A stretch of DNA of 64,000 nt from Candidatus Desulfaltia sp. (GTDB lineage: Bacteria; Desulfobacterota; Desulfobacteria; Desulfobacterales; ETH-SRB1), in the NCBI GenBank assembly GCA_030656555.1, contig JAUSPN010000106.1, positions 8,404 to 72,403 of the forward strand, in the 5' to 3' direction. The position numbers and the translations under genes are program-made. The notes beneath the pieces are model-generated. The model worked only from the letters and a program-made list of their open reading frames with translations, ran no database searches and had not been told where the DNA came from. This document shows positions 1 to 64,000 of the stretch, one piece after another (within the stretch, counting starts at the first letter, position 1; every line of letters starts with the position of its first letter).

Positions 1-1110
1 TGTTTGTCCGGGCAGGCCGGCTAACAGATATGCGCCGACCTGATCTTTATTAAAACCCGCATTCTTCAGGCATGCAACAGCTTTCATAAATTCATCCTCG
101 GTTACCTTTTTGTCAAAATCCTTTCTTTTTTCAAAGGCGGCGGTTTCAAGCCCAAGACGCAGGGTTTTAAAGCCTGCTTTATACATCAGGTCTGCTGTCT
201 GATTTGAAATGCACTGGACATGGACGGCATTCGGGGTATGAAACCGCAGATTTATGCCTGTTTGAATTATTTTTTCCAGTATTGGAACAGCATGTTTTTC
301 AGCGTTTACAAGGAGCGCATCATCATAAAACACAAAATCGATTACACCATATTTTTCATGCCAGTAGCATATTTCTTCCACCACGGATTCCGGGGATCGC
401 AAAGCTCTTTTTGGATTTAAAAAATGTGATGCGCAGTAGGTGCAGGAAAATGGGCATCCTGTTGACGTGAGAATGGGGATATAGGAGATTTTTCTCTGGA
501 GGTTAAACGCAGGATAAGGATAAGTGTCAGGATTATCAGGGTTATATTTTGGGCTGACAGCAAAGCCTGTAAATTTTTCCGCCAGCTTGAGGATGTGTTG
601 AGCTGACTGACCGGTTATGACTTTGTCCGCACCTGAATGAAGCTCGGCGTGATCCTGGCAGAGAGTGGCATAAATACCACCAAGAACCACCAATGCGTTC
701 GGATATGTTTCTTTGATGATATCAACGGCATGCCGCACACCCTGATGCCAGTATGTCATAAGTGAAGTCACAAGAATAAGATCGGGTTTTGGTATGGACA
801 GGAGATCATCTCTGAACCATTCTTCCCTGATTCCGTATCTGGAATAGTTTCTGGATACATCCTCAAGACCGTCCGGTTTGGGAATCCTGGTTTTTAAATA
901 CGGCCCACGGCCGTATGTTGCATGAGGATCGGTTTTGACGGCTTTTTGATGAAACCTGTCAAGACAGTCAATATAGTAAACATTATATCCATGCAGGCGG
1001 AGGATGGAGGCAAGAGTGAGAAGTCCCATCGGCTTTGCCCAGAAGTCGTAAGCAGCAAAGTCGCAAATCCATGGATTTACAAGCAGAATATTTGGGGTGT
1101 CGTAATTCAC
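1..1110 (-). CDS. B12-binding-domain radical SAM protein (partial; C-terminus lies beyond the left edge)
   Basis: Absent from the ORF track because there is no stop in the window. Own minus-strand translation from GTG at 1110 gives VNYDTPNILLVNPWICDFAAYDFWAKPMGLLTLASILRLHGYNVYYIDCLD (Rossmann-like cobalamin-binding N-domain), then ILTSTGCPFSCTYCASH (CxxxCxxC radical-SAM motif, encoded about 430-460). The frame stays open to position 1. Confidence 0.75.
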   Translation of the reverse strand, partial: MNYDTPNILLVNPWICDFAAYDFWAKPMGLLTLASILRLHGYNVYYIDCLDRFHQKAVKTDPHATYGRGPYLKTRIPKPDGLEDVSRNYSRYGIREEWFRDDLLSIPKPDLILVTSLMTYWHQGVRHAVDIIKETYPNALVVLGGIYATLCQDHAELHSGADKVITGQSAQHILKLAEKFTGFAVSPKYNPDNPDTYPYPAFNLQRKISYIPILTSTGCPFSCTYCASHFLNPKRALRSPESVVEEICYWHEKYGVIDFVFYDDALLVNAEKHAVPILEKIIQTGINLRFHTPNAVHVQCISNQTADLMYKAGFKTLRLGLETAAFEKRKDFDKKVTEDEFMKAVACLKNAGFNKDQVGAYLLAGLPGQT

Positions 1111-1185
1111 GAATAATAGAACATAAAAAAGCCCTTAATCTCTGCGTTCTTTGCGGCTTTGCGGTGAGATATAGCGGGAATAAAG

Positions 1186-1668
1186 TCAGCTTTCATTACC
1201 ATGCGGAAAGTATTCCATTGAGATTTTTTTCAATTCCTCGCGGCTGAAAAGGAGTGTATATGTATCGACCGAGGTTTCTTTCGACATCTTTATCGCCATT
1301 TTCCTGCAGGACTCTTCATCTCTGGCGTGAATCATGGTGTATAGATTGTATGGCCAATCGCCATTGGGGTTTCTCCTGTAACAATGTGAAACCTGCCTGA
1401 AAGAAGCCATCTTTTTTCCGACTTCATCTATCTGTTTTTCGTCAACCTTCCAGGCTACCATGGCGTTTGCTTTAAACCCTGATTTCTGGTGCCGTATAGT
1501 TGCGCCAAAACGCCTTATTACCCCCCTGTCGCAAAGATCTTTCAGCTTTTCCAGAAAAGTATTTTCTGAAATACCTAATTGCTCTGCGATTTCGAGATAC
1601 GGCTGCTTTGTAATGGGAATGTCGCCCTGAATCGAGGCCAGGATCATTTTTTCAAGTTTTGTCAGCAT
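1186..1668 (-). CDS. Lrp/AsnC-like siroheme decarboxylase subunit (AhbA/AhbB, NirD/L/G/H family)
   Basis: 160 aa. N-terminal HTH-like LEKMILASIQGDIPITKQPYLEIAEQLGISE and RGVIRRFGATI, then VSHCYRR...WPYNLYTMIHA, the pattern typical of alternative-haem-pathway decarboxylase subunits. Confidence 0.65.
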   Translation of the reverse strand: MLTKLEKMILASIQGDIPITKQPYLEIAEQLGISENTFLEKLKDLCDRGVIRRFGATIRHQKSGFKANAMVAWKVDEKQIDEVGKKMASFRQVSHCYRRNPNGDWPYNLYTMIHARDEESCRKMAIKMSKETSVDTYTLLFSREELKKISMEYFPHGNES

Positions 1669-1699
1669 ATCAAATTTTAAATATTTATATAAAGCAATG

Positions 1700-2830
1700 T
1701 CAAGTACTTTTAGATTCGGGAAACATGTTGTTTATATCATGCTCTGTTGCCTTGCATATACCTTTTTCGGTAATCAAACCTGTTACAAGTCTTGCAGGCG
1801 TGACATCAAAAGCAAAGTTTGCGGCAGGGCTGCTTTCAGGGGTAATCAGAACGCTTTTTATCGCTCCCTGGTCAAAGCCCTGCACATACCTTATTTCATC
1901 AGGATCACGCATTTCTATAGGTATCTCTTTTAACCCGTCTTTTAAGTTCCAGTCAAAGGCGCTGGAAGGAAGGGCAACATAAAAAGGGACATTGTTATCC
2001 CTGGCTGCCAGCGCTTTAAGATATGTTCCGATTTTATTGGCAACATCGCCGGTGCGGGTAGTTCTGTCAGAACCCACAATTACAATATCCACCATGCCGT
2101 GCTGCATGAGATGGCCGCCCGCATTATCAGTAATTACAGTATGTTTTACACCTTGCTTACCGAGTTCCCATGCTGTCAGTCTTGAACCCTGATTCAGCGG
2201 TCTTGTCTCGTCCACCCATACATGGATGTCTATGCCTTTTTCAAATGCAGCATAGATCGGAGCGGTAGCAGTTCCATATTCTACACAGGCGAGCCATCCT
2301 GCATTGCAATGGGTGAGAATGTTGACGGTTTGATTATCTTTTCTGCGGCTTATCTCTGCAATCAGGTTCAGGCCGTTTTCACCTATTTTCTTGCAGTTTT
2401 CGACCTCTGTTTCGACGATTCTTTCAGCCTCATTAAGGGCTGCTTTAATTTTTCCAGATGATGTTTTTGCTTTGAGTGTTTCAGCTAAAACCTTATCAAC
2501 AGCCCAGGTAAGATTTATCGCTGTAGGCCTTGCAGATTTTATCCTTTTACACTCTTTTATCAGAAAATCGTTGCTTGCTGGTTTATCTTCAGCATTTAAG
2601 GCGGCGAGGTAAACCCCGTATGCTGCTGTAACACCTATCAGGGGGGCGCCTCTCACACATGTTTCCTTTATAGCGTTTATGACATCATCGACACTTTTAA
2701 GCTCCGCAACCATAAACCGGTGTGGAAGAAGTCTCTGGTCAATTACCTTGATAACCTTTAAATTTTGACTCAGCCATATCGGCCGTATATGTTTACTACA
2801 GATTTTTTCTTGCTTTGGCAATATCGTCAA
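1700..2830 (-). CDS. mtnA: S-methyl-5-thioribose-1-phosphate isomerase (eIF-2B alpha/beta/delta family)
   Basis: 376 aa. Motifs VIDQRLLPHR, RGAPLIGVTAAYG, RPTAINL, LTHCNAG, GSDRTTRTGDVANKIGTY. Confidence 0.85.
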   Translation of the reverse strand: MTILPKQEKICSKHIRPIWLSQNLKVIKVIDQRLLPHRFMVAELKSVDDVINAIKETCVRGAPLIGVTAAYGVYLAALNAEDKPASNDFLIKECKRIKSARPTAINLTWAVDKVLAETLKAKTSSGKIKAALNEAERIVETEVENCKKIGENGLNLIAEISRRKDNQTVNILTHCNAGWLACVEYGTATAPIYAAFEKGIDIHVWVDETRPLNQGSRLTAWELGKQGVKHTVITDNAGGHLMQHGMVDIVIVGSDRTTRTGDVANKIGTYLKALAARDNNVPFYVALPSSAFDWNLKDGLKEIPIEMRDPDEIRYVQGFDQGAIKSVLITPESSPAANFAFDVTPARLVTGLITEKGICKATEHDINNMFPESKST

Positions 2831-3800
2831 CCCTTCCCATTACTATTAATATCATTCCTTCTTTCAGTATCTGTGAAGAGGGAGGATTAAATTCAATTTC
2901 TTCAGAATTCTGTTTTGAACCTAAAACCAGCAAATTGAATTTGTCATTGATGCCTGATTCGCTGATTTTTTTCCCCCCAGCGCTTGAGTGCGCTGAAACG
3001 GTTATTTGATGGATTCTTAAATCCTGTTTTCTGCTACGAAGCATGCTGTCAAGAAAATCAACGGCAGCGGGACGGATCATTTCAGATGCCATGCGGAGCG
3101 CACCGATAAAATTCGGCGATACAACGCTGTCTGCTCCGGCCTTTTTGAGTTTCGGGATCAGCTTCTGATTTGTCATTCTGCTTATTATCCGTATGTTTTT
3201 GTTTAACATTCGCGCGGTCATTGTAATATAAAGGTTGTCCTTGTCTGAAGGAAGGGCGATGATAATGCCGGCAGCTCTTTCAATCCCTGCGGCTAAAAGA
3301 TTCTGATCATCTGTGGCATCTCCTTTAATATACATCAGGTTTTCTATCTTGCTGCACCGCTCAATATTCTTTTCATCAAGTTCTACCAGAACAACCTGCT
3401 CACGGTTTTTGACAAGTTCGTCAATTAAAGGGCATCCTGTTTCGCCGCCGCCGCATACGATATAATGGTTATTTAATTTCTTTATCTGTTTATCCATCTG
3501 TTTTTTCCTTAATATCCCGGAGATATCTCCCTCAACCAGCAATGCTGTCATGCTGCTTATGCCATAGAGCAGGATCCCCATCCCAAAAGTGATGAGAATC
3601 ATGGTAAATATCTGCGCATAGGCATTGCCTGTAACCTGGATAATCTCACCGTAACCAACGCTGGTTAATGAAATTACCGTCATGAATATACAATCTATGA
3701 ACTTTTTTCCATCAAATAGAAAATAATAGCCTGTGCTTCCTGCCGATATTACAACAAAAATGGCAATCAGTACAAAATATAATCTTTTTTTAATATTCAT
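2796..3800 (-). CDS. Potassium channel with C-terminal RCK/TrkA-N NAD-binding domain
   Basis: 334 aa with two TM helices flanking the selectivity filter TSVGYGE. Followed by a Rossmann motif IVCGGGETG and an RCK-like domain. Confidence 0.8.
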   Translation of the reverse strand: MNIKKRLYFVLIAIFVVISAGSTGYYFLFDGKKFIDCIFMTVISLTSVGYGEIIQVTGNAYAQIFTMILITFGMGILLYGISSMTALLVEGDISGILRKKQMDKQIKKLNNHYIVCGGGETGCPLIDELVKNREQVVLVELDEKNIERCSKIENLMYIKGDATDDQNLLAAGIERAAGIIIALPSDKDNLYITMTARMLNKNIRIISRMTNQKLIPKLKKAGADSVVSPNFIGALRMASEMIRPAAVDFLDSMLRSRKQDLRIHQITVSAHSSAGGKKISESGINDKFNLLVLGSKQNSEEIEFNPPSSQILKEGMILIVMGRVDDIAKARKNL

Positions 3801-4399
3801 CGAAAAATTAATTCTTTTGCAGCAGTAAAACCAAGCTCAAAAGCCTTTAAATTAGATTCCACAAAACTTTTTTTTGTTTTTGTTTGTATTGCCTTTTTAA
3901 CACTGTCTGCCGACAATGGCAGGATGCCTGTTTGGATCAGCGCTCCCAATAAAACAATGTTAACCGACAGAATACTGCCCGCCCGTTGTGCAAGATCAGC
4001 GGCATTAAAGGCGATAAGATGTTTAGTCTTGGATCGGATCAAATCCTGCAGTTTATCCAGATCAGGATAAACACTTTTTCCAAGAGCTACAGTAAATGGG
4101 GGAAGACAGGAAAGGCTGGTAATAACAACTGTGTTGGGATTGCACTTGTTCAGGGCTCTGAGCGTTTCTGAGGGTTCAAACCCCACAAGCACATCTGCCT
4201 CGCCGTCGGATATTATACTGCTTTTTGCGCTGCCGAACACAACGGCGGATTCAACTACGCCGCCTCTTTGGGCCATGCCGTGTATTTCACTCATGCGAAC
4301 CGGAACGCCGGAAAGGAGGGCCGCTTCTCCAAGCACCTTTGAAGCAAGCAGATTTCCCTGCCCGCCAACCGCCACTATAATTAATTTTGTTGAATTCAT
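3797..4399 (-). CDS. 2-oxoacid:ferredoxin oxidoreductase gamma-type subunit (indolepyruvate oxidoreductase beta, IorB-like)
   Basis: 200 aa. N-terminus KLIIVAVGGQGNLLASKVLGEAALLSG...EIHGMAQRGGVV is typical of IorB/POR-gamma. It overlaps the downstream channel gene by 4 nt. No iorA lies upstream. Confidence 0.7.
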   Translation of the reverse strand: MNSTKLIIVAVGGQGNLLASKVLGEAALLSGVPVRMSEIHGMAQRGGVVESAVVFGSAKSSIISDGEADVLVGFEPSETLRALNKCNPNTVVITSLSCLPPFTVALGKSVYPDLDKLQDLIRSKTKHLIAFNAADLAQRAGSILSVNIVLLGALIQTGILPLSADSVKKAIQTKTKKSFVESNLKAFELGFTAAKELIFR

Positions 4400-4812
4400 A
4401 ACCTTAGTCCTGTTTTTCTGTGGTTATTTAAGGCTTCCCTTTCATGATATCATTGCAGGCGTCTATTTCTTTTTATTTTATAATAATTATACGGTGTCAC
4501 TACTCGTATTGCAAGTTTTTCCTTTTTTCCATAAATATATTGACTCCTATAAGCTCCTCCAATTAAAAATACAAAAAGCCTGCTCGATTTTTAATCTCCA
4601 TAATGGTATAGAGTGTTTCAATAAAGGGGTAATTTTGAGGATATCCCTTAAATTTCATGAAGGCATAGAGTTTATTGCGCATAGTAAGAGCTCGACATGC
4701 TGGTTGCTGCCCTGTGTTTCGAGAGCAGAAAATTATAGTGCAGAGGAGTATATCTTGATATTTTATTTATTGTCCGTTATATAATTATTAAATTTATTAT
4801 ATTATTATAATC

Positions 4813-5391
4813 ATGGAGAAAAAATACATGAAAAACTATTTTGCGGTAATATTATGTCTTGCGCTTCTGGTAATCGGTTCTGGATGTGCTACCATTTATG
4901 GTACAGCCGTGGATGAACGCAATGTACGCACAGTGGCCGGCGACATAAAAATTAAGACCACGATCCTGCAAAAATTTATCGAAGACGATGTTGTTAAAAC
5001 TTTTGCTATTGATATAGCCTGCTATTATGGCCATGTTTACTTAATCGGTGAATATGATGCGGAAAAACAAAAAAACAGAGCCATTAAAATTGCCGGGAAT
5101 GTTGAAGGGGTAAAAGATGTAACCACTTATCTTCTCGAAAAGAAAGATGGTGATCCATGCGGAACAACGGACAATCTTGCCATTAAAGCCAAGATTAAAG
5201 CCAAACTCATCAAGGATGAGAATGTCTGGTCAACCAATATCGACGTAACAGTTGTTCAGTGCAATGTGGTATTTGTTGGTCTTGTAGGATCAGATAAGGA
5301 GATAGGGAAGATTATTGCTCATGGTAAAAGTATAGGAGGGGTTCGAAGCGTCAAATCTTTCCTGAAGGTAGCGCCGCATCATAATCAATAA
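4813..5391 (+). CDS. BON-domain lipoprotein (OsmY/DolP-like)
   Basis: 192 aa. Lipobox VIGSGC. Two BON-like repeats (VYLIGEYDAEKQKNRAIKIAGNVEGVKDV; VVFVGLVGSDKEIGKIIAHGKSIGGVRSV). Confidence 0.7.
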   Translation: MEKKYMKNYFAVILCLALLVIGSGCATIYGTAVDERNVRTVAGDIKIKTTILQKFIEDDVVKTFAIDIACYYGHVYLIGEYDAEKQKNRAIKIAGNVEGVKDVTTYLLEKKDGDPCGTTDNLAIKAKIKAKLIKDENVWSTNIDVTVVQCNVVFVGLVGSDKEIGKIIAHGKSIGGVRSVKSFLKVAPHHNQ

Positions 5392-5420
5392 AAATCCCCT
5401 AACAAAAAAAGGAGGGCATT

Positions 5421-6662
5421 ATGTACAGGAAAAAGCATCTTTTATGTGGCATTATGTTTGTTGGCGTTTTATCGCTGACAGGCTGCGGCAGTTTTGGCCT
5501 TATAAAGGCTGATATAAAGATGAGCCAAAAGAATTACGATGAAGCCATAGGCCTTTATCAGGAGTATCTTGCCAAAAAGCCTGAAACCGCGTGGGTAAGG
5601 AGCAGGCTGGGTTTTGCCTATTTGAAGAAAGGCTTGATGGATAAATCTATCGAAGAGTTTAAGAAAGTGCTTCAGGCTGAACCCGGCGAACCTTATGCTG
5701 TTTTATATCTGGGCATGGCCTATTTAAATAAGGATAGGTTCGACAAGGCCATAGAAACATGGCAGATTTACAGGAATAAAGAGCAGCCGCTGGTTGAGGA
5801 AGAAATCAGGCGTCTTTCAACCCTGGTGCAAATTGCAGCAAGCCAGCGAGACGCTAAAAAGGCTCTGGCGGCAGAAAAAACCCTTATGACCATTAAGCCG
5901 GCTGTAAACAGTGTGGCGGTATGTTATTTTCAGGATCTTTCTCCGAACAAGAGTTTGCGTGGTTTTCAAAAAGGGCTGGCCGCAATGGTGATTACCGATT
6001 TGTCTAAAATTAAATCGCTTAAGATCGTTGAACGAATACGTTTACAGGCCCTTCTTTCAGAGATGAAACTTGGCCAGACCGGAATAGTTGAGCAGAATAC
6101 AGCACCCAGGGTCGGCAGACTGCTGGGAGCGGAAAACTTGATTGTAGGGAACCTGACACTGGGCAGCATTCATGCAACCACCTCTTTGACATCATCGGAA
6201 GCAGGAGAGATCAAGGGCACCAGTTCGGTTACAGTGGAAAAGGAAAAATTCTATGAATTACCCATTGCCATAGTAAAGGATATAGCCAGGATTCTTGGGA
6301 TTACACTGACCACGGAGGAAAGCAAGGCTATAGGCATACCGCATACAACTGTTTACAATGCTTTTATCTATTATGGAGAGGCGCTTGATGCTATGGATGC
6401 CGGTAATTGGGAGGAAGCCAAGGATTTATTTGCCAAGGCCGTAAAAGAGGACCCGAAATTCGATATGGCTATAGATGGCAGCAGCTCTTGCCCTGGCGCT
6501 TCGTCACCTGACATTGGCGCATTAGCCAGCTTGACGGCAGCTCAGATGGCGAGCCATGCTGAGTTGTCTATTGATGAAGCCGAAGCTGCACAAGAAGCAG
6601 CTGATGAAGCAGCCGCGTCAACGGCGGCCAGCGGCGGCAATGGCGGCAATGGCGGCCACTAG
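5421..6662 (+). CDS. TPR + CsgG/TolB-N-like lipoprotein with Ala/Gly-rich tail
   Basis: 413 aa. Lipobox LSLTGCGS. N-terminal TPR block. Central VAVCYFQDLS...GLAAMVITDLSKIKSLKIVERIRLQALLSEMKLGQTG...AENLIVGNL resembles the CsgG N-domain. C-terminal TPR and a GGNGGNGG tail. Confidence 0.6.
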   Translation: MYRKKHLLCGIMFVGVLSLTGCGSFGLIKADIKMSQKNYDEAIGLYQEYLAKKPETAWVRSRLGFAYLKKGLMDKSIEEFKKVLQAEPGEPYAVLYLGMAYLNKDRFDKAIETWQIYRNKEQPLVEEEIRRLSTLVQIAASQRDAKKALAAEKTLMTIKPAVNSVAVCYFQDLSPNKSLRGFQKGLAAMVITDLSKIKSLKIVERIRLQALLSEMKLGQTGIVEQNTAPRVGRLLGAENLIVGNLTLGSIHATTSLTSSEAGEIKGTSSVTVEKEKFYELPIAIVKDIARILGITLTTEESKAIGIPHTTVYNAFIYYGEALDAMDAGNWEEAKDLFAKAVKEDPKFDMAIDGSSSCPGASSPDIGALASLTAAQMASHAELSIDEAEAAQEAADEAAASTAASGGNGGNGGH

Positions 6663-6712
6663 GCAAATAGAGGAGTCAGGTAGACTCCATAAAAAACAAT
6701 AAAGGTATTTTC

Positions 6713-7420
6713 ATGAAAAGGTTCAACCTTGTTGCGATCCTGGCAGTTTTTTGTATTGTATTAGGATGCGCCGATTCTTTGAGGGCTGAAGAAAGATCAG
6801 AATCAGCCGGGCTTGACCAGGTTCCAAAGACTCTGGCTGTTTTGCCTTTTGAAAACAATTCGGTGACAGATCCGGATCTGTTTGCTCCATTAAGCAAGGG
6901 GCTTTCCGCCATGCTTATCTCAGATCTAAACAAAAGCGGCAGCGCTTTAAAGTTAATTGAACGCGGTAAGATACAAGCCCTGCTGAAAGAAATTGCTTTA
7001 AGCCAGACAGGAAGCGTGGACGAGGCTACGGCTATCAGGGCAGGCAAGATTTTAGGCGCTCAGGCCATAGCCTTTGGTTCCTTTATGGTTTTTGGGAAAA
7101 CTGTCCGTATTGACACAAGAATCATAAACGTTGAAACCAGCGAACTTATAATGGCTGAATCAATTCTTGGTAATATCGACAATTTCATGAGCCTGGAGCA
7201 AGCCCTGGCAGAAAAGATTGCTGTTTCTCTTAAGATGGCTTTAATCTTTAAAATCGGCAAGGCTGAAAGTAGTATTAATGCTGCTCTGTATTTTTCAAAA
7301 GGGCTGGATGCTTTGGATAGAAATGACAGGGCACAGGCCAGAGAATTATTTAAAAAGAGCATAGAAATAGACTCGGCATATAAGCAACAGGTCGATAATG
7401 TGCAAGGATTAAATCAATGA
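6713..7420 (+). CDS. CsgG/HfaB-like lipoprotein
   Basis: 235 aa. Lipobox VLGC. LAVLPFENNS...GLSAMLISDLNKSGSALKLIERGKIQALLKEIALSQTG...AQAIAFGSF parallels E. coli CsgG (ATAMLVTALK...LERQGLQNLLNERKI...ANIMVEGSI). The stop overlaps the next start (ATGA). Confidence 0.6.
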   Translation: MKRFNLVAILAVFCIVLGCADSLRAEERSESAGLDQVPKTLAVLPFENNSVTDPDLFAPLSKGLSAMLISDLNKSGSALKLIERGKIQALLKEIALSQTGSVDEATAIRAGKILGAQAIAFGSFMVFGKTVRIDTRIINVETSELIMAESILGNIDNFMSLEQALAEKIAVSLKMALIFKIGKAESSINAALYFSKGLDALDRNDRAQARELFKKSIEIDSAYKQQVDNVQGLNQ

Positions 7421-8544
7421 ACAGATTCTTATCAATTATAGCAATGCTGGCCATAGTGTTTGCCTGTACAACAGGCGCTATTGCATCAGAAAAAGTAGTT
7501 GAAGTTGAGGGAAGCAGCTTTGCTTCCAAAGATGATGCCATACGTCAGGCTCAGCGTTCGGCCGTAGAGCTGGCTGTTGGGGTCTTTATCCACTCTAAAA
7601 CCGAGGTGGAAAATTTTGCAATAAAAAAAGACAGGATTATGTCTCGAACACAGGGCTATATCACCCGTTTCACAATCCTTAGGGAAGAAAAGGCTGAAGG
7701 CCTTTACACTGTCAGGTTAAGCGCAACTGTTTCAATGGACAAAATAAAAGACGATCTTTTGGCCATGAGAATTCTGCTTGACAGCATGGAGCGGCCAAGG
7801 CTTATGATTTTAATAGAAGAAGAATATATCGGCATGGACCATGTCGGCATGTGTTTAGCCGAAACCGAAATATCCTCCCTGATCGCGGCCAAGGGTTTTG
7901 ATCTTGTTGACAGGGCGCAGATTGAGAAGATAAAGAGCCTTGACCAAAGCAGACAGGCTTTAGCCGGAAATATCGCCGCAGCCAAAAGACTGGGATTGGA
8001 CTTTGGATCTCAGTATGTGATAGTGGGCAAGGCCGTAGTTGAAGACATCGGCGAGGCTTATCCGGGTTCCGGCCTTAAATCGCTTCAGGCGAGTCTCCAG
8101 CTAAAAGTAATTCAAACCCAGACAGGGCTTTTATTAGGTTCCATAGTAAAAAATGGGATTTCCGTCCATATCAGTCCACTGACCGGCGCAGGCAAATCTC
8201 TGAAGATAGCGGCCCAAAAGGCTGTTGACGAATACCTGGTTGATACCATTACAAACTCTTTTCAGGAGTTTCTTAATAACGGCGCCCCCCTTAAACTGCA
8301 TATAACCGGCGTAACATCCTTTCAGCAATACAAATTGATTGTATCTAATATTGAAATTATGGACAAAGTTGTAAGCAGCAAAAAGGAAGGCTGGAATAAA
8401 ACCGGGGGGCTGCTGGCGCTGGATCTGCGCTTTAAGGGTACGAGTGAAGAGCTTGCCGAACTTTTGGATGGCTTGAATCTTGGCAAAAACAGGCTTGAAG
8501 TGGTTGATTTTGCGCCGGACAGAGTTGACTGTAAGTTGCGATAA
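7417..8544 (+). CDS. FlgT-like three-domain periplasmic protein (LPP20/FlgT_N-like N-domain)
   Basis: 375 aa with a signal/lipobox (IVFAC). DDAIRQAQRSAVELAVGVFIHSKTEVENFAIKKDRIMSRTQGYITRF fits the LPP20/FlgT_N pattern. Paralogue of 8829..10016. Confidence 0.55.
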   Translation: MNRFLSIIAMLAIVFACTTGAIASEKVVEVEGSSFASKDDAIRQAQRSAVELAVGVFIHSKTEVENFAIKKDRIMSRTQGYITRFTILREEKAEGLYTVRLSATVSMDKIKDDLLAMRILLDSMERPRLMILIEEEYIGMDHVGMCLAETEISSLIAAKGFDLVDRAQIEKIKSLDQSRQALAGNIAAAKRLGLDFGSQYVIVGKAVVEDIGEAYPGSGLKSLQASLQLKVIQTQTGLLLGSIVKNGISVHISPLTGAGKSLKIAAQKAVDEYLVDTITNSFQEFLNNGAPLKLHITGVTSFQQYKLIVSNIEIMDKVVSSKKEGWNKTGGLLALDLRFKGTSEELAELLDGLNLGKNRLEVVDFAPDRVDCKLR

Positions 8545-8548
8545 CAAG

Positions 8549-8756
8549 CAACCGTTCACGGTTATCGGTTCACAGTTCACAGTTTAAAACGGTTACCGGT
8601 TTACGGTTAACTGTAAATTTATAAAGATGTACTGATAACCTGCAAGATTTTCCTCAAACTTCTAAATCTTCAAAAGAGAACCATATAATTCTCCTTTACC
8701 TTCTGTTTTTTTCAACCGTGAACCGATAACTGTAAACCGTGAACGGTTACGATAAC
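8549..8756. repeat. Long imperfect palindrome with low-complexity arms (GTTCAC/GGTTA tandem units) around a core of about 95 bp
   Basis: Left arm aaccgttcacggttatcggttcacagttcacagtt... Right arm caaccgtgaaccgataactgtaaaccgtgaacggttacgataac is its approximate reverse complement. Sits between convergent genes. Confidence 0.7.
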
Positions 8757-8775
8757 AAAAAGGCCGAATTAACCT

Positions 8776-8819
8776 TTCAGGTTAGTTAGGCTATAGACCT
8801 TTAGCCTAACTAACCTGAA
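8776..8819. terminator. Perfect 17-bp stem hairpin between convergent operons
   Basis: ttcaggttagttaggct (8776-8792) pairs with agcctaactaacctgaa (8803-8819) across a 10-nt loop, 10 nt from the stop of 8829..10016. No clean U-tract. Confidence 0.5.
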
Positions 8820-8828
8820 TAATTACAG

Positions 8829-10016
8829 TTAATTAATATTGATCGCGCCAAATGGATTGTCGGTTCCTTTTTTGAAAAACAGAAAACGATTTCCCTTGGC
8901 CTGCTGGGTATCAAACAGTATGCCCTGATCCTGCAAGCCCTTGTAAAGTTCCCGCTTAAAATCGAATTTTTTCCCCTGATAGTTCACATCAAGCTGAAAA
9001 TTTCCAGGCGATTCATTTCTAACAGACTTGTCCTTAAAACCGGTCATTTTCTCAATTACATCAACGATTATATAAGTTTCCTGTTCTGAAAAGTTTCTAA
9101 ACCATACATCAAGACGGGTTCCAGCGTGAACAGCACGCTCAAAATAAGACAGTGTATCTTCAATTAAAGCATCTGCAATCGCTTTTCCCAATTGATCCGC
9201 AGCCTTTGCAGCCTGCATATCTTCATAATAATTTCCTGCTGCTTTCATGATTTTTACGTACAGATCACCCGATTTTTGAGCTATAAGATCTGCGGTGGCC
9301 GGAGCAACGGCACGCAATGCTATTTCAACAATGACACCGCCAAAATACTTGCTCGATCCACCGGTCTTGCTCGCTGCATGCACATCATATACAAGAAGCA
9401 GGTCTGCCTTATATTTTAAGGCAAGAGCGGAAAGGTCGTCCATATCCACATCAATCCTGCCTGCCTGCTCTATCTCGTTGTAAACATCATTAACGAACAT
9501 TTTGTCCAGGACTATAAAGCCTTTTCTGGCAAAAACTCCGTTAATTGCCTGCTCGGCGGCCCTGACTACCCTGGAATCCCTGTGCATTGAACTTTTGGTT
9601 TCGGGAATATAAATTGCCATAAATCGGGGGTTGCCGATCTGTGCCATTAGAATCCCGATCGCCTTTAAATCATTTTTAATCGAAGCTGTTTGCACGTCAG
9701 CCTGCATGGTTACGGTGTATATTGAGCCGTCCGGACTTTTTCCTTCAGACAATATATTATAATTGGTTACATAACCGCTTGCCCTCGAATAAATCTTATC
9801 CTGCAGCACCTCAAAGTTCGCAACCTTGGTTTTAGAATCGATGAGAGCGCCTATGCCTTGTTCAACCGCAGCCCGCTGGGCATCAGCAATAGCGCTTTTA
9901 CGATCTGTTCCTTGCCCCACAACCGTCACCATTGCGCTGTAACCGGTTGATACAAAAAGAAATATAATTCCCAAAACAAGACATGCCATCATATTTTTTT
10001 TATTTTTTAAAGCCAT
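8829..10016 (-). CDS. FlgT-like periplasmic protein, paralogue of 7417..8544
   Basis: 395 aa with a signal peptide. KSAIADAQRAAVEQGIGALIDSKTKVANFEVLQDKIYSRASGYVTNY aligns by eye position-for-position with the 7417 protein. This includes the following IK(N/D)DL and PR(F/L)M segments. Confidence 0.55.
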   Translation of the reverse strand: MALKNKKNMMACLVLGIIFLFVSTGYSAMVTVVGQGTDRKSAIADAQRAAVEQGIGALIDSKTKVANFEVLQDKIYSRASGYVTNYNILSEGKSPDGSIYTVTMQADVQTASIKNDLKAIGILMAQIGNPRFMAIYIPETKSSMHRDSRVVRAAEQAINGVFARKGFIVLDKMFVNDVYNEIEQAGRIDVDMDDLSALALKYKADLLLVYDVHAASKTGGSSKYFGGVIVEIALRAVAPATADLIAQKSGDLYVKIMKAAGNYYEDMQAAKAADQLGKAIADALIEDTLSYFERAVHAGTRLDVWFRNFSEQETYIIVDVIEKMTGFKDKSVRNESPGNFQLDVNYQGKKFDFKRELYKGLQDQGILFDTQQAKGNRFLFFKKGTDNPFGAININ

Positions 10017-10031
10017 AATACCTCCTTTAAA

Positions 10032-11156
10032 TTAATATATCCGCACCCCTTTTTCTTCCTGTGTTTTCTGAACCGGTTTTTGCTTCAGCATGTTTTTTTG
10101 TTGTTCATATTTCCGGCAGTCTTTGATTGCAACCTGAATTCTTGCCATAGCATCCAGGTAAAGTTTATTATCCCCGCATTTGACTGCCTTTTTATACATT
10201 TTGCTTGCGATATTGAAATTTTCAAGGTCGCCAACAGATTCGTGGGCCAGACCTAAATTATAATAGGCGGCCGCGTTATCTGGTTCAGCCTTGATTACAT
10301 CCTGCCAGATCTCTTTTGCCTCGTCCCATAATCCACGCTTGGCGAATTCTATGCCGCGTTTTATCATATCATGGCCACCATAGCCAAGTTTTCCGCCGTC
10401 ATAAAATTCTATGGTTTCGGTAATCTTTGTTGGAGAAATTTTTGCGACAAGCTGAGACGCAACATTGGCTGACAAATCATTTAAGGTTTGATTCGGCGCC
10501 GGTAACTGGCTTAACTTCATCCCTCCTAAAACTGAAAGAACATATTCCTTGTTGCCGCCGAATTTCTGATTGTAATTTTCCGTGACCTTGCTGGTCGCTA
10601 TAATCTGCTTTGTTTTCAGGTTAAACACTTTGAAATCAGTGGTTAGAGAAGCCTGGCGTATGACATAGGGCACCGGCCTGAGTACTGTCTTTTTGATTTC
10701 CACATCCACCCATTTACCAAAAATATTTTTTTCTTTTTTATATCGTCCCGTGCCTTCCTGCATCTGGACCTGTTCATGTCCACGGATATCATTTATGTTG
10801 GAGGTTACCCGCCCGGTAATTACTCCATCTGCTTGAATATTTTCAAAAGCCGGAAGAAATCTTGGATCGTCCACTTGATCATAGACAACCTGGTCCAGGG
10901 CATTTGTCTTTGAAGTGTCAATAAGATTGAAGTGCTGCACCTCGCTTAATTTATTATAGAAATCGCTGCGCACAGTTTCACCGAACTGGCCTTCAAACTT
11001 AAGCAAAGCAAGCGTCCGGATGCCGCCAAGAGAAACTTCGGCAGGCCTGATCCTGCTTACACTGGTCTTTCCGGCGCAACCAAACCATGCAAGCATTGCA
11101 ATTACTATTAAGCCTGCTGATAATTTTAAGATATGTTGCTTGTAATTCATGGGCAT
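10032..11156 (-). CDS. Lipoprotein with C-terminal TPR domain
   Basis: 374 aa. Lipobox AWFGCAG. TLALLKFEGQFGE module near the N-terminus. C-terminal TPR (GLWDEAKEIWQDVIKAEPDNAAAYYNLGLAHE). Confidence 0.55.
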   Translation of the reverse strand: MPMNYKQHILKLSAGLIVIAMLAWFGCAGKTSVSRIRPAEVSLGGIRTLALLKFEGQFGETVRSDFYNKLSEVQHFNLIDTSKTNALDQVVYDQVDDPRFLPAFENIQADGVITGRVTSNINDIRGHEQVQMQEGTGRYKKEKNIFGKWVDVEIKKTVLRPVPYVIRQASLTTDFKVFNLKTKQIIATSKVTENYNQKFGGNKEYVLSVLGGMKLSQLPAPNQTLNDLSANVASQLVAKISPTKITETIEFYDGGKLGYGGHDMIKRGIEFAKRGLWDEAKEIWQDVIKAEPDNAAAYYNLGLAHESVGDLENFNIASKMYKKAVKCGDNKLYLDAMARIQVAIKDCRKYEQQKNMLKQKPVQKTQEEKGVRIY

Positions 11157-11182
11157 TTCCCTTCAATTAAAAGTTAATTTGA

Positions 11183-12172
11183 TTATTGTCGCAAGCCGGC
11201 ATCAATATTTTTGCCCTTTGGTTCAGGCGGAAGGTTAGGTTTTATCAAAAAATTTTTTTTAATCGACTCAACCACCTTGTCTATATTTTCTACTCCATCC
11301 CTGATTTCGTTAACCCCTCTCTTTGTTGACCGTGTAACCTCCGGTATATCATGGCTCCCTTCTTCCATCTCTTTTAAAATCCTTTTAATGCTTGAGATGC
11401 TATCTAATACCCCCTCTCCGGCCTTTTTTATCGTTGCGAGATTATCCTGGACCTTATTTGTTATTTCAGGTGTTGCCTGGGCAATGCTTTCCAGAATCTG
11501 AGTTACCTTGCCAAGATCATCAAGTATGATTTGCAGAACTTCCCTGGATTTTAGTATGCTGCCGGCAGTCCCTTTGCCGGCCTGTATATCACCGGTAATA
11601 GCTTCAAGATGAGAAATGGTTTTGTTTAAGTTATTGACGGTTGTAAAAAAGGGGCCATTGGGATCCCGCATTATTTGTGTTATTTCTGAGATATTCTGGA
11701 CCATCCCGACAACCTTTTTAGCTGTTTCTTCAACACGGAACTCTGACATAAGGTCGGATATCGATTTTTTTGCCGTGGAATTGATTTCTCCGCCCTCAGG
11801 TATCAGGGGGCTGTCCGCGCTTCCTGGTTTAATGGAAATATATTCAGACCCGATAAATGTCGGGCTTTCCACAATTGCAACAGAATCGCTTCTTATTCTG
11901 GAAGAATATTCCTCTAAAATAGCCAGCTTAACCTTAACCCTGTTTTCAACAAGTACAATTTTTTTTACCTTTCCTATATCTGCTTTAAATAGTTTTACAG
12001 CAGCATCTTCCTTAAGATTATAACTTTCATTAAAGGTAGTATAATATGTAATGTATGTTTTGAACCAGTCTTTGCCTCTGCCGATAATCACCACAGTAGT
12101 CAGCAGTATAACTACGATGCAGATTATAAATGTTCCAACTGTTTTTTCTTTTTTGCTAAAATTTAAGTCCAT
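11183..12172 (-). CDS. MlaD/MCE-family substrate-binding protein with long helical C-terminal extension
   Basis: 329 aa. N-terminal TM anchor, then an MCE-domain pattern (YYTTFNESYNLKEDAAVKLFKADIGKVKKIVL...VAIVESPTFIGSEYISIKPG). Confidence 0.75.
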   Translation of the reverse strand: MDLNFSKKEKTVGTFIICIVVILLTTVVIIGRGKDWFKTYITYYTTFNESYNLKEDAAVKLFKADIGKVKKIVLVENRVKVKLAILEEYSSRIRSDSVAIVESPTFIGSEYISIKPGSADSPLIPEGGEINSTAKKSISDLMSEFRVEETAKKVVGMVQNISEITQIMRDPNGPFFTTVNNLNKTISHLEAITGDIQAGKGTAGSILKSREVLQIILDDLGKVTQILESIAQATPEITNKVQDNLATIKKAGEGVLDSISSIKRILKEMEEGSHDIPEVTRSTKRGVNEIRDGVENIDKVVESIKKNFLIKPNLPPEPKGKNIDAGLRQ

Positions 12173-12180
12173 GGAATTAA

Positions 12181-12388
12181 TAAGTGCCTAAAGTATGTTA
12201 AAGTATGTTAAAGTGCCTAAAGTTAAAGGAATTCTGCCTATTTTATACCTGCCGGCAGGTAGGTAGGTTCCTTAAGCCATCAATGCACAAGGGAGCAAGC
12301 TCCTTCTATCTTTGGGTTATCAATTAGCACGCCGAAGGCGTACCACAACTTTAGGCATTTTAGGCACTTTAGCTCACTTTAGGCACTC
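12181..12388. repeat. Long imperfect palindrome with low-complexity arms (GTGCCTAAAGT units)
   Basis: Left arm taagtgcctaaagtatgttaaagtatgttaaagtgcctaaagttaaagg. Right arm aactttaggcattttaggcactttagctcactttaggcactc is the reverse complement in kind. The core holds small hairpins (cctgccggcagg; acgccgaaggcgt). Confidence 0.7.
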
Positions 12389-12395
12389 AAAACAC

Positions 12396-13067
12396 CTAAG
12401 CTGAAATGGTTGTTAATTTTCCACCTGAAATAAGTATTTTCCTGTTTGAAAACTCTTTAACAAAATCAGTGTGATAAGAAATAAAAACAACAGGGAGTCC
12501 GGATAGTAACATTTCTTTAAGAAGCTTGACAAAGAGATCGAATTTTTCATGCCTGATAAAATCCTCAGGCCGCTCAAACAGCAGTATGTCAGGCGACTTG
12601 GTAAGCTCTCTGATTACAATGGCGCTTCGCAGTTCCGTCGGCCTGAGATCGCCCGGACGCATATCCAGTTTGTCATAAATATCGAAAACAGTGCATAAAT
12701 TTTTAACATTATCGCTGAGATCAAGGAAAAATGAATTTTCAAAATAGTATCGCATTAATAGAAGATTTTCCCTGATACTCATATTGCTGATCATCGATGC
12801 ATCTGCAGCAACATAACCTATTTTTTTCTTATATGGAAGAAGATTTCTGTGGTCTGAAAAATTAATTTTTCCCCCCATAAATCGATAAATGCCTTTTGTT
12901 GGATGCTCAAGCATTGCAACAGCCTTTAGAAGCAGGTGTGCGTCATCCGGCGAATCAGCCTGCACAGAGCATGCATCCCCCTTTGACAGGCCAAAATAGA
13001 ATCGGTTAAGGCCGTTTCCTTGACCTGTTGGGGAAAGCGTATAATCTGAAAGCTCGATTAACCTCAT
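12396..13067 (-). CDS. ABC-ATPase-like protein with degenerate catalytic motifs (MlaF position)
   Basis: 223 aa with ABC NBD length and layout. Walker A position reads ADSPDDAH, signature position LRPTE, Walker B ILLFERPE, H-loop SYHT. Confidence 0.6.
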   Translation of the reverse strand: MRLIELSDYTLSPTGQGNGLNRFYFGLSKGDACSVQADSPDDAHLLLKAVAMLEHPTKGIYRFMGGKINFSDHRNLLPYKKKIGYVAADASMISNMSIRENLLLMRYYFENSFFLDLSDNVKNLCTVFDIYDKLDMRPGDLRPTELRSAIVIRELTKSPDILLFERPEDFIRHEKFDLFVKLLKEMLLSGLPVVFISYHTDFVKEFSNRKILISGGKLTTISA

Positions 13068-13232
13068 TATTTAGTTTCTTCTCACATTTAGTCGAAACAA
13101 AGTGATTTGTTCCGTAAAAAGTCAAAAAATCACTTTTTGCGAACCGTGTTAAGTGTTAAAGGTATGATTAAACAGGCAATTTCTTTAACATAACACCTGA
13201 TGAATTCGTTTTTTTTACGAATTCATCATTAT

Positions 13233-14009
13233 TTACAGGTAAAATATTATGGATATAATGACATTTATTACCAGGCAGTAAAAAAAACACTCAATGGCTG
13301 CTTTTGATGTTGCTATTGGCAGGCCTGTAATATTTTTTTTTATGCTGAATCCTTGATAGAGACATGTTACGGTAATAATAATTCCAAAACACAGGGCTTT
13401 TACAATTCCTACAATAATATCTGTCGGAGTTACGGCTTTTGCAATCTGTCCAAGAAAGTCGCCTAAATTAATATGTGTAAAGACCCACACTGCCCCATAA
13501 CCTCCGACAATGGACACCAGGTCAAAAACGATGAAAAGACAAAGTATGGCGGAGGTAATTCCTATTAATCTCGGCAGACAAATTGTTCTTATGGGATCAA
13601 TGCCTGACATTTCAAGCGCATCTATTTCATGAAAAATCTTCATGTAGCCGATCTCTATAGTTACTGAAGTGGCTGATCTTAATATAACCAAAAGAGCTGT
13701 AATGCCGGGGCCTAATTCTCTTACAATTAACAGCACCATTGTTGTGCCTATGTCATATTGACTTGAGATCCTGGCAAATTGTATAATAAGCATGCTCCCA
13801 ACAATAAGAGCAATCGGAATAAGCAGGGGAAGGGCTTGCACAGCCGTAAAATATATCTGTTCCAGAATAACTCTTCTGACAAGAACTCTACCTTCTATTG
13901 GTTTTTGAAGGATCAGATTGAATATTCTGTAAGTAAAGGCAAACAGGTTCAAAATATGATTGACAGATTGTAAGGTTTTTCTGCCTATGTAACCCGCTAT
14001 TTGATACAT
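13233..14009 (-). CDS. MlaE-family ABC transporter permease
   Basis: 258 aa polytopic protein. EQIYFTAVQALPLLIPIALIVGSMLIIQ and TSKAAIECFFYCLVINVIISIIF are typical of MlaE/YrbE. Confidence 0.8.
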   Translation of the reverse strand: MYQIAGYIGRKTLQSVNHILNLFAFTYRIFNLILQKPIEGRVLVRRVILEQIYFTAVQALPLLIPIALIVGSMLIIQFARISSQYDIGTTMVLLIVRELGPGITALLVILRSATSVTIEIGYMKIFHEIDALEMSGIDPIRTICLPRLIGITSAILCLFIVFDLVSIVGGYGAVWVFTHINLGDFLGQIAKAVTPTDIIVGIVKALCFGIIITVTCLYQGFSIKKNITGLPIATSKAAIECFFYCLVINVIISIIFYL

Positions 14010-14033
14010 GTTACTCGTTACTCGTTGCGTATT

Positions 14034-14246
14034 GTTGACTGTGAGCGTTCACGGAACGTTGAAATTGGAAAATAGAAATTGGAAATTTGGCCTGAACCTT
14101 TTTGTTCCACTTATCAAAGTCGTGCCCGACCATATCTGATAACGCTTCTGCTGGTTTGTAAACATCCAACTCGTAAACTCGTTTCATCGCTCCCAAATTT
14201 CTACTTTCCAATTTCAAGTTTCAAGCCGTGAACGGCTACTGTTGAC
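14034..14246. repeat. 55-bp inverted repeat enclosing a decayed four-helix-bundle (23S rRNA IVS-type) gene fragment
   Basis: 14034-14090 gttgactgtgagcgttcacggaacgttgaaattggaaaatagaaattggaaatttgg. 14193-14246 ccaaatttctactttccaatttcaagtttcaagccgtgaacggctactgttgac is nearly its reverse complement. Confidence 0.7.
14092..14187 (-). pseudogene. N-terminal fragment of a four-helix-bundle protein (IVS/S23p-like family)
   Basis: MKRVYELDVYKPAEALSDMVGHDFDKWNKK matches the family N-terminus pattern (y-e-L-x-V-Y-k-x-A...w..k). The remaining roughly 90 aa of the family are missing. Confidence 0.45.
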
Positions 14247-14270
14247 TTATTATAAATCTTACAATATAAA
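14242..14270 (+). promoter_or_regulatory. Sigma70-like promoter candidate for the CHASE2 cyclase operon
   Basis: TTGACT (14242-14247), 17-nt spacer, TATAAA (14265-14270), about 20-75 nt upstream of the candidate starts. Confidence 0.35.
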
Positions 14271-14290
14271 ATTAAAACAGGTCAACAAAA

Positions 14291-16588
14291 TTGAACATAT
14301 GCCATGTGCCTGACATTTCATACGGAGATCTCGCGGAGACCTTTATGAAAAAAATCGCTTTACTCTATCCCCTTTTCATTTCTATGTTTGCCATATTCGT
14401 CGGAATCCTTGCTTATTTGCAAGGGATATCCTTTCTTGATCTAATGGAATTAAAAACCATTGATTTAAGATTTGAGACAAGAGGACAAATCTCTCCACGC
14501 CCTGATGTGGTTCTGGCAGTTATTGATGAAAAAAGCATTGGTAAAGAGGGAAAGTGGGTATGGCCAAGGTCAAAAATCGCAAATCTTGTTACAAAACTGT
14601 CAAAAGCCGGTGCCGGCGTAATAGCATTTGATATTGGATTTTTTGAAGAGGATGATAAAAAAATTGTAAACACCATAAACGAGATACAACGCACAATTCA
14701 CGATCACAACATTCGAAAAAAAGAAATTGACAGCTATCTGAAAAATCTAAAAAAGCATGCGAACAACGATCAACTCCTTGCCGATGCTATAAGAAATTCC
14801 ACAGCCAAAATAGTGCTGGGATATTTTTTCCACACAGATCCCACTGAATCAAGCCATATCAGCGAAAACCAGATCAGTATTCACAAGAAGAATATTTCAG
14901 GGTCCAGGTATAAATTTATACGTTATGCTTCAGGAGCTTCTCAGAATATACCACTTGTTGAAGCCAAAACACCTCAGTCTAATATAGAAATTATTTCAAC
15001 CGCAACCGATTATTCCGGATTCTTTAATATGTTACCGGACAAAGACGGGGTTGTGCGATGGATGCCCGGCGTCTTCAAGTGCGCGGAGAAGTTGTACGCT
15101 CCTTTGTCGCTAATAGCTCTCAGCGCTTATTTGGAAAGCCCGATTTCAATTAATATTGGTGAATATGGTGTGGAAAGAGTGCAAGTTGGGAAAATAATGG
15201 TACCGACAGATGAGCTGGGACGAATTTTGATAAATTACAGAGGAGCAGGGAAAACCTTTCCTCATATACCTGTTACAGATATACTAAACAATAATATAGC
15301 CGATACTGTTGTGAAGGACAAGATCGTTATAGTGGGTGCGACTGCTGTTGGAATCTACGATTTAAGGGTAACTCCATTTGAAAACGTTTTTCCAGGCGTT
15401 GAAATTCACGCAAATGTCGTAGACAGCATCCTTTCAAAGGATTTTATGTATCAACCGGCCTGGGCTGCTATTTTTGACATTATGGCAATAATTGTTGCCG
15501 GACTTATCCTCGGGCTTGTGCTTCCTAAAGCAGGCGGCATATCAGGCGCTGCAGCTGGTTTCTCATTGTTTGCCGGCTATATTTTGCTATGCCAGTATCT
15601 ATTTTCTCAAAAAGGCTTAATCCTCAATCTTGTTTATCCCCTGAGTGTAATAATTTTAGTATATATCAGCATAACCGCATACAAATATTTTACAGAGTCA
15701 AAGCAGAAGAAATTTATCAAAGATGCTTTTTCTACTTATCTTGCTCCCGCAGTTGTCAAACAGCTTATCGAGTCTCCTGAGAAGCTTGTGTTGGGTGGTG
15801 AAGAACGTAAAATTACAGCCTTTTTTTCAGATATCCAAGGTTTTACAGGTATTTCCGAAGGGTTGACTCCAAAGGAGCTTGTTGAACTGTTAAATGAATT
15901 CCTTACAGAAACAACAAACATAATTCTTAAATATGAAGGAACGGTGGATAAATTCGAAGGTGATGCTATAATCGCATTTTTTGGAGCCCCTAACGATCTT
16001 GAAAATCAGGAAGAAATAGCATGTATGGCTTGCATTGACATGCAAAAAAGGCTGTCTGAACTAAGAGAAGGCTGGAAAACATCAGGCAAGCCGGAGCTTT
16101 ATATGCGGATCGGTCTTTGCACGGGTCCGGCTGTTGTCGGCAACATGGGATCAAAAACACGCATGGACTATACAATGATGGGAGATACGGTTAATATTGC
16201 GTCAAGGCTGGAAGGGGTTAATAAAATATACGGAATTTATATGCTGATTGGCGAAACAACTTTCAGAAAAGCCGGCGATAAAATAATGGCAAGGGAAATT
16301 GATTCGATAAATGTTGTGGGGAAAAAAGAACCGGTAAGGGTTTATCAGCTTTTAGGTTATAAAAAAGATATTGGTGAAAGCATGGATAAGACAATAGATA
16401 ATTACTCCAGCGGCCTTTATGCATACAGAAATCAGGATTGGGAAAAAGCCGAAAGTTTTTTTAAGGCAGTTTTGGAGCTGACACCTGACGACGGTCCAAG
16501 CAAGACCATGCTTCTCAGGTGTGATGAATATAAAATTAATCCCCCTCCAAAAAATTGGGATGGATCGTTTACTATGAAAACAAAATAA
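14291..16588 (+). CDS. CHASE2 sensor-domain class III adenylate/guanylate cyclase
   Basis: 765 aa. Likely true start is MKKIALLYP at 14345. Periplasmic CHASE2 region, then TM helices. Cyclase domain ERKITAFFSDIQGFTGISE...FEGDAIIAFFGAP...GLCTGPAVVGNMGS..RMDYTMMGDTVNIASRLEG. TPR-like tail. Confidence 0.85.
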   Translation: MNICHVPDISYGDLAETFMKKIALLYPLFISMFAIFVGILAYLQGISFLDLMELKTIDLRFETRGQISPRPDVVLAVIDEKSIGKEGKWVWPRSKIANLVTKLSKAGAGVIAFDIGFFEEDDKKIVNTINEIQRTIHDHNIRKKEIDSYLKNLKKHANNDQLLADAIRNSTAKIVLGYFFHTDPTESSHISENQISIHKKNISGSRYKFIRYASGASQNIPLVEAKTPQSNIEIISTATDYSGFFNMLPDKDGVVRWMPGVFKCAEKLYAPLSLIALSAYLESPISINIGEYGVERVQVGKIMVPTDELGRILINYRGAGKTFPHIPVTDILNNNIADTVVKDKIVIVGATAVGIYDLRVTPFENVFPGVEIHANVVDSILSKDFMYQPAWAAIFDIMAIIVAGLILGLVLPKAGGISGAAAGFSLFAGYILLCQYLFSQKGLILNLVYPLSVIILVYISITAYKYFTESKQKKFIKDAFSTYLAPAVVKQLIESPEKLVLGGEERKITAFFSDIQGFTGISEGLTPKELVELLNEFLTETTNIILKYEGTVDKFEGDAIIAFFGAPNDLENQEEIACMACIDMQKRLSELREGWKTSGKPELYMRIGLCTGPAVVGNMGSKTRMDYTMMGDTVNIASRLEGVNKIYGIYMLIGETTFRKAGDKIMAREIDSINVVGKKEPVRVYQLLGYKKDIGESMDKTIDNYSSGLYAYRNQDWEKAESFFKAVLELTPDDGPSKTMLLRCDEYKINPPPKNWDGSFTMKTK

Positions 16589-16611
16589 AACACTCATGAC
16601 AAACAATAAGG

Positions 16612-17346
16612 TTGTTATTTAAAATGAAAAAACTATCTAAAATAAGTCTGCTTATATGTTTGTGCTTTACCGCTTTTTCATCGTTTGCAGAGGCAAATCA
16701 ACAAGTTGCAGGCACTGTAACATTTATGATCGGAGATGTATTTGTTTCTCATGACAAAACAACCTGGGTTAACGCAGATTTTGACATGAAAATTTATCAG
16801 GGGGATCAAATCAGAACAGAAGTGGAATCACGTTGCGAAATTACCCTTGAAGACGGCACAATGGTTAGAATGGATGAAAACACGTCACAGCAATTTGAAA
16901 AATGTATGGTAAGCAAAACCGCAAAAGAGGTTTCCTTGTTTCTGTCTTCAGGTAAAGTGTGGTTAAACGCCCGCAAAATCCTTGCAAAATCCGACAGCTT
17001 TAAGGTCAGGACCAATAAAGCGGTTTGCGCAATACGCGGAACAAAGTTCAGAGTTGATACAGAGGATGAACAGACGCGAATTAGTGTCCATAAAGGGGTT
17101 GTGGCAACATGGAGTGCTTTGTTTGATAAACCAAAACCTGAGACGGATGTTTTCACATTAGAACCTAAGCCAATAGCCGGGCCGCATCCGGTATCCATGG
17201 AAAAGTGGGTAGAAATTGTAAAAGCTTTTCAGCAGATTACAATCGATTCAAACGGAAAATATGAAAAAAAGGATTTCAATATTAATAGCATTATGGAAGA
17301 TCAATGGATAAAATGGAATATGGTTCGTGATGGTGATCAGGATTAA
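16612..17346 (+). CDS. FecR-domain secreted protein
   Basis: 244 aa with a signal peptide. GDQIRTEVESRCEITLEDGTMVRMDENT...AVCAIRGTKFRV fits the FecR pattern. C-terminal GPHPVSMEKW motif is shared with 29357..30145. Confidence 0.7.
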   Translation: MLFKMKKLSKISLLICLCFTAFSSFAEANQQVAGTVTFMIGDVFVSHDKTTWVNADFDMKIYQGDQIRTEVESRCEITLEDGTMVRMDENTSQQFEKCMVSKTAKEVSLFLSSGKVWLNARKILAKSDSFKVRTNKAVCAIRGTKFRVDTEDEQTRISVHKGVVATWSALFDKPKPETDVFTLEPKPIAGPHPVSMEKWVEIVKAFQQITIDSNGKYEKKDFNINSIMEDQWIKWNMVRDGDQD

Positions 17347-17402
17347 GGAGTAAAATCAGTAAAACAGCTTTAATTCCTGAATTCGCAAAGAGACTTTTTG
17401 TC

Positions 17403-17552
17403 TTGTTCCCATGTTCCAACGTGAGAACCTATATGGTATGCATTCCCACGCTGGAGCGTGGGAACGAGAAACAAAATAATTTAAATGGCAAAGCGACATC
17501 ATTATTCAACGTTCGATGTTGGACGTTCGATGTTCGACGTTCATCTTTTAAT
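17403..17552. repeat. Variant hairpin element plus CGAACGT-type low-complexity arm
   Basis: attcccacgctggagcgtgggaa hairpin. Then agcgacatcattattcaacgttcgatgttggacgttcgatgttcgacgttcatctttt, near-identical to 54681-54735. Confidence 0.65.
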
Positions 17553-17590
17553 TTGTTCTTCGTGCTTCGTGGTGAAAAAAAACATAATAA

Positions 17591-19015
17591 ATGCTAAAAT
17601 CTCGCGATTCAACATACAAAAAACACTTAACAATCCTCGCGCTTGCCGTTGTGGGGTTTTCCGTTCTCTTTATTTCTATTCTGCTTAAAGGCATTGCCTA
17701 TAACATACTTACCCAGATAGACAACACCCTTTATGCACAATTTTTGTTAATTCGGGAGCGGCTCAACGAGGATAAAAAGGCTGTTCAGAGCAATGTCATT
17801 ATTGTCGGGATCGACGACAGGACATTAAACAGGTTAGGCGCTTATAACCCTTCCACATATCGAAAATATCACATAGATCTGCTTGCGAATATACTCAAAG
17901 GCAAACCCGCCGCGGTGGCTTATGATATCCTTTTCGGCGATCCCCACGATGATCCGGATGTGGACAGACGGTTTTCTGAGATTATGAAAAAAGGGCCGGT
18001 CTTTTCGGTTATTTTCGGGTCTGCTCATGCTCAATCAAAACAAATGTTCAGGCCGCTTGCCGATAATATCTCCGGCAAACAGGACATGAAATTTGTAAGC
18101 GAAAACGGTTTTGAGTCAATGGCTCCCTTTATGCTTTCTTCTTTGAAAGGCATTGGCCTCGCAAACGCCTACCCGGATAATGATGGGATATTAAGGAAGA
18201 TGCCGATGCTTTTCAAAGTGGGCGGCAGGCTTTATCCGACAATATCGCTCGAGATATTTAGAAACATAAATAATATTCCGGAATCTAAAATCAGGACCAT
18301 AAACAACAGAGTAATAACCGGCAAGACAACAATTCCTGTTGATAAATATTGTAGAGCGCATGTAAACATCGATAATACATACAAAATAAGAGAAATATCA
18401 TTTTATGATGTCTGGGCGGGTCGCGTGCCAGGGCGTTTTTTTAATGATAAAGTTGTGTTTATTGCTGCAACAGCCACAGGCCTTGGCGATAACAAACTGG
18501 TCCCGCTGCTTGGCTATGTCAGCGGAATAATGATTCACGCCAACCTGTTCCTGAATATGGTTCACAATAATTTCATTAATGAAGTTGCGGGAACCTCTTA
18601 TTATCTTCTAATACTTTTTGCTTCTTTTTTTTATACATACCTGTTTTATGTCCGTCACGAATTGCCGCTTATAAAAAGGGCGGTTGATTATGTCTCCAGC
18701 GTGTCACTTGTTATCAACTTCGGCAATGCGTTTCTTAAGATCCCATTTATCAGTCGTCCTTATAATGGATTCAAATCCATGCGTGACAAAAGCTATGTTT
18801 TAAGAATATTTTTTCTTTTGTTTTCTGAAACACGACAGCGTCTTGCGCCGGTCCTTTTGCAGCTTGTATTTCTGTACGCAACCCTTTTTTTAATTTTCTA
18901 TTATTTGAATATCCTCATTAAACCATTTACCATTATGATACAATTAATTATCTGTTATATAATTGTTTCTGAATTCAAAAGAATAGATTTCACCAAGATT
19001 TCTCCCCAAAAGTAA
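17591..19015 (+). CDS. CHASE2-domain membrane protein without output domain
   Basis: 474 aa. VIIVGIDDRTL...AAVAYDILF...GIGLANAYPDNDGILRKMP...VVFIAATATGLGDNKLVP parallels the CHASE2 part of 14291. It ends in TM helices only. Confidence 0.65.
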   Translation: MLKSRDSTYKKHLTILALAVVGFSVLFISILLKGIAYNILTQIDNTLYAQFLLIRERLNEDKKAVQSNVIIVGIDDRTLNRLGAYNPSTYRKYHIDLLANILKGKPAAVAYDILFGDPHDDPDVDRRFSEIMKKGPVFSVIFGSAHAQSKQMFRPLADNISGKQDMKFVSENGFESMAPFMLSSLKGIGLANAYPDNDGILRKMPMLFKVGGRLYPTISLEIFRNINNIPESKIRTINNRVITGKTTIPVDKYCRAHVNIDNTYKIREISFYDVWAGRVPGRFFNDKVVFIAATATGLGDNKLVPLLGYVSGIMIHANLFLNMVHNNFINEVAGTSYYLLILFASFFYTYLFYVRHELPLIKRAVDYVSSVSLVINFGNAFLKIPFISRPYNGFKSMRDKSYVLRIFFLLFSETRQRLAPVLLQLVFLYATLFLIFYYLNILIKPFTIMIQLIICYIIVSEFKRIDFTKISPQK

Positions 19016-19029
19016 AAAGGAAAATCAGA

Positions 19030-20667
19030 ATGAGAATATTGCCAGAGCATAGATTAATTATTTCTATCCTTACAATTGCAAGATCGCGGGCAATACGGAC
19101 ATGCCTGTTTTTTGTTTTAATCCTGCCGATCTTTTATATTTATTCCGAAAAAGCGGCTATTGGCGCATATAATGATGTTAGCGGCTTTAATACAGCTGCC
19201 GAGCTGCTTAATAATGGAATGTATCTTGAAGCATTAAGCATATATCAGGAGATTTCAATTTACTCGGATAAACAAGACAACAGAGCGCGGGCATTGTTAT
19301 TCATGGGAACCACTTACAGCCTTTATCTTGATCGGTATGACGCTGCCCTGGAACAATTTGACAAAATTATTAAAACCTATCCAACCAGCCAGACAGCATC
19401 TGATGCTCTTTTTAACAGTGGCATGGTATTATATGAAACAGGAAAATTTAAAAACGCTCATGCTTTTTTTAAAAAGTACATGGAAAAATATCCGGATGGT
19501 CCGCGCATACAATCGGCGGAAGTATGGGCTGACAGCGCAAAGACTCAGATGTCGGAGATTCGGAAACCTGAAGAGATTGCTCCGGTTCCTTTGGATAAGA
19601 TGGATGTTGAGGATACAATTATAAGGGTTTTGATTAAAAACAAAGCTGAAAAAACTACCATTTATTCAGAGCAAAGCATCTCGTTGTATGATCCATTTTC
19701 AAAGAAAATGATTTATCGCAGCTCCGAGCCTGTGATTTTCACAAAACAAGGGGAGCAGCTTGCGGCAAATGGCCGGAAGCTTGATCTCCACATGTGTATG
19801 GTCAAAACCAACGGCAAAGCTATTATGGTTGATAATCGCAGATTCAGGGGCGAGCTTACTATACTGGCTGATTCAAAATCGCTGTCTGTTGTTAATAATA
19901 TTCCGGTTGAACAGTATCTTTATGGCGTCGTGCCGAAAGAAATGCCGCATAGCTGGCCAAAGGAAGCACTGAAAGCTCAGGCAGTGGCTGCCAGAACATA
20001 TGCTCTTTATATTAAAGATAAAAGCGCCGACAAACCATATGATGTGGAATCAACCACGACATCGCAGGTATATGGAGGATTTGACGCTGAAAAAGAGGAG
20101 TCTAATCTGGCGGTTGATGAGACACGCGATCAGGTAATCACCTATGATGGAAGACTTATTGTTGCCTATTTTCATTCAAGCAGCGGAGGGCATACTGAAG
20201 ATTCAAAAAATGTCTGGACTGCTGATTTGCCATATCTTAAAGGGGTTTCTGACGGTTTTAGCGCAAATATTCCAAATAGCCAGTGGAGCTTTTTTGTTTC
20301 ATATAACGATATGCAAAACAATTTGAACAAGTACGGCCTGAATATTGGACAGATTAGTGTGCTCAATGCCGCTGGTGAGTCTCAATCAGGACGTTTACTG
20401 GGAGTAAGTGTTGTTGCAAACAACGGGACAACCGAACTAAAAAGCAATAATTTCAGAATAAAGGTTGGAGCGACCAGATTAAAAAGCACACTTCTAAAAA
20501 TGGCTCCCGAGCGTGACGGCATTCTTTTTGCCGGCAAAGGTTACGGCCATGGAGTCGGCATGAGTCAATGGGGCGCAAATGTGATGGCCCAAAAAGGATT
20601 TGGTTATCAGGACATTTTAAAGCATTATTATCAATCTGTTAAAATAGTGGCTTTAAGCAGCCAATAA
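19030..20667 (+). CDS. TPR + SpoIID/LytB-domain protein (lytic transglycosylase family)
   Basis: 545 aa. TM anchor and TPR block. Then YLYGVVPKEMPHSWPKEALKAQAVAARTYAL...YFHSSSGGHTE...GHGVGMSQWGA. Confidence 0.8.
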   Translation: MRILPEHRLIISILTIARSRAIRTCLFFVLILPIFYIYSEKAAIGAYNDVSGFNTAAELLNNGMYLEALSIYQEISIYSDKQDNRARALLFMGTTYSLYLDRYDAALEQFDKIIKTYPTSQTASDALFNSGMVLYETGKFKNAHAFFKKYMEKYPDGPRIQSAEVWADSAKTQMSEIRKPEEIAPVPLDKMDVEDTIIRVLIKNKAEKTTIYSEQSISLYDPFSKKMIYRSSEPVIFTKQGEQLAANGRKLDLHMCMVKTNGKAIMVDNRRFRGELTILADSKSLSVVNNIPVEQYLYGVVPKEMPHSWPKEALKAQAVAARTYALYIKDKSADKPYDVESTTTSQVYGGFDAEKEESNLAVDETRDQVITYDGRLIVAYFHSSSGGHTEDSKNVWTADLPYLKGVSDGFSANIPNSQWSFFVSYNDMQNNLNKYGLNIGQISVLNAAGESQSGRLLGVSVVANNGTTELKSNNFRIKVGATRLKSTLLKMAPERDGILFAGKGYGHGVGMSQWGANVMAQKGFGYQDILKHYYQSVKIVALSSQ

Positions 20668-20671
20668 TGAT

Positions 20672-20720
20672 GAACCGCAAAAGCGAGCGCATTCCACGCT
20701 GCTTGCGGCGGGGAGTTTTA
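20672..20720. repeat. Half copy of the CCCCGC-hairpin intergenic element
   Basis: gaaccgcaaaagcgagcgcattccacgctgcttgcggcggggag. Same left end as the 54558 copy and as the reverse complement of the 40042 copy. Confidence 0.7.
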
Positions 20721-20962
20721 ATATTTCAGCAAGACTCGTAAAAAAATTAATAGAGCTCGCAAAATCTCACGGACAACAAAAAGATAACAAAATCCTTATC
20801 GACCTTTCTTTAACGCAGAAAGAGCTTGGCGATATGGTCGGAGCAACAAGGGAAAGCATTAATAAGGAGCTTAAATCGTTGCGAGAACAAGGTCTGATAA
20901 TAATTGAGGGGAGCAGAATCCAAATACTCGACACATCTCGCCTTAAAAGCAAAATTTTTTGA
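20720..20962 (+). pseudogene. C-terminal HTH remnant of a Crp/Fnr-family regulator
   Basis: Own translation (no usable start codon): ISARLVKKLIELAKSHGQQKDNKILIDLSLTQKELGDMVGATRESINKELKSLREQGLIIIEGSRIQILDTSRLKSKIF. The cNMP-binding domain is absent. The frame runs straight out of the repeat element. Confidence 0.6.
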
Positions 20963-20985
20963 TCTTGAAAAGGAGAACGCATTAC

Positions 20986-21885
20986 ATGTTAGCCATTAAA
21001 TCAAAAACAGGAAGTATGAATGTGGCAAGAATAGCCGCGCTGGTATTTCTGTTCATTATATCTGCTGCGTATGCTTATGCCTCGCAATCTACCATTACAG
21101 AGGCCGAGGGGTATGCCTGCATGGGTGAGGACAGGTCAAGGAGACAGACAGAACTGGCTGCGCTGGAAGCTGCAAAGAGAAACGCAATAGAGTTCGCGTC
21201 GACCTACATGACAAGCGAAACTCATATCAAGGACTTCGAGCTTGAGAAAGATCTGGTTTCTGCATATGCCAATGCCACTGTAAAAGTCATCAAGGAAATC
21301 GAAAAGGGCTGGTACAAAGATGCAAGGTCAGGGGATTGCTTCAGTGTAAAAATTAAGGCCGAGGTGATACCTGATGAAAAGGCAATGGATAAAGTTTCTA
21401 AAAGAAAGGATGTTGCCGACGATCCATCCGCCCCGCTCCATGTTCAGGTCTGGACGGATAAAAAGGAATATGAGCGTGGCGACAGGATGAGGATTTACAT
21501 AAAAGGCAACAAGCCCTTTTATGCCAGCGTCATATACAGGGATGCTGCCGGAAAAATGGTTCAGATCCTGCCCAATCCATACAGAAATGAAAACTATTTC
21601 CAGGGCGGGGTTATCTATGAGATACCGTCGGGCAAAGACAGATTTGATCTTGAAATAAGCCCTCCATTTGGCGAGGAAAACATATCCGTATATGCAAGCA
21701 CGTCACCGCTGGGCAAGATAGACCTTAACTCTCAGGGCGGAGTCTATTTTGTCAAGACAAAGGCAAATGACATAGGTGCAAGAACAAGAGGAGTATCGCT
21801 AACCGGAAAATCAACCGGCAAAACCGGCTATGCCTCTGAGTTCTATGAGAATAAAGCTGAAATTAAAACAAAGTCTGCGCGATAA
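20986..21885 (+). CDS. Secreted LPP20-like N-domain + DUF4384-like domain protein
   Basis: The track ORF starts at 20959, but AAGGAG precedes the ATG at 20986. LAALEAAKRNAIEFASTYMTSETHIKDFELEKDLVSAY is LPP20-like. VWTDKKEYERGDRMRIYIKGNKPFYASVIYRDAAGKMVQILPN is DUF4384-like. Confidence 0.55.
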   Translation: MLAIKSKTGSMNVARIAALVFLFIISAAYAYASQSTITEAEGYACMGEDRSRRQTELAALEAAKRNAIEFASTYMTSETHIKDFELEKDLVSAYANATVKVIKEIEKGWYKDARSGDCFSVKIKAEVIPDEKAMDKVSKRKDVADDPSAPLHVQVWTDKKEYERGDRMRIYIKGNKPFYASVIYRDAAGKMVQILPNPYRNENYFQGGVIYEIPSGKDRFDLEISPPFGEENISVYASTSPLGKIDLNSQGGVYFVKTKANDIGARTRGVSLTGKSTGKTGYASEFYENKAEIKTKSAR

Positions 21886-22166
21886 GTTTGCAAGAAATAA
21901 AATAAAAGCAAAATACCCGAACCCGTTCTTTTGGGCCGTGTTTATACTTCATAGCGAAGGTTAAAAGGTGTTTAGTGTTAATTTGGCAAAAAAAGGGGCA
22001 AATGTCCCGTATTTGGTTTAATTTATTGATTTCAGCCATACTTATAGTGTAATTTATAATGCAGTGAATTCCATTGTTGTCATGTGATCTATTCCATTGC
22101 GGTTCTTATAATAAACAGATTATGATAAAAGCGTGAAAATGCTTTTTATATGAGGCTGTCAATATT

Positions 22167-24968
22167 ATGAAAAGAAAATGTAGCATAATAACAATATCCT
22201 TGTTGCTGATAATCATGTTTGCAAGCCTTTGTGTTTTCGGATGCGTAGCCGTGGGTAAAAAAACTGCTATTGTTTCCGGTATCGAGATCGCCTTTAAAGG
22301 AACTTATAAGGTTGATCCATACATGGAAAAGCATATGCCGCGTACTGTGGCTATTCTTCCCTTTGTTGATGAATCAAAAAGCCAAAAAGGGGCTGAAGCT
22401 GTGCGCAGAGGTTTTTATAACCATCTCAGCTCCCTGCCATATAAAGATATGGAACTCTTTCGTGTCGACCACCTGCTCAGAAAAGCAGGGCTTGCCGACC
22501 CTGTTGACGTGCACAAAATATCGCCTGAAAAACTTAAGGAGATCCTCAACGTAGATGCGGTTATTTTTGGAACCATATCAAATTTTGACAAGCTCTTTGC
22601 AGGCGTTTATTCACAGGTCTCTGTCGGCGCTGAAATAAAGATGTATGATACACAGGGGCATTTTCTGTGGTCAGGCCAGCATGTGGCCCGCATACACGAA
22701 GGCGGCATTTCTGTCACACCTATCGGCATTGTTGCTTCAATTATTGCCGCTGCCATGAATGTAAGAGATATACAACTGCTTAGAGCATGCGACGATCTTT
22801 TCAGGGATATGGTTAAAACGATCCCGGCGGTAAAACAGGCCGAAGTACTCCGAAAGCCGCGTATTGAGATGCTGGCACAGGATTCAAAAGGAGAACCAAA
22901 GAAAGCCGGCGATATAATTAAGGTGGCATTAAAAGGTGATCCAGGAATGCAGGCGTGGTTTGATATGGGTGATTTCAAAAAAGGTATCGACATGGCGGAG
23001 GTTGAGCCGGGTGGATACGTAGGCTCTTACAGTGTGGTGCCCGGAGACAATATAAAGGATGTTGTTGTTACAGGGTATTTGTCTGATGATGCCGGTAATA
23101 CAACAAGCTGGGTTGATGCAACCAGGACAGTAACCCTTGATACAACCCCGCCGGATGCCCCCAAAAACCTGACAGCTACAGGTCGTGATAATAGGGTTGT
23201 GTTAAGCTGGGATAAAAACACAGAAGATGATCTTTCAGGGTATATAGTTTACAGAAGCGATACTCCGCTTAGCGGTTTCAAAAAAATAGGACAGACCGAG
23301 TTCGCCGGGTTTGAGGATGAAAATGCAATAAATTTAAATGCCTTTTATTATAAAATTTCTGCCATTGATCTGGCTGGTAATGAAAGCAACAATGAGGAGG
23401 CTGTTGCCGGAACGGCGGTGCCTCCAGGTCCTACCTATGTAAAAGGTAACCTGGAAAAGGATACAATATGGTATGCTGGAGCAAGCCCGTATATTATTGA
23501 AGATACAGTAATTGTTTCGGAAAGATCCTCTCTTTTAATCGAGCCGGGCACAATAATTAAATCCAGTGGAGGTGGCCTGGTTGTCAAGGGCGGTCTAATT
23601 GCAAACGGCAGCAAAAACCAGACAATTACCTTTTTATCGGTCAAGGATGTTGGGGAGGATGTTGGGGAGAGTGTTTTAGAGAACGCCTGGAAGGGGATTT
23701 TATTTGACAGTGTTAAGGGCGATAAGAATCTGCTCGCATTTTGCCGGATTAAAGACGCAGCCATAGGTGCTGAAATTAAGTCGTCATCGCCGGAGATCAG
23801 AAACTGCGAATTTGTAAAAAATAATATCGGCATTAAAATTATCGGAGGCTTTTCAAATCCACAAATAGAAGAATGTATAATCCACGATAGCAGATCCGAA
23901 GGCATTAAGATTATAGATGGAGCAAGAGTTTCCATTAAAGATAACCGCATAAAAAATAATAATGCAGGCCTGTTTATTCAGGATGCTGGGTCGGTTTCAG
24001 TAAAAGGTAATTTAATAACTAATAACAAAGGCTGCGGCATTATTGTTAAAAACAGCGAGGCTGCAATTTCAAAAAATAATATTTATGATAATATCCCGTC
24101 AGACATGAAGGGGGCATTTCATGGCAAAGCCGCTGATGCCGATGACAACTGGTGGGGTAAAGCTGACTGGCATGACCTTTTGACCAATACAAGTGGACGA
24201 ATAAATATTAAGACAATCCTTGATGGTCCGTATCCTGATGGGAAACCGATCGCTATTCCGGTTATAACGGGAAATCTTGGCGGACAGATTGATACGGATT
24301 CAATTCTTGCATTCTCTGACAGCCCTTACAGAATAACAAAAGACCTGATACTGGATAATGGTGCAACACTTTATATCCAGCCGGGTGTTATACTTTTGTT
24401 TGACAAGCAGTTTTCGATTATAACAAAAAACGGCGGTGTAGCTGCCAGGGGAACAAAAGATAATCCTATTATATTTACATCTTCAGGATCTTCCCCTTCG
24501 CCGGGAGATTATAAAAATGCCGTATCTTTTTCAGAGCCAACCAAAGTCAGCAGTTTTTTTAAATACTGCAAATTTGAATATGCTGCAACAGCTATAGATG
24601 TCCAGCATGGAATGCCTGAAATCGCATACTGCCATATTGTAAACAATTCTCAAAGCGGGATTCGGTGCGGCAATGATGCCGGGCCGAGAATATTGTATAA
24701 TACGATTGCAAAAAACTTAGGGACAGGCGGAATAGAATGTGTGGGCATGGCAAACCCAAAAATTCATCACAATAACTTTGTGGAAAATGCCGTGGCAATT
24801 CAATCTTTTTCAACCATTTATATTGATGCCCGTAATAATTTCTGGGGCAAGGTGCCGCCTGACGATACAGTAATATGGGGTAAAAATATAAACATAACAC
24901 CCTGGCTCGAAGTCCCTGATGTGGATGCATTTTCTATTACGCAAGAAAAGCCGATAAAAAGAGATTAA
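22167..24968 (+). CDS. Giant lipoprotein: DUF799/GNA1162-like N-domain + Ig/FN3 + two blocks of right-handed parallel beta-helix repeats
   Basis: 933 aa. Lipobox VFGC. VAILPFVDESKS...DAVIFGTISNFD is DUF799-like. TTPPDAPKNLTATGRDNRVVLSWDKNTEDDLSGYIVYRS is FN3. Repeated NxxxxNxxxGIxI units (PbH1) follow. Confidence 0.7.
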   Translation: MKRKCSIITISLLLIIMFASLCVFGCVAVGKKTAIVSGIEIAFKGTYKVDPYMEKHMPRTVAILPFVDESKSQKGAEAVRRGFYNHLSSLPYKDMELFRVDHLLRKAGLADPVDVHKISPEKLKEILNVDAVIFGTISNFDKLFAGVYSQVSVGAEIKMYDTQGHFLWSGQHVARIHEGGISVTPIGIVASIIAAAMNVRDIQLLRACDDLFRDMVKTIPAVKQAEVLRKPRIEMLAQDSKGEPKKAGDIIKVALKGDPGMQAWFDMGDFKKGIDMAEVEPGGYVGSYSVVPGDNIKDVVVTGYLSDDAGNTTSWVDATRTVTLDTTPPDAPKNLTATGRDNRVVLSWDKNTEDDLSGYIVYRSDTPLSGFKKIGQTEFAGFEDENAINLNAFYYKISAIDLAGNESNNEEAVAGTAVPPGPTYVKGNLEKDTIWYAGASPYIIEDTVIVSERSSLLIEPGTIIKSSGGGLVVKGGLIANGSKNQTITFLSVKDVGEDVGESVLENAWKGILFDSVKGDKNLLAFCRIKDAAIGAEIKSSSPEIRNCEFVKNNIGIKIIGGFSNPQIEECIIHDSRSEGIKIIDGARVSIKDNRIKNNNAGLFIQDAGSVSVKGNLITNNKGCGIIVKNSEAAISKNNIYDNIPSDMKGAFHGKAADADDNWWGKADWHDLLTNTSGRINIKTILDGPYPDGKPIAIPVITGNLGGQIDTDSILAFSDSPYRITKDLILDNGATLYIQPGVILLFDKQFSIITKNGGVAARGTKDNPIIFTSSGSSPSPGDYKNAVSFSEPTKVSSFFKYCKFEYAATAIDVQHGMPEIAYCHIVNNSQSGIRCGNDAGPRILYNTIAKNLGTGGIECVGMANPKIHHNNFVENAVAIQSFSTIYIDARNNFWGKVPPDDTVIWGKNINITPWLEVPDVDAFSITQEKPIKRD

Positions 24969-26081
24969 ATGGATAGAAGACTTTTTATAAAACTTTTGAG
25001 TCAAGGTGCCTTTGTTTCATACGGCTTGCTAAAGTGCCCGGTTTTGGGCTGGTCTGAGAGTGCATTTGATTTGGCACTTGAAGGGCAGGATCTGATTCAG
25101 AAGAAAGATTTTCCCAAAGCAATTAAGGCGCTTCAAGAGGCTGTGCGCATAGATCCGAAAAGCGACTGGGCGTTTGGTCTTCTTGGACGGGCGCATCTTG
25201 GACTTGACCAGAAAGCGGAAGCTGTGGCTGCATTCAGACAAGCCGTACGTTTGAATCCATCTGACACATATTCACGTATGATGATTGAAATTACAACCCA
25301 AAAACCTATTCCGCGGCTTGCAAAAAAGGAAAAGCCTCTTACAGATCTTGAAAAGGAAGCAATACACGAAGAAGAGGAGATGCTTAAAAAACTGCATGCT
25401 GAGAAAGGACTGGATTACAAAGTAAAACGGGTTGTGATTGATGCGGGTCATGGTGGATTTGATCCAGGAGCTGTTGGACAAAAAGGGCTTAAAGAAAAAG
25501 AGGTAACCCTGGATCTTGCGCTAAAGTTACACGAAAGACTGGCCAGGGAGGGAAAAATCAAATCCTTTCTGACCAGGACAGGCGACTATTATATTCCTCT
25601 TAGCGCAAGAACCGTTACCGCAAATCAATTTCAGGCAGACCTCTTTATAAGTATACATATAAACGCAAACAAAAACAGACAGCCAAGCGGTTCGGAAACA
25701 TATTTCTGTTCGGAAAAGGCTTCAAGCGCAGAGGCTGAAAAGGTAGCGGCCCTGGAGAATTCAGTGCTTAAGTATGATGAGTCTTACAAAAAAAAGCAGG
25801 GTTATATAGATATTGAAGAGATTTTGTTTAAGTTCGAACAAAATCTTAACTGGAGTGAAAGCGGAGAGTTTGCAAAGGCTTTTCAAGAACGTTTTAAAAA
25901 AAGACTGCCGCTGAAAAGCAGGGGGGTTCATTCAGCCAATTTCTATGTTTTGCGTCGTGCTAAAATGCCTGCGATACTTCTTGAAACAGGATTTATATCC
26001 AATCCTGATGATGAAGCAATGTTAGAGCAGCCTGCTTTCAGAGAAAAGATTGTAGATGCAGTGGCAAGGGGGCTTGCGTGA
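24969..26081 (+). CDS. Tat-signal TPR + N-acetylmuramoyl-L-alanine amidase (Amidase_3, AmiC-like)
   Basis: 370 aa. MDRRLFIKLL resembles the twin-arginine motif. TPR block. VVIDAGHGGFDPGAVG..GLKEKEVTLDLALKL...DLFISIHINA...SGSETYF...VLRRAKMPAILLETGFISN. Confidence 0.85.
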   Translation: MDRRLFIKLLSQGAFVSYGLLKCPVLGWSESAFDLALEGQDLIQKKDFPKAIKALQEAVRIDPKSDWAFGLLGRAHLGLDQKAEAVAAFRQAVRLNPSDTYSRMMIEITTQKPIPRLAKKEKPLTDLEKEAIHEEEEMLKKLHAEKGLDYKVKRVVIDAGHGGFDPGAVGQKGLKEKEVTLDLALKLHERLAREGKIKSFLTRTGDYYIPLSARTVTANQFQADLFISIHINANKNRQPSGSETYFCSEKASSAEAEKVAALENSVLKYDESYKKKQGYIDIEEILFKFEQNLNWSESGEFAKAFQERFKKRLPLKSRGVHSANFYVLRRAKMPAILLETGFISNPDDEAMLEQPAFREKIVDAVARGLA

Positions 26082-26956
26082 GAATCAGGGGCCAGGGGTC
26101 AGGGATTAGGGGGGAATATATCTTTCTTGCTATTATGCTGTTTTTTTGTTGCAGCACTGTTGTTGCAGCAGCGGATGTAAACGAGCTGATATTTCAGGGA
26201 GCTGACTATCATTACAAGGGGAATTTGGAAAAAGCTGTAAGCAGTTTTGAACAAGCGGTAAAACTTGATCCTGAAAATGAATATGCGCATAACCAGCTTG
26301 GCATCCTGTATGGGAAAAAAGACGAATTTGACAAAGCTTTCAGAGAATTTTTAACTGTTGCAGATATAGACAGGCAAAATACTTTCGCATTCTTGTGGCT
26401 TGGTATTCTTAACCTGCGTAAAGGGGAAATGAACCAGGCCTTTGAGATGTTTAATAAAATAATTCAAATTGATCCAAACAGCGCGGATGGTTACTATTTT
26501 CTTGGAACCATCTACAATTTCAGACGCAATCCTGTTATGGCTATCGAATATCTGAAAAAAGCGAGGAATGCCGATTCCGGAGAGGCAGACACCCATTTCA
26601 GGCTGGCAAAAGCCTTTCATAATGCGGATATGATCGCAAATGCATTACTTGAATATAACAAGACGCTAGAAATCAAACCTTCATATACAAAAGCGCTTAA
26701 TGAAATAGGGTGGATTTACTATAATACAGGGAAGAAAGAGGCAGCCATAGACCAGTGGAAAAAAACCCTGAAGATAAACAGCAAAGACAGTGATGCCGTT
26801 CTTAACCTTGCCAAGGTTTATAATGATTTTGCATGGGACGCTTTTACATCAGGGGGAAGAAAGGATGCATTAAAATACTGGCAAAAGACTCTTAACATAA
26901 ACCCAGACAATAAAGCAGCAAAGTATTATATTGAAAAATACGGTTCAGGAAAGTAA
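26078..26956 (+). CDS. Secreted TPR-repeat protein
   Basis: 292 aa. Signal-like FLAIMLFFCCSTVVAAA, then about 7 TPR units. The start overlaps the amidase stop. Confidence 0.75.
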   Translation: MRIRGQGSGIRGEYIFLAIMLFFCCSTVVAAADVNELIFQGADYHYKGNLEKAVSSFEQAVKLDPENEYAHNQLGILYGKKDEFDKAFREFLTVADIDRQNTFAFLWLGILNLRKGEMNQAFEMFNKIIQIDPNSADGYYFLGTIYNFRRNPVMAIEYLKKARNADSGEADTHFRLAKAFHNADMIANALLEYNKTLEIKPSYTKALNEIGWIYYNTGKKEAAIDQWKKTLKINSKDSDAVLNLAKVYNDFAWDAFTSGGRKDALKYWQKTLNINPDNKAAKYYIEKYGSGK

Positions 26957-27127
26957 ATTAAGCTTTAAGTATAATGAACTCGTAAAAAGTTTCGAAATTG
27001 TCATGCCGGACTTGATCCGGCATCCAGAACGCATTGAATTTACTGGACTCCGGTTTTCACCCGAGTGACGACTTTTTACGAATTCATCAAACATGACAAC
27101 CGAAAATTTACATCCCAAGGAGGTATT

Positions 27128-28012
27128 ATGAAAAAGTATGCAATTTTAGCAATAGTGTTTGTCGGGCTGCTTATCCTGCCCGCTTCTGTTTATTGTCAGC
27201 AATTTCAGGATTTGGTCGAACAGATCGGAACCGGCGACATTAACTGGACAAAGGGAATTATTCAGGCAAAGGGGATCGGAGTTCCGCCCGAAAAATATTA
27301 CGGCAAACCTCAAGCGCGTCCCATGGCGTTAAGAGCTGCAAAACTGGATGCTATGCGCAACCTTCTTGAAGTTACAAAAGGTGTGAGAATCAGTTCAACA
27401 ACCCTTGTAAAAGACTTTGCTATTACAAGCGATATAATTATGTCCCAGGTCGAGGGAATGGTTAAGGGGGCTCAGGTAGTCCATCAGGAATATATGTCGG
27501 ACGGCACGGTTGAAGTTATCATTCAAATGAGCTTGATGGGAGGGTTTGCTCAACTGATTCTTCCTGTGGAAATCAAGCAGGTTGAATCGATTACGCCTAT
27601 GCCGCCCGTTCAGAAAGAACCATTACCCCCTGTTGCCATGCCCGAAGCTCAGGCTCCAAAGCTTGTACCAGAAGTTTTTACAGGCATGGTAATTGATGCA
27701 AGAGGAATTAATGCAAGACCTGCAATGGCGCCGAAAATTCTTAACGAAAACGGCGAGGAAGTTTACGGATCGGCATATGTAAGCCGCGAGTTTGCTGTGC
27801 AACAAGGGATGAGCGGATATGCAAAGGATCTTACGGCCGCCCAGAGCAATCAAAGGGTTACAAACAGTCCTTTAACCGTTAAAGGGCTTAGAACCGAAGG
27901 ACATGGCCGTTCCGATATAATTATAAGCAATACAGATGCTTCCAGACTTCGAAGTGCTTCAGAGCATCTTTCATTCTTGAAAAAATGCCGTGTGATGATT
28001 GTGGTAGATTAG
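27128..28012 (+). CDS. LPP20-like secreted protein
   Basis: The track ORF starts at 27065 inside a repeat (TTFYEFIK). AAGGAGG precedes the ATG at 27128 (MKKYAILAIVF). RPMALRAAKLDAMRNLLEVTKGVRISSTTLVKDFAITSDIIMSQVEGMVKGA is LPP20-like. Confidence 0.6.
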   Translation: MKKYAILAIVFVGLLILPASVYCQQFQDLVEQIGTGDINWTKGIIQAKGIGVPPEKYYGKPQARPMALRAAKLDAMRNLLEVTKGVRISSTTLVKDFAITSDIIMSQVEGMVKGAQVVHQEYMSDGTVEVIIQMSLMGGFAQLILPVEIKQVESITPMPPVQKEPLPPVAMPEAQAPKLVPEVFTGMVIDARGINARPAMAPKILNENGEEVYGSAYVSREFAVQQGMSGYAKDLTAAQSNQRVTNSPLTVKGLRTEGHGRSDIIISNTDASRLRSASEHLSFLKKCRVMIVVD

Positions 28013-28046
28013 GCGAAAAGCTCAAAAAAATATTTAAGGAGGAATC

Positions 28047-29201
28047 ATGTTTGCTAAAAAGATATTTATTATGCTGGCTGCTATCAGCCTGCTTTTCCTT
28101 TACGCATGCGGACCAAAGGCAATGGCTCCGAAAGCTGAGCTGGATACGCCGGAGCACCATGTTGTCAACGGCAATAAGCTGATGAAGGCGGGCAAGATTG
28201 ATGTGGCATTTCGTGAATTCAACAGGGCAAAAGAGTTGAATCCGAAATTTTCACCGGCCTATGTGGGGCTCGGCCTTGTTGAGGGATTAAGAGCTGATTT
28301 TAATAACAGCCTTAAAACCATGAAAGAGGCAAGGAAATATGCACAGGGAGATGAGCAAAAAATAGCGGTTAATGTGGGGTTTATACGGCTTTATATAATG
28401 GGCAAGACAAATATTGATGAAAACTGGCTCAAGCTGGTTGAAGAGGAATTTGATAAAGCCGTGTTGATTTCCAAAGATGTTTCCGAACCATATTTCTATA
28501 TGGGTCTGGCCTATAAAATCTCTTATAAGTTCCGTCAGGCCGAGGACCAGTTTTCAAAAGTACTTGAATTAGGCAATGGATATATTGCAGAGGCTGATAA
28601 GGAATACGCTCTTGTTCAGAAAATCGAAAGAGCCATGCCCGGTTCAAAAATAGGGAAAAAGATCGCTCTTGTCGAAGAAATTACTCGCGCAGATGTTGCC
28701 GCCCTTTTTATTGAGGAACTTAAAGTTGATAAGATTTTTAAAAAAAGGTTTTCAAAAAAATTCGACAGCGCATTTAAAAGCCCTGAAAATAAATTGGAGA
28801 CTGAAACATCTGTAAAGATTCTACCGGCAACCGATATAGATGATCATGTGCTGAAGGCGGATATTGATGCTGTAATAGAAATAGAAATCAAGGGGCTTCA
28901 GCCTTTTCCGGATCACACCTATAAACCGTATCAGACTATAACCCGCGCGGAATTTGCAATGATGATAGAAGATATTCTCATAAAGCTCACCGGTGTTGAT
29001 GATCTGGCTACCAGGTTTATCGGAAGTGTTTCCCCTTTTCCGGATTTGAGAAATGATCTTCCGTATTTCAATGCTGTTATGATTTGCACTACCCGCGGCA
29101 TTATGGTGGCAAATCTTGCGACAGGAGAGTTTGACGCGATAGGTCCGGTTTCAGGCGCAGACGCTCTTTTAAGTATTCGCTCACTTAAATCTCAGCTATA
29201 G
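28047..29201 (+). CDS. Lipoprotein with TPR N-half and SLH-like C-half
   Basis: 384 aa. Lipobox LYACG. TPR block. Two ITRA(D/E)... segments (ITRADVAALFIEEL; ITRAEFAMMIEDIL) resemble S-layer-homology domains. Confidence 0.5.
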   Translation: MFAKKIFIMLAAISLLFLYACGPKAMAPKAELDTPEHHVVNGNKLMKAGKIDVAFREFNRAKELNPKFSPAYVGLGLVEGLRADFNNSLKTMKEARKYAQGDEQKIAVNVGFIRLYIMGKTNIDENWLKLVEEEFDKAVLISKDVSEPYFYMGLAYKISYKFRQAEDQFSKVLELGNGYIAEADKEYALVQKIERAMPGSKIGKKIALVEEITRADVAALFIEELKVDKIFKKRFSKKFDSAFKSPENKLETETSVKILPATDIDDHVLKADIDAVIEIEIKGLQPFPDHTYKPYQTITRAEFAMMIEDILIKLTGVDDLATRFIGSVSPFPDLRNDLPYFNAVMICTTRGIMVANLATGEFDAIGPVSGADALLSIRSLKSQL

Positions 29202-29202
29202 T

Positions 29203-29346
29203 AAGGATTAAGGGATAAAAGGATTAAAGGATTAAGGATTAAAAGGATTAAGATTAAGGGCTTGTTCGCAGAGGTTGTTAGTCCATTCAGCATTGGGCTG
29301 TCTTATTCATAACCCCATCTAATCCCTGCCCCTTAATCCTTACCCC
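29203..29346. repeat. Palindromic element with GGATTAA-type low-complexity arms
   Basis: Left arm taaggattaagggataaaaggattaaaggattaaggattaaaaggattaagattaaggg. Right arm ccccatctaatccctgccccttaatccttacccc. GGATTAA arms recur at 39889-39927 and 63701-63716. Confidence 0.7.
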
Positions 29347-29356
29347 AATTATTAAC

Positions 29357-30145
29357 TTGGAGTATATTATTATGAGGCTTATTATTAACAGGGCATTGCC
29401 TTTATTTTTTCTTTTTGTTCTTCTGTTTCCATTTTCCGTGCAGGCTAAAAACAATGCGCTTGAAATTGAAATACAAGGTGATATGGCGGAAATTACCCTG
29501 ATTGAAGGAAAGGTTGAGGTGATTAAAAAAGGGATAATAAAGCCTCAACCTTTAGCGCTTGGAGATTACGCTGCACATGGTGATCAAATCAGCACAAAAA
29601 AAGGCTCTAGAATAGAGCTTAAACTGCCCGATAACAGCCTGATACGTTTTGATGAACTTACAACCTTTGAGATTGTATCTGCTGAATTCGACAAAAATAC
29701 AAAACAAAGAGATATAAATGTAAACATGGTTTTAGGGAAAACATGGGCAAATGTATCAAAAATGTTAGGGCAAAAGGGACGTTTTGAGGTTTCAACAAAA
29801 ACAGCAGTGGCCGGTGTACGCGGCACTGTTTACAGGGTAAATGTTGCGGAAGACAACACTGTACTGGTTAAAGTTTACTGGGGCGAGGTTGGAGTAAGCA
29901 GCGCCCCAAAGCCGGATACTGCTTCGCAATCTCAGCAAATCATGAAACCTACCAGAGTTCTGGGGCCGCATCCGGTTGCCGGCCCGCATGCCGTGTCCAT
30001 GGAAGAATGGACATATATCATAAAGTCCATGCAGCAAATTGTTATCCGGCCTGACGGCACAGCCACAAAACCGATGCCGTTTCTTGCCAGCGAGGATTTA
30101 AACGACTGGGTGCGCTGGAATCAGGAGCGGGATAAGAAAAATTAA
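29357..30145 (+). CDS. FecR-domain secreted protein, paralogue of 16612..17346
   Basis: 262 aa with a signal peptide. GDQISTKKGSRIELKLPDNSLIRFDELT...AVAGVRGTVYRV. C-terminal GPHAVSMEEW...DLNDWVRWNQERD is shared with the paralogue. Confidence 0.7.
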   Translation: MEYIIMRLIINRALPLFFLFVLLFPFSVQAKNNALEIEIQGDMAEITLIEGKVEVIKKGIIKPQPLALGDYAAHGDQISTKKGSRIELKLPDNSLIRFDELTTFEIVSAEFDKNTKQRDINVNMVLGKTWANVSKMLGQKGRFEVSTKTAVAGVRGTVYRVNVAEDNTVLVKVYWGEVGVSSAPKPDTASQSQQIMKPTRVLGPHPVAGPHAVSMEEWTYIIKSMQQIVIRPDGTATKPMPFLASEDLNDWVRWNQERDKKN

Positions 30146-30204
30146 ACCACAAGCACACGAAGTAAGAAATCTTGGCATCACTGCGGAGCAAAGGGGGATT
30201 TTCA

Positions 30205-30450
30205 ATGCAGAACACAGGAGTGAAATTAGCTGAAATAAAAAGAAAGTTATCACGGCTTCCAGGTTCCAAGCTGGATGAAGTAAATAATTTTGTTGGTTTT
30301 CTCCTGTCTCGTAATAAGGAAGAGGGACGGAAAAATATCCATATGAGAGGTATATGGGCTGGAAAAGGTTTTGAAAAGATAGATGTTCGAAAAGAGATCA
30401 AATCGCTTAGAAAAGATATTTCAAAATCCATTTTAAAAAAAGGTAAATAA
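30205..30450 (+). CDS. Small antitoxin-like protein (DUF2281/VapB-like)
   Basis: An RBS-like aaggggga precedes the ATG at 30205. MQNTGVKLAEIKRKLSRLPGSKLDEVNNFVGFLLSRN. Sits 3 nt upstream of a PIN-like ORF. Confidence 0.45.
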   Translation: MQNTGVKLAEIKRKLSRLPGSKLDEVNNFVGFLLSRNKEEGRKNIHMRGIWAGKGFEKIDVRKEIKSLRKDISKSILKKGK

Positions 30451-30453
30451 GCA

Positions 30454-30744
30454 ATGGATTATCTCGCGGATACAGTTACAGTTATTCGGCATTTTTCCGG
30501 GGTGGGGCGTATTGGTCGGAAGGCAAAAACTATTTTAGAAGGTGTAGAAGAAGGGGATCATCATGATCTAAGAAAAAGAAGGCCAGAAGATCCAAACAAG
30601 ATAAACATTAATCAGCCTTGGGAGGTCAATCATTGGTGTTCTAAGTTTGGGGTATCAGTCGATATTTTGAAAAAAGCGGTAAAGGCTGCTGGTACTTCTG
30701 TTAATGAAGTTGAAAAAGGGCTGCGTTGTAATGGCCATATCTAA
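30454..30744 (+). CDS. Chimeric ORF: truncated PIN (VapC-like) N-terminus fused to a DUF3606-like C-terminus
   Basis: MDYLADTVTVIRHFSGVGRIGRKAKTILEGVEEGDHH matches only the first ~37 aa of PIN toxins. The rest (PEDPNKININQPWEVNHWCSKFGVSVDILKKAVKAAGTSVNEVEKGL) fits the DUF3606 pattern. Confidence 0.45.
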   Translation: MDYLADTVTVIRHFSGVGRIGRKAKTILEGVEEGDHHDLRKRRPEDPNKININQPWEVNHWCSKFGVSVDILKKAVKAAGTSVNEVEKGLRCNGHI

Positions 30745-30765
30745 ACATTAAAGAGGAGGAAGGAA

Positions 30766-31304
30766 ATGAGATTGAGTTTACGATACGCGGCTATCGCATT
30801 TGTTGTTGCTGTCTTGGCTATGGTAATCAGTGGTTGCAGCTCCAACCCTGAAGAAGTGGTGAAAAATGGTACGCTACAAATTGATTCGTCAGTCACTGTC
30901 GGCGATGCTTTGAATGGATACCAATACTTGATGACAGAGAGTGGAAATCATTTGAAGACCCCCAAAAGCGGCAGGTAGTCGAATTCAACGGCGCGGTGGA
31001 TTACGACAAATTCGCAGATACCGAGTTAGAAGGAATGCAACTTACATCCGATATGGTCAAAAAGGCCAAGCAAAAATTGGGAGACATTGCGATCACCTAT
31101 GAAGCTCAGTTCGCTGTTTCCAAGGATGGCAAGACTTTTGAGTTGAAATATAGCGGTATAAAGATGTCCGGCACCAACAAAGATACTGGCAAAAAGATGG
31201 ATCAAGATATCGCGGATGACAACTTCCTTATGATTCAACATATATACGCCAACAAGCCAGAACCTACGACCTGGGGTTTGCTGTTATCTGCTGGAAATCA
31301 ATAA
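30766..31304 (+). pseudogene. Lipoprotein gene split by a frameshift near 30926-30930
   Basis: ORF 30766..30978 has lipobox ISGCSS. The neighbouring frame is open from 30885 and reads LDDREWKSFEDPQKRQVVEFNGAVDYDKFADTE straight into ORF 30996..31304. Confidence 0.55.
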
Positions 31305-31479
31305 ACAAAAGTGAACGCCCAACCAGGCGCTGCACATTGACCGCAAGTGAGCTTGATCGACTTTCAAAGAAATTGACTCAGTTGCTGCATGAATACTACA
31401 AGAAAATATGCGCTTAAAAGTTCTTATCATACTAATGATGCTCACCATGTGTTTTTGCGGGAAACAATCGGGGGATGAA

Positions 31480-32403
31480 ATGGAAAACCAGAAAGAGTTG
31501 ATCGGTACGCCAGTGAAATCAGATAACCGGTTTACCCATCAAGCCAGAATGCTACAAGGATGGTACCGAGCAAATGTACTGAAACTTCCACAAGGACATG
31601 GCCCCACAAAAAACAGCAAAATGTTGTTACCCAATATGATTCCATCACAACCAAAAGTATTTCCTACCTACAATTTTCTCAATACAGCGATTTATCAAAC
31701 TGCAAATACCCGTCTTCAACGCAAAGATATTGGAGGTACGATTGAGGAGTTTAGACTTTTTCACAATATGCTTTCAAGTCAGCCAATGGCGTTTAATCTC
31801 TTTGCGCCTCTCGCACAAAATTTGAAATTAGCGTCTCAATTTTTCAGACAAATTTATCCTGATGTTCAACATGTAACAGAGATCATCATTGAATATGCAC
31901 CACTTCAAAACAACGAATATCTAGGAGACAGAACAGCATTTGATGTTTTTGTTGATTACAAAAACAACTTGAATCAACGTGGATTTATTGGGATAGAAGT
32001 GAAATATACTGAGACATTTTCACCTACAGAATATGAAAAAGCACGATATAAAGAATTGACTAATATGGCATCATCTCCGTTTTCAAAAGGAGCTGATGAA
32101 CTAAAACGATACAACCAACTTTGGAGAAATACCCTACTGGCTTATTCTCTGCTGGAGCACCCCAAATCTGAATACAAGCATGGTCATATTTTACTTGCTT
32201 ACATGAAAGAGGATGTGCATGTAGACAAAATGATCCCTGATTTTAAAAAATGCCTTAAGCAACCAGAGGTTTGGTTTCAAGCTCTTGATGTTAGAGATAT
32301 CATTAAAATATTACAAAATCTTTCTTTATCTGATGATGAAAAAAAATGGATAAATGAGTTTTCATTAAGATATTTAAGGTTTGATCTTGTTGAAGGTATT
32401 TAA
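31480..32403 (+). CDS. PD-(D/E)XK nuclease-superfamily-like protein (orphan)
   Basis: The track ORF starts at 31408, but GGGGGA precedes the ATG at 31480. Candidate catalytic pattern D(VFVDY)...GIEVKYTE (D...ExK). Also NMLSSQPMAFNLFAPL. Confidence 0.45.
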   Translation: MENQKELIGTPVKSDNRFTHQARMLQGWYRANVLKLPQGHGPTKNSKMLLPNMIPSQPKVFPTYNFLNTAIYQTANTRLQRKDIGGTIEEFRLFHNMLSSQPMAFNLFAPLAQNLKLASQFFRQIYPDVQHVTEIIIEYAPLQNNEYLGDRTAFDVFVDYKNNLNQRGFIGIEVKYTETFSPTEYEKARYKELTNMASSPFSKGADELKRYNQLWRNTLLAYSLLEHPKSEYKHGHILLAYMKEDVHVDKMIPDFKKCLKQPEVWFQALDVRDIIKILQNLSLSDDEKKWINEFSLRYLRFDLVEGI

Positions 32404-32579
32404 CGAAACTTAGGGTCAAATGGGGTCTGGCCGCGCCAACCAATTGATATAATGCGAATAGCCCCCAAAATTTAGTAGCTTTAATGCCCAATATTCGCCT
32501 TTTTGGGGTCAAAGTGGGCGTTTTAACGAGAGAGAATATCAAAAAAAGTGGAAGCTGATTTTACGTAGTAATTCAATAC

Positions 32580-32707
32580 ACCCAACAAGAAAATTAGAGC
32601 TGATCGGGGGATGCTACGGCAACAGTTAGATTATTGGCTTGGTAACGGTCAATTTATACCAAAGTTTATCGCGGCTCGTTCCCCGTCAGCTCAATTTAAT
32701 GTTAGCA
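32580..32707. other. attC-like imperfect palindrome (candidate integron cassette recombination site)
   Basis: ACCCAAC (RYYYAAC) aag aaaattagagctgatcgggg ...60 nt... ccccgtcagctcaattt aat GTTAGCA. The arms pair as 4+5+7+5 bp with two single-base bulges. Confidence 0.35.
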
Positions 32708-32732
32708 TCAACTAAACTAAGGAGGTAAAAAA

Positions 32733-32822
32733 ATGGTGGAAGAAAAACAAGTTCAGGAAACGTTTTTTCTTCAAGCAGAAATGGGGATATTAATCGTTGG
32801 AATTGGTCTATTGATAAGATAG
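32733..32822 (+). CDS. 29-aa hydrophobic micro-ORF with a strong RBS
   Basis: taaGGAGGtaaaaaaATG. MVEEKQVQETFFLQAEMGILIVGIGLLIR. Lies between two structured sites. Too short to verify. Confidence 0.25.
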   Translation: MVEEKQVQETFFLQAEMGILIVGIGLLIR

Positions 32823-32867
32823 GTAAAGAAAATGCAAAAATAAATATCGTTTGGACAAGGTGCTGCG

Positions 32868-32951
32868 CTTGACCGCAAGGGGCGCGGGCTCATTGCCCAT
32901 TGCGGTATTTGCTGTTACTTGTTGCATAGTTTGTCACCCCTTTGCGGCAAG
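32868..32951. repeat. Hairpin element; a collapsed copy lies at 31330-31356
   Basis: cttgaccgcaagggg (32868-32882) pairs with cccctttgcggcaag (32937-32951). The flanks gctgcgcttgaccgcaag / caagtgagcttgg recur at 31328-31356 without the inner ~66 bp. Confidence 0.5.
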
Positions 32952-33086
32952 TGAGCTTGGATTGGGCAGGACAGATAAGATTAACTGGCTTCTTTCAAAA
33001 TAATTTACTATAAGGATCACATAGGTATAGAGTAGTCTAATTAACGCTAATTAGTTGAATTAACGAAGATAAGGGAGGTATCAACT

Positions 33087-33458
33087 ATGAAAACAAAACG
33101 GTTCACCTTTTTTTGCTTAAGTATTTCTTTACTGTGCCTAATAATTTCATGTTCAGGGGCTATGAAATATGATGCATTGGCAGACGCATCGGCAGAAGCT
33201 GACGTGAAGAGTGCTTTTACCTGTGCTATGATTTATTTTATTGATTATCCAGATGGACAATTGAACTTGAATGAGCTTAATAAAGCGGGATTTAGCAAAA
33301 GTGAAGGCGTCATTATAACAATTGTTCAAGGTAGGTTTGATAATCTCTTAATCAGCAGCGAACATTCATCGGGAACCAAAATCTTCAAAACATTCAATGA
33401 TGGTAGGATAGAGAGTTCTGGACATATAGGGGACGTTCTTCACATTATAAGTTGCTGA
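33087..33458 (+). CDS. Small lipoprotein, function unknown
   Basis: 123 aa. RBS aagggagg. Lipobox LIISCSG. Confidence 0.4.
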   Translation: MKTKRFTFFCLSISLLCLIISCSGAMKYDALADASAEADVKSAFTCAMIYFIDYPDGQLNLNELNKAGFSKSEGVIITIVQGRFDNLLISSEHSSGTKIFKTFNDGRIESSGHIGDVLHIISC

Positions 33459-33610
33459 TGGATGGAACGAGTGATATAAGACTTCCGCCCTCGACTAATT
33501 AGACTTATTGCTATTTAACCGATAAAGCGTTGGTAACGTTCAAAAGTTGGACAATACAGCGGGACATCCATTGCAATATTGGTTGACAACTGATCGGTAG
33601 AGCAGGCGCC

Positions 33611-33663
33611 CATGACTTTATGGGTTCTCATTTTGTTTTCGGTCTTTTGCGGAGATTGCAAAT
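33611..33663. repeat. 53-bp direct repeat, copy 1 (flanks the relE/dinJ module)
   Basis: catgactttatgggttctcattttgttttcggtcttttgcggagattgcaaa. Copy 2 at 34380-34432 differs at 3 positions. Confidence 0.8.
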
Positions 33664-33719
33664 ATATATTTTCTCTGGTTTATTAAATTTCTTTTCTTTG
33701 GATTTGTTGGGTGGATATG

Positions 33720-33995
33720 TTATCCAAAAAGGTCTGAATGCGTACCGGTTCGCGTTAAATAAACGGTTTTGCTATCTGCTTTCCAGATTAGCAACCAATC
33801 AGGTTCAATATGACATTCGACATAACCTGAGTATTTGCCTTTTAAAGAATGAGGTTTATATTCCTGGGGTAGGGTGTCGCCTGATTGCAGTATTTCAATA
33901 ACTTTTTGAAGAGATTCTAAATTCTGGTTGCGCCTCTTCACTCGATTGATATCCTTAGAGAATCTTTTTGTCCATATCAGTTTCCGGGAGCTCAT
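33720..33995 (-). CDS. Type II toxin, YafQ/RelE family mRNA interferase
   Basis: 91 aa. FSKDINRVKRRNQNLESLQKVIEIL...HSLKGKYSGYVECHIEPDWLLIWK...VYLTRTGTHSDLF. Confidence 0.8.
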   Translation of the reverse strand: MSSRKLIWTKRFSKDINRVKRRNQNLESLQKVIEILQSGDTLPQEYKPHSLKGKYSGYVECHIEPDWLLIWKADSKTVYLTRTGTHSDLFG

Positions 33996-34252
33996 GCATC
34001 AATCTTCTTGAACATTTCTTCAACGGTATCTGCTGACTCAAGATTACGATTATTTTCAATGTCATCCATAGCATGTAGCGTTTCTTTGTTAGATAACCGC
34101 AAATCAAACGGAATACCCCTGTAATTGATAACCTGTTTCAAAAAAAGATTAACGGCCGAAGAGATATTTAATCCGAGACCATTTAGAATGAGCCCCGCAT
34201 CCTTTTTAATATCCTCGGTTGTTCTGACGTTTATATTTGTATTTTTAGCCAT
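33992..34252 (-). CDS. Type II antitoxin, DinJ/RelB family
   Basis: 86 aa. NINVRTTEDIKKDAGLILNGLGLNISSAVNLFLKQVINYRGIPFDL. Overlaps the toxin start by 4 nt. Confidence 0.8.
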   Translation of the reverse strand: MAKNTNINVRTTEDIKKDAGLILNGLGLNISSAVNLFLKQVINYRGIPFDLRLSNKETLHAMDDIENNRNLESADTVEEMFKKIDA

Positions 34253-34379
34253 AATTCAAACCCCCACTCTAATAAAACATTATAAAAGCCGACCTTATAT
34301 TTGCTATATAATGTATTACAAAACAAGCGCATTGTCAATACAAAAGTTAATCATTAACCATGGCCTACAGCGAGATGAC

Positions 34380-34432
34380 CATGATTTTATGCGGTTCTCA
34401 TTTTATTTTCGGTCTTTTGCGGAGATTGCAAA
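34380..34432. repeat. 53-bp direct repeat, copy 2
   Basis: catgattttatgcggttctcattttattttcggtcttttgcggagattgcaaa. Confidence 0.8.
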
Positions 34433-34783
34433 CCGGCTATCTGACCCGGTCCGTGTTGATGCGATTGATATACCTTGTCAACGGCTTGCCGATTTTAACT
34501 CATGCTCGATGCGTTTAGCCGGTTCCATAGGACCAAAACTCATGTGAAAGATGTCTGCCTTTTGAGAATAGCGAACCAATCCAAAAACGGCTAACTTCCT
34601 TACGGTTAAATCCAGCCTGGCGCGACTGCAGGGAGTTTCAATCATCGGTATAAATCAGTTGACAAATAATATTTATAAATATATAGACAACATATTATGT
34701 TTTGGACATATATGTATAGACAACAAGCTGATTGATGTTCATATATTTATAAACTATTTTATACCTATAATATGTGTGTTGCC

Positions 34784-35251
34784 ATGAAGACTTTTCAAAA
34801 AAAACTGGTTGTTGAGCAGTTAAGCTCTACGCTAAACTGCTTTAAAATTTTAAAAACAATTATTCCTCCACCAAAAGGCTGGATACGTGCCATTCGTGAC
34901 GCATTGGGGATAAATGGGCGGCAGTTTGCACAACGGCTCGAAGTTAACAAGTCGCGCATCACGCGCATCGAGCATGATGAGGTCACTGGGAACGTGACCT
35001 TAAGAACTATGCTTCGTGCGGCCGAGGCTTTGGACTGCGTATTTGTTTATGGACTTGTTCCGAAAACCAGCCTGCAGGATACAATAAAAAAACAGGCAAA
35101 CCTCGTTGCAAAGAAACAAATGATGCGGGTTTCTCATACTATGTTACTTGAAGATCAAGGGTTGTCTGAAAAAGAAAAAAAGAAGGCTTTTGATAATACT
35201 GTAGAAGAACTGGTTCAGACAATGCCAAAGTCATTGTGGGATGTTAAATGA
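34784..35251 (+). CDS. Mobile mystery protein A (XRE-type HTH)
   Basis: PPKGWIRAIRDALGINGRQFAQRLEVNKSRITRIEHDEVTGNVTLRTMLRAAEALDCVFVYGLVP. 4-nt overlap with the Fic gene. Confidence 0.7.
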   Translation: MKTFQKKLVVEQLSSTLNCFKILKTIIPPPKGWIRAIRDALGINGRQFAQRLEVNKSRITRIEHDEVTGNVTLRTMLRAAEALDCVFVYGLVPKTSLQDTIKKQANLVAKKQMMRVSHTMLLEDQGLSEKEKKKAFDNTVEELVQTMPKSLWDVK

Positions 35252-35832
35252 TTATTGATTACCCGGAAGGCGCCACGCCTTTAGAACCTGATGAAATCGA
35301 AGGACTTCTGCTCACCCATATTACAACACGAGGAGAGCTTGATCGCTGGGAACAGGACAATATCAGTCAGGCATACCTATGGGCAGAGCACCCTAAAAAG
35401 ACAGATTTTTTCAGCGAAGATTTTATATGCCGGCTTCACAAAAAAATGTTTGGTAATGTCTGGAAATGGGCCGGTAAGTTTAGAAAAAGCAATAAAAATA
35501 TCGGGATCAATTGGCAGGAGATAGCTGTCGAACTCAAGAAACTTTGCGATGATGCAAAAGCATGGACCGAATTTGAAACATTCACGCCCGATGAGTTTGC
35601 GGTACACTTTCATCATCGCTTGGTATGCATCCACCCATTTCCAAACGGTAATGGACGACATGCAAGACTAATGGCAGATCTGATACTCGAAAAAATCTTT
35701 AAAAAACCTGCTTTTACCTGGGGAAGCGCAAGCCTTATAAAGCAAGGTGAGAGCAGAAAACGGTATATTGAATCATTAAAAGCAGCCGACGATCATGACT
35801 ATTCTTTGCTGATGGAATTTGTGCGATCTTGA
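35248..35832 (+). CDS. Mobile mystery protein B (Fic-domain protein)
   Basis: 194 aa with the Fic motif HPFPNGNGRHARL. Confidence 0.85.
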   Translation: MIIDYPEGATPLEPDEIEGLLLTHITTRGELDRWEQDNISQAYLWAEHPKKTDFFSEDFICRLHKKMFGNVWKWAGKFRKSNKNIGINWQEIAVELKKLCDDAKAWTEFETFTPDEFAVHFHHRLVCIHPFPNGNGRHARLMADLILEKIFKKPAFTWGSASLIKQGESRKRYIESLKAADDHDYSLLMEFVRS

Positions 35833-35939
35833 TTTGGTGGAACTTAGCGTCTATAAATAAGCAAACAACCTGATGAATAGTTATATTATTAATAGTATTT
35901 TTATGTGGTTAGATTAGCTATCCCAGATTCACCGGATGG

Positions 35940-37653
35940 TCAGGATTTGGTTTCTTGTTTTTTTCTTTTTTTGGTTTCTTCGTCCCTGAGGTCTTTTTTT
36001 AGGATTTTGCCGACATTTGTTTTTGGCAGCTCTTTTTTGAATTCTATCTCAGTTGGAAATTTGTATTTGGCCATTTTGTTTGTGCAAAATTCAAGAAGTT
36101 CTTCCTGTGTTGCAGTTTCCCCTTCTTTCAGCACAACAAAAATTTTAATCACTTCACCTCGGGTTGGATGCGGTATCCCGATGGCGCAGGCCTCTTGTAC
36201 TTTAGGGTGTTCATAAAACACTTCTTCAACATTGCGCGGATATACATTTAAACCGCCGGATATAATCATATCCTTTTTGCGGTCGACAACAAAAAAGTAA
36301 CCGTCCTCATCCATTTTGGCGATATCCCCTGTGTAAAGCCAGCCATCTACCAGAGTTTTTTCTGTTTCTTCAGACATATTCCAGTATCCCTTCATAACCT
36401 GTGGACCTTTAATAAGAAGCTCTCCTGCCTCTCCAACAGGAACATCTGTTTTTCCTTCAACCAGGTCAACTATGCGGCACAATGTGTCCGGAATAGGCAG
36501 GCCAATACTTCCAATCTTTCTATTGCCTTTTAACAAAAGGGTTTACATGGGTTACAGGGGTGGCCTCGGTTAAACCGAAACCTTCCACGATAACCGCTCC
36601 TGTTTTGTTTTCAAAGGCTTTAATAACTTCAACAGGAAGGGGAGAGCTACCTGAAAAGCAGCCTCTGATCGAAGTCATGTCTGCCTTAACAATATCAGGA
36701 TCGTTAAGCATTCCGATTATCATTGTCGGAACAAATGCCACAATGGTTGGTTTGTATTTATTTATGGATTCTATCAAAGGTTTAGGTTGGGGCTTTGGAA
36801 CAAGAATAATTTCCCACCCCATGCGTATCGCCCAGTTCATGCAAGGCGAAAGACCGAAAGCATGGAAGAACGGAAGGGAGCCAAGCATTATTTCATTGCC
36901 TTTTTTGAATATTGGAAACCATGCTGAAATCTGCTGGATCTGTTTGCTCAGGTTTGCATGTGTCAGCATCACCCCTTTTGAGACTCCTGTGGTTCCGCCT
37001 GTATACTGGTACATGGCCACATCGTCAAAAGAAATGTCCACAGGATGTGGCTTTGAAGAACATTTCGCCAGAACATCCTTCCACTTATAAAGATTGTCGG
37101 CAGATTTAACACTTGCGGCCAGCTTTTTCTTTTTGGCGACAAGCTTAAACAGTAAATTTTTTGGAAAAGGAAGATAATCGCCGATAGATGTATAAATGAT
37201 CTGCTTTATATTTGTTTTAGGCCTGAGATCAATCATTCTGTTGGCAAGCAGATCAAGAGTGATGAGAAGTTTTGAACCTGAATCATTGAATTGATGATAT
37301 AGTTCTCTGTCTGTATAAAGGGGGTTATTCATTACGGCAATTGCGCCAATCTTTAATATCGCGTAATAGCTGACAACGCAGGGAATAAGGTTCGGGAGAA
37401 GGACGGCTACACTGTCCCCCTTTTTTATGCCAAAATCATTCAGGCAGGCGGCAAAACGGCTTACCATATCGTTCAGCTCATGGTATGAAACCTTATATCC
37501 CTGAAAGTTCAGGGCGGTTTTATCAGGGAACCTTTCTGCTGATTTCTCGAGAAACCCCACAATGTGTGTTTCTTCGTATTCTAAAGTTTCCGGGACATCC
37601 TTTCCATAATGAGCCAGCCAGGGTTTATCCTGACACCCAGTTCCGTTTGCCAT
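35940..37653 (-). pseudogene. Long-chain acyl-CoA synthetase (FadD-like) interrupted by a 1-nt frameshift in a homopolymer
   Basis: The N-part (36520..37653) ends [20 protein letters not shown]. The C-part reads [18 protein letters not shown] in the adjacent frame. Removing one T from the mRNA-sense run CCTTTTG (plus-strand A4 at 36535-36538) gives [17 protein letters not shown]. Confidence 0.8.
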
Positions 37654-37803
37654 ACCGGTCTCCTTTTTGGTTGTTTAAAAACAGCTTTTATATTATATGA
37701 AAAAATATAACGTATTAAGAATGCGGTATTTTTTACTACCATTTAAATTTTATGATTAAACAAGATATTTGTCAACTAAGCGTAAAACTAAGGAAAGAAA
37801 AAA

Positions 37804-39879
37804 ATGGAACCAGCCTTGATTTCTCCGGCCGGCGCTTATCTTTTTGACATACCTGCTGTTGTTTTTTCTGTTTTGATTCCTGTTGTCGGAACCGGCATAT
37901 TTACATACATAATTGCAAAACGTCTGGCTCCTCTTTTTTCCGCAGCCCCTGATCCACGATTTGATCATTTTAAACATCGGTTTATATGTGTGCTTAAATA
38001 TGCTGTCGGTCAGTATCGCCAGCCCAGATATCTGCTTGCCGGAATTATACATATTGTAATTTTTGCCGGTTTTATGATCCTGACCATTCATTCGGTTTCT
38101 CTTGTGCTGACAGGAATATCAGAAGGTTTTGCGGCGTCTGTTTCAAATTCTATAGCCGGACATATTTATGGAGTATTAAAGGATTTTGCATCTACATTTG
38201 TTTTGCTGGCATGTGTAATCGCAATTGTCCGGAGAGGTATTTTTAAGCCAAAAAGATATTCAGTGCCTCCCGAGTATGGCAAAGAACACACAAGGGAAGC
38301 GATTTTTGTGCTGATGCTTATTTCGACCCTTATGGTATGTGATATGTTTTTTGAAGCAAGCATAGCCGCTGCCGGTATCCAGCAAGGGTTCGAGATAGAT
38401 CTTCATACCCCCGGCACAGGCACATGGCTTGTTACCGGAATATTACTCGCAATGTCGCCTGTAAAACTACAAACCATCCATCTTGTCTCATATTTTATAC
38501 ATGATTTAACCTTCTTCTTTTTCCTTTGTTTTTTGCCTATGGGTAAGCATTTTCATGTAATTACCTCTCTCCCGAATACATTTTTCATAAAACTAGACAA
38601 AGGAACGGTTAAACCGGTTATATGGGGCATTGAAGAAGAAAAGCTTGACGACCTTGATTCTTTTGGAGTTAAGAGGTTTTCGGATTTTACATGGAAGCAT
38701 ATGCTCGATTTTTATACCTGCGCTGATTGCGGAAGATGTTCAGATCAGTGTCCTGCCAATGCGGTCGGCAGGCCGTTGTCTCCCAGATTTATTTCCATCA
38801 AATGTCGTGACTATATCTTCAAAAACCACCCTCTATTCGGTAAGACAGCCGAAAACAGCAAGAATTTGATCGGCGACATATTTACAGAAGATGAGATCTG
38901 GTCATGCACCACATGCGGCGCATGCGAAGCAGAGTGTCCTCTCATGATTGAGTATATTGATAAGATTGTTGATTTAAGAAGGGGTATGGTTGATGACGGC
39001 ATTGTACCGCAGTCGTTGCAGAAGCCGTTGCGAGCGCTTGAAAAACGGGGTAATCCCTATGGAAAAATTGAGAACAAGCGTTCTGACTGGACTAAAGAAA
39101 AGGGGTTTTCCGAAAAGTACACAGTAAAGATTATCGGAAAAAAGGAGACGGCAGATGCGCTTTATTTTGTTGACAGCATAACATCCTTTGACGACGGAAT
39201 GCAGGAGATCGCCAGATCTGCTGCCGGAGTTCTTCATGCAGCCGGTGTTGATTTCGGGATATTGGGATCTGCTGAGAAGGACAGCGGCAATGAAGTTAGA
39301 AGATTTGGCGAGGAGATGCTTTTTCAGAAATTAAAAGAGCAAAATACCGAAGCAATCCTCAGTTCGGGTGCAAAAAGAATTGTGACTGCAGATCCGCACG
39401 CTTTTAATTCATTAAAAAATGACTATAAAAACATTCCGCAGGTGGAACATATAAGCCAGGTGATTGCAAGGAAAATAAAGGCCGGCGCTATCCGGCTAAA
39501 CGGCGTGAAAGACAGCGCCGCAGTTTATACATATCATGATCCATGCTATCTTGGACGGCATAATGGGATTTATTCCGAGCCAAGAGATGTGATAGACGCT
39601 ATTCCTGGCATAAGAAGGGTTGAGATGCACAAAAGCAGAGACCGTTCCTTTTGTTGTGGCGGCGGCGGTCTGATGCTTTTTTATGAACCAGTAGAGGAAA
39701 AAAGGATGGGTCGGCTAAGGGTTGAGATGGCAAAAGAAGTCGGAGCAACCGTTATCGTGACAGCCTGCCCATACTGTATGGCCAACATTGAAGATGCCAT
39801 TAAGACAAGCGGTCTGGAAGGGGAAATGGAGGTTATTGATCTTGTTGAACTGGTTTATAGCCATATGGTAGAAAGTTAA
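37804..39879 (+). CDS. Membrane-bound Fe-S oxidoreductase (HdrD/GlpC-like, two CCG domains), candidate EtfAB:quinone oxidoreductase
   Basis: 691 aa. N-terminal ~6 TM helices. CADCGRCSDQCP and CTTCGACEAECP ferredoxin motifs. CCGGGG cysteine-rich CCG domain. Sits directly upstream of etfBA. Confidence 0.75.
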   Translation: MEPALISPAGAYLFDIPAVVFSVLIPVVGTGIFTYIIAKRLAPLFSAAPDPRFDHFKHRFICVLKYAVGQYRQPRYLLAGIIHIVIFAGFMILTIHSVSLVLTGISEGFAASVSNSIAGHIYGVLKDFASTFVLLACVIAIVRRGIFKPKRYSVPPEYGKEHTREAIFVLMLISTLMVCDMFFEASIAAAGIQQGFEIDLHTPGTGTWLVTGILLAMSPVKLQTIHLVSYFIHDLTFFFFLCFLPMGKHFHVITSLPNTFFIKLDKGTVKPVIWGIEEEKLDDLDSFGVKRFSDFTWKHMLDFYTCADCGRCSDQCPANAVGRPLSPRFISIKCRDYIFKNHPLFGKTAENSKNLIGDIFTEDEIWSCTTCGACEAECPLMIEYIDKIVDLRRGMVDDGIVPQSLQKPLRALEKRGNPYGKIENKRSDWTKEKGFSEKYTVKIIGKKETADALYFVDSITSFDDGMQEIARSAAGVLHAAGVDFGILGSAEKDSGNEVRRFGEEMLFQKLKEQNTEAILSSGAKRIVTADPHAFNSLKNDYKNIPQVEHISQVIARKIKAGAIRLNGVKDSAAVYTYHDPCYLGRHNGIYSEPRDVIDAIPGIRRVEMHKSRDRSFCCGGGGLMLFYEPVEEKRMGRLRVEMAKEVGATVIVTACPYCMANIEDAIKTSGLEGEMEVIDLVELVYSHMVES

Positions 39880-39888
39880 AGTGAGCTA

Positions 39889-40042
39889 AAGTCAAAGGAT
39901 TAAGGGATTAGGGATTAAAGGATTAATTGAAGCTCCCCGCCGCAAGCAGCGGGGAGCTTCGACCGTAAGGAAGTTTACCATTTTTGGATTCGCTCGCTAA
40001 CCCCGCCGCAAGCAGCGGGGAATGCGCTCGCTTTTGCGGTTC
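39889..40042. repeat. GGATTAA arm + full CCCCGC-hairpin element (two hairpins, minus orientation)
   Basis: aaaggattaagggattagggattaaaggattaa, then gaagctccccgccgcaagcagcggggagcttcgaccgtaaggaagtttaccatttttggattcgctcgctaaccccgccgcaagcagcggggaatgcgctcgcttttgcggttc. Confidence 0.8.
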
Positions 40043-40075
40043 AAAATTGTTCACCAACTGTTCTGGAGGAGTAAG

Positions 40076-40867
40076 ATGGAAATTTTGGTATGCATTAAGA
40101 GGGTACCCGATACTTCTGAAAACGAAATCAATGTCAACAGGGACGGCACCGATATAGAGCGGGATGATCTTGTGTACTCGGTAAATGAATGGGATAATTA
40201 TGCGGTTGAAGAGGCAATCCAGATTCGTGACAGGGTGGGCGGTTCGGTAACTGTTGTTACAGTCGGAGACGAGGAAGCAGAGGAAGTGGTCAGGAGGGAG
40301 ATGGCTATGGGCGCAGATAAAGGCATTCTCCTTTCGGATGAAGTGTTTAATAGTTCTGACGGTAGAGGAATTGCAAGCATTATTAAGGCTGAAGTTGAAA
40401 AAGGCAAATATGATCTGATCCTCACAGGCGCTCAGGCAGATGACGGGGCAGGCCAGGTGGGAGGCATGCTGGCGGCAATGCTTGATCGGCCTTATGCATC
40501 TCTTGTGACCTCTTTAGAAGTAATAGATGATAAAAAAATTAAAGTCGGCAGGGAAATCGAAGGCGGCAATCTGGAGATGCTCGAGATCGATCTTCCGTGT
40601 GTGCTTTCGATTCAGACCGGCATCAATGAGCCGCGTTACGTAGGGATTCGAGGAATAAGAAAAACAGCATCTGCGGAGATTCCCGTTTATGGCGCAGAGG
40701 ATCTTGGTTTATCGCCGGAATCGGTCGGCGAATCCGGATTAAAGGTAAAACGGCTTGATTACTTTGTGCCGGATTCTGGTGAAGGAGCCGAGATTCTCGA
40801 AGGAAGCACTGACGAGATAGTTGAAAAACTGGTTGAACTATTAAAAGCCAGAGGAGGGATTAAATAA
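40076..40867 (+). CDS. etfB: Electron transfer flavoprotein beta subunit
   Basis: The track ORF starts at 40022 inside the repeat. GGAGGA precedes the ATG at 40076. MEILVCIKRVPDT...NEWDNYAVEEA...LILTGAQADD. Confidence 0.85.
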   Translation: MEILVCIKRVPDTSENEINVNRDGTDIERDDLVYSVNEWDNYAVEEAIQIRDRVGGSVTVVTVGDEEAEEVVRREMAMGADKGILLSDEVFNSSDGRGIASIIKAEVEKGKYDLILTGAQADDGAGQVGGMLAAMLDRPYASLVTSLEVIDDKKIKVGREIEGGNLEMLEIDLPCVLSIQTGINEPRYVGIRGIRKTASAEIPVYGAEDLGLSPESVGESGLKVKRLDYFVPDSGEGAEILEGSTDEIVEKLVELLKARGGIK

Positions 40868-41850
40868 TGGTCAGGCAGGTTTTTGCATATATTGTTCATA
40901 AAAAAGGGGTTGCTAATGACACAGCCTTTGAAATGGTTACGGCAGCTAAAAGGATAGAACCTGATGCTTCAATTATCGCAATTGTCGCTGGAACGGGCGA
41001 CGATCTTAATATGGTGTGTAATGAAGTTGCTTCTTCTTATCAGGAGGTCTGGAAGATAGATAATGAGGCGCTTTCCTATCCAAATTCGGAAGTGATCAGG
41101 ACGCTTCTTGTCCGCATTTTACCGGAACAAGGGATAGTCATAATACCTCACGATACATTTGGAATGGATCTGGCACCTGGTTTATCCATAAAGCTTAATG
41201 CCGCATATCTTCCTGATGCCGTAGATATAGACGGGGTTGATGAAAACAGGCTGAAAGCCGTACGTCAGGAGTACAGCGGACAGGTCAGCACACATATTGT
41301 TTGTGATATTTCCGGCGGCGCTGTGATTACAACCAGATCGGGGTCGTTCAAGGCAGTTGAGACCAAAAGGGCCGGCGGTCAGATCTTTGACAAGACAGCC
41401 CAGGCTATGGAAGGAGGATTCCCGGAAACCGGTCGCCGGTTTATCGGGGTTATTGAAGCCGAAGTAGGGGATGTTGATATAACCAAGTCCGAGATTCTTG
41501 TATCTGTGGGCAGGGGGGTCGAAGATAAGGATAATCTGGGAATTGTATTTGATCTTGCTAAGGCTATGGGAGGAGATGTTGCGTGTTCGAGGCCTGTTGT
41601 AGATGCAAAATGGCTTGAGAAATCGCGGCAGGTCGGCACGTCAGGTAAAACAGTTAAACCAAAAATCTATATGGCTTTAGGCATAAGCGGTTCATTTCAG
41701 CATCAGGGGGGTATAAAGGGAGCGCCTTTCATTGTTGCGATAAACAAGAACCCAAAGGCTCCGATTTTTAAGGTGGCAGACGTCGGTGTTGTGGCGGATA
41801 TGCTCGATTTTGTCCCGGAGCTTACCGACAAGATAAATGAGATGAAATAA
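40867..41850 (+). CDS. etfA: Electron transfer flavoprotein alpha subunit
   Basis: 327 aa. VSVGRGV....DLAKAMGGDVACSRPVVDAKWL...QVGTSGKTVKPKIYMALGISGSFQH. The start overlaps the etfB stop. Confidence 0.85.
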   Translation: MVRQVFAYIVHKKGVANDTAFEMVTAAKRIEPDASIIAIVAGTGDDLNMVCNEVASSYQEVWKIDNEALSYPNSEVIRTLLVRILPEQGIVIIPHDTFGMDLAPGLSIKLNAAYLPDAVDIDGVDENRLKAVRQEYSGQVSTHIVCDISGGAVITTRSGSFKAVETKRAGGQIFDKTAQAMEGGFPETGRRFIGVIEAEVGDVDITKSEILVSVGRGVEDKDNLGIVFDLAKAMGGDVACSRPVVDAKWLEKSRQVGTSGKTVKPKIYMALGISGSFQHQGGIKGAPFIVAINKNPKAPIFKVADVGVVADMLDFVPELTDKINEMK

Positions 41851-41943
41851 GCTCGACAGAAACGCTTTAGGTTTTTAAAAAGTTGTAAGTATCCACCGCC
41901 CGCTTCGCTCAAGACGCAGAGATCGCAAAGAAAATAAATATTT

Positions 41944-41972
41944 ATCCTTTCTGTTGAGAGGACAGAAAGGAT
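41944..41972. terminator. 11-bp stem hairpin downstream of etfA
   Basis: atcctttctgt-tgagagg-acagaaaggat. A/T-rich flanks on both sides. Confidence 0.4.
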
Positions 41973-42173
41973 AAAATTCTAATGCTGCGCATGTTTATAT
42001 AGTTTGAAATTGTATAAATCTAATAGAAATTGTCCATTAGCCCGTGGACTTTTGTTTTCCGGCCTCTCACCGGAAAACAAAAACAAGTTGACCTCTGCGT
42101 GCTCCGCGGCTTTGCGGTGAACTAATACAAAAATTTTTTGCTAAGGACCTAATTGTTACCGGAGAGTTAGATA

Positions 42174-43478
42174 ATGAAAAAAGGTTTTATGTTCAAATCA
42201 ATGCGGGTTGTTGTGGTTCTTGCTTTGTCTGTAGCTGTGGCAGTGTTGCTTGTAATGCTGCAACCAGGAGCGAAACGTCAGGTTAAAACCGAAACAGGAA
42301 GACTTGTTGAGGTCCTGTCTGTTAAATCTGAAGATTTGAATATGATTATAGATGGCTATGGCACGGTTATACCAAGGGAGACGCTGAAACTTGCAGCAGA
42401 GATCAAAGGACAGATAATTGATGTTGATTCATCCTTTAAGGAGGGATCCTTTATCAAAAAGGGCACTGTCCTGATTAAGATAGATCCGCGTACATACCGG
42501 TTGGAAGTCGACAGGCAAAGGATACAGATAGAGCAGGCCGAAGCTGAAATAAAGAAATTACAACAGGAGATAAAAAATTTTGATGCCAGCATTAAAATTG
42601 CAAAAGCGGATACAGCCCTGGCCTGGACCGACTTTGAGCGATTGAAAAAACTTTCCATTAGAAATGTGGTTTCCCAAACCATGCTTGACCAGGCAGAACA
42701 GAGACATCTTGCAAGCCTTGAGCGTTTGCAGGGGTTTGAAAATCAGTTAGCTTTAACAGGGCCCTTAAAAGAAGGGCTTGAAACCCAGATTGATATGGGA
42801 AAAGTCATGCTTCGCCAGGCAAAACTCGACCTTGAAAAAACAGATATTATTGCTTTGTTTGATGGCTGGGTGCTTATAAAGGATGTTGAAAAGGGCCGGC
42901 ATGTAAACGCAGGGCAATATATAGGCAGCATTTACAGTGACGGCGCCCTTGATGTTGAGATTCGCATACCAACAAAAGATCTCAAATGGTTTGTAAGTGA
43001 TTTAAAGCAGGATGCCATGCCTGATGTTGAAATAATTTTCATGGGCAATAACAGCCAGTATAAATGGAGCGGGCGGGTTGCGAGGATAAAGGCGCAGATG
43101 GATGAAAAGACACGGACGCTTCCTGTTGTTGTGGAGATCGACAGAGATTCAGCAAAAGATAAAACCAAAAACAGCATTCAATTAAGACCCGGAATGTTTG
43201 TGACTGCATTGATAAAAGGGGAAAAGATTAAACAGATATTTGTGCTTCCCCGTCATGTGGTTCATACCGGTGATATGGTTTATATTATGATAGACAATCG
43301 TTTGCAGATCAGGCCGGTCAACATTTTGCGAAGCGTCAAAGATCTGGTTTATATTGACAAAGGGCTGTCAGACGGCGACCTGGTGATTAAATCTCCATTG
43401 TCCGGTCCAGTAGATGGGATGAAGGTTAGAATTAACGCAACTATTCAGCCACAGATTCACGCAGATGAACGCAGATAG
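42174..43478 (+). CDS. RND efflux periplasmic adaptor (HlyD/MFP family)
   Basis: 434 aa. TM anchor, coiled-coil hairpin (RIQIEQAEAEIKKLQQEI...), barrel-sandwich and beta-barrel segments. Confidence 0.85.
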   Translation: MKKGFMFKSMRVVVVLALSVAVAVLLVMLQPGAKRQVKTETGRLVEVLSVKSEDLNMIIDGYGTVIPRETLKLAAEIKGQIIDVDSSFKEGSFIKKGTVLIKIDPRTYRLEVDRQRIQIEQAEAEIKKLQQEIKNFDASIKIAKADTALAWTDFERLKKLSIRNVVSQTMLDQAEQRHLASLERLQGFENQLALTGPLKEGLETQIDMGKVMLRQAKLDLEKTDIIALFDGWVLIKDVEKGRHVNAGQYIGSIYSDGALDVEIRIPTKDLKWFVSDLKQDAMPDVEIIFMGNNSQYKWSGRVARIKAQMDEKTRTLPVVVEIDRDSAKDKTKNSIQLRPGMFVTALIKGEKIKQIFVLPRHVVHTGDMVYIMIDNRLQIRPVNILRSVKDLVYIDKGLSDGDLVIKSPLSGPVDGMKVRINATIQPQIHADERR

Positions 43479-43761
43479 GTTTAAATATTGGTTAGATAGA
43501 ACATGCAAAAATACCTTTTTATTGTTAATATTTTGATGATGTGTGGTATTTAAACGGACATTCGTATAATTACTTTTAAAGATAGCTGCTATTCACGTAA
43601 CAAATTGAAACGTTTTAAAAATTGTGATATACAAACCCTGTCTGCATGAAAACTATTGAATTTTTGGGTTATTATCATGGCAAAATATCAAAGGTTTTTT
43701 GACGAATTCGAAACCGCCATAGAGCTCCACTTGACCACGTCCGGCAAATCGGGAGGTCGAT

Positions 43762-44913
43762 ATGATGCGCGTTGATGTCAAACCTAATTTGATTTTATGG
43801 GCTTGTGAACGTGCCAGGCGAAGCATCGATTCGCTGGCGCAACAACAGTCTTTTCGCAAATTGTCCGCCTGGGTAAGCGGCGACGCGAGCCCCACCCTCA
43901 GGCAATTGGAACATTTTGCTAAGGCGACACACACCCCTTTGGGTTACTTTTTTCTGCCCCAGCCGCCAAAAGAGTCTGTGCCGATTCCGGATCTTCGTAC
44001 TATCGGCAACGAACATATCGGGCATCCCAGTCCCGACCTGCTGGACACAATGTATATATGTCAGCAGCGCCAGGAATGGTACCAAGACTTCGCGCGGTCC
44101 ATGGGGGAAATCCCGTTGCCGTTCGTCGGTTCCGTTACATTGCAAAGCGATGTTGTTGAGGTTTCCCGGAGCATCAGTAAAGCCCTTGGATTCGACGTGG
44201 AGGAGCGCCGTAGCATGCCGACCTGGACCGAAGCTTTGCGTCGTTTCATTTCGCAGGCTGATTCCGTCGGGATAATGGTCATGGTGAGCGGCATTGTCGG
44301 CAGCAATACCCATCGCTCTCTCGATCCAGAGGAGTTTCGAGGATTTGCACTCGCCGATCCACTGGCGCCTTTGGTTTTCATAAATGGAAAAGATACCAAA
44401 GCAGCGCAAATGTTTACGATAGCCCATGAATTGGCTCATATATGGCTCGGTGAAACCGCGCTGTCCGATGTGGGACCTGTAACGATGCCTTCCAATAAAG
44501 TGGAGGTCTGGTGTAACCAGGTTGCCGCTGAGCTTCTCGTTCCTCTTGTTGTTTTGCATGATATATATAGAGGCGATGTTCCCTTACGTGAGGAATTGGA
44601 CCATCTTGCGAGGTGGTTCAAAGTAAGCACACTGGTCATTCTGAGACGGCTCCATGATGCGGGGAAGCTTTCCCGTAAGGAGCTTTGGCGCGCATATGAA
44701 CAAGAACTGAAAAGGTTGCAATCCTTTTCGAGAGAAAGCGGCGGTAATTTTTATCTGACGTTACCGGCGAGAGTCAGCAAGCGGTTCGCCCGTGCTCTGG
44801 TCATAAGTACACTCGAGGGGCAGACGCTGCATCGCGATGCATTCCGCCTGCTTGGCTTTTCCAAACTTGCGACCTTTCATGAGCTTGGTCACCAGTTGGG
44901 GGTGGTGTTCTGA
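43762..44913 (+). CDS. XRE-HTH + ImmA/IrrE-family zinc metallopeptidase
   Basis: 383 aa. HEXXH as TIAHELAHIWL. Visibly higher G+C than the surroundings. Confidence 0.8.
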   Translation: MMRVDVKPNLILWACERARRSIDSLAQQQSFRKLSAWVSGDASPTLRQLEHFAKATHTPLGYFFLPQPPKESVPIPDLRTIGNEHIGHPSPDLLDTMYICQQRQEWYQDFARSMGEIPLPFVGSVTLQSDVVEVSRSISKALGFDVEERRSMPTWTEALRRFISQADSVGIMVMVSGIVGSNTHRSLDPEEFRGFALADPLAPLVFINGKDTKAAQMFTIAHELAHIWLGETALSDVGPVTMPSNKVEVWCNQVAAELLVPLVVLHDIYRGDVPLREELDHLARWFKVSTLVILRRLHDAGKLSRKELWRAYEQELKRLQSFSRESGGNFYLTLPARVSKRFARALVISTLEGQTLHRDAFRLLGFSKLATFHELGHQLGVVF

Positions 44914-45407
44914 TGGCTTACCTGCTCGATGCGAACGTATTTATCCAAGCGAAAAACCTTCATTACGGCCTGGATTTCTGCCCGGCGTTCTGGGATTGGC
45001 TGATCGCAAACAATGATAAGCAGAAGGTATTCAGCATCGAGAAGGTTGGCGACGAAATCGAAGCAGGCAACGACGAACTCGCAAAATGGGCGGACCAGCG
45101 AGGTCCGGGTTTTTTTCTGAAGCCTGATTCTTCGATGTTGTCAGCCCTTGGAAAAGTCAGCGCATGGGCGACAGCGCAAAACTATGATCCCGCTGCGGTG
45201 AACACTTTCTTCCAGGTGGCTGATTATTATCTGGTGGCCTTTGCCATTGCGCACAAACATACAATCGTAACCCACGAGATCGCTTCGCCTTCGACCAAAA
45301 AAATCAAAATTCCCAACGCCTGCATTAGCCTTGAGGTTAAATGTGTCACGCCATATGAAATGTTGCGAAAAGAACGCGCCCGATTTATTCTGGGAGCAAG
45401 CAAATAA
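44913..45407 (+). CDS. DUF4411-type PIN-like nuclease (partner of ImmA)
   Basis: 164 aa. MAYLLDANVFIQAKNLHYGLDFCPAFWDWL...VADYYLVAFAIAHKHTIVTHE. The start overlaps the ImmA stop. Confidence 0.7.
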   Translation: MAYLLDANVFIQAKNLHYGLDFCPAFWDWLIANNDKQKVFSIEKVGDEIEAGNDELAKWADQRGPGFFLKPDSSMLSALGKVSAWATAQNYDPAAVNTFFQVADYYLVAFAIAHKHTIVTHEIASPSTKKIKIPNACISLEVKCVTPYEMLRKERARFILGASK

Positions 45408-46725
45408 AACAAACGACGGAATACACATTCGAAACCGTCATAGAACACCACCTGTCTGAATGCGAACACGCACAGGCAGATAAGTTCACACCCATGCTGG
45501 GCGTACACAATCGGATGCAGCCGACGGATAGTCGTCGCGGCCGATTCACACGATTAGGCTGGCCGAGAAAAATCAGGTAGATGATGAACTTAAGATCAGG
45601 TGTTAGTCAATCATCATTTTATCTCGTACAGTGGCAAGATATCTGAACTTCGAAACGTCCGGTTATATGGGACACGGCTCTCGTTTTGAGAATAAGGTGT
45701 CGGAAAGAAGCCTGCAGATCAAAATATAACCTTTAACTGAACTAGACGGGCTACAAATCGGTACAGGCCAAATGTCTGCGGCTGCCTGTGCGTATCCGAA
45801 CGCATAAAGGTTGATCGAACAGACAGGTCGGTAAGTCGAGGCGAGAAGCTGGGAAAGGCCGTATCCCGCATGAATATGGATTAAGGAGATAAGATCTTAA
45901 TCGCCGCCGCTGCCGCCGCCTCCACCGCCGCCGGAACCGCCTCCGCCTCCTAAGCCGGCGGGAGGATAGACTCTGACAATGCCTTCTTTTATTTCAACAT
46001 ACGGCCAGTCACCGAAGAAAAGGCTTTTATATAGCTTGGCCTTCCGGGTTTTTGCCGGAAGAATTTCGCATTTGTAATTTATCGGGTGTGTTATGGTTTT
46101 TTATCCGTCGGGGGAAAGGAGAGTGTACAGCAGGAAAAGAGTTTCAACTAAACCTTGTCGAAGTAAGGTCACGAAATGCAGAAAGATGATGTACGGAAAG
46201 TACGGTATCCCCCCCCCTATTTGGCGTTACGGATAACAAAATATCACCCATAAGTCAAGGAATTTAATAGAAAAACATTTTCTGAACCGAATTATCGAGA
46301 AGACATGTCAAAGCTGGGAGGATATCAGGAGAGCTATTTATAAAAACTGTACACACATTCTTGTTTCTTTCCTTCGGAAAATAGATATACTGCACCTTAG
46401 ATTCCAGTATCAAATATCAAAACTCCTGGCATATTGGAAATCTGGGGACGCCATACCTGTTTTTTGAACTTAGCTGATATTTCGAATAGTCTGTTGAACT
46501 TTAAATCAGAAGACTTCTTTCGAGATATGGATCGCATCCCATAACTCCATAGTCAATCCTTAAAGTGCTTGTATCTGCTATAAATAAAACATCTAACCTT
46601 ATTCACAGACAGTTGCGATATTTATATGTAATCTGTGGCATTGGCATCTACAGCATAATTGGATAGTTAATAAATTATTGATAAAATGGGATGCTGTATT
46701 ATTAATGTTTTAATCCTGTCAAAAA

Positions 46726-46803
46726 AATCTCTTTGAAAGAGCTAACTTGTTACGACAAATCGAATAACAGACAACAGGCATCATGGAATCTTTAGGAAAA
46801 TGG
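46726..46803. repeat. 78-bp direct repeat, copy 1 (duplicate of the RND pump 5' region)
   Basis: aatctctttgaaagagctaacttgttacgacaaatcgaataacagacaacaggcatcATGGAATCTTTAGGAAAATGG. 72/78 identical to 51264-51341. Confidence 0.85.
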
Positions 46804-47069
46804 CAATGCTTTTTGGGAAAGCAAAATCTACAATAAATGAGCATATTAAAAATATTTATGCAGAAGAAGAACTGGAAGAGAACCAAACTTTGAAGAAATT
46901 CGGAATTTCCGAATTTCAGCAGAAAGAGCCAAATTACTATAATCTTGATGTAATAATTTTAGATTCCCTCAGACCCCCTCCAATGCCCATTTTGTCAAGT
47001 ATTGTCCGGAAAATACTTGACAAAATGTTGTGTTCTCTCTATGCTCCCTATAAAGTTGGGATGCAATAA
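46800..47069 (+). pseudogene. RhuM-family protein fragment
   Basis: LFGKAKSTINEHIKNIYAEEELEENQTLKKFGISEFQQKEPNYYNLDVII matches the central RhuM pattern. Both termini are missing. Confidence 0.45.
46988..47027. promoter_or_regulatory. Perfect 16-bp inverted repeat upstream of abiEi (candidate operator)
   Basis: cattttgtcaagtatt (46988-47003), 8 nt, aatacttgacaaaatg (47012-47027). Ends 50 nt before the abiEi ATG. Confidence 0.4.
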
Positions 47070-47076
47070 TCTGAAA

Positions 47077-47802
47077 ATGAAAATAACAGAAAAAATAAGT
47101 AAACAAATCAATAAAATGCCTGCGGGTATCACGTTTAAGTATCAGCAACTGTGTATTTCAAATAACGAGTATGGCGCTGCTGCAAAAGCCATTGAAAGAC
47201 TGATTGCAAAAAAAATTATAAAGCGGATCTCAACAGGAGTTTTTTACAAACCCAAAAAAACTTTATTTGGAGAATTAAAGCCAAGGGAAGAAGAACTGCT
47301 ACGTCCATACATGTTCATTGGGGATAAAAGAATCGCTTATATAACAGGTACTGCATTGTATAACAGAATTGGGTTAACCACTCAGGTACCAAAAGATATA
47401 AAGGTTTCAAGCAAGGTTAAAGAAATTCGTACTCAAATCGGCAATGTTAAAGTGCGGAGGGTAAAAAGTTATATTGATGTTACAAATGATAATTTTTATC
47501 TGCTTGAAATACTTGATGTGTTAAAGGATTTCAAAAAAATTCCAAATTTGGATAAGGTTATGGCTGTCAGCTATCTTTTGAATTTCATAAAAGGATTAAA
47601 ACAAAAAGATCTTTTACGTCTTATTCGATACGCCCTGAAATATCCTCCCCGCACCCGTGCATTTCTTGGGGCTTTATTGGAAAAAATAAAAACTGAGCTG
47701 GACACAAATCAATTGAAACAAAGCCTAAATTCGTTGACAGTTTATGATTTGGGGATAGACAAACAAATTCTTTCAACAGTACCGGAATGGAATATTAAAT
47801 AG
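47077..47802 (+). CDS. abiEi: AbiEi-family type IV antitoxin/transcriptional regulator
   Basis: MKITEKISKQINKMPAGITFKYQQL...RLIAKKIIKRISTGVFYKP...IAYITGTALYNRIGLTTQVP. Confidence 0.7.
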   Translation: MKITEKISKQINKMPAGITFKYQQLCISNNEYGAAAKAIERLIAKKIIKRISTGVFYKPKKTLFGELKPREEELLRPYMFIGDKRIAYITGTALYNRIGLTTQVPKDIKVSSKVKEIRTQIGNVKVRRVKSYIDVTNDNFYLLEILDVLKDFKKIPNLDKVMAVSYLLNFIKGLKQKDLLRLIRYALKYPPRTRAFLGALLEKIKTELDTNQLKQSLNSLTVYDLGIDKQILSTVPEWNIK

Positions 47803-47803
47803 G

Positions 47804-48242
47804 TTGAAACTGCATCAAAATAATGAGCTTTTCCAAGATGCTGTACTATCTGCTTCACAGCGATTTAGCATTCCGGAAATCTATATGGAAAAAGATTATT
47901 GGGTAACCTTGGTGCTATATGAAATATTCCATTCAAATATAGCGGATCAAATTGTTTTTAAGGGCGGAACCTCGCTTTCAAAATGCCATAAACTCATTCA
48001 GAGGTTTTCAGAGGATATTGATCTGGTTGTGTTGCGCAATAAAGGAGAAAACGACAACCAACTGAAAAGAAAGATTCGAAGCATAAGCAAGGTTGTTGAG
48101 AATGTATTGTCTGAAATTCAAGTTGAAGGTTTGACAAACAAAAAGGGTAATATCAGAAAAACAGTTTACCGGTATAACAGGCTTTTTGAGGGAAGTTTCG
48201 GGCAGGCAAGAGATCAAATCATACTTGAATCTACCTGGCTTG
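47804..48242 (+). pseudogene. abiEii: AbiEii/DUF1814 nucleotidyltransferase toxin, 5' part (interrupted by IS21-family element)
   Basis: VFKGGTSLSKCHKLIQRFSEDIDLVV is the NTase motif. The reading frame leaves the gene at the TSD TGGCTTG (48236-48242). Confidence 0.8.
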
Positions 48243-48352
48243 TAGAAATTACAACCTAAAATTGACCCCCTTCGGCAACCCAATTTTGACCCCCTAAGAA
48301 TTTGAACAAAAATATCCATTGCCAATAAAGTCATTACTAAATGCCGTTTATT

Positions 48353-49105
48353 TTAATTATTTTTTTTAAGTGTTTCCTTGAGACGATAACTTTCCCAGCT
48401 ACAGTTAATCACATGCGCTTTGTGAGTTATTCTATCCAGTAATGCCGCTGTCATGCTGGGATCGCCAAATATTTGTGTCCAGTCTCCAAAGCCCATATTG
48501 CTTGTGATTATGACCGGTTTTCTTTCATGACGTTCGGCCAGAATCTGGAAAATAAGCTGAGCTCCTTCTTTAGAAAATGGAACATATCCTAATTCATCAA
48601 TAATGAGCAAACCATAACCAGCATAACGCTTTATGACACGACCAAGGACCTTTTCATCTCTGGCTTCAATGAGTTCGTTGGCCAGACCGCAGCCTGTTGT
48701 AAAATGTGTTCTGACACCCTGTTTGCAGGCTTCCATGCCCAGACCGGTTGCAAGATGTGTTTTACCCGTGCCGCTTTTGCCCATAAAAATGATATTGCGC
48801 GTTTTTTTAACATATTCACAATTTGAAAGTTCCTTAATCAATCGGGCATCCAGATCCGGGGCTGCCTCAAAATTAAATGCTTCAAGCGGTTTTAGTAAAG
48901 GGAACCTGGCTTCCTTCAGTCTGCGCTTGCAACCATTTTCCTGCCGGACTTGAACTTCGGTCTCGGTTAAATTCAAAAGAAATTCATCATAATCCAGTTT
49001 CTCCTGTCTGGCCTGGCGAAGATGACTCTGCAGATTGCGTATCGTTGTTGATAATTTTAAACTTTTAAGATTTTCAATCAGTAATGCTTTCATCCCTGCA
49101 TTCAT
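48353..49105 (-). CDS. istB: IS21-family helper ATPase IstB
   Basis: 250 aa. Walker A GKSGTGKTHLA and Walker B LLIIDELGY. Confidence 0.9.
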   Translation of the reverse strand: MNAGMKALLIENLKSLKLSTTIRNLQSHLRQARQEKLDYDEFLLNLTETEVQVRQENGCKRRLKEARFPLLKPLEAFNFEAAPDLDARLIKELSNCEYVKKTRNIIFMGKSGTGKTHLATGLGMEACKQGVRTHFTTGCGLANELIEARDEKVLGRVIKRYAGYGLLIIDELGYVPFSKEGAQLIFQILAERHERKPVIITSNMGFGDWTQIFGDPSMTAALLDRITHKAHVINCSWESYRLKETLKKNN

Positions 49106-50634
49106 ATGGCACCTCCGATCTGACCATATACAGTTACATCCGGAGGCGGCAGAGTTTGCCAGTTATCCAAAGTTACAAAAGATGGATCATGTTGCGTGCT
49201 CTTTAAAATGTGTTCTACTGCCTGGCTGGAACCGGTATTTGCTGTGAGCGCCTTCTCAACGGCTGATTCGATATCAGCGGCAGCATGATCTTTGTAGAAC
49301 ATTAAAACCGATATGAAGTCTTTGATGCCCTTTGTATGACCCTGCTTTTGACAAAATTTATCTAAAAGCCTTTCAAGACAATATGGCCAGGTTTTGCGCC
49401 ATTGCCGTATGGGGCGGGCAGAGTCAAATGCCTGCGGCCTTTGCCGGATAAGTTCCAGATAGTGTTCTGACTTAAGGCTCCACTTGTTGACGTCATAAAG
49501 CCGATTGTGGATTGCTATATTTTTGCTTCCATAAAATATCTCAACACGATCCACATACAAAATAACATTGACCTTGAAATAGGCATATGATGTCGGTACC
49601 GAATAACGATTTTTATCTATGATTACGGTAGAGTATTTATCGGCCTTACTACAAGAAGTATGAATGTTACTGAACTCAATACGCGGCAAATCAATAAGAT
49701 GCTTTTTCTCTGCCTCGTACAACTCATTTACAGTCTGCTCTCTTCCGGCAAGCCGATGATCTCCATAAGCAACACAGTCTTTTAAAAGTTTTTCATTTAA
49801 TGCTTTTAAATTCTCAGCCTCTGGTACAGGAACCATATAATTGCGCCGGGCATAACCGACAAGACCTTCAACTCCACCTTTTTCATGCCCCTGTCCAGGA
49901 TTACAAAAGCGAGGGGTAAAATTATAAAATGCCCGAAACTTGTCATATGATTCCTGCAGAATCCTCCTTTTACCCGGAAATACTTTTTGGACCGCTGTGG
50001 TCAAATTGTCATAGATCAATACCGGAAAGATACCACCAAAAAATGCAAAAGCCTGAATATGAGCGTCAAATAAGGCTTGTTGCCGTTCACACGGATAGCA
50101 CCGGACAAAGTGTTTGCCGGAATACTTTGAACGCATACAGAACAGTTTTAGCCTGGTTACTTTGTTTCCCAAAATAGCTGTGCAAGTGCCCCAGTCAACC
50201 TCAGCTTCACCCCCAGGATCAGGCTGCAGAGGTATAAATGCCTGATGAATATTTATGCCTAATCTGAGTTTGGCTTCTCGAACATATCGACTAACTGTTG
50301 TCGCTGCTCCTGTAAAACCGTGTTCCTGCTTAAGCCGATTATAAACTCTTACCGCCGTGTGTCGCTGCTTTTTTGGCCTTTGCTTGTCATCTTCCAACCA
50401 TTTGTCAATGATGTTAAGATATAGTTCTAACACCGGATATGGCTGCTTTATTCTGGACTTATATCCGCTATGTTCGCTTCGCAGCACTTTCTTAATCGTA
50501 TTTCTGGAATGACCTGTCTCTCTTGCTATCTGCTTGATCTTCTTTCTATAAACTCGATACGCTATCCGAATGTAATCATATTGATCCACCTTGAGCATTC
50601 TCCTTTCCCCCTCTGGTTTTTGAATTGGTAACAA
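49102..50634 (-). CDS. istA: IS21-family transposase IstA
   Basis: 510 aa. N-terminal HTH (IKQIARETGHSRNTIKK). DDE region (EVDWG...LIYDNLTTAV...). Confidence 0.9.
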   Translation of the reverse strand: MLPIQKPEGERRMLKVDQYDYIRIAYRVYRKKIKQIARETGHSRNTIKKVLRSEHSGYKSRIKQPYPVLELYLNIIDKWLEDDKQRPKKQRHTAVRVYNRLKQEHGFTGAATTVSRYVREAKLRLGINIHQAFIPLQPDPGGEAEVDWGTCTAILGNKVTRLKLFCMRSKYSGKHFVRCYPCERQQALFDAHIQAFAFFGGIFPVLIYDNLTTAVQKVFPGKRRILQESYDKFRAFYNFTPRFCNPGQGHEKGGVEGLVGYARRNYMVPVPEAENLKALNEKLLKDCVAYGDHRLAGREQTVNELYEAEKKHLIDLPRIEFSNIHTSCSKADKYSTVIIDKNRYSVPTSYAYFKVNVILYVDRVEIFYGSKNIAIHNRLYDVNKWSLKSEHYLELIRQRPQAFDSARPIRQWRKTWPYCLERLLDKFCQKQGHTKGIKDFISVLMFYKDHAAADIESAVEKALTANTGSSQAVEHILKSTQHDPSFVTLDNWQTLPPPDVTVYGQIGGAI

Positions 50635-50725
50635 CCATTCCTATACCAGAGGTCAGCTTCAATGGGGGTCAATTTTGGGTTGCAATTTGCCCTTCAGGGG
50701 GGTCAATTTTAGGTTAGCAAAACTA

Positions 50726-51265
50726 TGGCTTGGAAATTATGAACCGTTCACAAGTGAAGAAGTAAGTAGTTATGTTTTTGAAGTGATGAAACTCACTGGA
50801 CAGGAGTCTTTGATCAGGGAATACGGTCTACAGCCATTTAAAGTTCAGGTATTAAGCATAGAACGGACATTTTGTGAAAAGATAATGAGCCTGGTCCGTT
50901 TTTCACAAATGGATGACCCCTACACAAACTTGTCAAACAAAATCAGGCATGTATATGACATCCATCTCATGCTAAGTAATGAATCAATTAAATTTTTTTT
51001 TGAAAGTGCTGAATTTTATAAAATGCTGGTGAAGGTCGGAAAAGACGATTTTATCAGTTATAAAAATAATAATGCTTGGTTAGAAGAGCACCCTTGCTCG
51101 GCATTAATTTTTAAAGACCCAGAGGTGACCTGGAATCATATCAGATCCACATACCGAACAATTTTTAAAGAATTGGTTATTGGTAAATTGCCCAATGAAA
51201 ATGATTTGATCGATACCCTTAAAAAAATTGAAAAGAGAATGAAACCATTTACTTGGGGAATTTAA
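50726..51265 (+). pseudogene. abiEii: AbiEii/DUF1814 toxin, 3' part
   Basis: Removing the IS plus one TSD copy joins ...ILESTWL to GNYEPFTSEE... in frame. That restores a 323-codon ORF. Confidence 0.8.
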
Positions 51266-51341
51266 TCTCTTTGAAAGAGCTGACTTGTTACGATAAATCG
51301 AAAAACGGACAATAAGCATCATGGAATCTTTAGGAAAATGG
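51264..51341. repeat. 78-bp direct repeat, copy 2 (native RND pump 5' region)
   Basis: aatctctttgaaagagctgacttgttacgataaatcgaaaaacggacaataagcatcATGGAATCTTTAGGAAAATGG. Confidence 0.85.
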
Positions 51342-54300
51342 TCGATAAATAATCGTGTTACAGTAAATCTGATCATGATTTTTATCATTGTGGCCGGACT
51401 CATTACAGTCATGAATATGCGCAGGGAGCTTAATCCCCAGTTTGCTCTTGATATGATAAATATAAGCGTGGTTTACCCCGGGGCGAGTCCTGAAGATGTT
51501 GAGGAGGGTATATGCATTAAAATTGAAGAAAAAATCAAGGGTATTGAGGGCATAGACCGCACATTTTCCAATGCCTACGAAGGCATGGGATCGCTGACGG
51601 TTGAACTTGATTCAGATGCAGACAGCCGGAAAGTACTGGATGATATCAAGGCAGAAATTGACCGTATCGACACCTTTCCGGAGGATGCCGAGGACCCTGT
51701 TATTACTGAAATAATAAACCGGCATCCCGCTATAACCGTTGCCGCATATGGTGATGTTTCTGAAAAACTCCTGAGGAAGGTTGCCGAAAAAATCAGGGAC
51801 GATCTTACCGACACCGGACCCATTTCTCTGGCAGACCTTGTGGGAGTTAGAGACTACGAGATATCCATAGAGGTATCGGAAGAAAACCTTCGGCGGTACG
51901 GCATTTCATTTGATGTTGTTGTCAGGGCGGTTAAAACAGGTAGTGTCGACCTCCCGGGCGGAACCATAAAAACTTCTCAGGGAGAAATCCTCGTAAGGGC
52001 TAAGGGGCAGCTTTATACCGGCAAGGAATTTAAAGAACTTCCTCTTATTACACTGGAAGACGGCACTGTTGTTCGGCTTGGACAGGTTGCAACCGTTATA
52101 GATGGTTTTGAAGATATTGATATGAAAGCAAGGTTTAACGGCAAACCAGCAGCCCTTATTCAGGTAAACAGAACAAACACGGAAGATCTTATACTGGTTT
52201 CAAGAACCGTCAGGGATTATGTGGAAAAACATAGAGGTGCAATGCCTGAAGGGGTCAAGCTTGCCACATGGTTTGATCTGTCGCTGCTTGTTCAGGACAG
52301 GATTGACATGCTTCTCAGGAACGGGGCTCAGGGAATTGTACTTGTTTTTATTGCGCTGGCGCTGTTTTTAAACATGCGTCTGGCATTCTGGGTCTCTATC
52401 GGCATACCAGTATCTTTTATGGGAGCCTTTATGGTTCTTGATTATAAAGGTGAAACCATAAATATGATCTCCCTTTTTGCTTTTATTATGACATTGGGGA
52501 TACTGGTTGATGATGCAATAATAATTGGAGAGAACATATATACGCATTTCAGCAGGGGTAAGTCGCCTGCGAGATCTGTGATTGATGGAATAAAGGAGGT
52601 CGGCGGTCCTGTTGTAATGGCTGTCAGCACCACCATAGTCGCATTTATACCACTGCTTTTTATTACAGGTATAATAGGCAAATTTATTGCTGTTATGCCC
52701 AGGGCCGTGATAGCGATCCTGATAATATCATTGGGAGAAGCCCTTATCATGCTGCCGGCTCATCTGACCGGCGCCCTGACAAGATCAGCGCTAAAAACAG
52801 ACAGCAGACCCTCCTGGCACGAGCGGATAAGGGTTAAAGTTGAACATTTGCTTAACGTTGTGATTGAGAAATATTATACTCCGGCTTTAAAATACGTAGT
52901 AAAAAACAGATACTTTGCTTTTGCTGTTGGTCTGGGAATGCTCATAATAAGTCTCGGCATTGTAGCCGGCGGTTATGTGCCATTTGTATTCTTCCCAAAA
53001 GGCGAAAGCGACTGGATTATTGCAGAGGTCGGCTATCCCCTTGGAACGCCATATGAAGTAACCGAAAAAACAATCGAACATTTAGAGAATCAGGCTTTTA
53101 AGTTAAATGATTATTTTGGCAAGCATTTAGGAAATAATGGCGGCCTGGTAATAAATACATTCGCGCTGGTCGGCATGATTCCAAGAAGAGACTGGAAACC
53201 GGGTGAGACCGGCGGGCACTGCGGTGAGGTCTGGATAGAACTTGTCCCCTCGGAAAAGAGACATGATCTTTCTGTAAATACGGTTTTAAACAAATGGCGA
53301 GGTTTGACAGGAGAAATTCCCGGAGTGGAAACGCTGACATTTACAACTCTTGAAGGCGGGCCCGGGGGAAATCCTATTGAAATACAGCTTGTCGGAGGCG
53401 CCGACTTTGAGCAATTGAGACAGGCTGCAGATGAGTTAAAAACCGAAATCCAAACTTATCCCGGCACCTTTGCCATTACAGATAATTTTAAGCCTGGAAA
53501 GGAGGAAAGGCAGGTTAAGATAAAAGAAGGAGCGAAATCTCTTGGGATAACCATGAGCGATATTGCAAGACAGCTTCGCCAGGCATTTTATGGAGATGAG
53601 GCTCTCCGGATTCAGAGAGGCAGGGATGATTTAAAGGTGCTGGTTAGATACGCGGAACCAGACCGTCGGAGCATTTCAGGCCTTGAGGATATGCGCATCA
53701 GGACAACTGACGGGCAGGAGATTCCCATCGAAGAGGTTGCGGATATTACCCACGGAAGATCTTATTCCGTAATTCACAGGGTTGATAGAAAACGTGTGAT
53801 AACTGTTATTTCGAATCTTGATGAGTCAATTGCAAACGCAAGCAAGATTGTGGCTGATCTTAAAAAGGATTTTTTTCCAAAGCTGATTGGGCGCTATCCT
53901 GGATTAGAATACGATTTAGAAGGTCAGGAGAAAAGGACCAGAGAATCGCTCGGCAGCCTGAAAAAAGGATATGTGCTTGCACTTATGGGAATCTTTCTTT
54001 TGCTCGCAAGCCAGTTCCGTTCTTATATCCAGCCTGTTATAATAATGATGGCCATACCTTTCGGCCTGATCGGGGCGATTGCAGGTCATCTTGTTATGGG
54101 CTTGCAGATTACGATGATAAGTATTTTCGGCATAGTGGCCCTGTCAGGAATAGTAGTAAACGATTCACTTATACTGATAGACTTTATTAACAGGGCGGTT
54201 CAAAATAATGCGGAAATTGAAACAGCTGTTATAGAATCCGGAAAAGTCAGATTCCGGCCTGTATTGCTTACATCAATAACAACTATCGCCGGGCTTTTGC

Positions 54301-54476
54301 CCCTTCTCCTGGAGCGGAGTTTTCAGGCGCAATTTCTTATACCCATGGCCGTCAGCATAACCTTTGGACTTCTTGTCGCCACAGTTTTGACACTTCTATA
54401 TGTTCCAGGTCTTTATCTTATTGTAAGAGATGTCAGGAATATTTTTAGAGGTTTATCGACAAAAACCCGATCCTGA
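51321..54476 (+). CDS. RND efflux transporter permease (AcrB/HAE family)
   Basis: 1051 aa. 12-TM RND architecture with two large periplasmic loops. N-terminus WSINNRVTVNLIMIFIIVAG. Confidence 0.9.
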   Translation: MESLGKWSINNRVTVNLIMIFIIVAGLITVMNMRRELNPQFALDMINISVVYPGASPEDVEEGICIKIEEKIKGIEGIDRTFSNAYEGMGSLTVELDSDADSRKVLDDIKAEIDRIDTFPEDAEDPVITEIINRHPAITVAAYGDVSEKLLRKVAEKIRDDLTDTGPISLADLVGVRDYEISIEVSEENLRRYGISFDVVVRAVKTGSVDLPGGTIKTSQGEILVRAKGQLYTGKEFKELPLITLEDGTVVRLGQVATVIDGFEDIDMKARFNGKPAALIQVNRTNTEDLILVSRTVRDYVEKHRGAMPEGVKLATWFDLSLLVQDRIDMLLRNGAQGIVLVFIALALFLNMRLAFWVSIGIPVSFMGAFMVLDYKGETINMISLFAFIMTLGILVDDAIIIGENIYTHFSRGKSPARSVIDGIKEVGGPVVMAVSTTIVAFIPLLFITGIIGKFIAVMPRAVIAILIISLGEALIMLPAHLTGALTRSALKTDSRPSWHERIRVKVEHLLNVVIEKYYTPALKYVVKNRYFAFAVGLGMLIISLGIVAGGYVPFVFFPKGESDWIIAEVGYPLGTPYEVTEKTIEHLENQAFKLNDYFGKHLGNNGGLVINTFALVGMIPRRDWKPGETGGHCGEVWIELVPSEKRHDLSVNTVLNKWRGLTGEIPGVETLTFTTLEGGPGGNPIEIQLVGGADFEQLRQAADELKTEIQTYPGTFAITDNFKPGKEERQVKIKEGAKSLGITMSDIARQLRQAFYGDEALRIQRGRDDLKVLVRYAEPDRRSISGLEDMRIRTTDGQEIPIEEVADITHGRSYSVIHRVDRKRVITVISNLDESIANASKIVADLKKDFFPKLIGRYPGLEYDLEGQEKRTRESLGSLKKGYVLALMGIFLLLASQFRSYIQPVIIMMAIPFGLIGAIAGHLVMGLQITMISIFGIVALSGIVVNDSLILIDFINRAVQNNAEIETAVIESGKVRFRPVLLTSITTIAGLLPLLLERSFQAQFLIPMAVSITFGLLVATVLTLLYVPGLYLIVRDVRNIFRGLSTKTRS

Positions 54477-54514
54477 TCCCCAACTCCTGGTCCTCATAAG
54501 CGCTAAACTGAAAA

Positions 54515-54735
54515 AAATGAACATCGAACATCGAACGTCCAACATCGAATGTTGAACTGAACAGCGAGCGCATTCCCCGCTGCTTGCGGCGGGGTTAGCG
54601 AGCGAATCAAAAAATTGACAGAATTCCTTACAGTCGAAGATTCCCCGCTGCTTGCGGCGGGGAGCTTCAATTTAAAGAGCGGAGCGACATCATTATTCGA
54701 CGTTGGACGTTCAATGTTCGACGTTGGACGTTCAT
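54515..54735. repeat. Full CCCCGC-hairpin element (plus orientation) bracketed by inverted CGAACGT-type low-complexity arms
   Basis: Arm gaacatcgaacatcgaacgtccaacatcgaatgttgaac. Core gcgagcgcattccccgctgcttgcggcggggttagcgagcgaatcaaaaaattgacagaattccttacagtcgaagattccccgctgcttgcggcggggagcttc. Arm ttcgacgttggacgttcaatgttcgacgttggacgttca. Confidence 0.8.
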
Positions 54736-54737
54736 CT

Positions 54738-55628
54738 TTATGAACCGGCAGAATGGTTCTTTATAGTATTATAGAGATCAAAAGCCTTTTCCGGGGTCTC
54801 GTTATCATGGACAACAGCACGTACAGCCTGGATCATCGCGACAGGAGACTCGGACTGGAAGATATTGCGTCCCATGTCAACACCGCTGGCGCCCTGCTTA
54901 ACTGCATTATAAGCCATTGTTAAGGCATCAAATTCAGGTATTTTTTTCCCGCCGGCCATGACAATTGGAACAGGGCACGAGGATGTGACGGTTTCAAATC
55001 CTTTTTCAATATAGTATGTTTTTATATAATTTGCCCCTAATTCAGCGCAAATCCTGACAGCGAGCCTGAAGTAGCGCGCATCGCGGTTCATATCCTTGCC
55101 GACTGCGGTGACAGCCAGGGTTGGAATTCCATAACGCATTCCCATATCCACCATGGTGGTCATGTTTTTGATCGATTCCCGTTCATGTTCGCCGCCGATA
55201 AATACCTGGACAGCCATGGCGCAAACATTGAGACGTATGGATTCTTCAATATCCACGGCAATATCTTCGTTGGAAAGTTCCTTTAGAATACTTGTGCCGC
55301 CGGAAACTCTCAGGACAATGGACTTTGTAGTTGTTGGAGGAACAATGCTCCTTAATATGCCGCGCGTTAACATAAGCGTGTCCGCATAAGGAACCAATGG
55401 AAGAATGTTTATGTCAATCCGTTCCAGGCCTGTGGTCGGACCCTGGAAATAGCCGTGGTCTACAGCCAGCATGACTGTGCGGCCGGATTCAGGGTTAAAG
55501 ATCCGGGCAAGCCGGTTTTTAATACCCCAGTCCAGAGAATTTGATCCTTTAAGAAAAAACCCTTCTGTTTTCTGGGGAATATCTGAATAAAACTTTTTAG
55601 CCTCTTTTATTTCATCTATATCAGGCAT
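54738..55628 (-). CDS. LsrF/DhnA-family class I aldolase-like enzyme (3-hydroxy-5-phosphonooxypentane-2,4-dione thiolase-like)
   Basis: 296 aa, collinear with E. coli LsrF as I recall it. Shared segments: [69 protein letters not shown]. Confidence 0.8.
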
Positions 55629-55922
55629 TTTTGCTCTCCTTTCTATATTATGTTTTTTTTACCACCAAGCATGAAAAACACAGAAAAAATCAAAAATCAA
55701 TCCATAAGTCACATTCCTGTTCCATACATCAGCCCAGCGATGAGTCCATGCACTCTGCTTGTTCAAGCCCGAACTGCATTGGTTTCACTTATACTCTTTA
55801 CAACAGGAACTATTCGCCGATGCTTTAGACAGTCAAATTCCTCCATATCGTCTTGATATTATAAACCGGAATGTATATTAATATAGTCCAGTTGGGCATA
55901 CATTTCCCAACAAAAATAATAA

Positions 55923-56022
55923 TATTTGGATTCCCGCTTCGAAGTTCCCAGCCGCCCCGCTGGAACGGGATCTCCGCTTTGCTCCGACAAGCAGCGGGGA
56001 ATGCGCCAGCTTTTGCGGTTCA
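55923..56022. repeat. Rearranged copy of the CCCCGC-hairpin element (minus orientation)
   Basis: ...tttggattcccgcttcgaag...ccgccccgctggaacggg...aagcagcggggaatgcgccagcttttgcggttc. Confidence 0.6.
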
Positions 56023-56042
56023 AGGAAGTGATAGAAATAAAT

Positions 56043-56846
56043 ATGCATATTAAAAAACTGAAGAAGGAACTCGATACCCTTTATCATCAGTATAACTGGC
56101 GCAGGTATGTTCATCCTGATCCGCTTGAATTTCTGTATTCATATGAAGAGATAAGAGATCGAGAAATTGCCGGCCTTATCGCATCTTCACTTGCATACGG
56201 CAGGGTAGCTCAGATTTTAAAAAGCGTTTCTGTTGTGCTCAGCATTATGAATCCGTCTCCTTATCTGTTTTTGAAAAATTCAACCCATACATCAATTAAT
56301 AAGGCTTTCGAGGGTTTTATACATAGATTTGCCTCCGAGGATAATCTTGCGGCTTTCCTTTTCGGGATTAAAAATGTGATCGATAAATTTGGTTCCCTTA
56401 ATAAATGTTTTTTAGATGGTTTTTCAAAAGACGACGAAAATATTATTCCTGCCATGACCTTTTTTTCAACTCAACTTATTTATGAAAAAAATAAACCAGG
56501 CCATCTTGTAGCCCAGCCCAAAAAAGGAAGCGCATGCAAGAGAATGAATCTTTTTTTGAGGTGGATGGTTAGAGAAGACAGAGTCGATCCTGGCGGATGG
56601 ACGGGCATACCATTATCTAAGCTTGTAATCCCTCTTGATATACATATGCATAGAATAAGTCTTGCCTTAAAGTTTACAAAGAGAAAGCAGGCCAACATGG
56701 CGTCTGCCCTTGAAGTAACATCTAATTTTAAAAGACTTGTGCCTGATGATCCAGTAAAATACGATTTTGTACTCACAAGATTTGGAATAAGGCATAATAT
56801 GGATATTGATCAATTATTTGACTTTTTGCGAGTCCATCAAAACTAA
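56043..56846 (+). CDS. TIGR02757/DUF2400-like family protein
   Basis: The track ORF starts at 55926 inside the repeat. ATG at 56043: MHIKKLKKELDTLYHQYNWRRYVHPDPLEFLYSY...EIAGLIASSLAYGRVAQIL. Confidence 0.5.
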   Translation: MHIKKLKKELDTLYHQYNWRRYVHPDPLEFLYSYEEIRDREIAGLIASSLAYGRVAQILKSVSVVLSIMNPSPYLFLKNSTHTSINKAFEGFIHRFASEDNLAAFLFGIKNVIDKFGSLNKCFLDGFSKDDENIIPAMTFFSTQLIYEKNKPGHLVAQPKKGSACKRMNLFLRWMVREDRVDPGGWTGIPLSKLVIPLDIHMHRISLALKFTKRKQANMASALEVTSNFKRLVPDDPVKYDFVLTRFGIRHNMDIDQLFDFLRVHQN

Positions 56847-56865
56847 TGGTTTGTTGTCTGATTGG

Positions 56866-57336
56866 TTAATTTTCCAACAGACCGATTACCAAATCATTGG
56901 CAGGAATATCTTTCATGTTCTTCGAATAGTATGAAAATACAATTTCCCCTGTTTTGCCTATTATAAACAAAGCAGGCATAAGCCCTAATTTTGTAAGCTT
57001 CCATTCCTGCCTATATAGTTCGGCAAGTTTATGATCAGGATCCGGGATACCATAAAATGGCAGTTTGTTTTTTGAGAAATATTTTGAAGTTTTTTCAATA
57101 TCATGCGGAGCTACAACTACAATCGATGCGTTTTTAGCAACAAATTTACTGTAATCTTTTTTCATCTGATCCAGATGACTCCGAGCATACGGTCAGCTGA
57201 AGCCACGGATAAAAACAAGAACAATCAGACCGGCTTTTTTCAGATTTGAAAGACTGATGCTGTCATTGTTATATGTATGAGCAGTAAAATCAGGAGCCTT
57301 ATCACCGTTTTCAAGCAATTTAGTATTGTTTAACAT
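56866..57336 (-). CDS. Peroxiredoxin-like (AhpC/TSA-type redoxin) protein with in-frame TGA at the redox-Cys position: candidate selenoprotein, alternatively a pseudogene
   Basis: Own translation from ATG 57336: MLNNTKLLENGDKAPDFTAHTYNNDSISLSNLKKAGLIVLVFIRGFS[TGA 57195-57193]PYARSHLDQMKKDY... continues in frame into track ORF 56866..57165. Hairpin UCAUCUG-GAU-CAGAUGA starts 14 nt after the TGA. Confidence 0.5.
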
Positions 57337-57594
57337 GTCAGAATGGTTTTCCTTTCACTTATTAAAACTGATTTTTCCATATTAAGAGGTAACAGTCTAA
57401 AAAAAATGTTCAACAAATATGCCGGCCGCGAAAATGTTGCCCGACTGTTTTATACTTACTTGTTCATTGTCATTATAAATGAGTTTAGTATAAATATCAC
57501 GACAAATGCCCATAGTCAAGCCGGAGCATATTCTGAAGCAATAACAAAACCTTGGAACAGGTATATTCACGCTGTAGAAAGATCCAATGTGCCT

Positions 57595-57677
57595 GAACCG
57601 CAACAGCGAGCGCATTTCCCGTAGCTTATCGGAAGCAAAGATCCAGCTTATAAGGGGCTGCGGGGAATCTTCAATTT
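57595..57677. repeat. Diverged copy of the CCCCGC-hairpin element
   Basis: gaaccgcaacagcgagcgcatttcccgtagcttatcggaagcaaagatccagcttataaggggctgcggggaatcttcaatt. Confidence 0.6.
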
Positions 57678-57813
57678 GTACAGATCAGGCAGCATCATAT
57701 ACACGAGAATACGTTGCAAGCAGCTATAAAAAAGGCTACAAAAAAGACTGGGCGGAAACCAGGCAGGCAAAATTGAGCATTTCCCAAAGATCTCACGGCA
57801 GGAGGTATGACAC

Positions 57814-59517
57814 ATGGAAGGATTTGATGCTGTTAAGGGCCTTTTGAATAAAATATATGGCACAAAAAAGGGGGCACTTGCCTTTAATAAAATTTTTCCC
57901 TTAATAGAAAGGTTTCCAATCAAAAAAAGAGAGGCACAGGAGTACTTTTCCCAGGAAGATGTAGTTTTGATAACTTATGGCGACTCTCTGTCTTCAGGCA
58001 AGGAAGCTCCTCTGATAACGTTTCACAGGTTTACCGCAAAACACTTAAAAGATGTATTTTCAACAATACATATTCTCCCATTTTTTCCATATTCTTCAGA
58101 TGACGGTTTTTCTATTAGTGACTTTTATTCGGTAAATCCAAAGCTTGGGTCCTGGGAGGACATTAAATTATTGAGCGGCAATTTTCAGCTTATGTTTGAT
58201 CTTGTGCTGAATCATGTTTCTTCAAAGAGTAAGTGGTTTGGAAAGTATTTAAATGAGGAAGAAGGATTTGAAGATCTTGCTATTGAAGCAGATCCATCAA
58301 CTGATCTATCCGGGGTTACAAGGCCCAGATCACTGCCGCTTTTAACTGAATTTACAAAAGGTTCCGGAAAGGCCGTTAATATTTGGACAACATTTAGCGC
58401 TGATCAGATAGATCTTAATTTTAAAAGCATAGATGTTCTTAAAAAGATGATCGAGATACTGCTTTTTTATGTGAAGCAGGGCGCAACCATTCTGCGGCTT
58501 GATGCAATCGCCTATTTATGGAAGGAGATCGGGACGAATTGTGTTCACTTGAGCCAGACCCATGATGTGGTGAAATTATTTCGAAGCATATTAGATTGCG
58601 TTGCTCCGGACATCATGATTATTACGGAGACAAATGTGCCTCATGCGGAAAATATCAGCTATTTTGGAGATGGCCGGAATGAGGCGCAAATGGTTTATAA
58701 CTTTACACTGCCGCCGCTGCTTTTTTATTCCTTTGCAATTGAGGATTCAACGGCCTTGTCAAGCTGGGCAAAAGGGCTTTATTTAAAGCCTGAAGCCAAT
58801 ACCTTTTTCAACTTTACGGCCTCGCATGATGGTATTGGTGTACGCCCACTTGAAGGGATATTGCCTGAAGAGGAAATAGACAGGCTCGTTAAGATTGTTA
58901 AAGAAAATGGAGGCAGAGTTTCATATAAGAGGAATTCAGATGGTTCGGAGAGCCCGTATGAACTAAATATAACCTATATTGATGCTTTATTAAACAAAAA
59001 AAACGGAGTTGACAAATATCATCCTGATAGGTTTCTTGCCTCTCAGGCAATCCAGTTTGTTCTTCCTGGAGTGCCTGCCGCCTATATCCACAGCATATTA
59101 GGTTCACACAATTGGGAACAAGGTGTCAGGCAAACTCAAATGGCCAGAACGATAAACAGGGAAAAATTGCGACTGGATGATATTTTAAAACAATTGGAGG
59201 ATCCTGATAGCTTTCGCTCAAGGATTTTTTTTCCATATATAGAACTGATAAAAATCAGGAAAAAACAACCGGCCTTTCATCCAAACGCCTTTTTTGAAAT
59301 ACTGGAACTTGATCCAAAAGTATTTGTTATTTCAAGATATTGCAAAGAACAAACAATATATGCATTAACAAACATTTCATCAACGCATGTTTCTGTATCA
59401 TTGCCGAAACACAGAGGCGATTTTGATATGAAAGACCTTCTTAGCGGAAAGATATTTAAGGCGGATTCAATTGGCTTAAATCCTTACCAGTTTGCGTGGC
59501 TTGTTACACAAAAATAA
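57814..59517 (+). CDS. GH13 sugar phosphorylase (sucrose phosphorylase family)
   Basis: 567 aa. IHILPFFPYSSDDGFSISDFYSVNPKLGSWEDI, DLVLNHVS, ILRLDAIAYLWKE, ETNVPH, FTASHDGIG. Confidence 0.8.
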   Translation: MEGFDAVKGLLNKIYGTKKGALAFNKIFPLIERFPIKKREAQEYFSQEDVVLITYGDSLSSGKEAPLITFHRFTAKHLKDVFSTIHILPFFPYSSDDGFSISDFYSVNPKLGSWEDIKLLSGNFQLMFDLVLNHVSSKSKWFGKYLNEEEGFEDLAIEADPSTDLSGVTRPRSLPLLTEFTKGSGKAVNIWTTFSADQIDLNFKSIDVLKKMIEILLFYVKQGATILRLDAIAYLWKEIGTNCVHLSQTHDVVKLFRSILDCVAPDIMIITETNVPHAENISYFGDGRNEAQMVYNFTLPPLLFYSFAIEDSTALSSWAKGLYLKPEANTFFNFTASHDGIGVRPLEGILPEEEIDRLVKIVKENGGRVSYKRNSDGSESPYELNITYIDALLNKKNGVDKYHPDRFLASQAIQFVLPGVPAAYIHSILGSHNWEQGVRQTQMARTINREKLRLDDILKQLEDPDSFRSRIFFPYIELIKIRKKQPAFHPNAFFEILELDPKVFVISRYCKEQTIYALTNISSTHVSVSLPKHRGDFDMKDLLSGKIFKADSIGLNPYQFAWLVTQK

Positions 59518-59521
59518 ATCA

Positions 59522-59803
59522 TTATTGATTATTGATTTTATTCCTTAACTTACCGGAACATTTAAATGTAACAACCTTTCTTGCTCTCAGCGTCAGGTCG
59601 TCACCTGTGGCAGGGTTTCGGCCCCTTCGTTGAGTCTTGTTTTTTACGCAGAATTTGCCAAACCCTGAAACCAGGACATCATCCCCTTTTTCCAGAGTGC
59701 TTTTAATAATTTCCATAAGAGATTCGATGATATCGATGGCTTCTTTCTTGGTAAAACCAAGCTCATAAACCTTTTCAACAATATCGCTCTTGGTTAATGC
59801 CAT
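59522..59803 (-). CDS. ihfA: Integration host factor alpha / HU-family DNA-binding protein
   Basis: 93 aa. MALTKSDIVEKV...VSGFGKFCVKNKTQRRGRNPATGDDLTLRARKVVTFKCS. Confidence 0.75.
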   Translation of the reverse strand: MALTKSDIVEKVYELGFTKKEAIDIIESLMEIIKSTLEKGDDVLVSGFGKFCVKNKTQRRGRNPATGDDLTLRARKVVTFKCSGKLRNKINNQ

Positions 59804-60046
59804 GGTGCCTCCTAAAAGAACTTGCTACGTAATTATCAATAATGATATATTTATATAATTAGCTTATTTTATTATGATTCTTTCTTTAACTTGCACAGAC
59901 AATTTTATTTATTCAGATTTTTCAACTAAAAGCAACTTCAAATTTACTATTTATAATTTTTTTTTGGCGCAAACAGACTGTAACCCGACGATGAAAAGCG
60001 TATAACTTATTAAATATACAACTATTGAATATATGTCAAGCTACTT

Positions 60047-60122
60047 TGGAGCCGACGGGCGGAGTCGAACCGCCTACCTGCTGATTACGAATCAGCTGCT
60101 CTACCGACTGAGCTACGTCGGC
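60047..60122 (-). tRNA. tRNA-Thr (anticodon CGU), CCA encoded
   Basis: Reverse complement GCCGACG-UA-GCUC-AGUCGGUA-GAGC-A-GCUGA-UUCGUAA-UCAGC-AGGUA-GGCGG-UUCGACU-CCGCC-CGUCGGC-U-CCA folds as a cloverleaf. The anticodon loop centre is CGU. Confidence 0.9.
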
Positions 60123-60160
60123 CTGATAAATATCGACCTGATAAATAAGAGAGCCCTACT

Positions 60161-63100
60161 TTGTTTATTAATCTAAATCAAGAAAAAAGTTCTATTAAAT
60201 CCTTAATTGATTTAATTCCTTGCAGAAATTCCGGAATTGAGTGCGCAGGCCTGTCCGGGTCTGACAGGGCATTCCTTGTCTCCAGAATATACATGGAGCA
60301 CAGGATGCCTGTTGTTGTTGTAGCAGCTTCGTCAAAAGATGCTGAAATGCTTTTGGAAGATTTGTGCTTTTTTTCAAAAGATATTCAAAAGGCCTCAATA
60401 TATTTTCCGCCTTATAATATTTTGCCGTTTAAGCGTTTGTCATATCACAACGAAACAGCGGCAAGGCGGATAAGCGCTCTTTACCGTTTGATAGAGGGTG
60501 AAATGCCGCCGGTTGTAGTTACAACCGCAACCGCCCTGCTGCAAAGACTCATCCCAAAGCCTGTGCTGAGCGATTATGCTGAGCTTATAATGACCGGCGA
60601 AGATATTGACCGGGATCTTTTGATAGAAAAACTGATTTCCGGAGGTTATGTTCGGGCTGCGATTGTGGAGGAGCCCGGGGATTTTTGTGTTAGAGGCGGG
60701 ATTTTGGATATTTATTCTCCGATGTATTCAGATCCGCTAAGGATCGAACTGTTTGGAGAAACCGTGGAATCCTTAAGGTTTTTTTCAGCAGCAACCCAGC
60801 GCAAGACAGATAATATACAGGAAGCGATCATACTTCCGGCAGGGGAAGCGATTCTGAAAATGGAGCTTATGGATAAGATAACAGGAAGGATAAGAGAGCA
60901 GGCGTCTGCTCTTGACCTTCCAGTAACCAGGGTTAGAGAGCTGGTTGAGCGTATCAGGAAAGAGGGGGTGTTTCCGGGAATTGAGAGCCTGATTCCTTTG
61001 ATATATCCTAAGCTTGATACCCTGTTTAATTATGTTTCCGACAAGGCGCTTTTTGTTCTTATAGAACCAAAAGAATTAGAAGAGGCGGCCGGTCAATTTC
61101 AGGAACAGGTGACAAAGAACTATCTTGCCGCCTGCAAAGAGGGCAGACTGTGTGTTGAGCCTGACGCTTTTTACATGCAATGGCCAAAGGCAAAGGAGAT
61201 GCTGTCTGAGAGGAAACCGCTGACAGTTAAAATGCTTCCTGTGTCGGGAGAGGGTTGGGACAAGGGGCAACCTTTTTTGCGTATAGGTTTTAATGTTGAA
61301 GATAACGCTGCTGTTGGAACTGAACTTAAGGCTCATATGAAAAAAGAGGACCTTCTCTTGCCTCTTGCAAACTGGATTAATGACAGAAAACAGGAAGGAT
61401 ATACCGCTCTTATTGTCTGCAGTTCCAGATTGCAGGCCGACCGCATTAAATCTCTTCTGTCGCCGTACGGTATTGAGCTTGGAATTATTAACGGGTTTCA
61501 TGTCGCTAAAGGCTGTAAATGGCCTGTAGCCGTATGCCTTGGCCGGGTTTCATCAGGTTTTGTCTGGCAGGATGCATTTTTGGCTGTAATTACAGAGGAG
61601 GAAATATTCGGCGTAAAGCGCCACAGAAAAAAGATTTCAAGACAAAAAGCAGAGGTTCAAGCAGGGATGCTTGAATTTACAGACTTGAAGAAAAGCGAAT
61701 TTGTTGTTCATATTGAACATGGGGTTGGTTGCTTTGACGGCCTGGTAAAGCTTAAAATAGACGGAACAGGCAACGATTTTCTGCTTATTATCTATAAAGA
61801 TGGTGATAAGCTTTATCTTCCTGTAGATCGAATGAGTATGGTTCAAAAATATATGGGGCTGGATGGAGTAATTCCTGTTCTTGACAAACTGGGCAGCAAA
61901 TCATGGCAGCGGGTTAAGGAAAGGGTTAAAAAATCGGTTGAGAAGATCGCGGGAAAACTCCTTAAACTCTATTCTGAGCGAAACGTAAATAAAGGCTATG
62001 CTTTTAAGGTAACAGACGGTGATTCGCAGGATTTTGAGGCTGGTTTTTCGTACGAAGAGACACCTGACCAGCTAAAGGCAATTGATGATGTGCTGCATGA
62101 TATGGAGAACCCGATACCTATGGACAGGCTTATATGCGGCGATGTAGGATACGGAAAGACAGAGGTGGCGCTTAGAGCGGCCTTTATGGCTGTGAATAAT
62201 GGGAAACAGGTTGCCATGCTGGTTCCTACAACAGTGCTTGCTGAGCAGCATTTTGAGACATTTGCAAACCGTTTTAAGCGTTATCCCGTCAATCTTGCCT
62301 GTTTAAGCAGATTCCGTTCCGTCCGTGAGCAGCGCTTAATTATAGATGAGCTTAAAACAGGAAAGATAGATATAGTTATAGGAACCCACAGGCTTATTCA
62401 GAAAGATGTTGCTTTTAAAGATCTGGGGCTTGTTGTGCTTGATGAAGAGCAGCGCTTTGGTGTTAAACACAAGGAAAAACTGAAAGAAATCAGGCGTATG
62501 GTAGATGTTCTGACCTTGACGGCAACCCCTATACCACGCACTCTTCACATGTCCATGATGGGAGTGCGTGATGTTAGTATTATTTCAACACCGCCTGAGC
62601 ATCGCCAGTCAATTATTACATACATTTCCGAGTTTGACGGGGCGGTTATTTCAGAAGCAATAAGGAATGAGTTGAAAAGAAAGGGCCAGATATATTTTGT
62701 TCACAATGATATTCATAATATATGGACAATGGCAAACTATTTGAAAAAACTGGTGCCTGAAGTCAGGCTTGATGTGGCGCATGGCCGTCTTACGGAAGAT
62801 GAGCTTGAGCTTGTGATGCTGCGGTTTTTCAATAAAGAGATCGACATGCTTGTTTGCACAACGATAATTGAGTCTGGTCTTGATATTCCTTCAGCTAATA
62901 CCATTCTTATTAATAGGGCTGATAGATTCGGATTGGCGCAGATTTACCAGTTACGAGGTCGTGTAGGCAGAGCTGATGAACAGGCTTATGCATACCTTTT
63001 TATCCCTGATGAGACAGCTTTAGGCAAGGATGCTCAAAAACGCCTGAAGGTATTAATGGAGCATAGCGATCTTGGTGCTGGTTTCCAAATAGCTATGAGC

Positions 63101-63688
63101 GATTTGAAGATAAGGGGAGGAGGCACAATTTTGGGCTCATCCCAGTCCGGCCATATAGCTGCGGTAGGTTATGACATGTTTTTAAAGCTCATGGAAAACG
63201 CGATGTCCGAGCTTAAAGGAAAACCGGTTCAGGAGGGCCTTGAACCTGAGATTAACATACCTTTATCAAGCTTTATTCCCGAAATTTATATTTCCGATAT
63301 CAACCAGCGGCTTTCAGCTTATCGCCGCCTTTCAAAGATGACCGAGCTTTGCGAAATTTCAGATTTTAAGAAAGAGCTGATTGACCGCTTTGGAGCTTTG
63401 CCAAAAGAGACAAACAATCTTTTATTAAAAATCATGCTTAGAGTATTGGCAATAAAAGCCGGGGTGAAACGGCTTGATCTGACAGGACAGCAACTCATTC
63501 TTTATTTTTCAGAGGTTCACCAGAAACATCCCTTTGGCATTGTTGATATGATCGTTAAACAAAGCGATTGTTTTAGTTTTACGCCGGATCATGTGCTAAA
63601 AGCAAAACTGTCAAAACGCAGCACAGTCGGTCTATTGCTGGAAACCAAAAACATCTTGAAAGAAATTACACAACATGTTAATTTTTAA
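60161..63688 (+). CDS. mfd: Transcription-repair coupling factor
   Basis: 1175 aa. UvrB-homology N-region, RNAP-interaction domain (FVVHIEHGVG), superfamily-2 translocase motifs (GDVGYGKTEVALRAAF, VLDEEQRFGV, LTLTATPIPRTL, QLRGRVGR). Confidence 0.95.
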   Translation: MFINLNQEKSSIKSLIDLIPCRNSGIECAGLSGSDRAFLVSRIYMEHRMPVVVVAASSKDAEMLLEDLCFFSKDIQKASIYFPPYNILPFKRLSYHNETAARRISALYRLIEGEMPPVVVTTATALLQRLIPKPVLSDYAELIMTGEDIDRDLLIEKLISGGYVRAAIVEEPGDFCVRGGILDIYSPMYSDPLRIELFGETVESLRFFSAATQRKTDNIQEAIILPAGEAILKMELMDKITGRIREQASALDLPVTRVRELVERIRKEGVFPGIESLIPLIYPKLDTLFNYVSDKALFVLIEPKELEEAAGQFQEQVTKNYLAACKEGRLCVEPDAFYMQWPKAKEMLSERKPLTVKMLPVSGEGWDKGQPFLRIGFNVEDNAAVGTELKAHMKKEDLLLPLANWINDRKQEGYTALIVCSSRLQADRIKSLLSPYGIELGIINGFHVAKGCKWPVAVCLGRVSSGFVWQDAFLAVITEEEIFGVKRHRKKISRQKAEVQAGMLEFTDLKKSEFVVHIEHGVGCFDGLVKLKIDGTGNDFLLIIYKDGDKLYLPVDRMSMVQKYMGLDGVIPVLDKLGSKSWQRVKERVKKSVEKIAGKLLKLYSERNVNKGYAFKVTDGDSQDFEAGFSYEETPDQLKAIDDVLHDMENPIPMDRLICGDVGYGKTEVALRAAFMAVNNGKQVAMLVPTTVLAEQHFETFANRFKRYPVNLACLSRFRSVREQRLIIDELKTGKIDIVIGTHRLIQKDVAFKDLGLVVLDEEQRFGVKHKEKLKEIRRMVDVLTLTATPIPRTLHMSMMGVRDVSIISTPPEHRQSIITYISEFDGAVISEAIRNELKRKGQIYFVHNDIHNIWTMANYLKKLVPEVRLDVAHGRLTEDELELVMLRFFNKEIDMLVCTTIIESGLDIPSANTILINRADRFGLAQIYQLRGRVGRADEQAYAYLFIPDETALGKDAQKRLKVLMEHSDLGAGFQIAMSDLKIRGGGTILGSSQSGHIAAVGYDMFLKLMENAMSELKGKPVQEGLEPEINIPLSSFIPEIYISDINQRLSAYRRLSKMTELCEISDFKKELIDRFGALPKETNNLLLKIMLRVLAIKAGVKRLDLTGQQLILYFSEVHQKHPFGIVDMIVKQSDCFSFTPDHVLKAKLSKRSTVGLLLETKNILKEITQHVNF

Positions 63689-63737
63689 AAAACAATATGC
63701 TTAAAGGATTAAGGATTTCCGATCCTTTCATTTATCA

Positions 63738-64000
63738 ATGATAAGATACTGTAATAAATTGTCTCCAATGTTTGGAGCCTTATTAATTGTTTGCTTTTTA
63801 GCAGGGTGTGGTGATTATGGGTCTAATTCACATTCAGCGCCCAGCGATAATTATTTAATTAAAGTCGGAGACGGTGTCGTTACAACCGTTGACTTCAACA
63901 GCGCCTTTGAGATTATAAGGACAGCTTATTCCCATAATGCATTGCAGGAGCCGGATTCTTGCAGGGAACCCAAGTTGCGGCTTTTGAGCCAGTTGATAGA
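63738..64000 (+). CDS. SurA-N-like peptidyl-prolyl isomerase/chaperone lipoprotein (partial; continues past the right edge)
   Basis: Own translation MIRYCNKLSPMFGALLIVCFLAGCGDYGSNSHSAPSDNYLIKVGDGVVTTVDFNSAFEII... Lipobox LAGCG. The frame is open to 64000. Confidence 0.45.
   Translation, partial: MIRYCNKLSPMFGALLIVCFLAGCGDYGSNSHSAPSDNYLIKVGDGVVTTVDFNSAFEIIRTAYSHNALQEPDSCREPKLRLLSQLI

Follow-up and report, generated by a model that had tools for sequence, protein, structure and literature searches.

Intergenic palindromes with tandem-heptamer arms as probable relics of very small mobile four-helix-bundle gene cassettes

Intervening sequences (IVSs) of 23S rRNA with an S23p ORF, such as those of Coxiella burnetii, Leptospira, Brucella and Xanthomonas, hold the gene of a PF05635 protein between inverted repeats at their ends, which pair into a long stem (PMC4990558). 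They have long been suspected to be mobile. The 23S IVS of Coxiella has a 28-bp terminal stem with two to three tandem GACAGAT heptamers immediately upstream of the ORF; RNase III was shown experimentally to cut at the first heptamer repeat, heptamer copy number differs from strain to strain, and the ORF is in reductive evolution (PMC4990558), like the decayed ORFs described below. By analogy, these tandem heptamers in an RNase III-cut stem place the rRNA IVSs closer to the palindromes studied here than the initial annotation had them.

Several other systems are comparable. ERIC/IRU, Correia and REP/BIME elements are intergenic imperfect palindromes co-transcribed with their neighbours, and some of these repeats resemble MITEs, make target duplications and, like the Correia elements, serve as RNase III substrates. 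Bacterial MITEs multiply in a genome as small, non-autonomous, internally deleted copies. Avd, the accessory protein of diversity-generating retroelements, is a basic four-helix bundle of small size that forms pentamers and interacts with nucleic acid and with a polymerase. It is a member of PF05635 (PMC10053308). The IS66 family, which includes passenger-carrying forms (tIS66), makes 8-bp target duplications (PMC12888890, PMC12898284), and its inverted repeats begin with GTAAGCGTCCGG in ISPa75 and GTAACCGTCCGG in ISPsk01 (PMC12888890). Intergenic tandem 7-nt units of variable copy number, often in inverted pairs, are found as the STRR repeats of heterocystous cyanobacteria, the GGGAATC heptamers of Xanthomonas with 70-75 convergent pairs (PMC4692102) and the TAACTGA heptamers of Beggiatoaceae (PMC4679880); the latter two papers draw no link to four-helix-bundle (4HB) genes or to transposition.

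In the 64,000-nt stretch of Candidatus Desulfaltia DNA analysed here (the window), a repeat search recovered, within a few bases, all five intergenic sites of arm, core and inverted arm that the initial annotation had described. The arms consist of tandem units of 7-10 nt (TRF). With a probability of roughly 80%, these palindromes are relics, variously decayed, of very small mobile 4HB gene cassettes, a class that is widespread.

A class of 4HB gene cassettes

An intact cassette of this class is about 440-460 bp long. It begins with a terminal inverted repeat and a few tandem units of 7-8 nt, followed by a Shine-Dalgarno site and an ORF; the same units and terminus, inverted, close it. The ORF, of 116-120 codons, encodes a PF05635/TIGR02436 four-helix-bundle protein (“23S rRNA IVS protein”) and fills about 77% of the element, which has no promoter of its own. 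About 180 cassettes were sampled from many phyla: unlike the rRNA IVSs, none of them lies in rRNA, and all are between protein-coding genes. Protein identities of 78-95% are found across Desulfobacterota, Bacteroidota, Marinisomatota, Verrucomicrobiota and Nitrospirota. The conserved ORF distinguishes intact cassettes from classical non-coding MITEs, and likewise from the ERIC/IRU, Correia and REP/BIME elements, which do not code for protein, have arms of unique sequence instead of tandem repeats and occur in narrow taxa. With Avd the cassette protein has its fold family in common; however, it groups with TIGR02436 and not with Avd, and neither a reverse transcriptase nor template/variable repeats occur near the cassettes.

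The association between arms and gene is strong. When the flanks of intact 4HB genes were compared, a check that had been proposed at the outset, inverted arms (score at least 24) were found at 36 of 42 genes (86%) versus 23 of 312 control ORFs (7%; Mann-Whitney p = 1.3e-17). Conversely, 51 of the 70 inverted tandem-array pairs in a 470-kb census enclose a 4HB hit, and the pattern was repeated in an independent metagenome sample. Arms are undetectable at about 15-20% of intact 4HB genes, and many cassette lineages have heptamer arms without the termini described below for sites 1 and 3. Arms typically have 3-6 units, ranging from 2 to more than 30 among relatives. The 4HB genes of three loci (L052, L064, L066) are flanked by TTGGTCA-type units, which we take to resemble the STRR2 unit of cyanobacteria.

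Arm sequence follows protein sequence: the sharing of arm 6-mers is 0.51 at protein identities of at least 80% and 0.01-0.03 below 60%. Arm type thus marks the element lineage, not the site. Because arms are inherited with the lineage and co-diverge with the protein, each site represents an insertion from a different lineage, and the difference between sites, which had been left as unexplained, is accounted for. There is an exceptional case in L021, whose protein is 77% identical to relatives with GAAATTG arms, yet whose arms are of the GGACGTT type, swapped exactly at the ORF boundaries.

Sites 1 and 3: insertions reduced by internal deletion

Site 1 (8548-8750, minus strand; 203 bp) derives by internal deletion from a 4HB cassette of 443 bp. 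Its termini are GTAACCGTTCACGG and GCAACCGTTCACGG, its arms are composed of GTTCACG / GGTTAxC heptamers (8550-8589 and 8709-8748; 40 nt, 80% complementary), and it is bordered by a perfect (8/8) target duplication, GATAACAA, at 8540-8547 and 8751-8758, of which the left copy shares bases with the stop codon that closes ORF 7417-8544. At the DNA level the whole of site 1 can be aligned with the full-length 443-bp elements of L112 and L162; L128, a member of the same deletion lineage, aligns with it too. A more decayed ortholog of the relic stands at the same intergenic position in L085, where MlaE is 79% identical.

Inside site 1 lies a 4HB N-terminal pseudogene, overlooked in the initial annotation (8612-8684, minus strand; ATG at 8684-8682). 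Preceded by an AAGGAG Shine-Dalgarno site, it reads from the ATG through a frameshift into FSFEDLEV(TGA)GKSCRLSVHLYKFT, where the in-frame TGA is a TGG>TGA change. Against all of Pfam its sole match is PF05635 (profile positions 1-20, E = 0.16), and against the N-termini of intact 116-aa proteins (L110, L162, L112, L091) E values are 1.3e-10 to 4.9e-10.

Site 3 (14041-14239, minus strand) is a 199-bp internal-deletion derivative of a 459-bp cassette, with termini GTAGCCGTTCACGG and GTGAGCGTTCACGG and arms of GAAATTG heptamers (14059-14090 and 14193-14224; 32 nt, 81% complementary); L002 and related loci have matching termini and arms. The target duplication TGTTGACT is again perfect (8/8; 14033-14040 and 14240-14247). 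The relatives L082 and L084 preserve the empty site, a single AGTCAACA, the reverse complement of TGTTGACT, without the element. The 4HB gene fragment (14092-14187, minus strand; ATG at 14187) comprises 32 codons, MKRVYELDVYKPAEALSDMVGHDFDKWNKKVQ, and runs straight into the downstream arm. The minus-strand peptide, MKRVYELDVYKPAEALSDMVGHDFDKWNKK, had been proposed to be the N-terminus of a PF05635 protein of the 23S rRNA IVS type, and this proved right. The fragment alone has no direct match in Pfam or NCBIfam, while it matches, at E = 2e-8, a profile built from 50 intact relatives, and more than 60 individual intact genes at E values down to 1e-16. The reconstructed full-length protein matches PF05635 (E = 1.4e-23), TIGR02436 (E = 1.5e-23) and the structure PDB 2GSC (XCC0516; E = 7.9e-5).

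These data show that sites 1 and 3 each hold an insertion from a different cassette family, with most of the ORF missing through internal deletion. Both end in GTAA(G/C)CGTTCACGG, resembling IS66-family inverted repeats. Among 39 elements with such termini, flanking direct repeats match at 8/8 positions in 12 and at 7/8 in 5, and none of the control flanks moved 10 nt outward reaches 6/8. To our knowledge, neither transposon-like termini nor 8-bp target duplications, both seen in sampled families here, have been reported for rRNA IVSs. Furthermore, the same deletion derivative occurs at no fewer than three different loci within one MAG. Sites 1 and 3 belong to deletion lineages that spread to many loci, in a MITE-like manner and mobilised in trans. 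The mobilising enzyme would be a DDE transposase of the IS66 family, because the cassette ends match IS66 inverted repeats in their starts (GTAAGCGT / GTAACCGT) and the duplication is also 8 bp. Unlike IS66, the cassettes have no transposase gene inside, and they have subterminal tandem heptamer arrays, which are not described for that family. A search of 1.18 Mb of retrieved loci revealed neither a transposase gene with matching ends nor a cognate autonomous IS, so that the assignment to IS66 rests on 8-10 terminal bases and the duplication length.

Sites 2, 4 and 5

Site 5 (54515-54735) has arms of CGAACAT / CGTCCAA units on the left and TTCGACG / TTGGACG units on the right (54520-54555 and 54690-54725; 36 nt, 86% complementary), and has no recognisable target duplication. 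Identical arms enclose a different core at L071:881-1155. In metagenomes, the same arms (MNIEHRTSNIE and DVGRSMFDV in translation) border remnants of the 4HB C-terminus, P0271 with PF05635 and P0265 with the annotation “four helix bundle protein”. Site 5 therefore represents a third arm family, one that flanks 4HB remnants elsewhere and has lost its ORF in the window. Sites 1, 3 and 5 trace to one kind of element, a promoterless 4HB cassette of about 450 bp.

Site 2 (12183-12387) occupies the whole mlaF-mlaD spacer, with arms AAGTGCCTA / AAGTATGTTA (12183-12221 and 12359-12387) and the small hairpins GTACGCCTTCGGCGTGC and GGGAGCAAGCTCCC in its core. Further copies are found at unrelated loci in L043, L108 and L149; no sampled copy elsewhere contains an ORF, and site 2 itself has neither a 4HB remnant nor a target duplication. 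In the relative L084, the mlaF-mlaD spacer holds a different, 52-nt TTAATCC array. Site 4 (29202-29346) is degenerate: its left side is an extended GGATTAA array (29202-29260), its right arm is short and imperfect (29320-29346), and the paired segments measure just 21 nt at 76% complementarity (29243-29263 and 29321-29341). No 4HB remnant, terminal repeat or target duplication was found in it; GGGATTA-type palindromes are present in L084. Judged by architecture only, both sites probably represent members of the cassette class that carry no gene, or relics of it. The proposal of decayed IVS-like insertion elements holds for sites 1 and 3, given their terminal repeats, duplications, full-length parents elsewhere and, for site 3, the empty site in relatives. 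It extends by arm family to site 5; for sites 2 and 4, no 4HB or transposon ancestry is demonstrable.

The arms as RNA or DNA structures

RNA folds of the five sites were compared with 200 dinucleotide shuffles each. The z values for sites 1 to 5 are -4.87, -8.87, -3.26, -1.83 and -7.33; the expectation that the arms pair better than shuffled sequence is borne out for sites 1, 2, 3 and 5, which fold clearly non-randomly; the fold of site 4 (29203-29346) is marginal (9 of 200 shuffles equal the native one). In full-length elements, the predicted folds have the arms closing a terminal stem around the ORF, and the gap from arm to ATG is often just 6-10 nt. Of 70 intact cassettes, 66 (41/44 and 25/26) lie in sense behind an upstream gene that runs in the same direction, and read-through from this host gene would express the ORF. 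This bias may partly be an insertion preference rather than a need for expression, because the upstream gene is co-oriented in 18 of 23 decayed copies too. In the read-through transcript, the arms would pair into a long stem cut by RNase III, and the cut would release the cassette RNA and split apart the messages on either side; this processing, experimental for the rRNA IVSs, we infer for the cassettes by analogy with Coxiella. Arm mismatches number 25 versus 18 G-U between the strands, plus 77 transversions. There is no G-U bias towards one strand or the other, and selection on RNA pairing, as opposed to repeat identity at the DNA level, is not demonstrated.

The arms may instead be DNA-level protein-binding arrays, subterminal repeats bound by the transposase or by the pentameric 4HB protein, which would bring the two ends into synapsis, as happens in En/Spm or Mu. 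The ability to form hairpins would in that case arise as a by-product, since the same sites are present, inverted, at both ends. The unbiased mismatches suit this reading, as do the wide range of unit number and the fact that the site 1 terminus itself belongs to the heptamer series (GTAACCG TTCACGG TTTACAG TTATCGG TTCACGG). The Xanthomonas campestris homologue, to which the 2GSC match points, is a toroidal homopentamer (cited in PMC4990558), comparable with the usual 3-6 units per arm, and deletion derivatives that retain the arms alone still spread. The co-divergence of arms with protein also agrees, but is equally expected from plain co-inheritance, the binding is putative, and the L021 cassette has swapped arms; the Coxiella stem, moreover, is a demonstrated RNase III substrate (PMC4990558). 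On balance we regard such arrays, and likewise the by-product origin of the hairpins, as rather unlikely. Far less probable is that the palindromes are host regulatory structures kept in situ, which would provide the mla operon and others nearby with bidirectional termination, mRNA stabilisation or RNase III cleavage, with the 4HB fragment incidental. Every site is intergenic and abuts stop or start codons, the stems are strong, the site 1 relic is kept in L085, and the solo arm at 17497-17552 lies just upstream of a gene, as do similar heptamers in Beggiatoaceae (PMC4679880). Against it, target duplications and the empty site show insertion, the same spacers in close relatives hold different palindromes or none, and these elements are also found at other, unrelated loci and across unrelated phyla. 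The role of bidirectional terminator, suggested in the initial annotation, finds no support in the promoter/terminator scan, with no terminator-like site formed by the long arms and no T-tract after the stems.

More weight, albeit tentatively, is due to the possibility that sites 2, 4 and perhaps 5 are unrelated simple-repeat palindromes, formed by slippage around pre-existing hairpins or belonging to other MITE families, and resemble 4HB cassettes by convergence. None of the three has a 4HB remnant, an IS66-like terminus or a target duplication, the site 2 family is ORF-less throughout the sample, 19 of the 70 inverted array pairs enclose no 4HB hit, and heptamer repeats are over-represented in many bacteria, with polymerase slippage suspected (PMC4692102, PMC4679880). 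For the cassette origin speak the 4HB remnants between site 5-type arms, the very strong overall association of arms with 4HB genes, and L045, where AGGCACAA-type arms enclose a fragment of a 4HB C-terminus, at E about 1e-4 when compared with the C-terminal ends of intact proteins.

The core of site 5 (54560-54670, plus strand) contains, as annotated, the CCCCGC hairpin, in two copies of a GC-rich module, GCGAGCGCATTCCCCGCTGCTTGCGGCGGGG. The hairpin recurs at 39935, 40001 and 20693, making five copies in the window versus 0 expected, and has 0 copies among 86 loci of other genomes; the module is a separate, genome-specific repeat that occupies the place of the ORF. Both solo arms reported earlier are also present. 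The arm of the site 5 type (17485-17552, plus strand), which precedes ORF 17591-19015 by some 40 nt, shares homology with site 5's right arm, and the adjoining AGCGACATCATTATTC is common to both; the GGATTAA-type arm (39889-39927, plus strand) abuts a double hairpin module in reverse orientation (39927-40035).

Palindromes of the window and remnants of the four-helix-bundle gene

All five palindromes proposed in the initial annotation are real. In an inverted-repeat search of the window they are among the longest pairs, at 8548–8750 (site 1, GTTCACG/GGTTAxC arms), 12183–12387 (site 2), 14041–14239 (site 3, GAAATTG arms), 29202–29346 (site 4, GGATTAA arms) and 54515–54735 (site 5), and their arms consist of tandem 7–10-nt units, as detected by TRF. 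RNA folds compared with dinucleotide shuffles are clearly significant for four of them (z = -4.87 for 8540–8765 at site 1, -8.87 for 12175–12395 at site 2, -3.26 for 14010–14255 at site 3, and -7.33 for 54505–54745 at site 5) and marginal for the GGATTAA site at 29203–29346 (z = -1.83 for 29195–29355), where the left array is long and the right arm is short and degenerate. The solo arms at 17497–17552 and 39889–39927 are also present as described. Terminal inverted repeats with tandem heptamers in a long stem, the layout of rRNA intervening sequences (IVSs), are present at the window sites, and no known RNA family of Rfam is found at any palindrome site. A bidirectional terminator, the other reading offered earlier, is not borne out: with an intrinsic terminator taken as a G+C-rich stem followed by a T-run (and preceded by an A-run if bidirectional), a scan of 8300–14500 matches only the small internal hairpins 8549–8564 and 12290–12305, and no terminator-like site is formed by the long arms, which are A+T-rich tandem units unlike the G+C-rich stem of a terminator.

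Site 3 encloses on the minus strand the peptide MKRVYELDVYKPAEALSDMVGHDFDKWNKK, whose ATG at 14187 directly follows the GGGAG closing the arm. Its assignment to the four-helix-bundle (4HB) family (PF05635/TIGR02436, also called 23S rRNA IVS protein or S23p) is correct, and the significant match comes through relatives. The peptide alone has no Pfam or NCBIfam match because the fragment is too short and a profile of close relatives is needed; with a profile of 50 intact relatives, the fragment is detected in a six-frame search at E = 2e-8. Across the window, this search reveals the 14014–14220 fragment and no other 4HB gene or fragment. A database search yields 110 short ORFs (31–99 aa), chiefly from Desulfobacterales and Thermodesulfobacteriota MAGs, which represent one gene with varied internal deletions and frameshifts and have translated arm at their start or end (EIRNWGE..., ...KFPISIFQFQ); several carry PF05635. 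A full-length protein of 117 aa, reconstructed from these close homologues and not itself a window sequence, matches PF05635 (83.6 bits, 1.4e-23), TIGR02436 ("four helix bundle protein"; 83.1 bits, 1.5e-23) and the Xanthomonas campestris structure 2GSC (7.9e-5).

Site 1 holds another remnant on the minus strand, which escaped the six-frame profile search and required its own subfamily for detection. Its residual ORF, FSFEDLEV*GKSCRLSVHLYKFT, scores 12.7 bits on PF05635 (cut-off, 33.8 bits) and matches the N-termini of 116-aa proteins of the type encoded by the foreign loci L112 and L162 at 1e-10; against intact members, the site 3 and site 1 fragments reach 1e-16 and 1e-10, respectively. A -35/-10-like match in site 1 (8715–8688, minus strand) overlaps the Shine-Dalgarno site and is not taken as a promoter. 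The 4HB copies of the window are all decayed (two pseudogenes, 32 and about 24 codons long), and no intact 4HB ORF (about 115–130 codons) is found anywhere in the 64-kb window. To our knowledge, the 4HB protein has no known function.

Inverted arrays around intact genes and the remaining sites

Relatives were sought with the reconstructed protein, one genome per species, giving 443 relatives. The best 80 loci belong to Desulfobacterota, Bacteroidota, "Neomarinimicrobiota", Verrucomicrobiota, Lentisphaerota, Nitrospinota, Nitrospirota and Chlamydiota, with 4HB protein identities of 78–95% across phylum borders. Among intact 4HB genes with enough flank, 45/47 are bracketed by inverted tandem arrays with a period of 7 or 8, sometimes 6 or 10. 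The complete unit is a promoterless cassette of ~440–460 bp. Array length varies from 2 units up to ~228 nt and >400 nt on the two sides of the cassette in Desulfonema magnum (CP061800, 3177915–3184262), an intact one with expanded arms of GAAACTG/GAAACTT units. The arm units differ by lineage: GAAAYTD, GGACGTT, GTTAATCC, GTTCATTG, GGTCATT, GGTCTCTT and GATTAAG. An arm score of at least 24 is reached by 36/42 4HB genes versus 23/312 control ORFs of the same loci (p = 1.3e-17), and of the 70 inverted array pairs recorded with TRF in 470 kb, 51 surround a 4HB match. The same arm pattern surrounds 4HB genes in an independent metagenome sample selected solely by a 21-nt coding motif.

The share of common arm 6-mers is 0.51 at protein identities of at least 80%, 0.29 at 60–80%, and at most 0.03 below 60%; gene and arms are therefore inherited together. 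This accounts for the earlier puzzle of site-specific arm sequences: judged from these comparisons, the palindromes go back to insertions of different element lineages, one per site, and their arms differ accordingly. An exceptional case is L021:2950–3409, whose 4HB gene is intact, shares 77% identity with relatives that have GAAATTG arms, and lies between GGACGTT arrays. Its homology stops precisely at either end of the ORF, suggesting an ORF-precise exchange between arm contexts. A universal orientation of the units relative to the gene ("TTGG-first") was rejected, the family of site 5 and L071, a locus of another Desulfobacterales MAG, being opposite to L021.

The arms of site 5 are identical to those of L071:881–1155, and the L071 core is different. 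The ORF in this core has many database homologues with N- and C-terminal extensions of translated arm (MNIEHRTSNIE..., ...DVGRSMFDV), and the stretch between these, ...RETHRWLKLIQRVPLIKKPELLDDILQETEELIKIFVTSIKTAEKKQK, is the C-terminal portion of a 4HB protein; one homologue (P0271) has PF05635, and for another (P0265) the NCBI annotation reads four helix bundle protein. The tie of the L071 fragment to the family is made through these homologues: a Pfam scan of the C-terminal-like fragments in L071 and in the foreign locus L045 gives no match, and the L045 fragment reaches E of about 1e-4 against a small local set of 4HB sequences. At site 5 itself the ORF is gone, and the core is filled by two copies of a genome-specific GC-hairpin repeat, the CCCCGC hairpin that had been noticed there.

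This GC-rich hairpin module, GCGAGCGCATTCCCCGCTGCTTGCGGCGGGG, occurs in 5 copies in the window versus 0 expected (20672–20718, 39927–40035 and 54560–54670, with a variant near 17436–17460), often adjoining heptamer arms; a variant with compensatory stem changes is TTCCCACGCTGGAGCGTGGGAA. As none of 86 loci from other genomes contains it, the module looks like a genome-specific REP-like repeat. Site 2, located in the mlaF-mlaD spacer, belongs to a family of multi-copy palindromes with AAGTGCCTAAAG arms and a GTACGCCTTCGGCGTG hairpin, and its copies at unrelated loci (L043, L108 and L149) contain no ORF in any case. Site 4 has no informative relatives.

Insertion, mobility and likeness to IS66

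Some cassettes, among them the window copies at sites 1 and 3, have the termini GTAA(G/C)CGTTCACGG. Terminal inverted repeats starting 5'-GTAA(G/C)CG are found at these two sites and in 37 further elements, and not at sites 2, 4 and 5, where no target duplication is definable. Just outside the 39 complete elements, 8-bp direct repeats are perfect in 12 and match at 7/8 positions in 5, versus none reaching 6/8 when the flanks are shifted 10 nt outward; the 8-bp flanks are GATAACAA for the site 1 element (8548–8750) and TGTTGACT for the site 3 element (14041–14239). Syntenic contigs of three relatives were located via MlaE (91%, 88% and 79% identical). In two of them, L082 and L084, the spacer between the cyclase gene and mlaE contains a single AGTCAACA and lacks the element; it is therefore an empty site for site 3. 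In the third, L085, the site 1 insertion is found at the orthologous place in a further decayed form. Furthermore, full-length 443-bp elements with a 116-aa ORF (L112 and L162) align end to end with site 1, whose deletion junction is that of L128-type derivatives on several metagenome contigs. In the site 3 family, one deletion derivative is present at three different loci of one MAG; thus, on this sequence evidence, the elements at sites 1 and 3 are MITE-like and trans-mobilised. The earlier proposal of decayed IVS-like insertion elements holds for sites 1 and 3, with termini, duplications and parents for both and an empty site for site 3, and the link of sites 2 and 4 to the 4HB cassettes is architectural only.

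The inverted repeats published for the IS66 family are GTAAGCGTCCGG... and GTAACCGTCCGG..., with 8-bp duplications (PMC12888890, PMC12898284), and the resemblance of the cassette ends and duplication to this family is suggestive. The cassettes behave like IS66-type MITEs, but they carry a conserved ORF and heptamer arrays. A search of 1.18 Mb of loci for an autonomous partner gives no terminus pair 0.9–5 kb apart with matching flanking 8-mers, and the sole transposase in the window is IS21-type. This IS21-type element (istA 49102–50634 and istB 48353–49105, both minus strand; within 47804–51265) splits an AbiEii toxin gene into 47804–48259 and 50675–51265; upstream lies a DUF6088 gene (47002–47802) preceded by a perfect 20-nt palindrome (46988–47027). 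Carriage by phages was considered as the cause of the cross-phylum spread and was rejected, since a scan of viral contigs yields a single distant relative (32% identity).

Expression, role of the arms and relation to rRNA IVSs

IVSs are located at helix 9, 25 or 45 of the 23S rRNA gene, and those with an S23p/four-helix-bundle ORF were already known in the early 1990s. The cassettes work alike but are not IVSs, none being in rRNA: the sole Rfam match in the window is a tRNA gene (60050–60122, minus strand), all sites lie between protein-coding ORFs, and none of 207 loci has rRNA motifs. In intact cassettes, the gap from arm to ATG is often 6–10 nt, leaving almost no room for a promoter. Of two sets of intact cassettes, 41/44 (p = 1.6e-9) and 25/26 (p = 8e-7) follow a co-directional gene in sense orientation. 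The 4HB ORF would be expressed from read-through transcripts of the host, with the caveat that decayed copies, too, are mostly co-oriented (18/23; Fisher p = 0.04 versus intact). Folds of full-length elements place the arms in a terminal stem that encloses the ORF (z = -4.15 and -2.35), and this stem may be cut by RNase III, because the 23S IVS of Coxiella burnetii is built alike, with a 28-bp terminal stem and, just 5' of the S23p ORF, 2–3 tandem GACAGAT heptamers that differ in copy number among strains, and RNase III cleaves it at the first repeat (PMC4990558).

Or the arms may act at the DNA level, as subterminal protein-binding arrays for a transposase or for the pentameric 4HB protein. 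This main rival is consistent with several observations, and a G-U wobble test, with no bias at arm mismatches, speaks neither for nor against selection on RNA structure of the arms; against the rival stands the L021 exception, in which related ORFs lie in unrelated arms, swapped precisely where the ORF begins and ends. In a bolder scheme, which we consider rather unlikely, the 4HB protein recognises the ends of its own cassette: as a pentameric ring, it would read the tandem 7–8-nt units, at DNA ends or in the RNA stem, and recruit a nuclease or transposase encoded by the host or an IS, and rRNA IVSs, cyanobacterial STRR heptamers and Xanthomonas GGGAATC inverted pairs would be footprints of one ancient cross-phylum element class. 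If so, the ~450-bp units would be the smallest semi-autonomous mobile genes known.

That IVSs are, or are derived from, mobile elements is still discussed as a hypothesis (PMC4990558), and published accounts of intergenic heptamer repeats in Xanthomonas, Nostoc and Beggiatoaceae, in which inverted pairs are frequent, draw no link to 4HB genes (PMC4692102, PMC4679880). The literature searched, whose coverage is incomplete so that a prior description is possible, neither mentions TIGR02436 nor ties PF05635/TIGR02436/S23 genes to such arms or to transposition. The termini, 8-bp duplications, empty site and proliferating deletion derivatives provide direct sequence evidence of transposition for a gene-plus-heptamer-stem unit, which is spread over many phyla outside rRNA and, when intact, sits almost exclusively in sense inside co-directional gene pairs. 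The nature of IVSs, the purpose of the 4HB protein and the reason for intergenic heptamer repeats, often in inverted pairs, are now testable. For annotation, the cassettes account for long low-complexity intergenic palindromes and for many short "hypothetical protein" calls, which are translated arms and gene remnants, and cassette sites mark possible cleavage points of polycistronic mRNAs.

The heptamer palindromes or solo arrays in the mlaE-mlaF and mlaF-mlaD spacers differ from relative to relative, and these spacers hence appear to be hot spots of element turnover. For example, close relatives have, in these spacers, a GGGATTA palindrome (L084:6407–6500), a TTAATCC solo array (L084:7427–7478) and a GCAGAG-type palindrome (L082:8778–9102), all unlike the palindromes of the window. 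Solo heptamers just upstream of the mlaE start, (GAGTAAC)n at window 14010–14026 and (GAGCAAC)4-5 at L082:7960–8000 and L084:5600–5629, are conserved in position and variable in copy number, and resemble in this the TAACTGA repeats that precede start codons in Beggiatoaceae. Beside site 1, a 21-bp hairpin at 8776–8819 between convergent genes is kept with compensatory changes in L085:13240–13275 (MlaE 79% identical), and is probably a real terminator or stabiliser of these genes. Elsewhere, window 45508–46800 has no ORF of at least 80 aa, and a 30-nt inverted repeat, ACCTGTCTGAATGCGAACACGCACAGGCAG (45450–45479/45782–45811, with a 302-nt spacer), resembles the small hairpin repeat CCTGTCTGCGTGCGGACACGCACAGGCAGG found in or beside 4HB cassettes of other genomes (flanks of L017 and L041).

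Follow-up and report, generated by a model that had tools for sequence, protein, structure and literature searches.

Two TPR-fused peptidoglycan hydrolases of the SpoIID and Amidase_3 types in a modular CHASE2 cyclase operon of Desulfobacterales

Results

Layout of the locus

The window, meaning the whole stretch of DNA analysed (64,000 nucleotides), comes from a Candidatus Desulfaltia MAG of the order Desulfobacterales. The following 11 genes form the operon under study:

14291-16588, + strand: operon gene 1, CHASE2 sensor with class III adenylate/guanylate cyclase (Pfam CHASE2 3e-60, Guanylate_cyc 1.6e-20)
16612-17346, + strand: secreted FecR-domain protein, extra copy (Pfam FecR 3.5e-20; weak MtxA_N/DUF7354)
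17591-19015, + strand: CHASE2-only membrane protein, extra copy (Pfam CHASE2 4.4e-40)
19030-20667, + strand: TPR-SpoIID, 545 aa; signal/anchor, TPR, middle domain, SpoIID/LytB catalytic domain
20959-21885, + strand: secreted protein with a FlgP/LPP20-like N-domain (BLASTP) and DUF4384 (Pfam 1.1e-25)
22167-24968, + strand: lipoprotein "giant" with GNA1162-like (DUF799), FN3-like and two right-handed beta-helix regions (Pfam, PDB)
24969-26081, + strand: Tat-TPR-Amidase_3, 370 aa (Pfam, PDB, AF2 model with Foldseek)
26078-26956, + strand: exported all-TPR protein (Pfam TPR_1 2.6e-31)
27128-28012, + strand: secreted protein with a FlgP/LPP20-like N-domain, Pro-rich linker and Tp0624-D2-like C-domain (profile against PDB)
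28047-29201, + strand: lipoprotein with TPR and C-terminal SLH-like repeats (Pfam TPR_2 3e-6, SLH 1.6e-5)
29357-30145, + strand: secreted FecR-domain protein, terminal core gene (Pfam FecR 5.7e-19)

Because a promoter and terminator scan was uninformative, co-transcription is judged from strand and spacing only; gaps of 244-291 bp surround the inserted genes of the window. The operon core consists of the CHASE2 adenylate cyclase, TPR-SpoIID, the FlgP/LPP20-like periplasmic protein (27128-28012) and the secreted FecR-domain protein. Judging by gene order and overlap, the Tat-TPR-amidase and a translationally coupled all-TPR protein appear to make up an optional cassette between the SpoIID and FlgP-like genes. 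Further insertions in the window's lineage are the extra FecR/CHASE2 pair, the DUF4384 protein and the DUF799-beta-helix lipoprotein. This envelope operon is modular yet conserved, and is inherited within sulfate-reducing Desulfobacterales. Its core-genome neighbourhood is likewise conserved, with mla genes upstream and genes for SAM synthetase, AdoHcyase and pantoate ligase downstream; no division genes were found in its flanks.

The original prediction had described SpoIID and Amidase_3 reading frames, each with an N-terminal TPR module ahead of the catalytic domain. Profile and PDB searches recovered both at exactly these coordinates, and Pfam returned both architectures. Its description of the intervening DUF4384 (1e-25) and DUF799-beta-helix proteins, and of a pure TPR protein following, was also accurate. 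The name LPP20 given to the DUF4384 protein was not, as this protein had no Pfam LPP20 match; its N-domain only resembles the FlgP/LPP20-like domain of the 27128-28012 protein (BLASTP 2e-5).

The TPR-SpoIID enzyme

Pfam assigned a SpoIID domain (PF08486) at 1.1e-31 (109.8 bits against a cutoff of 23) and TPR_6/TPR_2 repeats at 1e-7 to 5e-9. With 262.7 bits against a cutoff of 83.3, the protein belongs to the NCBIfam SpoIID_LytB domain family (TIGR02669), and residues 287-542 match SpoIID structures in the PDB (4rwr, 7.8e-34; 5i1t, 9e-30). The predicted TM anchor corresponds to a single hydrophobic stretch at the N-terminus, for which a cleaved signal peptide is just as plausible. The TPR module (aa ~52-165, nt 19183-19524) is of the YbgF/CpoB type (NCBIfam TIGR02795, 1e-12; PDB 6g5s, 4e-7), and is followed by a conserved, beta-rich middle domain (aa ~195-285) and the SpoIID/LytB catalytic domain (aa 287-539, nt 19888-20646).

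The catalytic Glu, equivalent to B. subtilis E88, is E304 (nt 19939-19941) in VVPKEMP. Its aligned counterparts are the "SEM" Glu of SpoIID from B. anthracis (4rwr) and the "GEM" Glu of 5i1t. All of 16 homologues of 41-84% identity retain E304, and the SGGxTE and GHGVGxSQxGA motifs are equally invariant among them. The motifs originally quoted for this protein are all present (AQAVAARTYAL 316-326, SSGGHTE 384-390, GHGVGMSQWGA 506-516), and the enzyme looks catalytically competent from its residues.

A sporulation SpoIID identity was rejected, the spore_II_D equivalog (NCBIfam TIGR02870) scoring 200.2 bits, below its cutoff of 234.75. Among the 11 proteins of the operon and the remaining window ORFs that reach 150 aa, Pfam matched neither SpoIIP nor SpoIIM. 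These results speak against an engulfment-like machine. Occurrence outside the Firmicutes is not new either: many non-sporulators have SpoIID homologues, and the Waddlia one is septal (PMC6635528).

The TPR-amidase

Amidase_3 (PF01520) was found by Pfam at 3.1e-55 (187.3 bits against a cutoff of 27) and TPR_2 at 4e-12. Over residues 154-369 the protein matches AmiC (4bin, 6e-38) and AmiA (8c2o, 6e-34) end to end; AmiA, AmiC and AmiB were the best Foldseek matches for its AF2 model, with LytH-ActH (7tj4) among the structural neighbours. A twin-arginine motif, RRLFIK, lies at aa 3-8 (nt 24975-24992), and its RRxF positions (R3, R4, F6) are at least 90% conserved among homologues; the Tat signal is predicted from the motif alone. 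An AMIN domain had no Pfam match, and the N-terminus holds instead a TPR module (aa ~32-110, nt 25062-25298), from which a conserved linker leads to the Amidase_3 domain (aa 155-369, nt 25431-26075). The two TPR modules, originally called matching, gave no BLASTP alignment with each other and belong to different subfamilies (YbgF/CpoB/BamD-like and TPR_1/2/11).

The quoted motifs were again present, with GHGG at 160-163, SIHINA at 228-233 and SGSETYF at 240-246. Zinc ligands H161, E176 and H230 and the catalytic E339 align with the AmiC/AmiA ligands. Together with N232, E263 and N264 they are invariant among 20-24 homologues. With its zinc-binding and catalytic residues all in place, the amidase too looks catalytically competent, and its identity is 62-94% over 120 clusters.

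A regulatory insert occupies aa ~250-312 (nt 25716-25904). AmiC, AmiA and Bartonella AmiB give one continuous alignment across it (aa 154-369), whereas with the insert-less enzymes CwlV (1jwq), AmiC2 (5emi) and 4rn7 the alignment breaks into two stretches. The insert contains the blocking-helix latch E263 in ALENSV, aligned to the Glu of AmiA "RENR" and AmiB "SENK", and an interaction-helix-like segment, IEEILFKFEQ (aa 282-291). The AF2 model has helices at 253-264 and 282-312, but with low pLDDT; in the regulatory region, over aa 235-298, it drops below 50. The alignments indicate that the amidase carries an AmiA/B/C-type autoinhibitory insert; the latch and interaction-helix mechanism of regulated amidases has been described (PMC10268282).

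The NCBIfam equivalogs for AmiA, AmiC and AmiB were all below cutoff. At the fourth zinc-ligand position the protein has an invariant Asn232 (in SIHINA) and not the AmiA-type Asp (D135), a distinction described earlier (PMC9245657); the activator-dependent AmiA, AmiB and LytH have Asp, and regulation may therefore differ. No LytM-type (Peptidase_M23) gene, the class of the activators EnvC and NlpD, was found in the 64-kb window.

Linkage of the two hydrolases

We compared 18 TPR-SpoIID loci and 74 SpoIID loci from other phyla, including Cyanobacteria, Nitrospirota, Myxococcota and Planctomycetota (loci carry L numbers below). The TPR-amidase was linked to TPR-SpoIID in 6/18 loci: within the same operon in five, directly adjacent in two of them (L113, L119), and 8.3 kb away in the closed genome CP070789. 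Five loci kept the operon without the amidase (L002, L004, L114, L116, L117) and seven had an orphan TPR-SpoIID, so that 12 of the 18 had no amidase within 10 kb. Conversely, about 10 amidase loci were without SpoIID within 10 kb. None of the 74 SpoIID loci of other phyla was flanked by Amidase_3. In a rough binomial, chance would link at least 6 of 17 loci with p ~3e-7, given 3 amidase genes per 3.4 Mb and no correction for phylogenetic non-independence. Linkage within this lineage is above chance, as the original prediction would have it, yet facultative, and the two hydrolases need not share one site of action.

Several operon types were distinguished. The compact type (L113, L119) runs cyclase, SpoIID, amidase, TPR, FlgP-like, TPR-SLH, FecR, with about 10-45 bp between SpoIID and amidase. 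The expanded type comprises the window, L086 and L118, and a minimal type has cyclase, SpoIID, FlgP-like and FecR genes (L116, L117). Either hydrolase alone still keeps the FlgP-like and FecR genes. Amidase-only loci of this kind (L083-L090, L095-L110) have no cyclase within 10 kb and adjoin CHAT or caspase-type proteins instead. Many stand-alone TPR-SpoIID genes adjoin the mlaFED housekeeping genes (L081, L115, L120).

Neighbouring proteins

A cyclase orthologue lies directly upstream of TPR-SpoIID in 10/18 loci, often with a gap below 100 bp or an overlap, and the pair of CHASE2 sensor and secreted FecR protein is conserved in 10 loci. An orthologue of the terminal FecR gene (29357-30145) closes the operon in L002, L004, L083-L090, L095-L110 and L113-L119. 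The cyclase immediately upstream of SpoIID, with FecR closing the operon, was the strongest association, and had been overlooked in the original prediction. L114 has, as an insertion within the operon, a gene for a cNMP-binding regulator of the Crp type. The extra FecR copy (16612-17346; tblastn) and the extra CHASE2-only copy, both present in L086 and L118, are restricted to the expanded type.

The all-TPR gene begins within the last 4 bp of the amidase gene. Wherever sequence downstream of the amidase is available, the all-TPR gene comes next, and no locus has it with SpoIID alone; its product is a candidate partner or activator of the amidase. The FlgP-like protein (64-97% identity among 120 homologues) accompanies SpoIID, the amidase or both in almost all operon variants. 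Its profile matches 9hmf_C (1.8e-11), FlgP 8z5n (1.5e-6) and 5jir (1.9e-4) in the PDB, and in single-sequence alignment residues 137-263 match 5jir, the C-domain resembling domain D2 of Treponema Tp0624. The TPR-SLH lipoprotein is encoded in most, not all, variants. Its lipobox (LYAC) was read from the sequence, both Pfam matches are below cutoff or partial, and SLH is faint in the homologues; cell-wall binding is possible.

The DUF799-beta-helix giant (Pfam GNA1162-like 5e-16, Beta_helix 3e-24, NosD 3e-19; PDB GNA1162 4hrv, 5e-10) lies between the two hydrolase genes in the expanded operons and directly abuts the amidase start with a 0-bp gap. The gene was absent from the compact operons and from L095-L110. 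It and the DUF4384 gene were both absent from compact operons, SpoIID-only operons and the amidase loci of ~64% identity; their absence from the compact type marks them as accessory insertions. The DUF4384 protein is lineage-specific and variable, its identity in L083 and L088 being no more than 23-24%.

Discussion

We tentatively favour, at somewhat under an even chance, an active periplasmic PG hydrolase pair within one modular Desulfobacterales envelope operon, by which local wall remodelling is tied to cAMP signalling. We regard the locus as a variant, so far uncharacterised, on known enzymes and not as an engulfment machine. The amidase would be exported folded via Tat, and its AmiA/B/C-type blocking helix, with E263 as latch, would keep it inactive. 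A partner would then free it. The TPR protein co-translated with it is the best candidate, in analogy to ActH, whose TPRs activate the Amidase_3 enzyme LytH and are a precedent for TPRs as amidase activators (PMC9245657); an unlinked LytM factor may serve instead. Once freed, the amidase would remove stem peptides at one site, and the SpoIID-type enzyme, placed by its own CpoB/YbgF-like TPR, would cut the denuded glycan. Amidase first and SpoIID second is established biochemistry. The wall would thereby be remodelled locally and under regulation, at or close to an envelope assembly of FlgP-like, FecR and CHASE2 proteins, possibly in physical complex, and in a manner coupled to cAMP signalling.

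The main rival, which we consider rather unlikely, is that both are housekeeping division enzymes. The TPR-amidase would be the functional AmiC of the order with TPR replacing AMIN targeting, TPR-SpoIID would be a septal glycan cleaver recruited via its CpoB-like TPR to Tol-Pal/PBP complexes, and the operon neighbours would be regulatory or coincidental. E. coli AmiC and AmiA align with the whole length of the catalytic domain, insert included, and the Tat motif is conserved as it is in AmiA/AmiC (PMC10268282). High conservation of the amidase, the YbgF/CpoB match of the SpoIID TPR, the stand-alone SpoIID genes beside mlaFED and the conserved core-genome neighbourhood all agree with it, as does the septal location of Waddlia SpoIID and the proposal of SpoIID as a common septal remodeller (PMC6635528). 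A plain division gene is, however, a poor fit to the tight adjacency of SpoIID and cyclase in 10/18 loci and to the persistence of the FlgP-like and FecR genes, and the flanks of the operon lack division genes.

The original prediction had both enzymes dock to a common TPR scaffold and open a hole for the DUF799-beta-helix machine, or pores at cell-cell junctions. The position of the giant in expanded operons and the TPR-only protein after the amidase speak for it, and so does the core FlgP-like partner. FlgP-family proteins form rings beneath the outer membrane in flagellar motors, and a wall-spanning assembly is therefore conceivable. This model is nonetheless very unlikely: no similarity was detected between the TPR modules, the TPR-only protein goes with the amidase and not with SpoIID, and the supposed machine is missing from the compact and SpoIID-only operons and from the amidase loci of ~64% identity. 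The autoinhibitory insert, lacking in Nostoc AmiC2 (5emi), argues against the cyanobacterial nanopore analogy, and there was no sign of a filamentous host.

Signal generation also seems improbable. Here the hydrolases would release a PG fragment (denuded glycan, anhydro-muropeptide or stem peptide), which the FecR-domain protein and CHASE2 would sense, turning wall status into cAMP. The coupling of SpoIID to the cyclase, more constant than that of any other gene, the minimal operon and the Crp-type regulator at L114 point this way, although they are associations, and amidase-only loci have no cyclase nearby and adjoin CHAT/caspase-type proteins. The Burkholderia FecR partner of a CHASE2 kinase bears a PG-binding LysM, and CHASE2 ligands are stated to be unknown (PMC5192318). 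In a form that we rate just as improbable, the SpoIID-type enzyme, joined by the amidase at loci that have one, makes a PG-derived ligand or a local wall state that FecR/CHASE2 convert to cAMP. If true, the operon would be a pathway from cell-wall status to second messenger, and the orphan CHASE2 sensor domain would gain its first ligand class. A variant has the hydrolases clear wall space for a FlgP-like periplasmic ring coupling the outer membrane to the CHASE2 cyclase.

Comparison with known systems

The Bacillus subtilis SpoIID-SpoIIP-SpoIIM machine shares with the window the SpoIID catalytic domain and its catalytic Glu, and its amidase-before-SpoIID logic is plausible for the window pair. 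The window differs in a SpoIID below the equivalog cutoff, an operon without SpoIIP and SpoIIM, an amidase of the AmiA/B/C-type Amidase_3 family rather than SpoIIP, a diderm, non-sporulating host, a TPR targeting module and the link to a CHASE2 cyclase. The B. subtilis lytABC operon encodes both the Amidase_3 autolysin LytC and the SpoIID-domain "amidase enhancer" LytB. The window likewise has SpoIID/LytB and Amidase_3 genes in one operon, and its protein passes the shared SpoIID_LytB model. Gram-positive LytB/LytC have wall-binding repeats, not TPRs, and are not known to have Tat export, an autoinhibitory insert or signalling genes.

E. coli AmiA, AmiB and AmiC are division amidases activated by the LytM factors EnvC and NlpD (PMC10268282). 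The window amidase resembles AmiA/AmiC in zinc ligands, catalytic Glu, Glu latch, amphipathic interaction-helix region, end-to-end alignment and twin-arginine signal, but has TPR for AMIN, Asn232 for Asp, no nearby LytM gene and always an all-TPR protein after it. Staphylococcus aureus LytH-ActH offers another Amidase_3 that relies on partner TPRs (PMC9245657), and a precedent for fused or adjacent TPRs that serve to activate and not as a scaffold. Unlike the window's proteins, ActH combines its TPRs with a membrane rhomboid domain, and LytH has no blocking helix and keeps the Asp ligand; the parallel between the window's all-TPR protein and ActH is drawn by analogy.

SpoIID and AmiA of Waddlia/Chlamydia also belong to diderm non-sporulators, and the SpoIID there acts on PG and denuded glycans alongside an AmiA-type amidase at the division septum; neither a TPR fusion nor a cyclase/FecR operon is described for it (PMC6635528). 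A CHASE2 sensor beside a secreted FecR-type protein is known from the Burkholderia BiofilmReg operon (PMC5192318) and, with a FecR/MtxA-type protein and cyclase output, from the Magnetospirillum mtxA operon (PMC4439547). Both resemble the window in a CHASE2 TM sensor gene adjoining a secreted FecR-type gene, and the window differs from both in carrying PG hydrolases.

Gene content and setting

The window host is a Candidatus Desulfaltia MAG (Desulfobacterales, Thermodesulfobacteriota), in which eleven genes lie on one strand across window positions 14291-30145:

14291-16588, +, CHASE2 and class III cyclase
16612-17346, +, FecR-domain protein, secreted
17591-19015, +, membrane protein, CHASE2 only
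19030-20667, +, TPR-SpoIID
20959-21885, +, DUF4384 protein
22167-24968, +, lipoprotein, GNA1162-like (DUF799) and beta-helix
24969-26081, +, TPR-Amidase_3
26078-26956, +, all-TPR protein
27128-28012, +, FlgP/LPP20-like protein
28047-29201, +, lipoprotein, TPR and SLH-like
29357-30145, +, FecR-domain protein no. 2

Read from sequence, nine of the eleven products carry a signal-peptide-like or lipoprotein-like N-terminus, the exceptions being the two CHASE2 membrane proteins. A promoter and terminator scan of 13.9-31.5 kb gave nearly the counts expected of shuffled sequence, so that no operon boundaries were called from it. The reading of the region as a mobile or defence island was discarded, since the operon's surroundings are conserved core genome, with mlaFED upstream and, in relatives, SAM-cycle and pantothenate genes downstream. 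Mobile and toxin-antitoxin genes in the window start only past the terminal FecR gene.

The SpoIID enzyme

Both hydrolase reading frames, and all motifs quoted for them in the original prediction, were found in place. The SpoIID assignment is secure (Pfam 1.1e-31; NCBIfam SpoIID_LytB 263 bits against a cutoff of 83; PDB 4rwr 7.8e-34, aligned over aa 287-542), and the catalytic glutamate, E304 in VVPKEMP, is invariant across 16 homologues with identity down to 41%. Its score against the sporulation-SpoIID equivalog model is below the cutoff (200 vs 235 bits), and its existing database label is "SpoIID/LytB domain-containing protein". SpoIID-domain proteins outside the Firmicutes were already established (PMC6635528) and also occurred in our sampled genome loci of other phyla. 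The TPR of this enzyme is of the YbgF/CpoB/BamD type (TIGR02795 1e-12; CpoB 6g5s 4e-7), and that of the amidase is canonical TPR_1/2/11. The idea that the two enzymes share matching TPR modules was rejected, as BLASTP of the modules against each other gave no alignment.

The amidase and its TPR companion

The amidase, labelled "N-acetylmuramoyl-L-alanine amidase" in the database, is securely an Amidase_3 enzyme (Pfam 3.1e-55; AmiC 4bin 6e-38; AmiA 8c2o 6e-34). An alignment of homologues showed the catalytic and zinc residues H161, E176, H230 and E339 to be invariant. The top structural matches of an AF2 model were AmiA, AmiC and AmiB; with a pLDDT of 68 the model is of moderate quality, and its regulatory region is weakly modelled. 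The twin-arginine motif RRxF[LI]K is kept across the family, so Tat export is predicted. PDB alignments revealed that the regulatory insert of AmiA/B/C, about 50 residues, is present: these three align with the TPR-amidase in one piece, and the insert-less CwlV, Nostoc AmiC2 and C. difficile 4rn7 in two. The invariant E263 in ALENSV appears to correspond to the "latch" glutamate of the blocking helix, and IEEILFKFEQ is the probable counterpart of the interaction helix by which AmiA and AmiB are described to bind their activators (PMC10268282). The fourth zinc ligand differs, being Asn232 here and Asp in AmiA and AmiB. Judging from these sequence features, the protein would be an AmiC-type autoinhibited amidase in which a TPR has replaced the AMIN domain.

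The all-TPR gene has a 4-bp overlap with the amidase stop and accompanies the TPR-amidase in every amidase locus with downstream sequence. Its product is an amidase-specific companion and not a scaffold common to the SpoIID enzyme. A LytM activator was considered as amidase partner, and none lies within the 64-kb window.

Linkage of the two hydrolases

Loci came from three sources: genomes for those of TPR-SpoIID relatives, metagenomes for those of amidase relatives, and long contigs for those of single homologues. The eleven window proteins were mapped onto all of them by tblastn. Among the matches listed in the SpoIID genome scan (at least 80), 6 were full-length TPR-SpoIID relatives, and the remaining 74 were used as out-group controls.

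Arrangements at the 18 TPR-SpoIID loci (window included; L-numbers denote collected loci)
TPR-SpoIID and TPR-amidase in one operon: 5/18 (window, L086, L118, L113, L119)
TPR-amidase 8.3 kb off on the convergent strand: 1/18 (closed genome CP070789, L081/L082)
Cyclase, SpoIID, FlgP-like, (TPR-SLH), FecR, without amidase: 5/18 (L002, L004, L114, L116, L117)
Lone SpoIID: 7/18 (L003, L005, L006, L115, L120, L121, L122)

Linkage of the two genes, whose co-conservation the original prediction requires, is thus real and lineage-specific (6/18 loci, and 0/74 listed loci from other phyla with an Amidase_3 gene in the flanks of SpoIID), but it is facultative, with 12 of the 18 loci lacking an amidase in the operon or nearby. 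The chance of the observed linkage is about 3e-7 by a rough binomial that treats related loci as independent. Linked SpoIID and amidase genes occur in at least three distinct arrangements, and in L113 and L119 they directly adjoin, with neither a DUF4384 nor a DUF799 gene intervening. Equally sized longest contigs in the SpoIID and amidase match lists (14054, 3823, 24788, 14671 and 17053 bp) hint, not rigorously, at further co-resident pairs.

Amidase-centred loci almost always run amidase, all-TPR, FlgP-like, TPR-SLH, FecR; the genes past the all-TPR protein are missing in L093 and L094. Among amidase loci whose upstream sequence extends over 10 kb, SpoIID lies upstream only in L086. At about 64% identity, the loci have this place taken by a divergent CHAT-TPR gene, and the L088 group has ankyrin-caspase and WD40 genes in it. 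The most constant SpoIID neighbours are the CHASE2 cyclase (immediately upstream in 10/18 loci), the FlgP-like protein and the terminal FecR protein. The large beta-helix lipoprotein had been proposed as the machine that the pair serves; its DUF799-beta-helix gene and the DUF4384 gene turned out to be insertions present only in closer relatives.

Partner proteins

The FlgP-like core protein has profile matches to FlgP-type lipoproteins of solved flagellar motors (9hmf_C 1.8e-11; FlgP 8z5n 1.5e-6). For the C-domain the match is to domain D2 of Treponema Tp0624 (5jir residues 137-263; profile E 1.9e-4, single-sequence 1.2e-3), a fold with no known function (PMC5104382). An AF2 model from an 18-sequence alignment was unusable for a fold search, since mean pLDDT was 44 and the C-domain was unmodelled, and it was replaced by the PDB profile search. 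The N-domain of the DUF4384 protein is related to that of the FlgP-like protein, and the N-domain of the beta-helix lipoprotein matches GNA1162 (4hrv 5e-10). DUF4384 genes preceding the beta-helix lipoprotein in two amidase loci (L083 371-1072; L088 5771-6709) are 23-24% identical to the window copy although the adjoining amidases are 88-99% identical; the gene is therefore hypervariable or replaced.

No ligand has been known for the CHASE2 domain since its definition (PMC5192318). A CHASE2 sensor is found with a secreted FecR protein fused to a peptidoglycan-binding LysM domain in Burkholderia (PMC5192318), and in Magnetospirillum the sensor is a cyclase paired with a secreted FecR/MtxA-type protein (PMC4439547). 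A Crp-family cNMP-binding transcription factor is encoded between the SpoIID and FlgP-like genes of the L114 operon (11748-12440), in keeping with cAMP as the output of the CHASE2 cyclase. Amidase loci without cyclase and SpoIID have caspase-clan proteins encoded upstream: a 1149-aa TPR-CHAT protein in L096 (6384-9833, minus strand), and two ankyrin-caspase proteins with a 1068-aa WD40 protein in L088 (13-5838). Upstream of the FecR-terminated module, CHASE2 sensors and CHAT/caspase proteins may stand in for one another as partners. In CP070789, the beta-helix lipoprotein is replaced by three short genes (L082 7197-9779), one of 344 aa, one for a Beta_helix fragment of 136 aa and one for a FlgP-like paralogue of 350 aa. 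The downstream FlgP-like gene is cut to 82 aa, and the module there looks decayed or rearranged.

Other features of the window

A second envelope cluster lies upstream of mlaFED (4813-11156), with BON-domain, TPR and CsgG-like, CsgG-like and 375-aa unknown proteins, and on the minus strand a weak FlgT_N-like and a DUF6340/TPR protein. L118 likewise has a CsgG-like gene upstream of mla. As DUF799/GNA1162 genes are usually found together with CsgG-like ones, the beta-helix lipoprotein may be a functional part of this cluster.

Past the terminal FecR gene (30454-35832) the window has DUF3606, a PD-(D/E)XK nuclease (31408-32403) and an HTH_3 and Fic/DOC pair (34772-35832) where relatives have SAM synthetase, AdoHcyase and pantoate ligase, which suggests an insertion hot spot. 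The AMP-binding (acyl-CoA synthetase-like) gene at 35940-37653, minus strand, is split into two overlapping reading frames (N-part 377 aa, C-part 198 aa), likely a frameshift, pseudogene or assembly error. An RND efflux operon seems split, with about 7.8 kb of mobile/defence DNA between the HlyD-type membrane-fusion gene (42174-43478) and the AcrB-type pump (51321-54476), and G+C falling from 0.51 (44-46 kb) to 0.35 (46-48 kb). There, an AbiEii toxin gene seems to be interrupted by an IS21-family element (istA 49102-50634, istB 48353-49105, minus strand), with the N-part of the toxin (47804-48259, profile 2-105) on one side and its C-part (50675-51265, profile 127-191) on the other; a DUF6088 (AbiEi-like) gene lies upstream of AbiEii (47002-47802). 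A Peptidase_M78 (IrrE-like) gene followed by DUF4411 (43762-45407, start/stop overlap) looks like a two-gene toxin-antitoxin or defence-type pair.

Discussion

We tentatively favour the pair as a regulated, locally targeted wall-remodelling module. Beyond the observed domain content, residues and linkage, we infer the following steps. The amidase would be exported by Tat in an autoinhibited state and activated by a partner. The best candidate is the adjacent all-TPR protein, because the TPRs of ActH are necessary and sufficient to activate LytH, an Amidase_3 enzyme (PMC9245657); an unlinked LytM factor is the alternative. The amidase would then strip stem peptides, and the SpoIID enzyme, positioned by its CpoB-like TPR, would cut the denuded glycan. 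As both enzymes are attached to FlgP-like, FecR and CHASE2 genes, they may act at or for an envelope assembly of these proteins, in a process coupled to cAMP.

That the two are instead housekeeping septal enzymes, an AmiC analogue and a septal SpoIID as in Chlamydiales, is rather unlikely, despite the AmiC-like catalytic domain, the CpoB-like TPR, high conservation, core-genome location and the existence of orphan SpoIID genes, as the linkage to cyclase, FlgP-like and FecR genes is persistent. It is improbable that the hydrolases generate a ligand for the CHASE2/FecR sensor, a proposal whose support is associative. Slightly more doubtful still is the originally predicted engulfment-like pair, docked on a common TPR scaffold and opening a hole or nanopore in the sacculus. 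Against it, the beta-helix lipoprotein is accessory, the TPRs of the two enzymes are unrelated, the all-TPR protein is distributed with the amidase only, and the amidase has the autoinhibitory insert, unlike the insert-less Nostoc AmiC2.

The immediate value of these findings is a clean, conserved gene set. The family is abundant among sulfate reducers of marine sediments, some of them related to partners in syntrophic consortia (one Eth-SRB1 homologue was seen), and a role in envelope remodelling in aggregate life is conceivable. In the literature searched we found no description of a CpoB-type-TPR-SpoIID fusion, of an autoinhibited Tat amidase in which a TPR takes the place of AMIN and which has an obligate TPR companion, or of both enzymes embedded in a CHASE2-cyclase/FecR/FlgP-like operon.

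Little is known of how diderms aim and restrain wall-cutting enzymes outside the E. coli paradigm. The SpoIID enzymes of Bacillus and Waddlia were shown to cleave denuded glycan (PMC6635528), and a SpoIID glycan cleaver with a CpoB-like TPR, almost welded to a CHASE2 adenylate cyclase, is worth pursuit. The TPR-for-AMIN amidase with its separate TPR protein is a candidate for ActH-like activation, independent of LytM, in a Gram-negative.

What the first reader, a model, noticed from the sequence alone, without database searches (positions are those of the whole stretch)
56866..57336. In-frame TGA at the redox-active position of a peroxiredoxin-like gene, with a hairpin 14 nt downstream: candidate selenoprotein missed by the ORF track
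Seen: from ATG 57336 the minus strand reads 47 sense codons (…AGLIVLVFIRGFS) and then TGA (57195-57193). It continues in the same frame (PYARSHLDQMKKDYSKFVAKNASIVVVAPHD…) to the stop of track ORF 56866..57165, for 157 codons in total. The TGA lies where related AhpC/TSA-type redoxins carry the first Cys of the F/Y-RG-x-W-C-P-x-C motif. Here the motif reads RGFS-TGA-PYA. Downstream there are 14 nt and then UCAUCUG-GAU-CAGAUGA, a 7-bp perfect stem with G in the apical loop (57178-57162). Established: Sec replaces catalytic Cys in Prx-like and thioredoxin-fold proteins. Deltaproteobacterial sulfate reducers have large selenoproteomes. Bacterial SECIS elements are hairpins starting roughly 11-25 nt after the UGA with a G in the loop. 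Inference: the TGA may be read through as selenocysteine. Caveats: the hairpin is short, and W to S plus the second C to A also fit a decaying pseudogene.
Basis: partly seen in the sequence, partly recalled or inferred. Interest (0 to 1): 0.6.

Follow-up and report, generated by a model that had tools for sequence, protein, structure and literature searches.

The report
Missed selenocysteine gene, peroxiredoxin-like redox protein
The in-frame TGA is almost certainly a selenocysteine codon in a small peroxiredoxin-like redox protein that gene finders routinely cut in two; this is a real but ordinary kind of gene for this group of anaerobic bacteria.

Summary
On the minus strand, ATG 57336 is followed by 47 codons, TGA 57195-57193 and 109 more codons in frame to TAA 56866. 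A UCAUCUG-GAU-CAGAUGA hairpin lies 14 nt after the TGA.

The selenoprotein reading is strongly supported:
- In 79 of 79 alignable homologous loci from other species, across several phyla, the same column is TGA. It sits inside RGFx-U-P[YF][A/S/T/C]R, and both halves are under purifying selection.
- Cys-containing homologues exist (TGC/TGT).
- Six distant Cys forms lack the hairpin.
- In the window's clade (45 other genomes plus the window), the three hairpin-stem codons have the lowest synonymous variation of 65 conserved codon columns. The first loop G is invariant.
- Other clades carry different hairpins at nearly the same place, with compensatory changes.

The "decay" signs are clade features. 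Ala, Ser or Thr replaces the second Cys in all 46, and these proteins have essentially no other Cys. Sec is therefore the only redox residue. It sits on the first position of a thioredoxin-type CxxC, and Ala sits on the peroxiredoxin peroxidatic-Cys position.

The kind is known: Prx-like / PRX_like2 selenoproteins. Public records annotate the family only as 97-103-residue fragments. Sec machinery could not be checked, because none lies in the window.

The parts
56866..57336 (-). Complete selenoprotein gene: 156 residues (Sec at residue 48) plus a TAA stop. It encodes a peroxiredoxin-like thioredoxin-fold protein.
   Evidence: Translation. Pfam AhpC-TSA matches residues 11-133 at E = 4.8e-21 and Redoxin at 1.7e-13. 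Orthologues of the same length and frame occur in 79 loci.
57334..57336 (-). ATG start codon.
   Evidence: The closest orthologues start at the same Met: MLNN(T/N)KLLE in L001, P0206 and P0240.
57347..57356 (-). Possible ribosome-binding site (GAAAGGAAAA). The spacing to the ATG is rather long, about 14 nt from GG.
   Evidence: Read from the sequence. Weak and inferred only.
57472..57500 (-). Candidate sigma-70-type promoter: GTGATA, 17 nt, TATAAT (10 of 12 matches), about 136 nt upstream of the ATG.
   Evidence: The number of such sites in the region is no higher than in shuffles, so this is only a candidate.
57196..57333 (-). N-terminal coding part upstream of the TGA. By the model of a homologue it forms the first three strands, ending in the strand that leads into the active-site turn. 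Annotators call it a separate 47-aa ORF or drop it.
   Evidence: It is conserved at the protein level in all 79 loci (APDF...GP.VLVFLRGF). Codon third positions vary freely. Median dN/dS is 0.26. In the structure model of the homologue P0257, strand 56-60 leads into the Cys.
57184..57207 (-). Active-site motif R-G-F-S-U-P-Y-A.
   Evidence: The alignment to A. pernix BCP (2cx3) puts U on the Ser/Thr of the Prx T/SxxC motif and Ala on the peroxidatic Cys. In the model of the Cys homologue P0257, the Cys caps the N-terminus of helix 67-78.
57193..57195 (-). TGA read as selenocysteine (inferred).
   Evidence: TGA is at this column in 79/79 alignable loci. TGC/TGT is at this column in Cys homologues. 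TGA still acts as a stop for 8 of 41 long ORFs in the window.
57162..57178 (-). Candidate bacterial SECIS hairpin: a 7-bp stem in this copy (conserved core 57177-57172 with 57168-57163) and loop GAU at 57171-57169. It is coding sequence for S-H-L-D-Q-M.
   Evidence: There are 21 nt between the UGA and the loop, the loop is 3 nt, and its first nucleotide is a G that is invariant in all 46 clade members. Stem codons are His CAT 46/46, Gln CAG 37/37 and Leu CTG 39/46.
56869..57192 (-). C-terminal coding part, 108 codons. The 99 codons from Met58 are what public annotation reports as a 'redoxin domain-containing protein'.
56866..56868 (-). TAA stop codon.

Best explanation
The locus is one gene for a 156-residue thioredoxin-fold, peroxiredoxin-like (PRX_like2-type) selenoprotein.

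Decoding (inferred from the known bacterial mechanism). The UGA at 57195-57193 is decoded as selenocysteine. The mRNA hairpin that starts 14-15 nt downstream (core CAUCUG-GAU-CAGAUG, first loop nucleotide G) acts as the bacterial SECIS. It tethers SelB-GTP-Sec-tRNA(Sec) so that the tRNA reaches the A site when the UGA is there.

Chemistry. Sec sits at the N-terminal cap of the first active-site helix. This is the position of the nucleophilic first Cys of a thioredoxin-type CxxC, and it corresponds to the conserved Thr/Ser of the peroxiredoxin TxxC motif. In this clade the +3 position, which is the peroxiredoxin peroxidatic Cys, is Ala, Ser or Thr, and the protein has no other Cys. The selenol is therefore the only redox centre.

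Most likely catalytic cycle (inferred). The selenol attacks a peroxide or an oxidised sulfur substrate. This gives a selenenic acid or a mixed selenenylsulfide, which an external thiol or thioredoxin-type partner resolves. That is glutathione-peroxidase-style (UxxT-like) chemistry on a Prx-like scaffold.

Shown: gene structure, conservation of the TGA, the Sec/Cys pair, RNA-level selection on the hairpin, the fold, and the position of the residue.
Inferred: actual Sec insertion, the SelB interaction, the substrate and the reductant.
For: 1. The TGA is conserved at the same column in 79/79 alignable homologous loci. They come from species-representative genomes of Desulfobacterales, Syntrophales, Myxococcota, Chloroflexota, Spirochaetota and the cultured Firmicute Alkalibacter.

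2. Nearly all database homologues are 93-123-residue fragments covering only the part after the TGA; the closest start at the Met 10 codons after it. That is the signature of gene callers stopping at a Sec codon.

3. Full-length 'W' versions are TGA read with genetic code 4.

4. Cys homologues exist with CPxC, CPHS, CPYS and CPFT motifs. Their codons are TGC/TGT.

5. Both halves are coding. dN/dS is 0.26 for the N-terminal part and 0.17 for the C-terminal part. The Pfam domain spans the TGA.

6. Hairpin, selection. Among 65 conserved degenerate codon columns in 46 genes, the three lowest codon entropies are exactly the three degenerate stem codons. The rank probability is 2.3e-5. Fisher p is 6e-6 for His and 8e-9 for Leu. 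The loop codon varies freely and the first loop G is invariant.

7. Hairpin, frequency. 57/79 Sec-TGAs have a perfect stem of at least 6 bp with SECIS geometry, against 2.4% of 7108 control TGA triplets.

8. Hairpin, other clades. They use different hairpins centred about 4-5 nt further downstream. Compensatory changes are seen, for example UGGCGC/GCGCCA versus UGAUGC/GCAUCA.

9. Hairpin, Cys forms. 0/6 distant Cys forms have the hairpin.

10. Geometry fits the published bSECIS model: loop 3-9 nt, stem 4-16 bp, G in the first two loop positions, 16-37 nt from UGA to loop (PMC13188914).

11. The model of the closest Cys homologue has pLDDT 91, with the Cys at the N-cap of the helix after strand 56-60. 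Its best structural matches are BCP/AhpE/ResA at TM 0.7-0.8.

12. No Cys occurs in the mature domain of the clade.
Against: - No selA, selB, selD or tRNA-Sec lies in the 64 kb window, so the decoding trait is unverified for this genome.
- The hairpin is short. Alone it folds at about -7.1 kcal/mol, just short of the -7.5 threshold of the published model. The local fold is not better than shuffles (z = -0.75).
- Within the window's clade the stem pairs are invariant or change only to G-U, so there is no compensatory covariation inside that clade.
- The second loop nucleotide is A here rather than the commoner G/U.
- There are no expression or protein data.
- The proposed chemistry has no direct support.
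Confidence: 0.9

Rival explanations
1. Decaying pseudogene. The TGA is a nonsense mutation in a former Cys-type redoxin, and the S and A substitutions are further decay.
For: The single sequence alone is compatible with this. The motif lacks the second Cys. One relative (L024) carries a second in-frame TGA four codons later, so decay does occur in this family.
Against: The TGA is at the same column in 79/79 loci across several phyla. dN/dS is well below 1 on both sides. Ala/Ser/Thr at +3 is fixed in a 46-genome clade. The residue before the Sec varies across the whole family. The downstream hairpin is under synonymous-site selection.
Confidence: 0.02
2. Two products or a truncated product. Translation ends at the TGA, and a separate 99-residue protein is made from the conserved ATG ten codons downstream, as public annotation has it.
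For: That ATG is invariant in the window's clade (46/46), and gene callers choose it. A GGAG lies 13 nt upstream of it in the window copy.
Against: Neither piece is a complete thioredoxin fold. The Pfam domain and the structure model need both pieces. In the other clade that position is Leu (CTG/TTG), not Met. The ATG is explained as the partner of the CAU in the stem. Most relatives have no Shine-Dalgarno-like sequence at that spot. The N-terminal part is conserved in the same frame in every locus.
Confidence: 0.03
3. The UGA is recoded, but not as selenocysteine. One possibility is Cys inserted through a SelB-like factor and a tRNA(Sec)-like tRNA charged with Cys. Such systems have been reported in some uncultured Deltaproteobacteria; this is from my memory and was not checked here. 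Another possibility is near-cognate read-through as Trp.
For: Nothing in the window says which amino acid is inserted. The hairpin would be needed in either case.
Against: About 90% of the family's sequence clusters keep TGA rather than a Cys codon, across distant phyla. That is expected if Sec itself matters. The taxa involved are the classic selenoprotein-rich anaerobes (PMC1794560, PMC13188914). TGA is an ordinary stop elsewhere in the window.
Confidence: 0.04

Closest known systems
Prx-like thiol:disulfide oxidoreductase selenoproteins (PF00578, UxxC/UxxU). Described from Geobacter, Desulfotalea, Syntrophus and marine metagenomes (PMC1088965, PMC1794560, PMC2398784).
   Same: AhpC/TSA domain. 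Sec is at the first position of a thioredoxin-like CxxC-type motif rather than at the Prx TxxU position. The SECIS lies in the ORF just after the UGA. The same kinds of anaerobic hosts carry it. The sister clade of the window's protein (Chloroflexota, Alkalibacter, some Syntrophales) is UP[YF]C, that is, UxxC.
   Different: The window's clade has Ala (or Ser/Thr) at +3 and no Cys anywhere, so no intramolecular selenenylsulfide can form.
[quoted passage not shown] It is listed in the 2026 catalogue of prokaryotic selenoproteins and attributed to the Olavius delta-1 symbiont study (PMC13188914, PMC1976440).
   Same: Probably the same or a sister family. It is a Prx-like scaffold with a single Sec and a non-Cys residue at +3, from a Desulfobacterales-type host. 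Ten of the 46 clade members have UxxS or UxxT. The cyanobacterial PRX_like2 motif YCPFCxxH (PMC3514251) resembles the family's U-P-[FY]-[C/A]-R-x-H.
   Different: Identity with the catalogue's representative MDX2448127.1 was not verified. Ala at +3 (36/46, including the window) is not a listed motif.
NCBIfam NF040769, SelL-related redox protein.
   Same: It was the top NCBIfam hit for 8 of the 9 family sequences scanned, including the window's protein. The exception is P0118, a fusion protein in which the PrxQ domain outscores it.
   Different: Scores are 55-101 bits against a cutoff of 120. In the 8 single-domain proteins only about the first 95 of 173 profile positions match. This is therefore a relative, not a member. 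No NCBIfam model captures this family, which explains the truncated RefSeq/GenBank annotations.
Peroxiredoxin Q/BCP, and ResA/TlpA-type thiol-disulfide oxidoreductases.
   Same: Same fold: TM 0.7-0.8, with PDB sequence hits 3drn and 2cx3 at 1e-9 to 1e-8.
   Different: Identity is 26% or less. The peroxidatic Cys position is Ala, and the redox residue is three positions earlier, as in ResA's first Cys.
Glutathione peroxidase (UxxT) and Sec-containing ArsC (UxxS), as functional analogues.
   Same: A single Sec at the N-terminal position of a CxxC-derived motif in a thioredoxin fold, with no resolving Cys in the motif.
   Different: A different branch of the thioredoxin-fold superfamily. No sequence-level membership is claimed.

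Membership tests
Bacterial selenoprotein gene (Sec-UGA with in-ORF SECIS) | The in-frame UGA is conserved at the same column in homologues. | tested here: met
   79/79 alignable loci have TGA.
Bacterial selenoprotein gene (Sec-UGA with in-ORF SECIS) | Homologues carry Cys at the same column (a Sec/Cys pair). | tested here: met
   P0044, P0053, P0058, P0067, P0172, P0037, P0255-57 and others have Cys there. Their codons are TGC/TGT in L083, L086-L091.
Bacterial selenoprotein gene (Sec-UGA with in-ORF SECIS) | Protein-coding conservation on both sides of the UGA in one frame. | tested here: met
   The Pfam domain spans the UGA. dN/dS is 0.26 upstream and 0.17 downstream.
Bacterial selenoprotein gene (Sec-UGA with in-ORF SECIS) | A hairpin fitting the bSECIS model: loop 3-9 nt, stem 4-16 bp, G in the first two loop positions, 16-37 nt from UGA to loop (PMC13188914). 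| tested here: met
   The window has a 3-nt loop GAU, a 7-bp stem and 21 nt of spacing. The hairpin is conserved, with synonymous-site constraint.
Bacterial selenoprotein gene (Sec-UGA with in-ORF SECIS) | Hairpin minimum free energy of -7.5 kcal/mol or lower. | tested here: inconclusive
   The hairpin alone is -7.1 kcal/mol (centroid). The local MFE with weak outer pairs is -11.5 to -12.5.
Bacterial selenoprotein gene (Sec-UGA with in-ORF SECIS) | The genome encodes selA, selB, selC and selD. | not testable with these tools
   None lies in the 64 kb window. The rest of the genome is not available.
Bacterial selenoprotein gene (Sec-UGA with in-ORF SECIS) | Selenium is present in the protein. 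| not testable with these tools
   This needs 75Se labelling or mass spectrometry.
Prx-like thiol:disulfide oxidoreductase selenoprotein (PF00578, UxxC/UxxU) | AhpC/TSA (PF00578) domain. | tested here: met
   E = 4.8e-21, 75 bits against a cutoff of 26.
Prx-like thiol:disulfide oxidoreductase selenoprotein (PF00578, UxxC/UxxU) | Sec at the first position of the CxxC-type motif, not at the Prx TxxU position. | tested here: met
   Alignments to BCP and ResA. The Cys of the homologue model sits at the helix N-cap.
Prx-like thiol:disulfide oxidoreductase selenoprotein (PF00578, UxxC/UxxU) | Cys or Sec at +3 (UxxC/UxxU). | tested here: not met
   The window has UPYA. The clade has 36 Ala and 10 Ser/Thr out of 46. 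The sister clade has UPxC in 34/34.
Peroxiredoxin-like family protein, cd02970, UxxS (2026 catalogue) | A single Sec with a non-Cys residue at +3 on a PRX_like2 scaffold. | tested here: inconclusive
   The motif type fits: UxxA/S/T, and CPFCxxH-like in Cys relatives (PMC3514251). No CDD search was possible, and the reference sequence MDX2448127.1 could not be obtained.
NCBIfam NF040769 SelL-related redox protein | Score at or above the curated cutoff of 120 bits. | tested here: not met
   The window scores 63 bits. The eight relatives score 55-101 bits.
Peroxiredoxin Q/BCP (thioredoxin-dependent thiol peroxidase) | A peroxidatic Cys in the T/S-x-x-C motif, and a score at or above the NF006960 cutoff. 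| tested here: not met
   Ala occupies the peroxidatic position. The score is 33 bits against a cutoff of 140.

The most novel reading that the evidence does not exclude
The window's clade is a Cys-free, single-selenocysteine branch of the PRX_like2 family. The peroxiredoxin peroxidatic position has become Ala, so catalysis rests on one selenol. The family as a whole is about 90% Sec-encoded across at least five phyla, unlike most Prx-like families, where Cys forms dominate. It has evolved three different SECIS hairpin solutions. If this clade has a distinct activity, such as a glutathione-peroxidase-like selenoperoxidase or a dedicated reductant of another enzyme, it would be an uncharacterised, widespread and systematically mis-annotated selenoenzyme. 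The Cys-form::PrxQ fusion P0118 hints at the reductant role.
Probability: 0.3. Interest if true: 0.45.

Novelty: new member of a known kind. Interest (0 to 1): 0.3.

Why it matters
The practical value is in annotation. This gene, and hundreds of orthologues in public genomes, are recorded as 97-103-residue 'redoxin domain-containing protein' or 'peroxiredoxin Q/BCP' fragments, sometimes with an orphan 47-residue ORF. 545 relatives were found among species-representative genomes. RefSeq WP_051374599.1 of Desulfosarcina sp. BuS5 and GenBank QSX08047.1 of Alkalibacter are examples. No NCBIfam model captures the family, so automated pipelines will keep missing it.

Biologically it adds one selenoprotein to the selenoproteome of a sulfate-reducer-type bacterium. 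It also shows a clean example of RNA-structure selection on synonymous sites inside a coding region. It does not change what is known about Sec decoding.

Tried and rejected
- **Sec machinery in the window.** ARAGORN found only tRNA-Thr. Rfam found only that tRNA. Motif scans for the SelB G1 box and the SelD GxGCK motif found nothing. This says nothing about the rest of the genome.
- **Other TGA-interrupted ORFs in the window.** By comparison with the ORF list, most candidates overlap long ORFs and none stood out. None was examined individually, and the scan's filters also failed to list the target gene itself.
- **Conserved neighbours.** ORFs within +/-3 kb of 80 loci were clustered. No partner gene is shared beyond clade-local synteny.
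- **Source genome.** The exact 99-aa product occurs on only two short metagenome contigs.
- **Structure prediction of the window protein.** The closest Cys homologue, P0257, was modelled instead.
- **Link to catalogue accessions.** Cluster look-ups did not return MDX2448127.1 or WP_010940744.1, and no supplements are held.
- **Literature.** A search for 'UxxA' found nothing.
- **Covariation inside the window's clade.** The stem is invariant, so pair counts are uninformative. The synonymous-site test was used instead.
- **Rejected: internal start at Met58, and global TGA reassignment.** See the rival explanations.

Full report
**1. The observation**

The minus strand reads ATG (57336), 47 sense codons ending VFIRGFS, TGA (57195-57193), then PYARSHLDQMKKDY... 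in frame to TAA (56868-56866). The mechanical ORF list splits this into a 47-aa ORF and a 99-aa ORF. Fourteen nucleotides after the TGA lies UCAUCUG-GAU-CAGAUGA (57178-57162). It is the centroid of the local RNA fold.

With Cys in place of the stop, Pfam AhpC-TSA matches residues 11-133 (E = 4.8e-21) and Redoxin matches 10-141. One domain therefore spans the TGA.

The hairpin alone is weak evidence:
- The z-score against shuffles is -0.75.
- 0.38% of the 2374 TGA triplets in the window have an equally good hairpin in the right place.

**2. Comparative evidence that the TGA is a sense codon**

A search of 5.8 billion proteins returned 32 relatives. Thirty-one are 95-107-residue fragments that begin at or just before the Met ten codons after the TGA. 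An exhaustive HMMER search of 1.84 billion representatives shows the same picture. So does a profile search: of 88 in-family hits, 74 are fragments.

I fetched the DNA of 80 related loci from species-representative genomes and read upstream in frame. In 79 of them the column is TGA, inside R-G-F-x-U-P-[YF]-[A/S/T/C]-R-x-H. The N-terminal part (APDF...GPVVLVFLRGF) is conserved in the same frame. The 80th locus (L004) is only a partial match. The taxa include Desulfobacterales, Syntrophales, Myxococcota, several Chloroflexota orders, Spirochaetota and the cultured Firmicute Alkalibacter mobilis.

Further points:
- dN/dS is well below 1 on both sides of the TGA, with medians of 0.26 and 0.17.
- TGA is still an ordinary stop for 8 of 41 long ORFs in the window.
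- Full-length database versions with Trp at this position are TGA read with genetic code 4 by gene callers.

**3. The Sec/Cys pair**

True Cys homologues exist. Examples are P0053, P0058, P0067, P0172 and P0255 (CPxC), P0044 (CPHS), P0037 (CPFT) and P0257 (CPYS, 53% identical to the window's protein). Their codons are TGC or TGT.

Within the family's score range, about 9 sequence clusters carry Cys. About 78 are TGA-type: 74 truncated plus 4 'W'. The truncated ones are inferred, not individually checked, to carry TGA.

**4. The hairpin**

The relatives fall into two clades by the residue at +3. Forty-six, including the window, have Ala (36) or Ser/Thr (10). Thirty-four have Cys.

In the window's clade the core CAUCUG-GNN-CAGAUG is invariant or changes only to G-U. 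Pair covariation is therefore uninformative, and the window's seventh pair is not conserved.

Synonymous sites tell the story. Of 65 conserved degenerate codon columns in the gene, the three with the least codon variation are exactly the three degenerate stem codons:

| Codon column | Usage |
|---|---|
| His +6 (stem) | CAT 46/46 |
| Gln +9 (stem) | CAG 37/37 |
| Leu +7 (stem) | CTG 39/46 |
| Another His column | CAT 30 / CAC 15 |
| Gly +8 (loop) | free: 7/15/4/7 (GGC/GGT/GGA/GGG) |

- The rank probability is 2.3e-5. Fisher p is 6e-6 for His and 8e-9 for Leu, with the caveat that the sequences are related.
- The first loop nucleotide is G in all 46.
- Amino-acid changes in the stem (Gln to Arg) keep a G-U pair.

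The Cys-at-+3 clade uses other hairpins, centred 4-5 nt further downstream:
- UGGCGC-AGUU-GCGCCA is 99% paired, with two compensatory double changes in L085 (UGAUGC/GCAUCA).
- A longer CGCGC-GCCU-GCGCG structure also shows compensatory changes.

Overall, 57/79 Sec-TGAs have a perfect stem of at least 6 bp with SECIS geometry, against 2.4% of 7108 control TGA triplets in the same loci.

Six distant Cys forms have no such hairpin. The closest Cys form (P0257, locus L091) keeps one identical to that of a Sec relative. I read this as a fossil SECIS after a recent TGA-to-TGC change.

The window's hairpin meets the published bacterial SECIS geometry of loop 3-9 nt, stem 4-16 bp, G in the first two loop positions and 16-37 nt from UGA to loop (PMC13188914). 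Here the values are 3 nt, 7 bp, G first and 21 nt. Its energy alone (-7.1 kcal/mol) is marginally short of the -7.5 threshold.

**5. What the protein is**

The PDB sequence search finds BCP/PrxQ (3drn, 2cx3) and ResA. The 2cx3 alignment puts the Sec on the Ser/Thr of the Prx T/SxxC motif and the Ala on the peroxidatic Cys.

An AlphaFold model of the closest Cys homologue has pLDDT 91. It places that Cys at the N-cap of the helix that follows strand 56-60. Foldseek's best matches are BCP, AhpE and ResA at TM 0.7-0.8 and at most 26% identity.

Proteins of the window's clade have no Cys in the mature domain. The selenol is therefore the only redox-active residue.

I infer glutathione-peroxidase-like chemistry: a selenenic acid or mixed selenenylsulfide resolved by an external thiol. 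This is not shown. A 309-residue fusion of a Cys-form domain with PrxQ (P0118) hints at a link to peroxide metabolism. No conserved neighbouring gene was found.

**6. Relation to what is known**

Prx-like selenoproteins with a thioredoxin-like UxxC motif on an AhpC/TSA domain have been known since 2004-2005. They are common in Deltaproteobacteria (PMC1088965, PMC1794560, PMC2398784). [quoted passage not shown] That is probably this family or a sister of it, but I could not obtain its reference sequence to verify this.

NCBIfam's nearest model is the SelL-related redox protein (NF040769). It scores 63 bits for the window's protein and 55-101 bits for the eight relatives tested, against a cutoff of 120. 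No curated model captures the family.

Public records annotate only truncated fragments. Examples are WP_051374599.1 (Desulfosarcina sp. BuS5), QSX08047.1 (Alkalibacter rhizosphaerae) and several MAG proteins.

**7. What remains open**

The window holds no selA, selB, selD or tRNA-Sec. The source genome could not be identified: the exact product occurs on only two short metagenome contigs. Sec insertion, the identity of the inserted residue and the enzymatic activity are inferences.

**8. Verdict**

This is a genuine but routine find: a new, mis-annotated member of a known kind of bacterial selenoprotein. Its mildly unusual features are the absence of any Cys (a single Sec) and a family that is predominantly Sec-encoded. 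Confidence that it is a real selenoprotein gene is about 0.9. Interest is 0.3.

Noticed in passing
window 54476-54738: An intergenic stretch between an RND-type pump ORF and the next gene is packed with repeats. There is a 36-nt inverted repeat (54520-54555 and 54690-54725, 86% complementary). There are tandem 21-mers TCAxTxTTCGACGTTGGACGT at 54690-54731. There are also two exact 23-nt copies of ATTCCCCGCTGCTTGCGGCGGGG, at 54572 and 54640, each itself a GC-rich hairpin. It might be a small mobile or repetitive element.
   Followed up: no
P0054/L085:641-700, P0206, P0240, P0252, P0258, P0260-P0262: Metagenome gene callers that switched to genetic code 4 produced full-length versions of this selenoprotein with Trp at the Sec position. 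P0206 even reads through what appears to be its terminal stop (two Trp follow the conserved C-terminus ...LLEN). In L085 the codon is TGA, followed by a SECIS-like hairpin.
   Followed up: yes
L091 (P0257): The closest Cys-containing homologue has TGC but keeps the hairpin GCAUCU-CGGGC-AGAUGC, identical to that of the Sec form in L011. This is an apparent fossil SECIS after a recent Sec-to-Cys change, or a sequencing variant on a 559-bp contig.
   Followed up: partly
L024 (about 2971-3030) and L032, same MAG CAWKLD01: One MAG carries two paralogues. L024 has a second in-frame TGA four codons after the Sec codon (UPFA*IHLGQ). It is probably a decaying copy or an error.
   Followed up: no
P0118 (309 aa): A natural fusion of a Cys-form domain of this family (CPYC, N-terminal) with a PrxQ/BCP peroxiredoxin (C-terminal). 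It may be a functional link between the two.
   Followed up: partly
L011, L012, L030, P0257, P0172 (N-termini): By eye, several family members have signal-peptide or lipoprotein-like N-termini and so are presumably exported. The window's copy has none and is presumably cytoplasmic.
   Followed up: no
L088 (Cys form P0058): Downstream of its TGT there is a GGCG-CUUUUA-CGCC hairpin at the place where Sec relatives have UGGCGC-AGUU-GCGCCA, but with no G at the start of the loop. It may be a degraded SECIS remnant.
   Followed up: no
window 33720-34252, minus strand: Two small overlapping ORFs (86 aa and 91 aa) look by eye like an antitoxin-toxin pair. They lie in a 5-kb stretch of short genes. 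This was not checked against any library.
   Followed up: no
P0003 (149 aa): One database homologue has an aberrant N-terminal extension that joins the conserved part just after the Sec position (...GRLDPISYARRHLGQM). It is probably a gene call started in another frame or a frameshifted contig.
   Followed up: no
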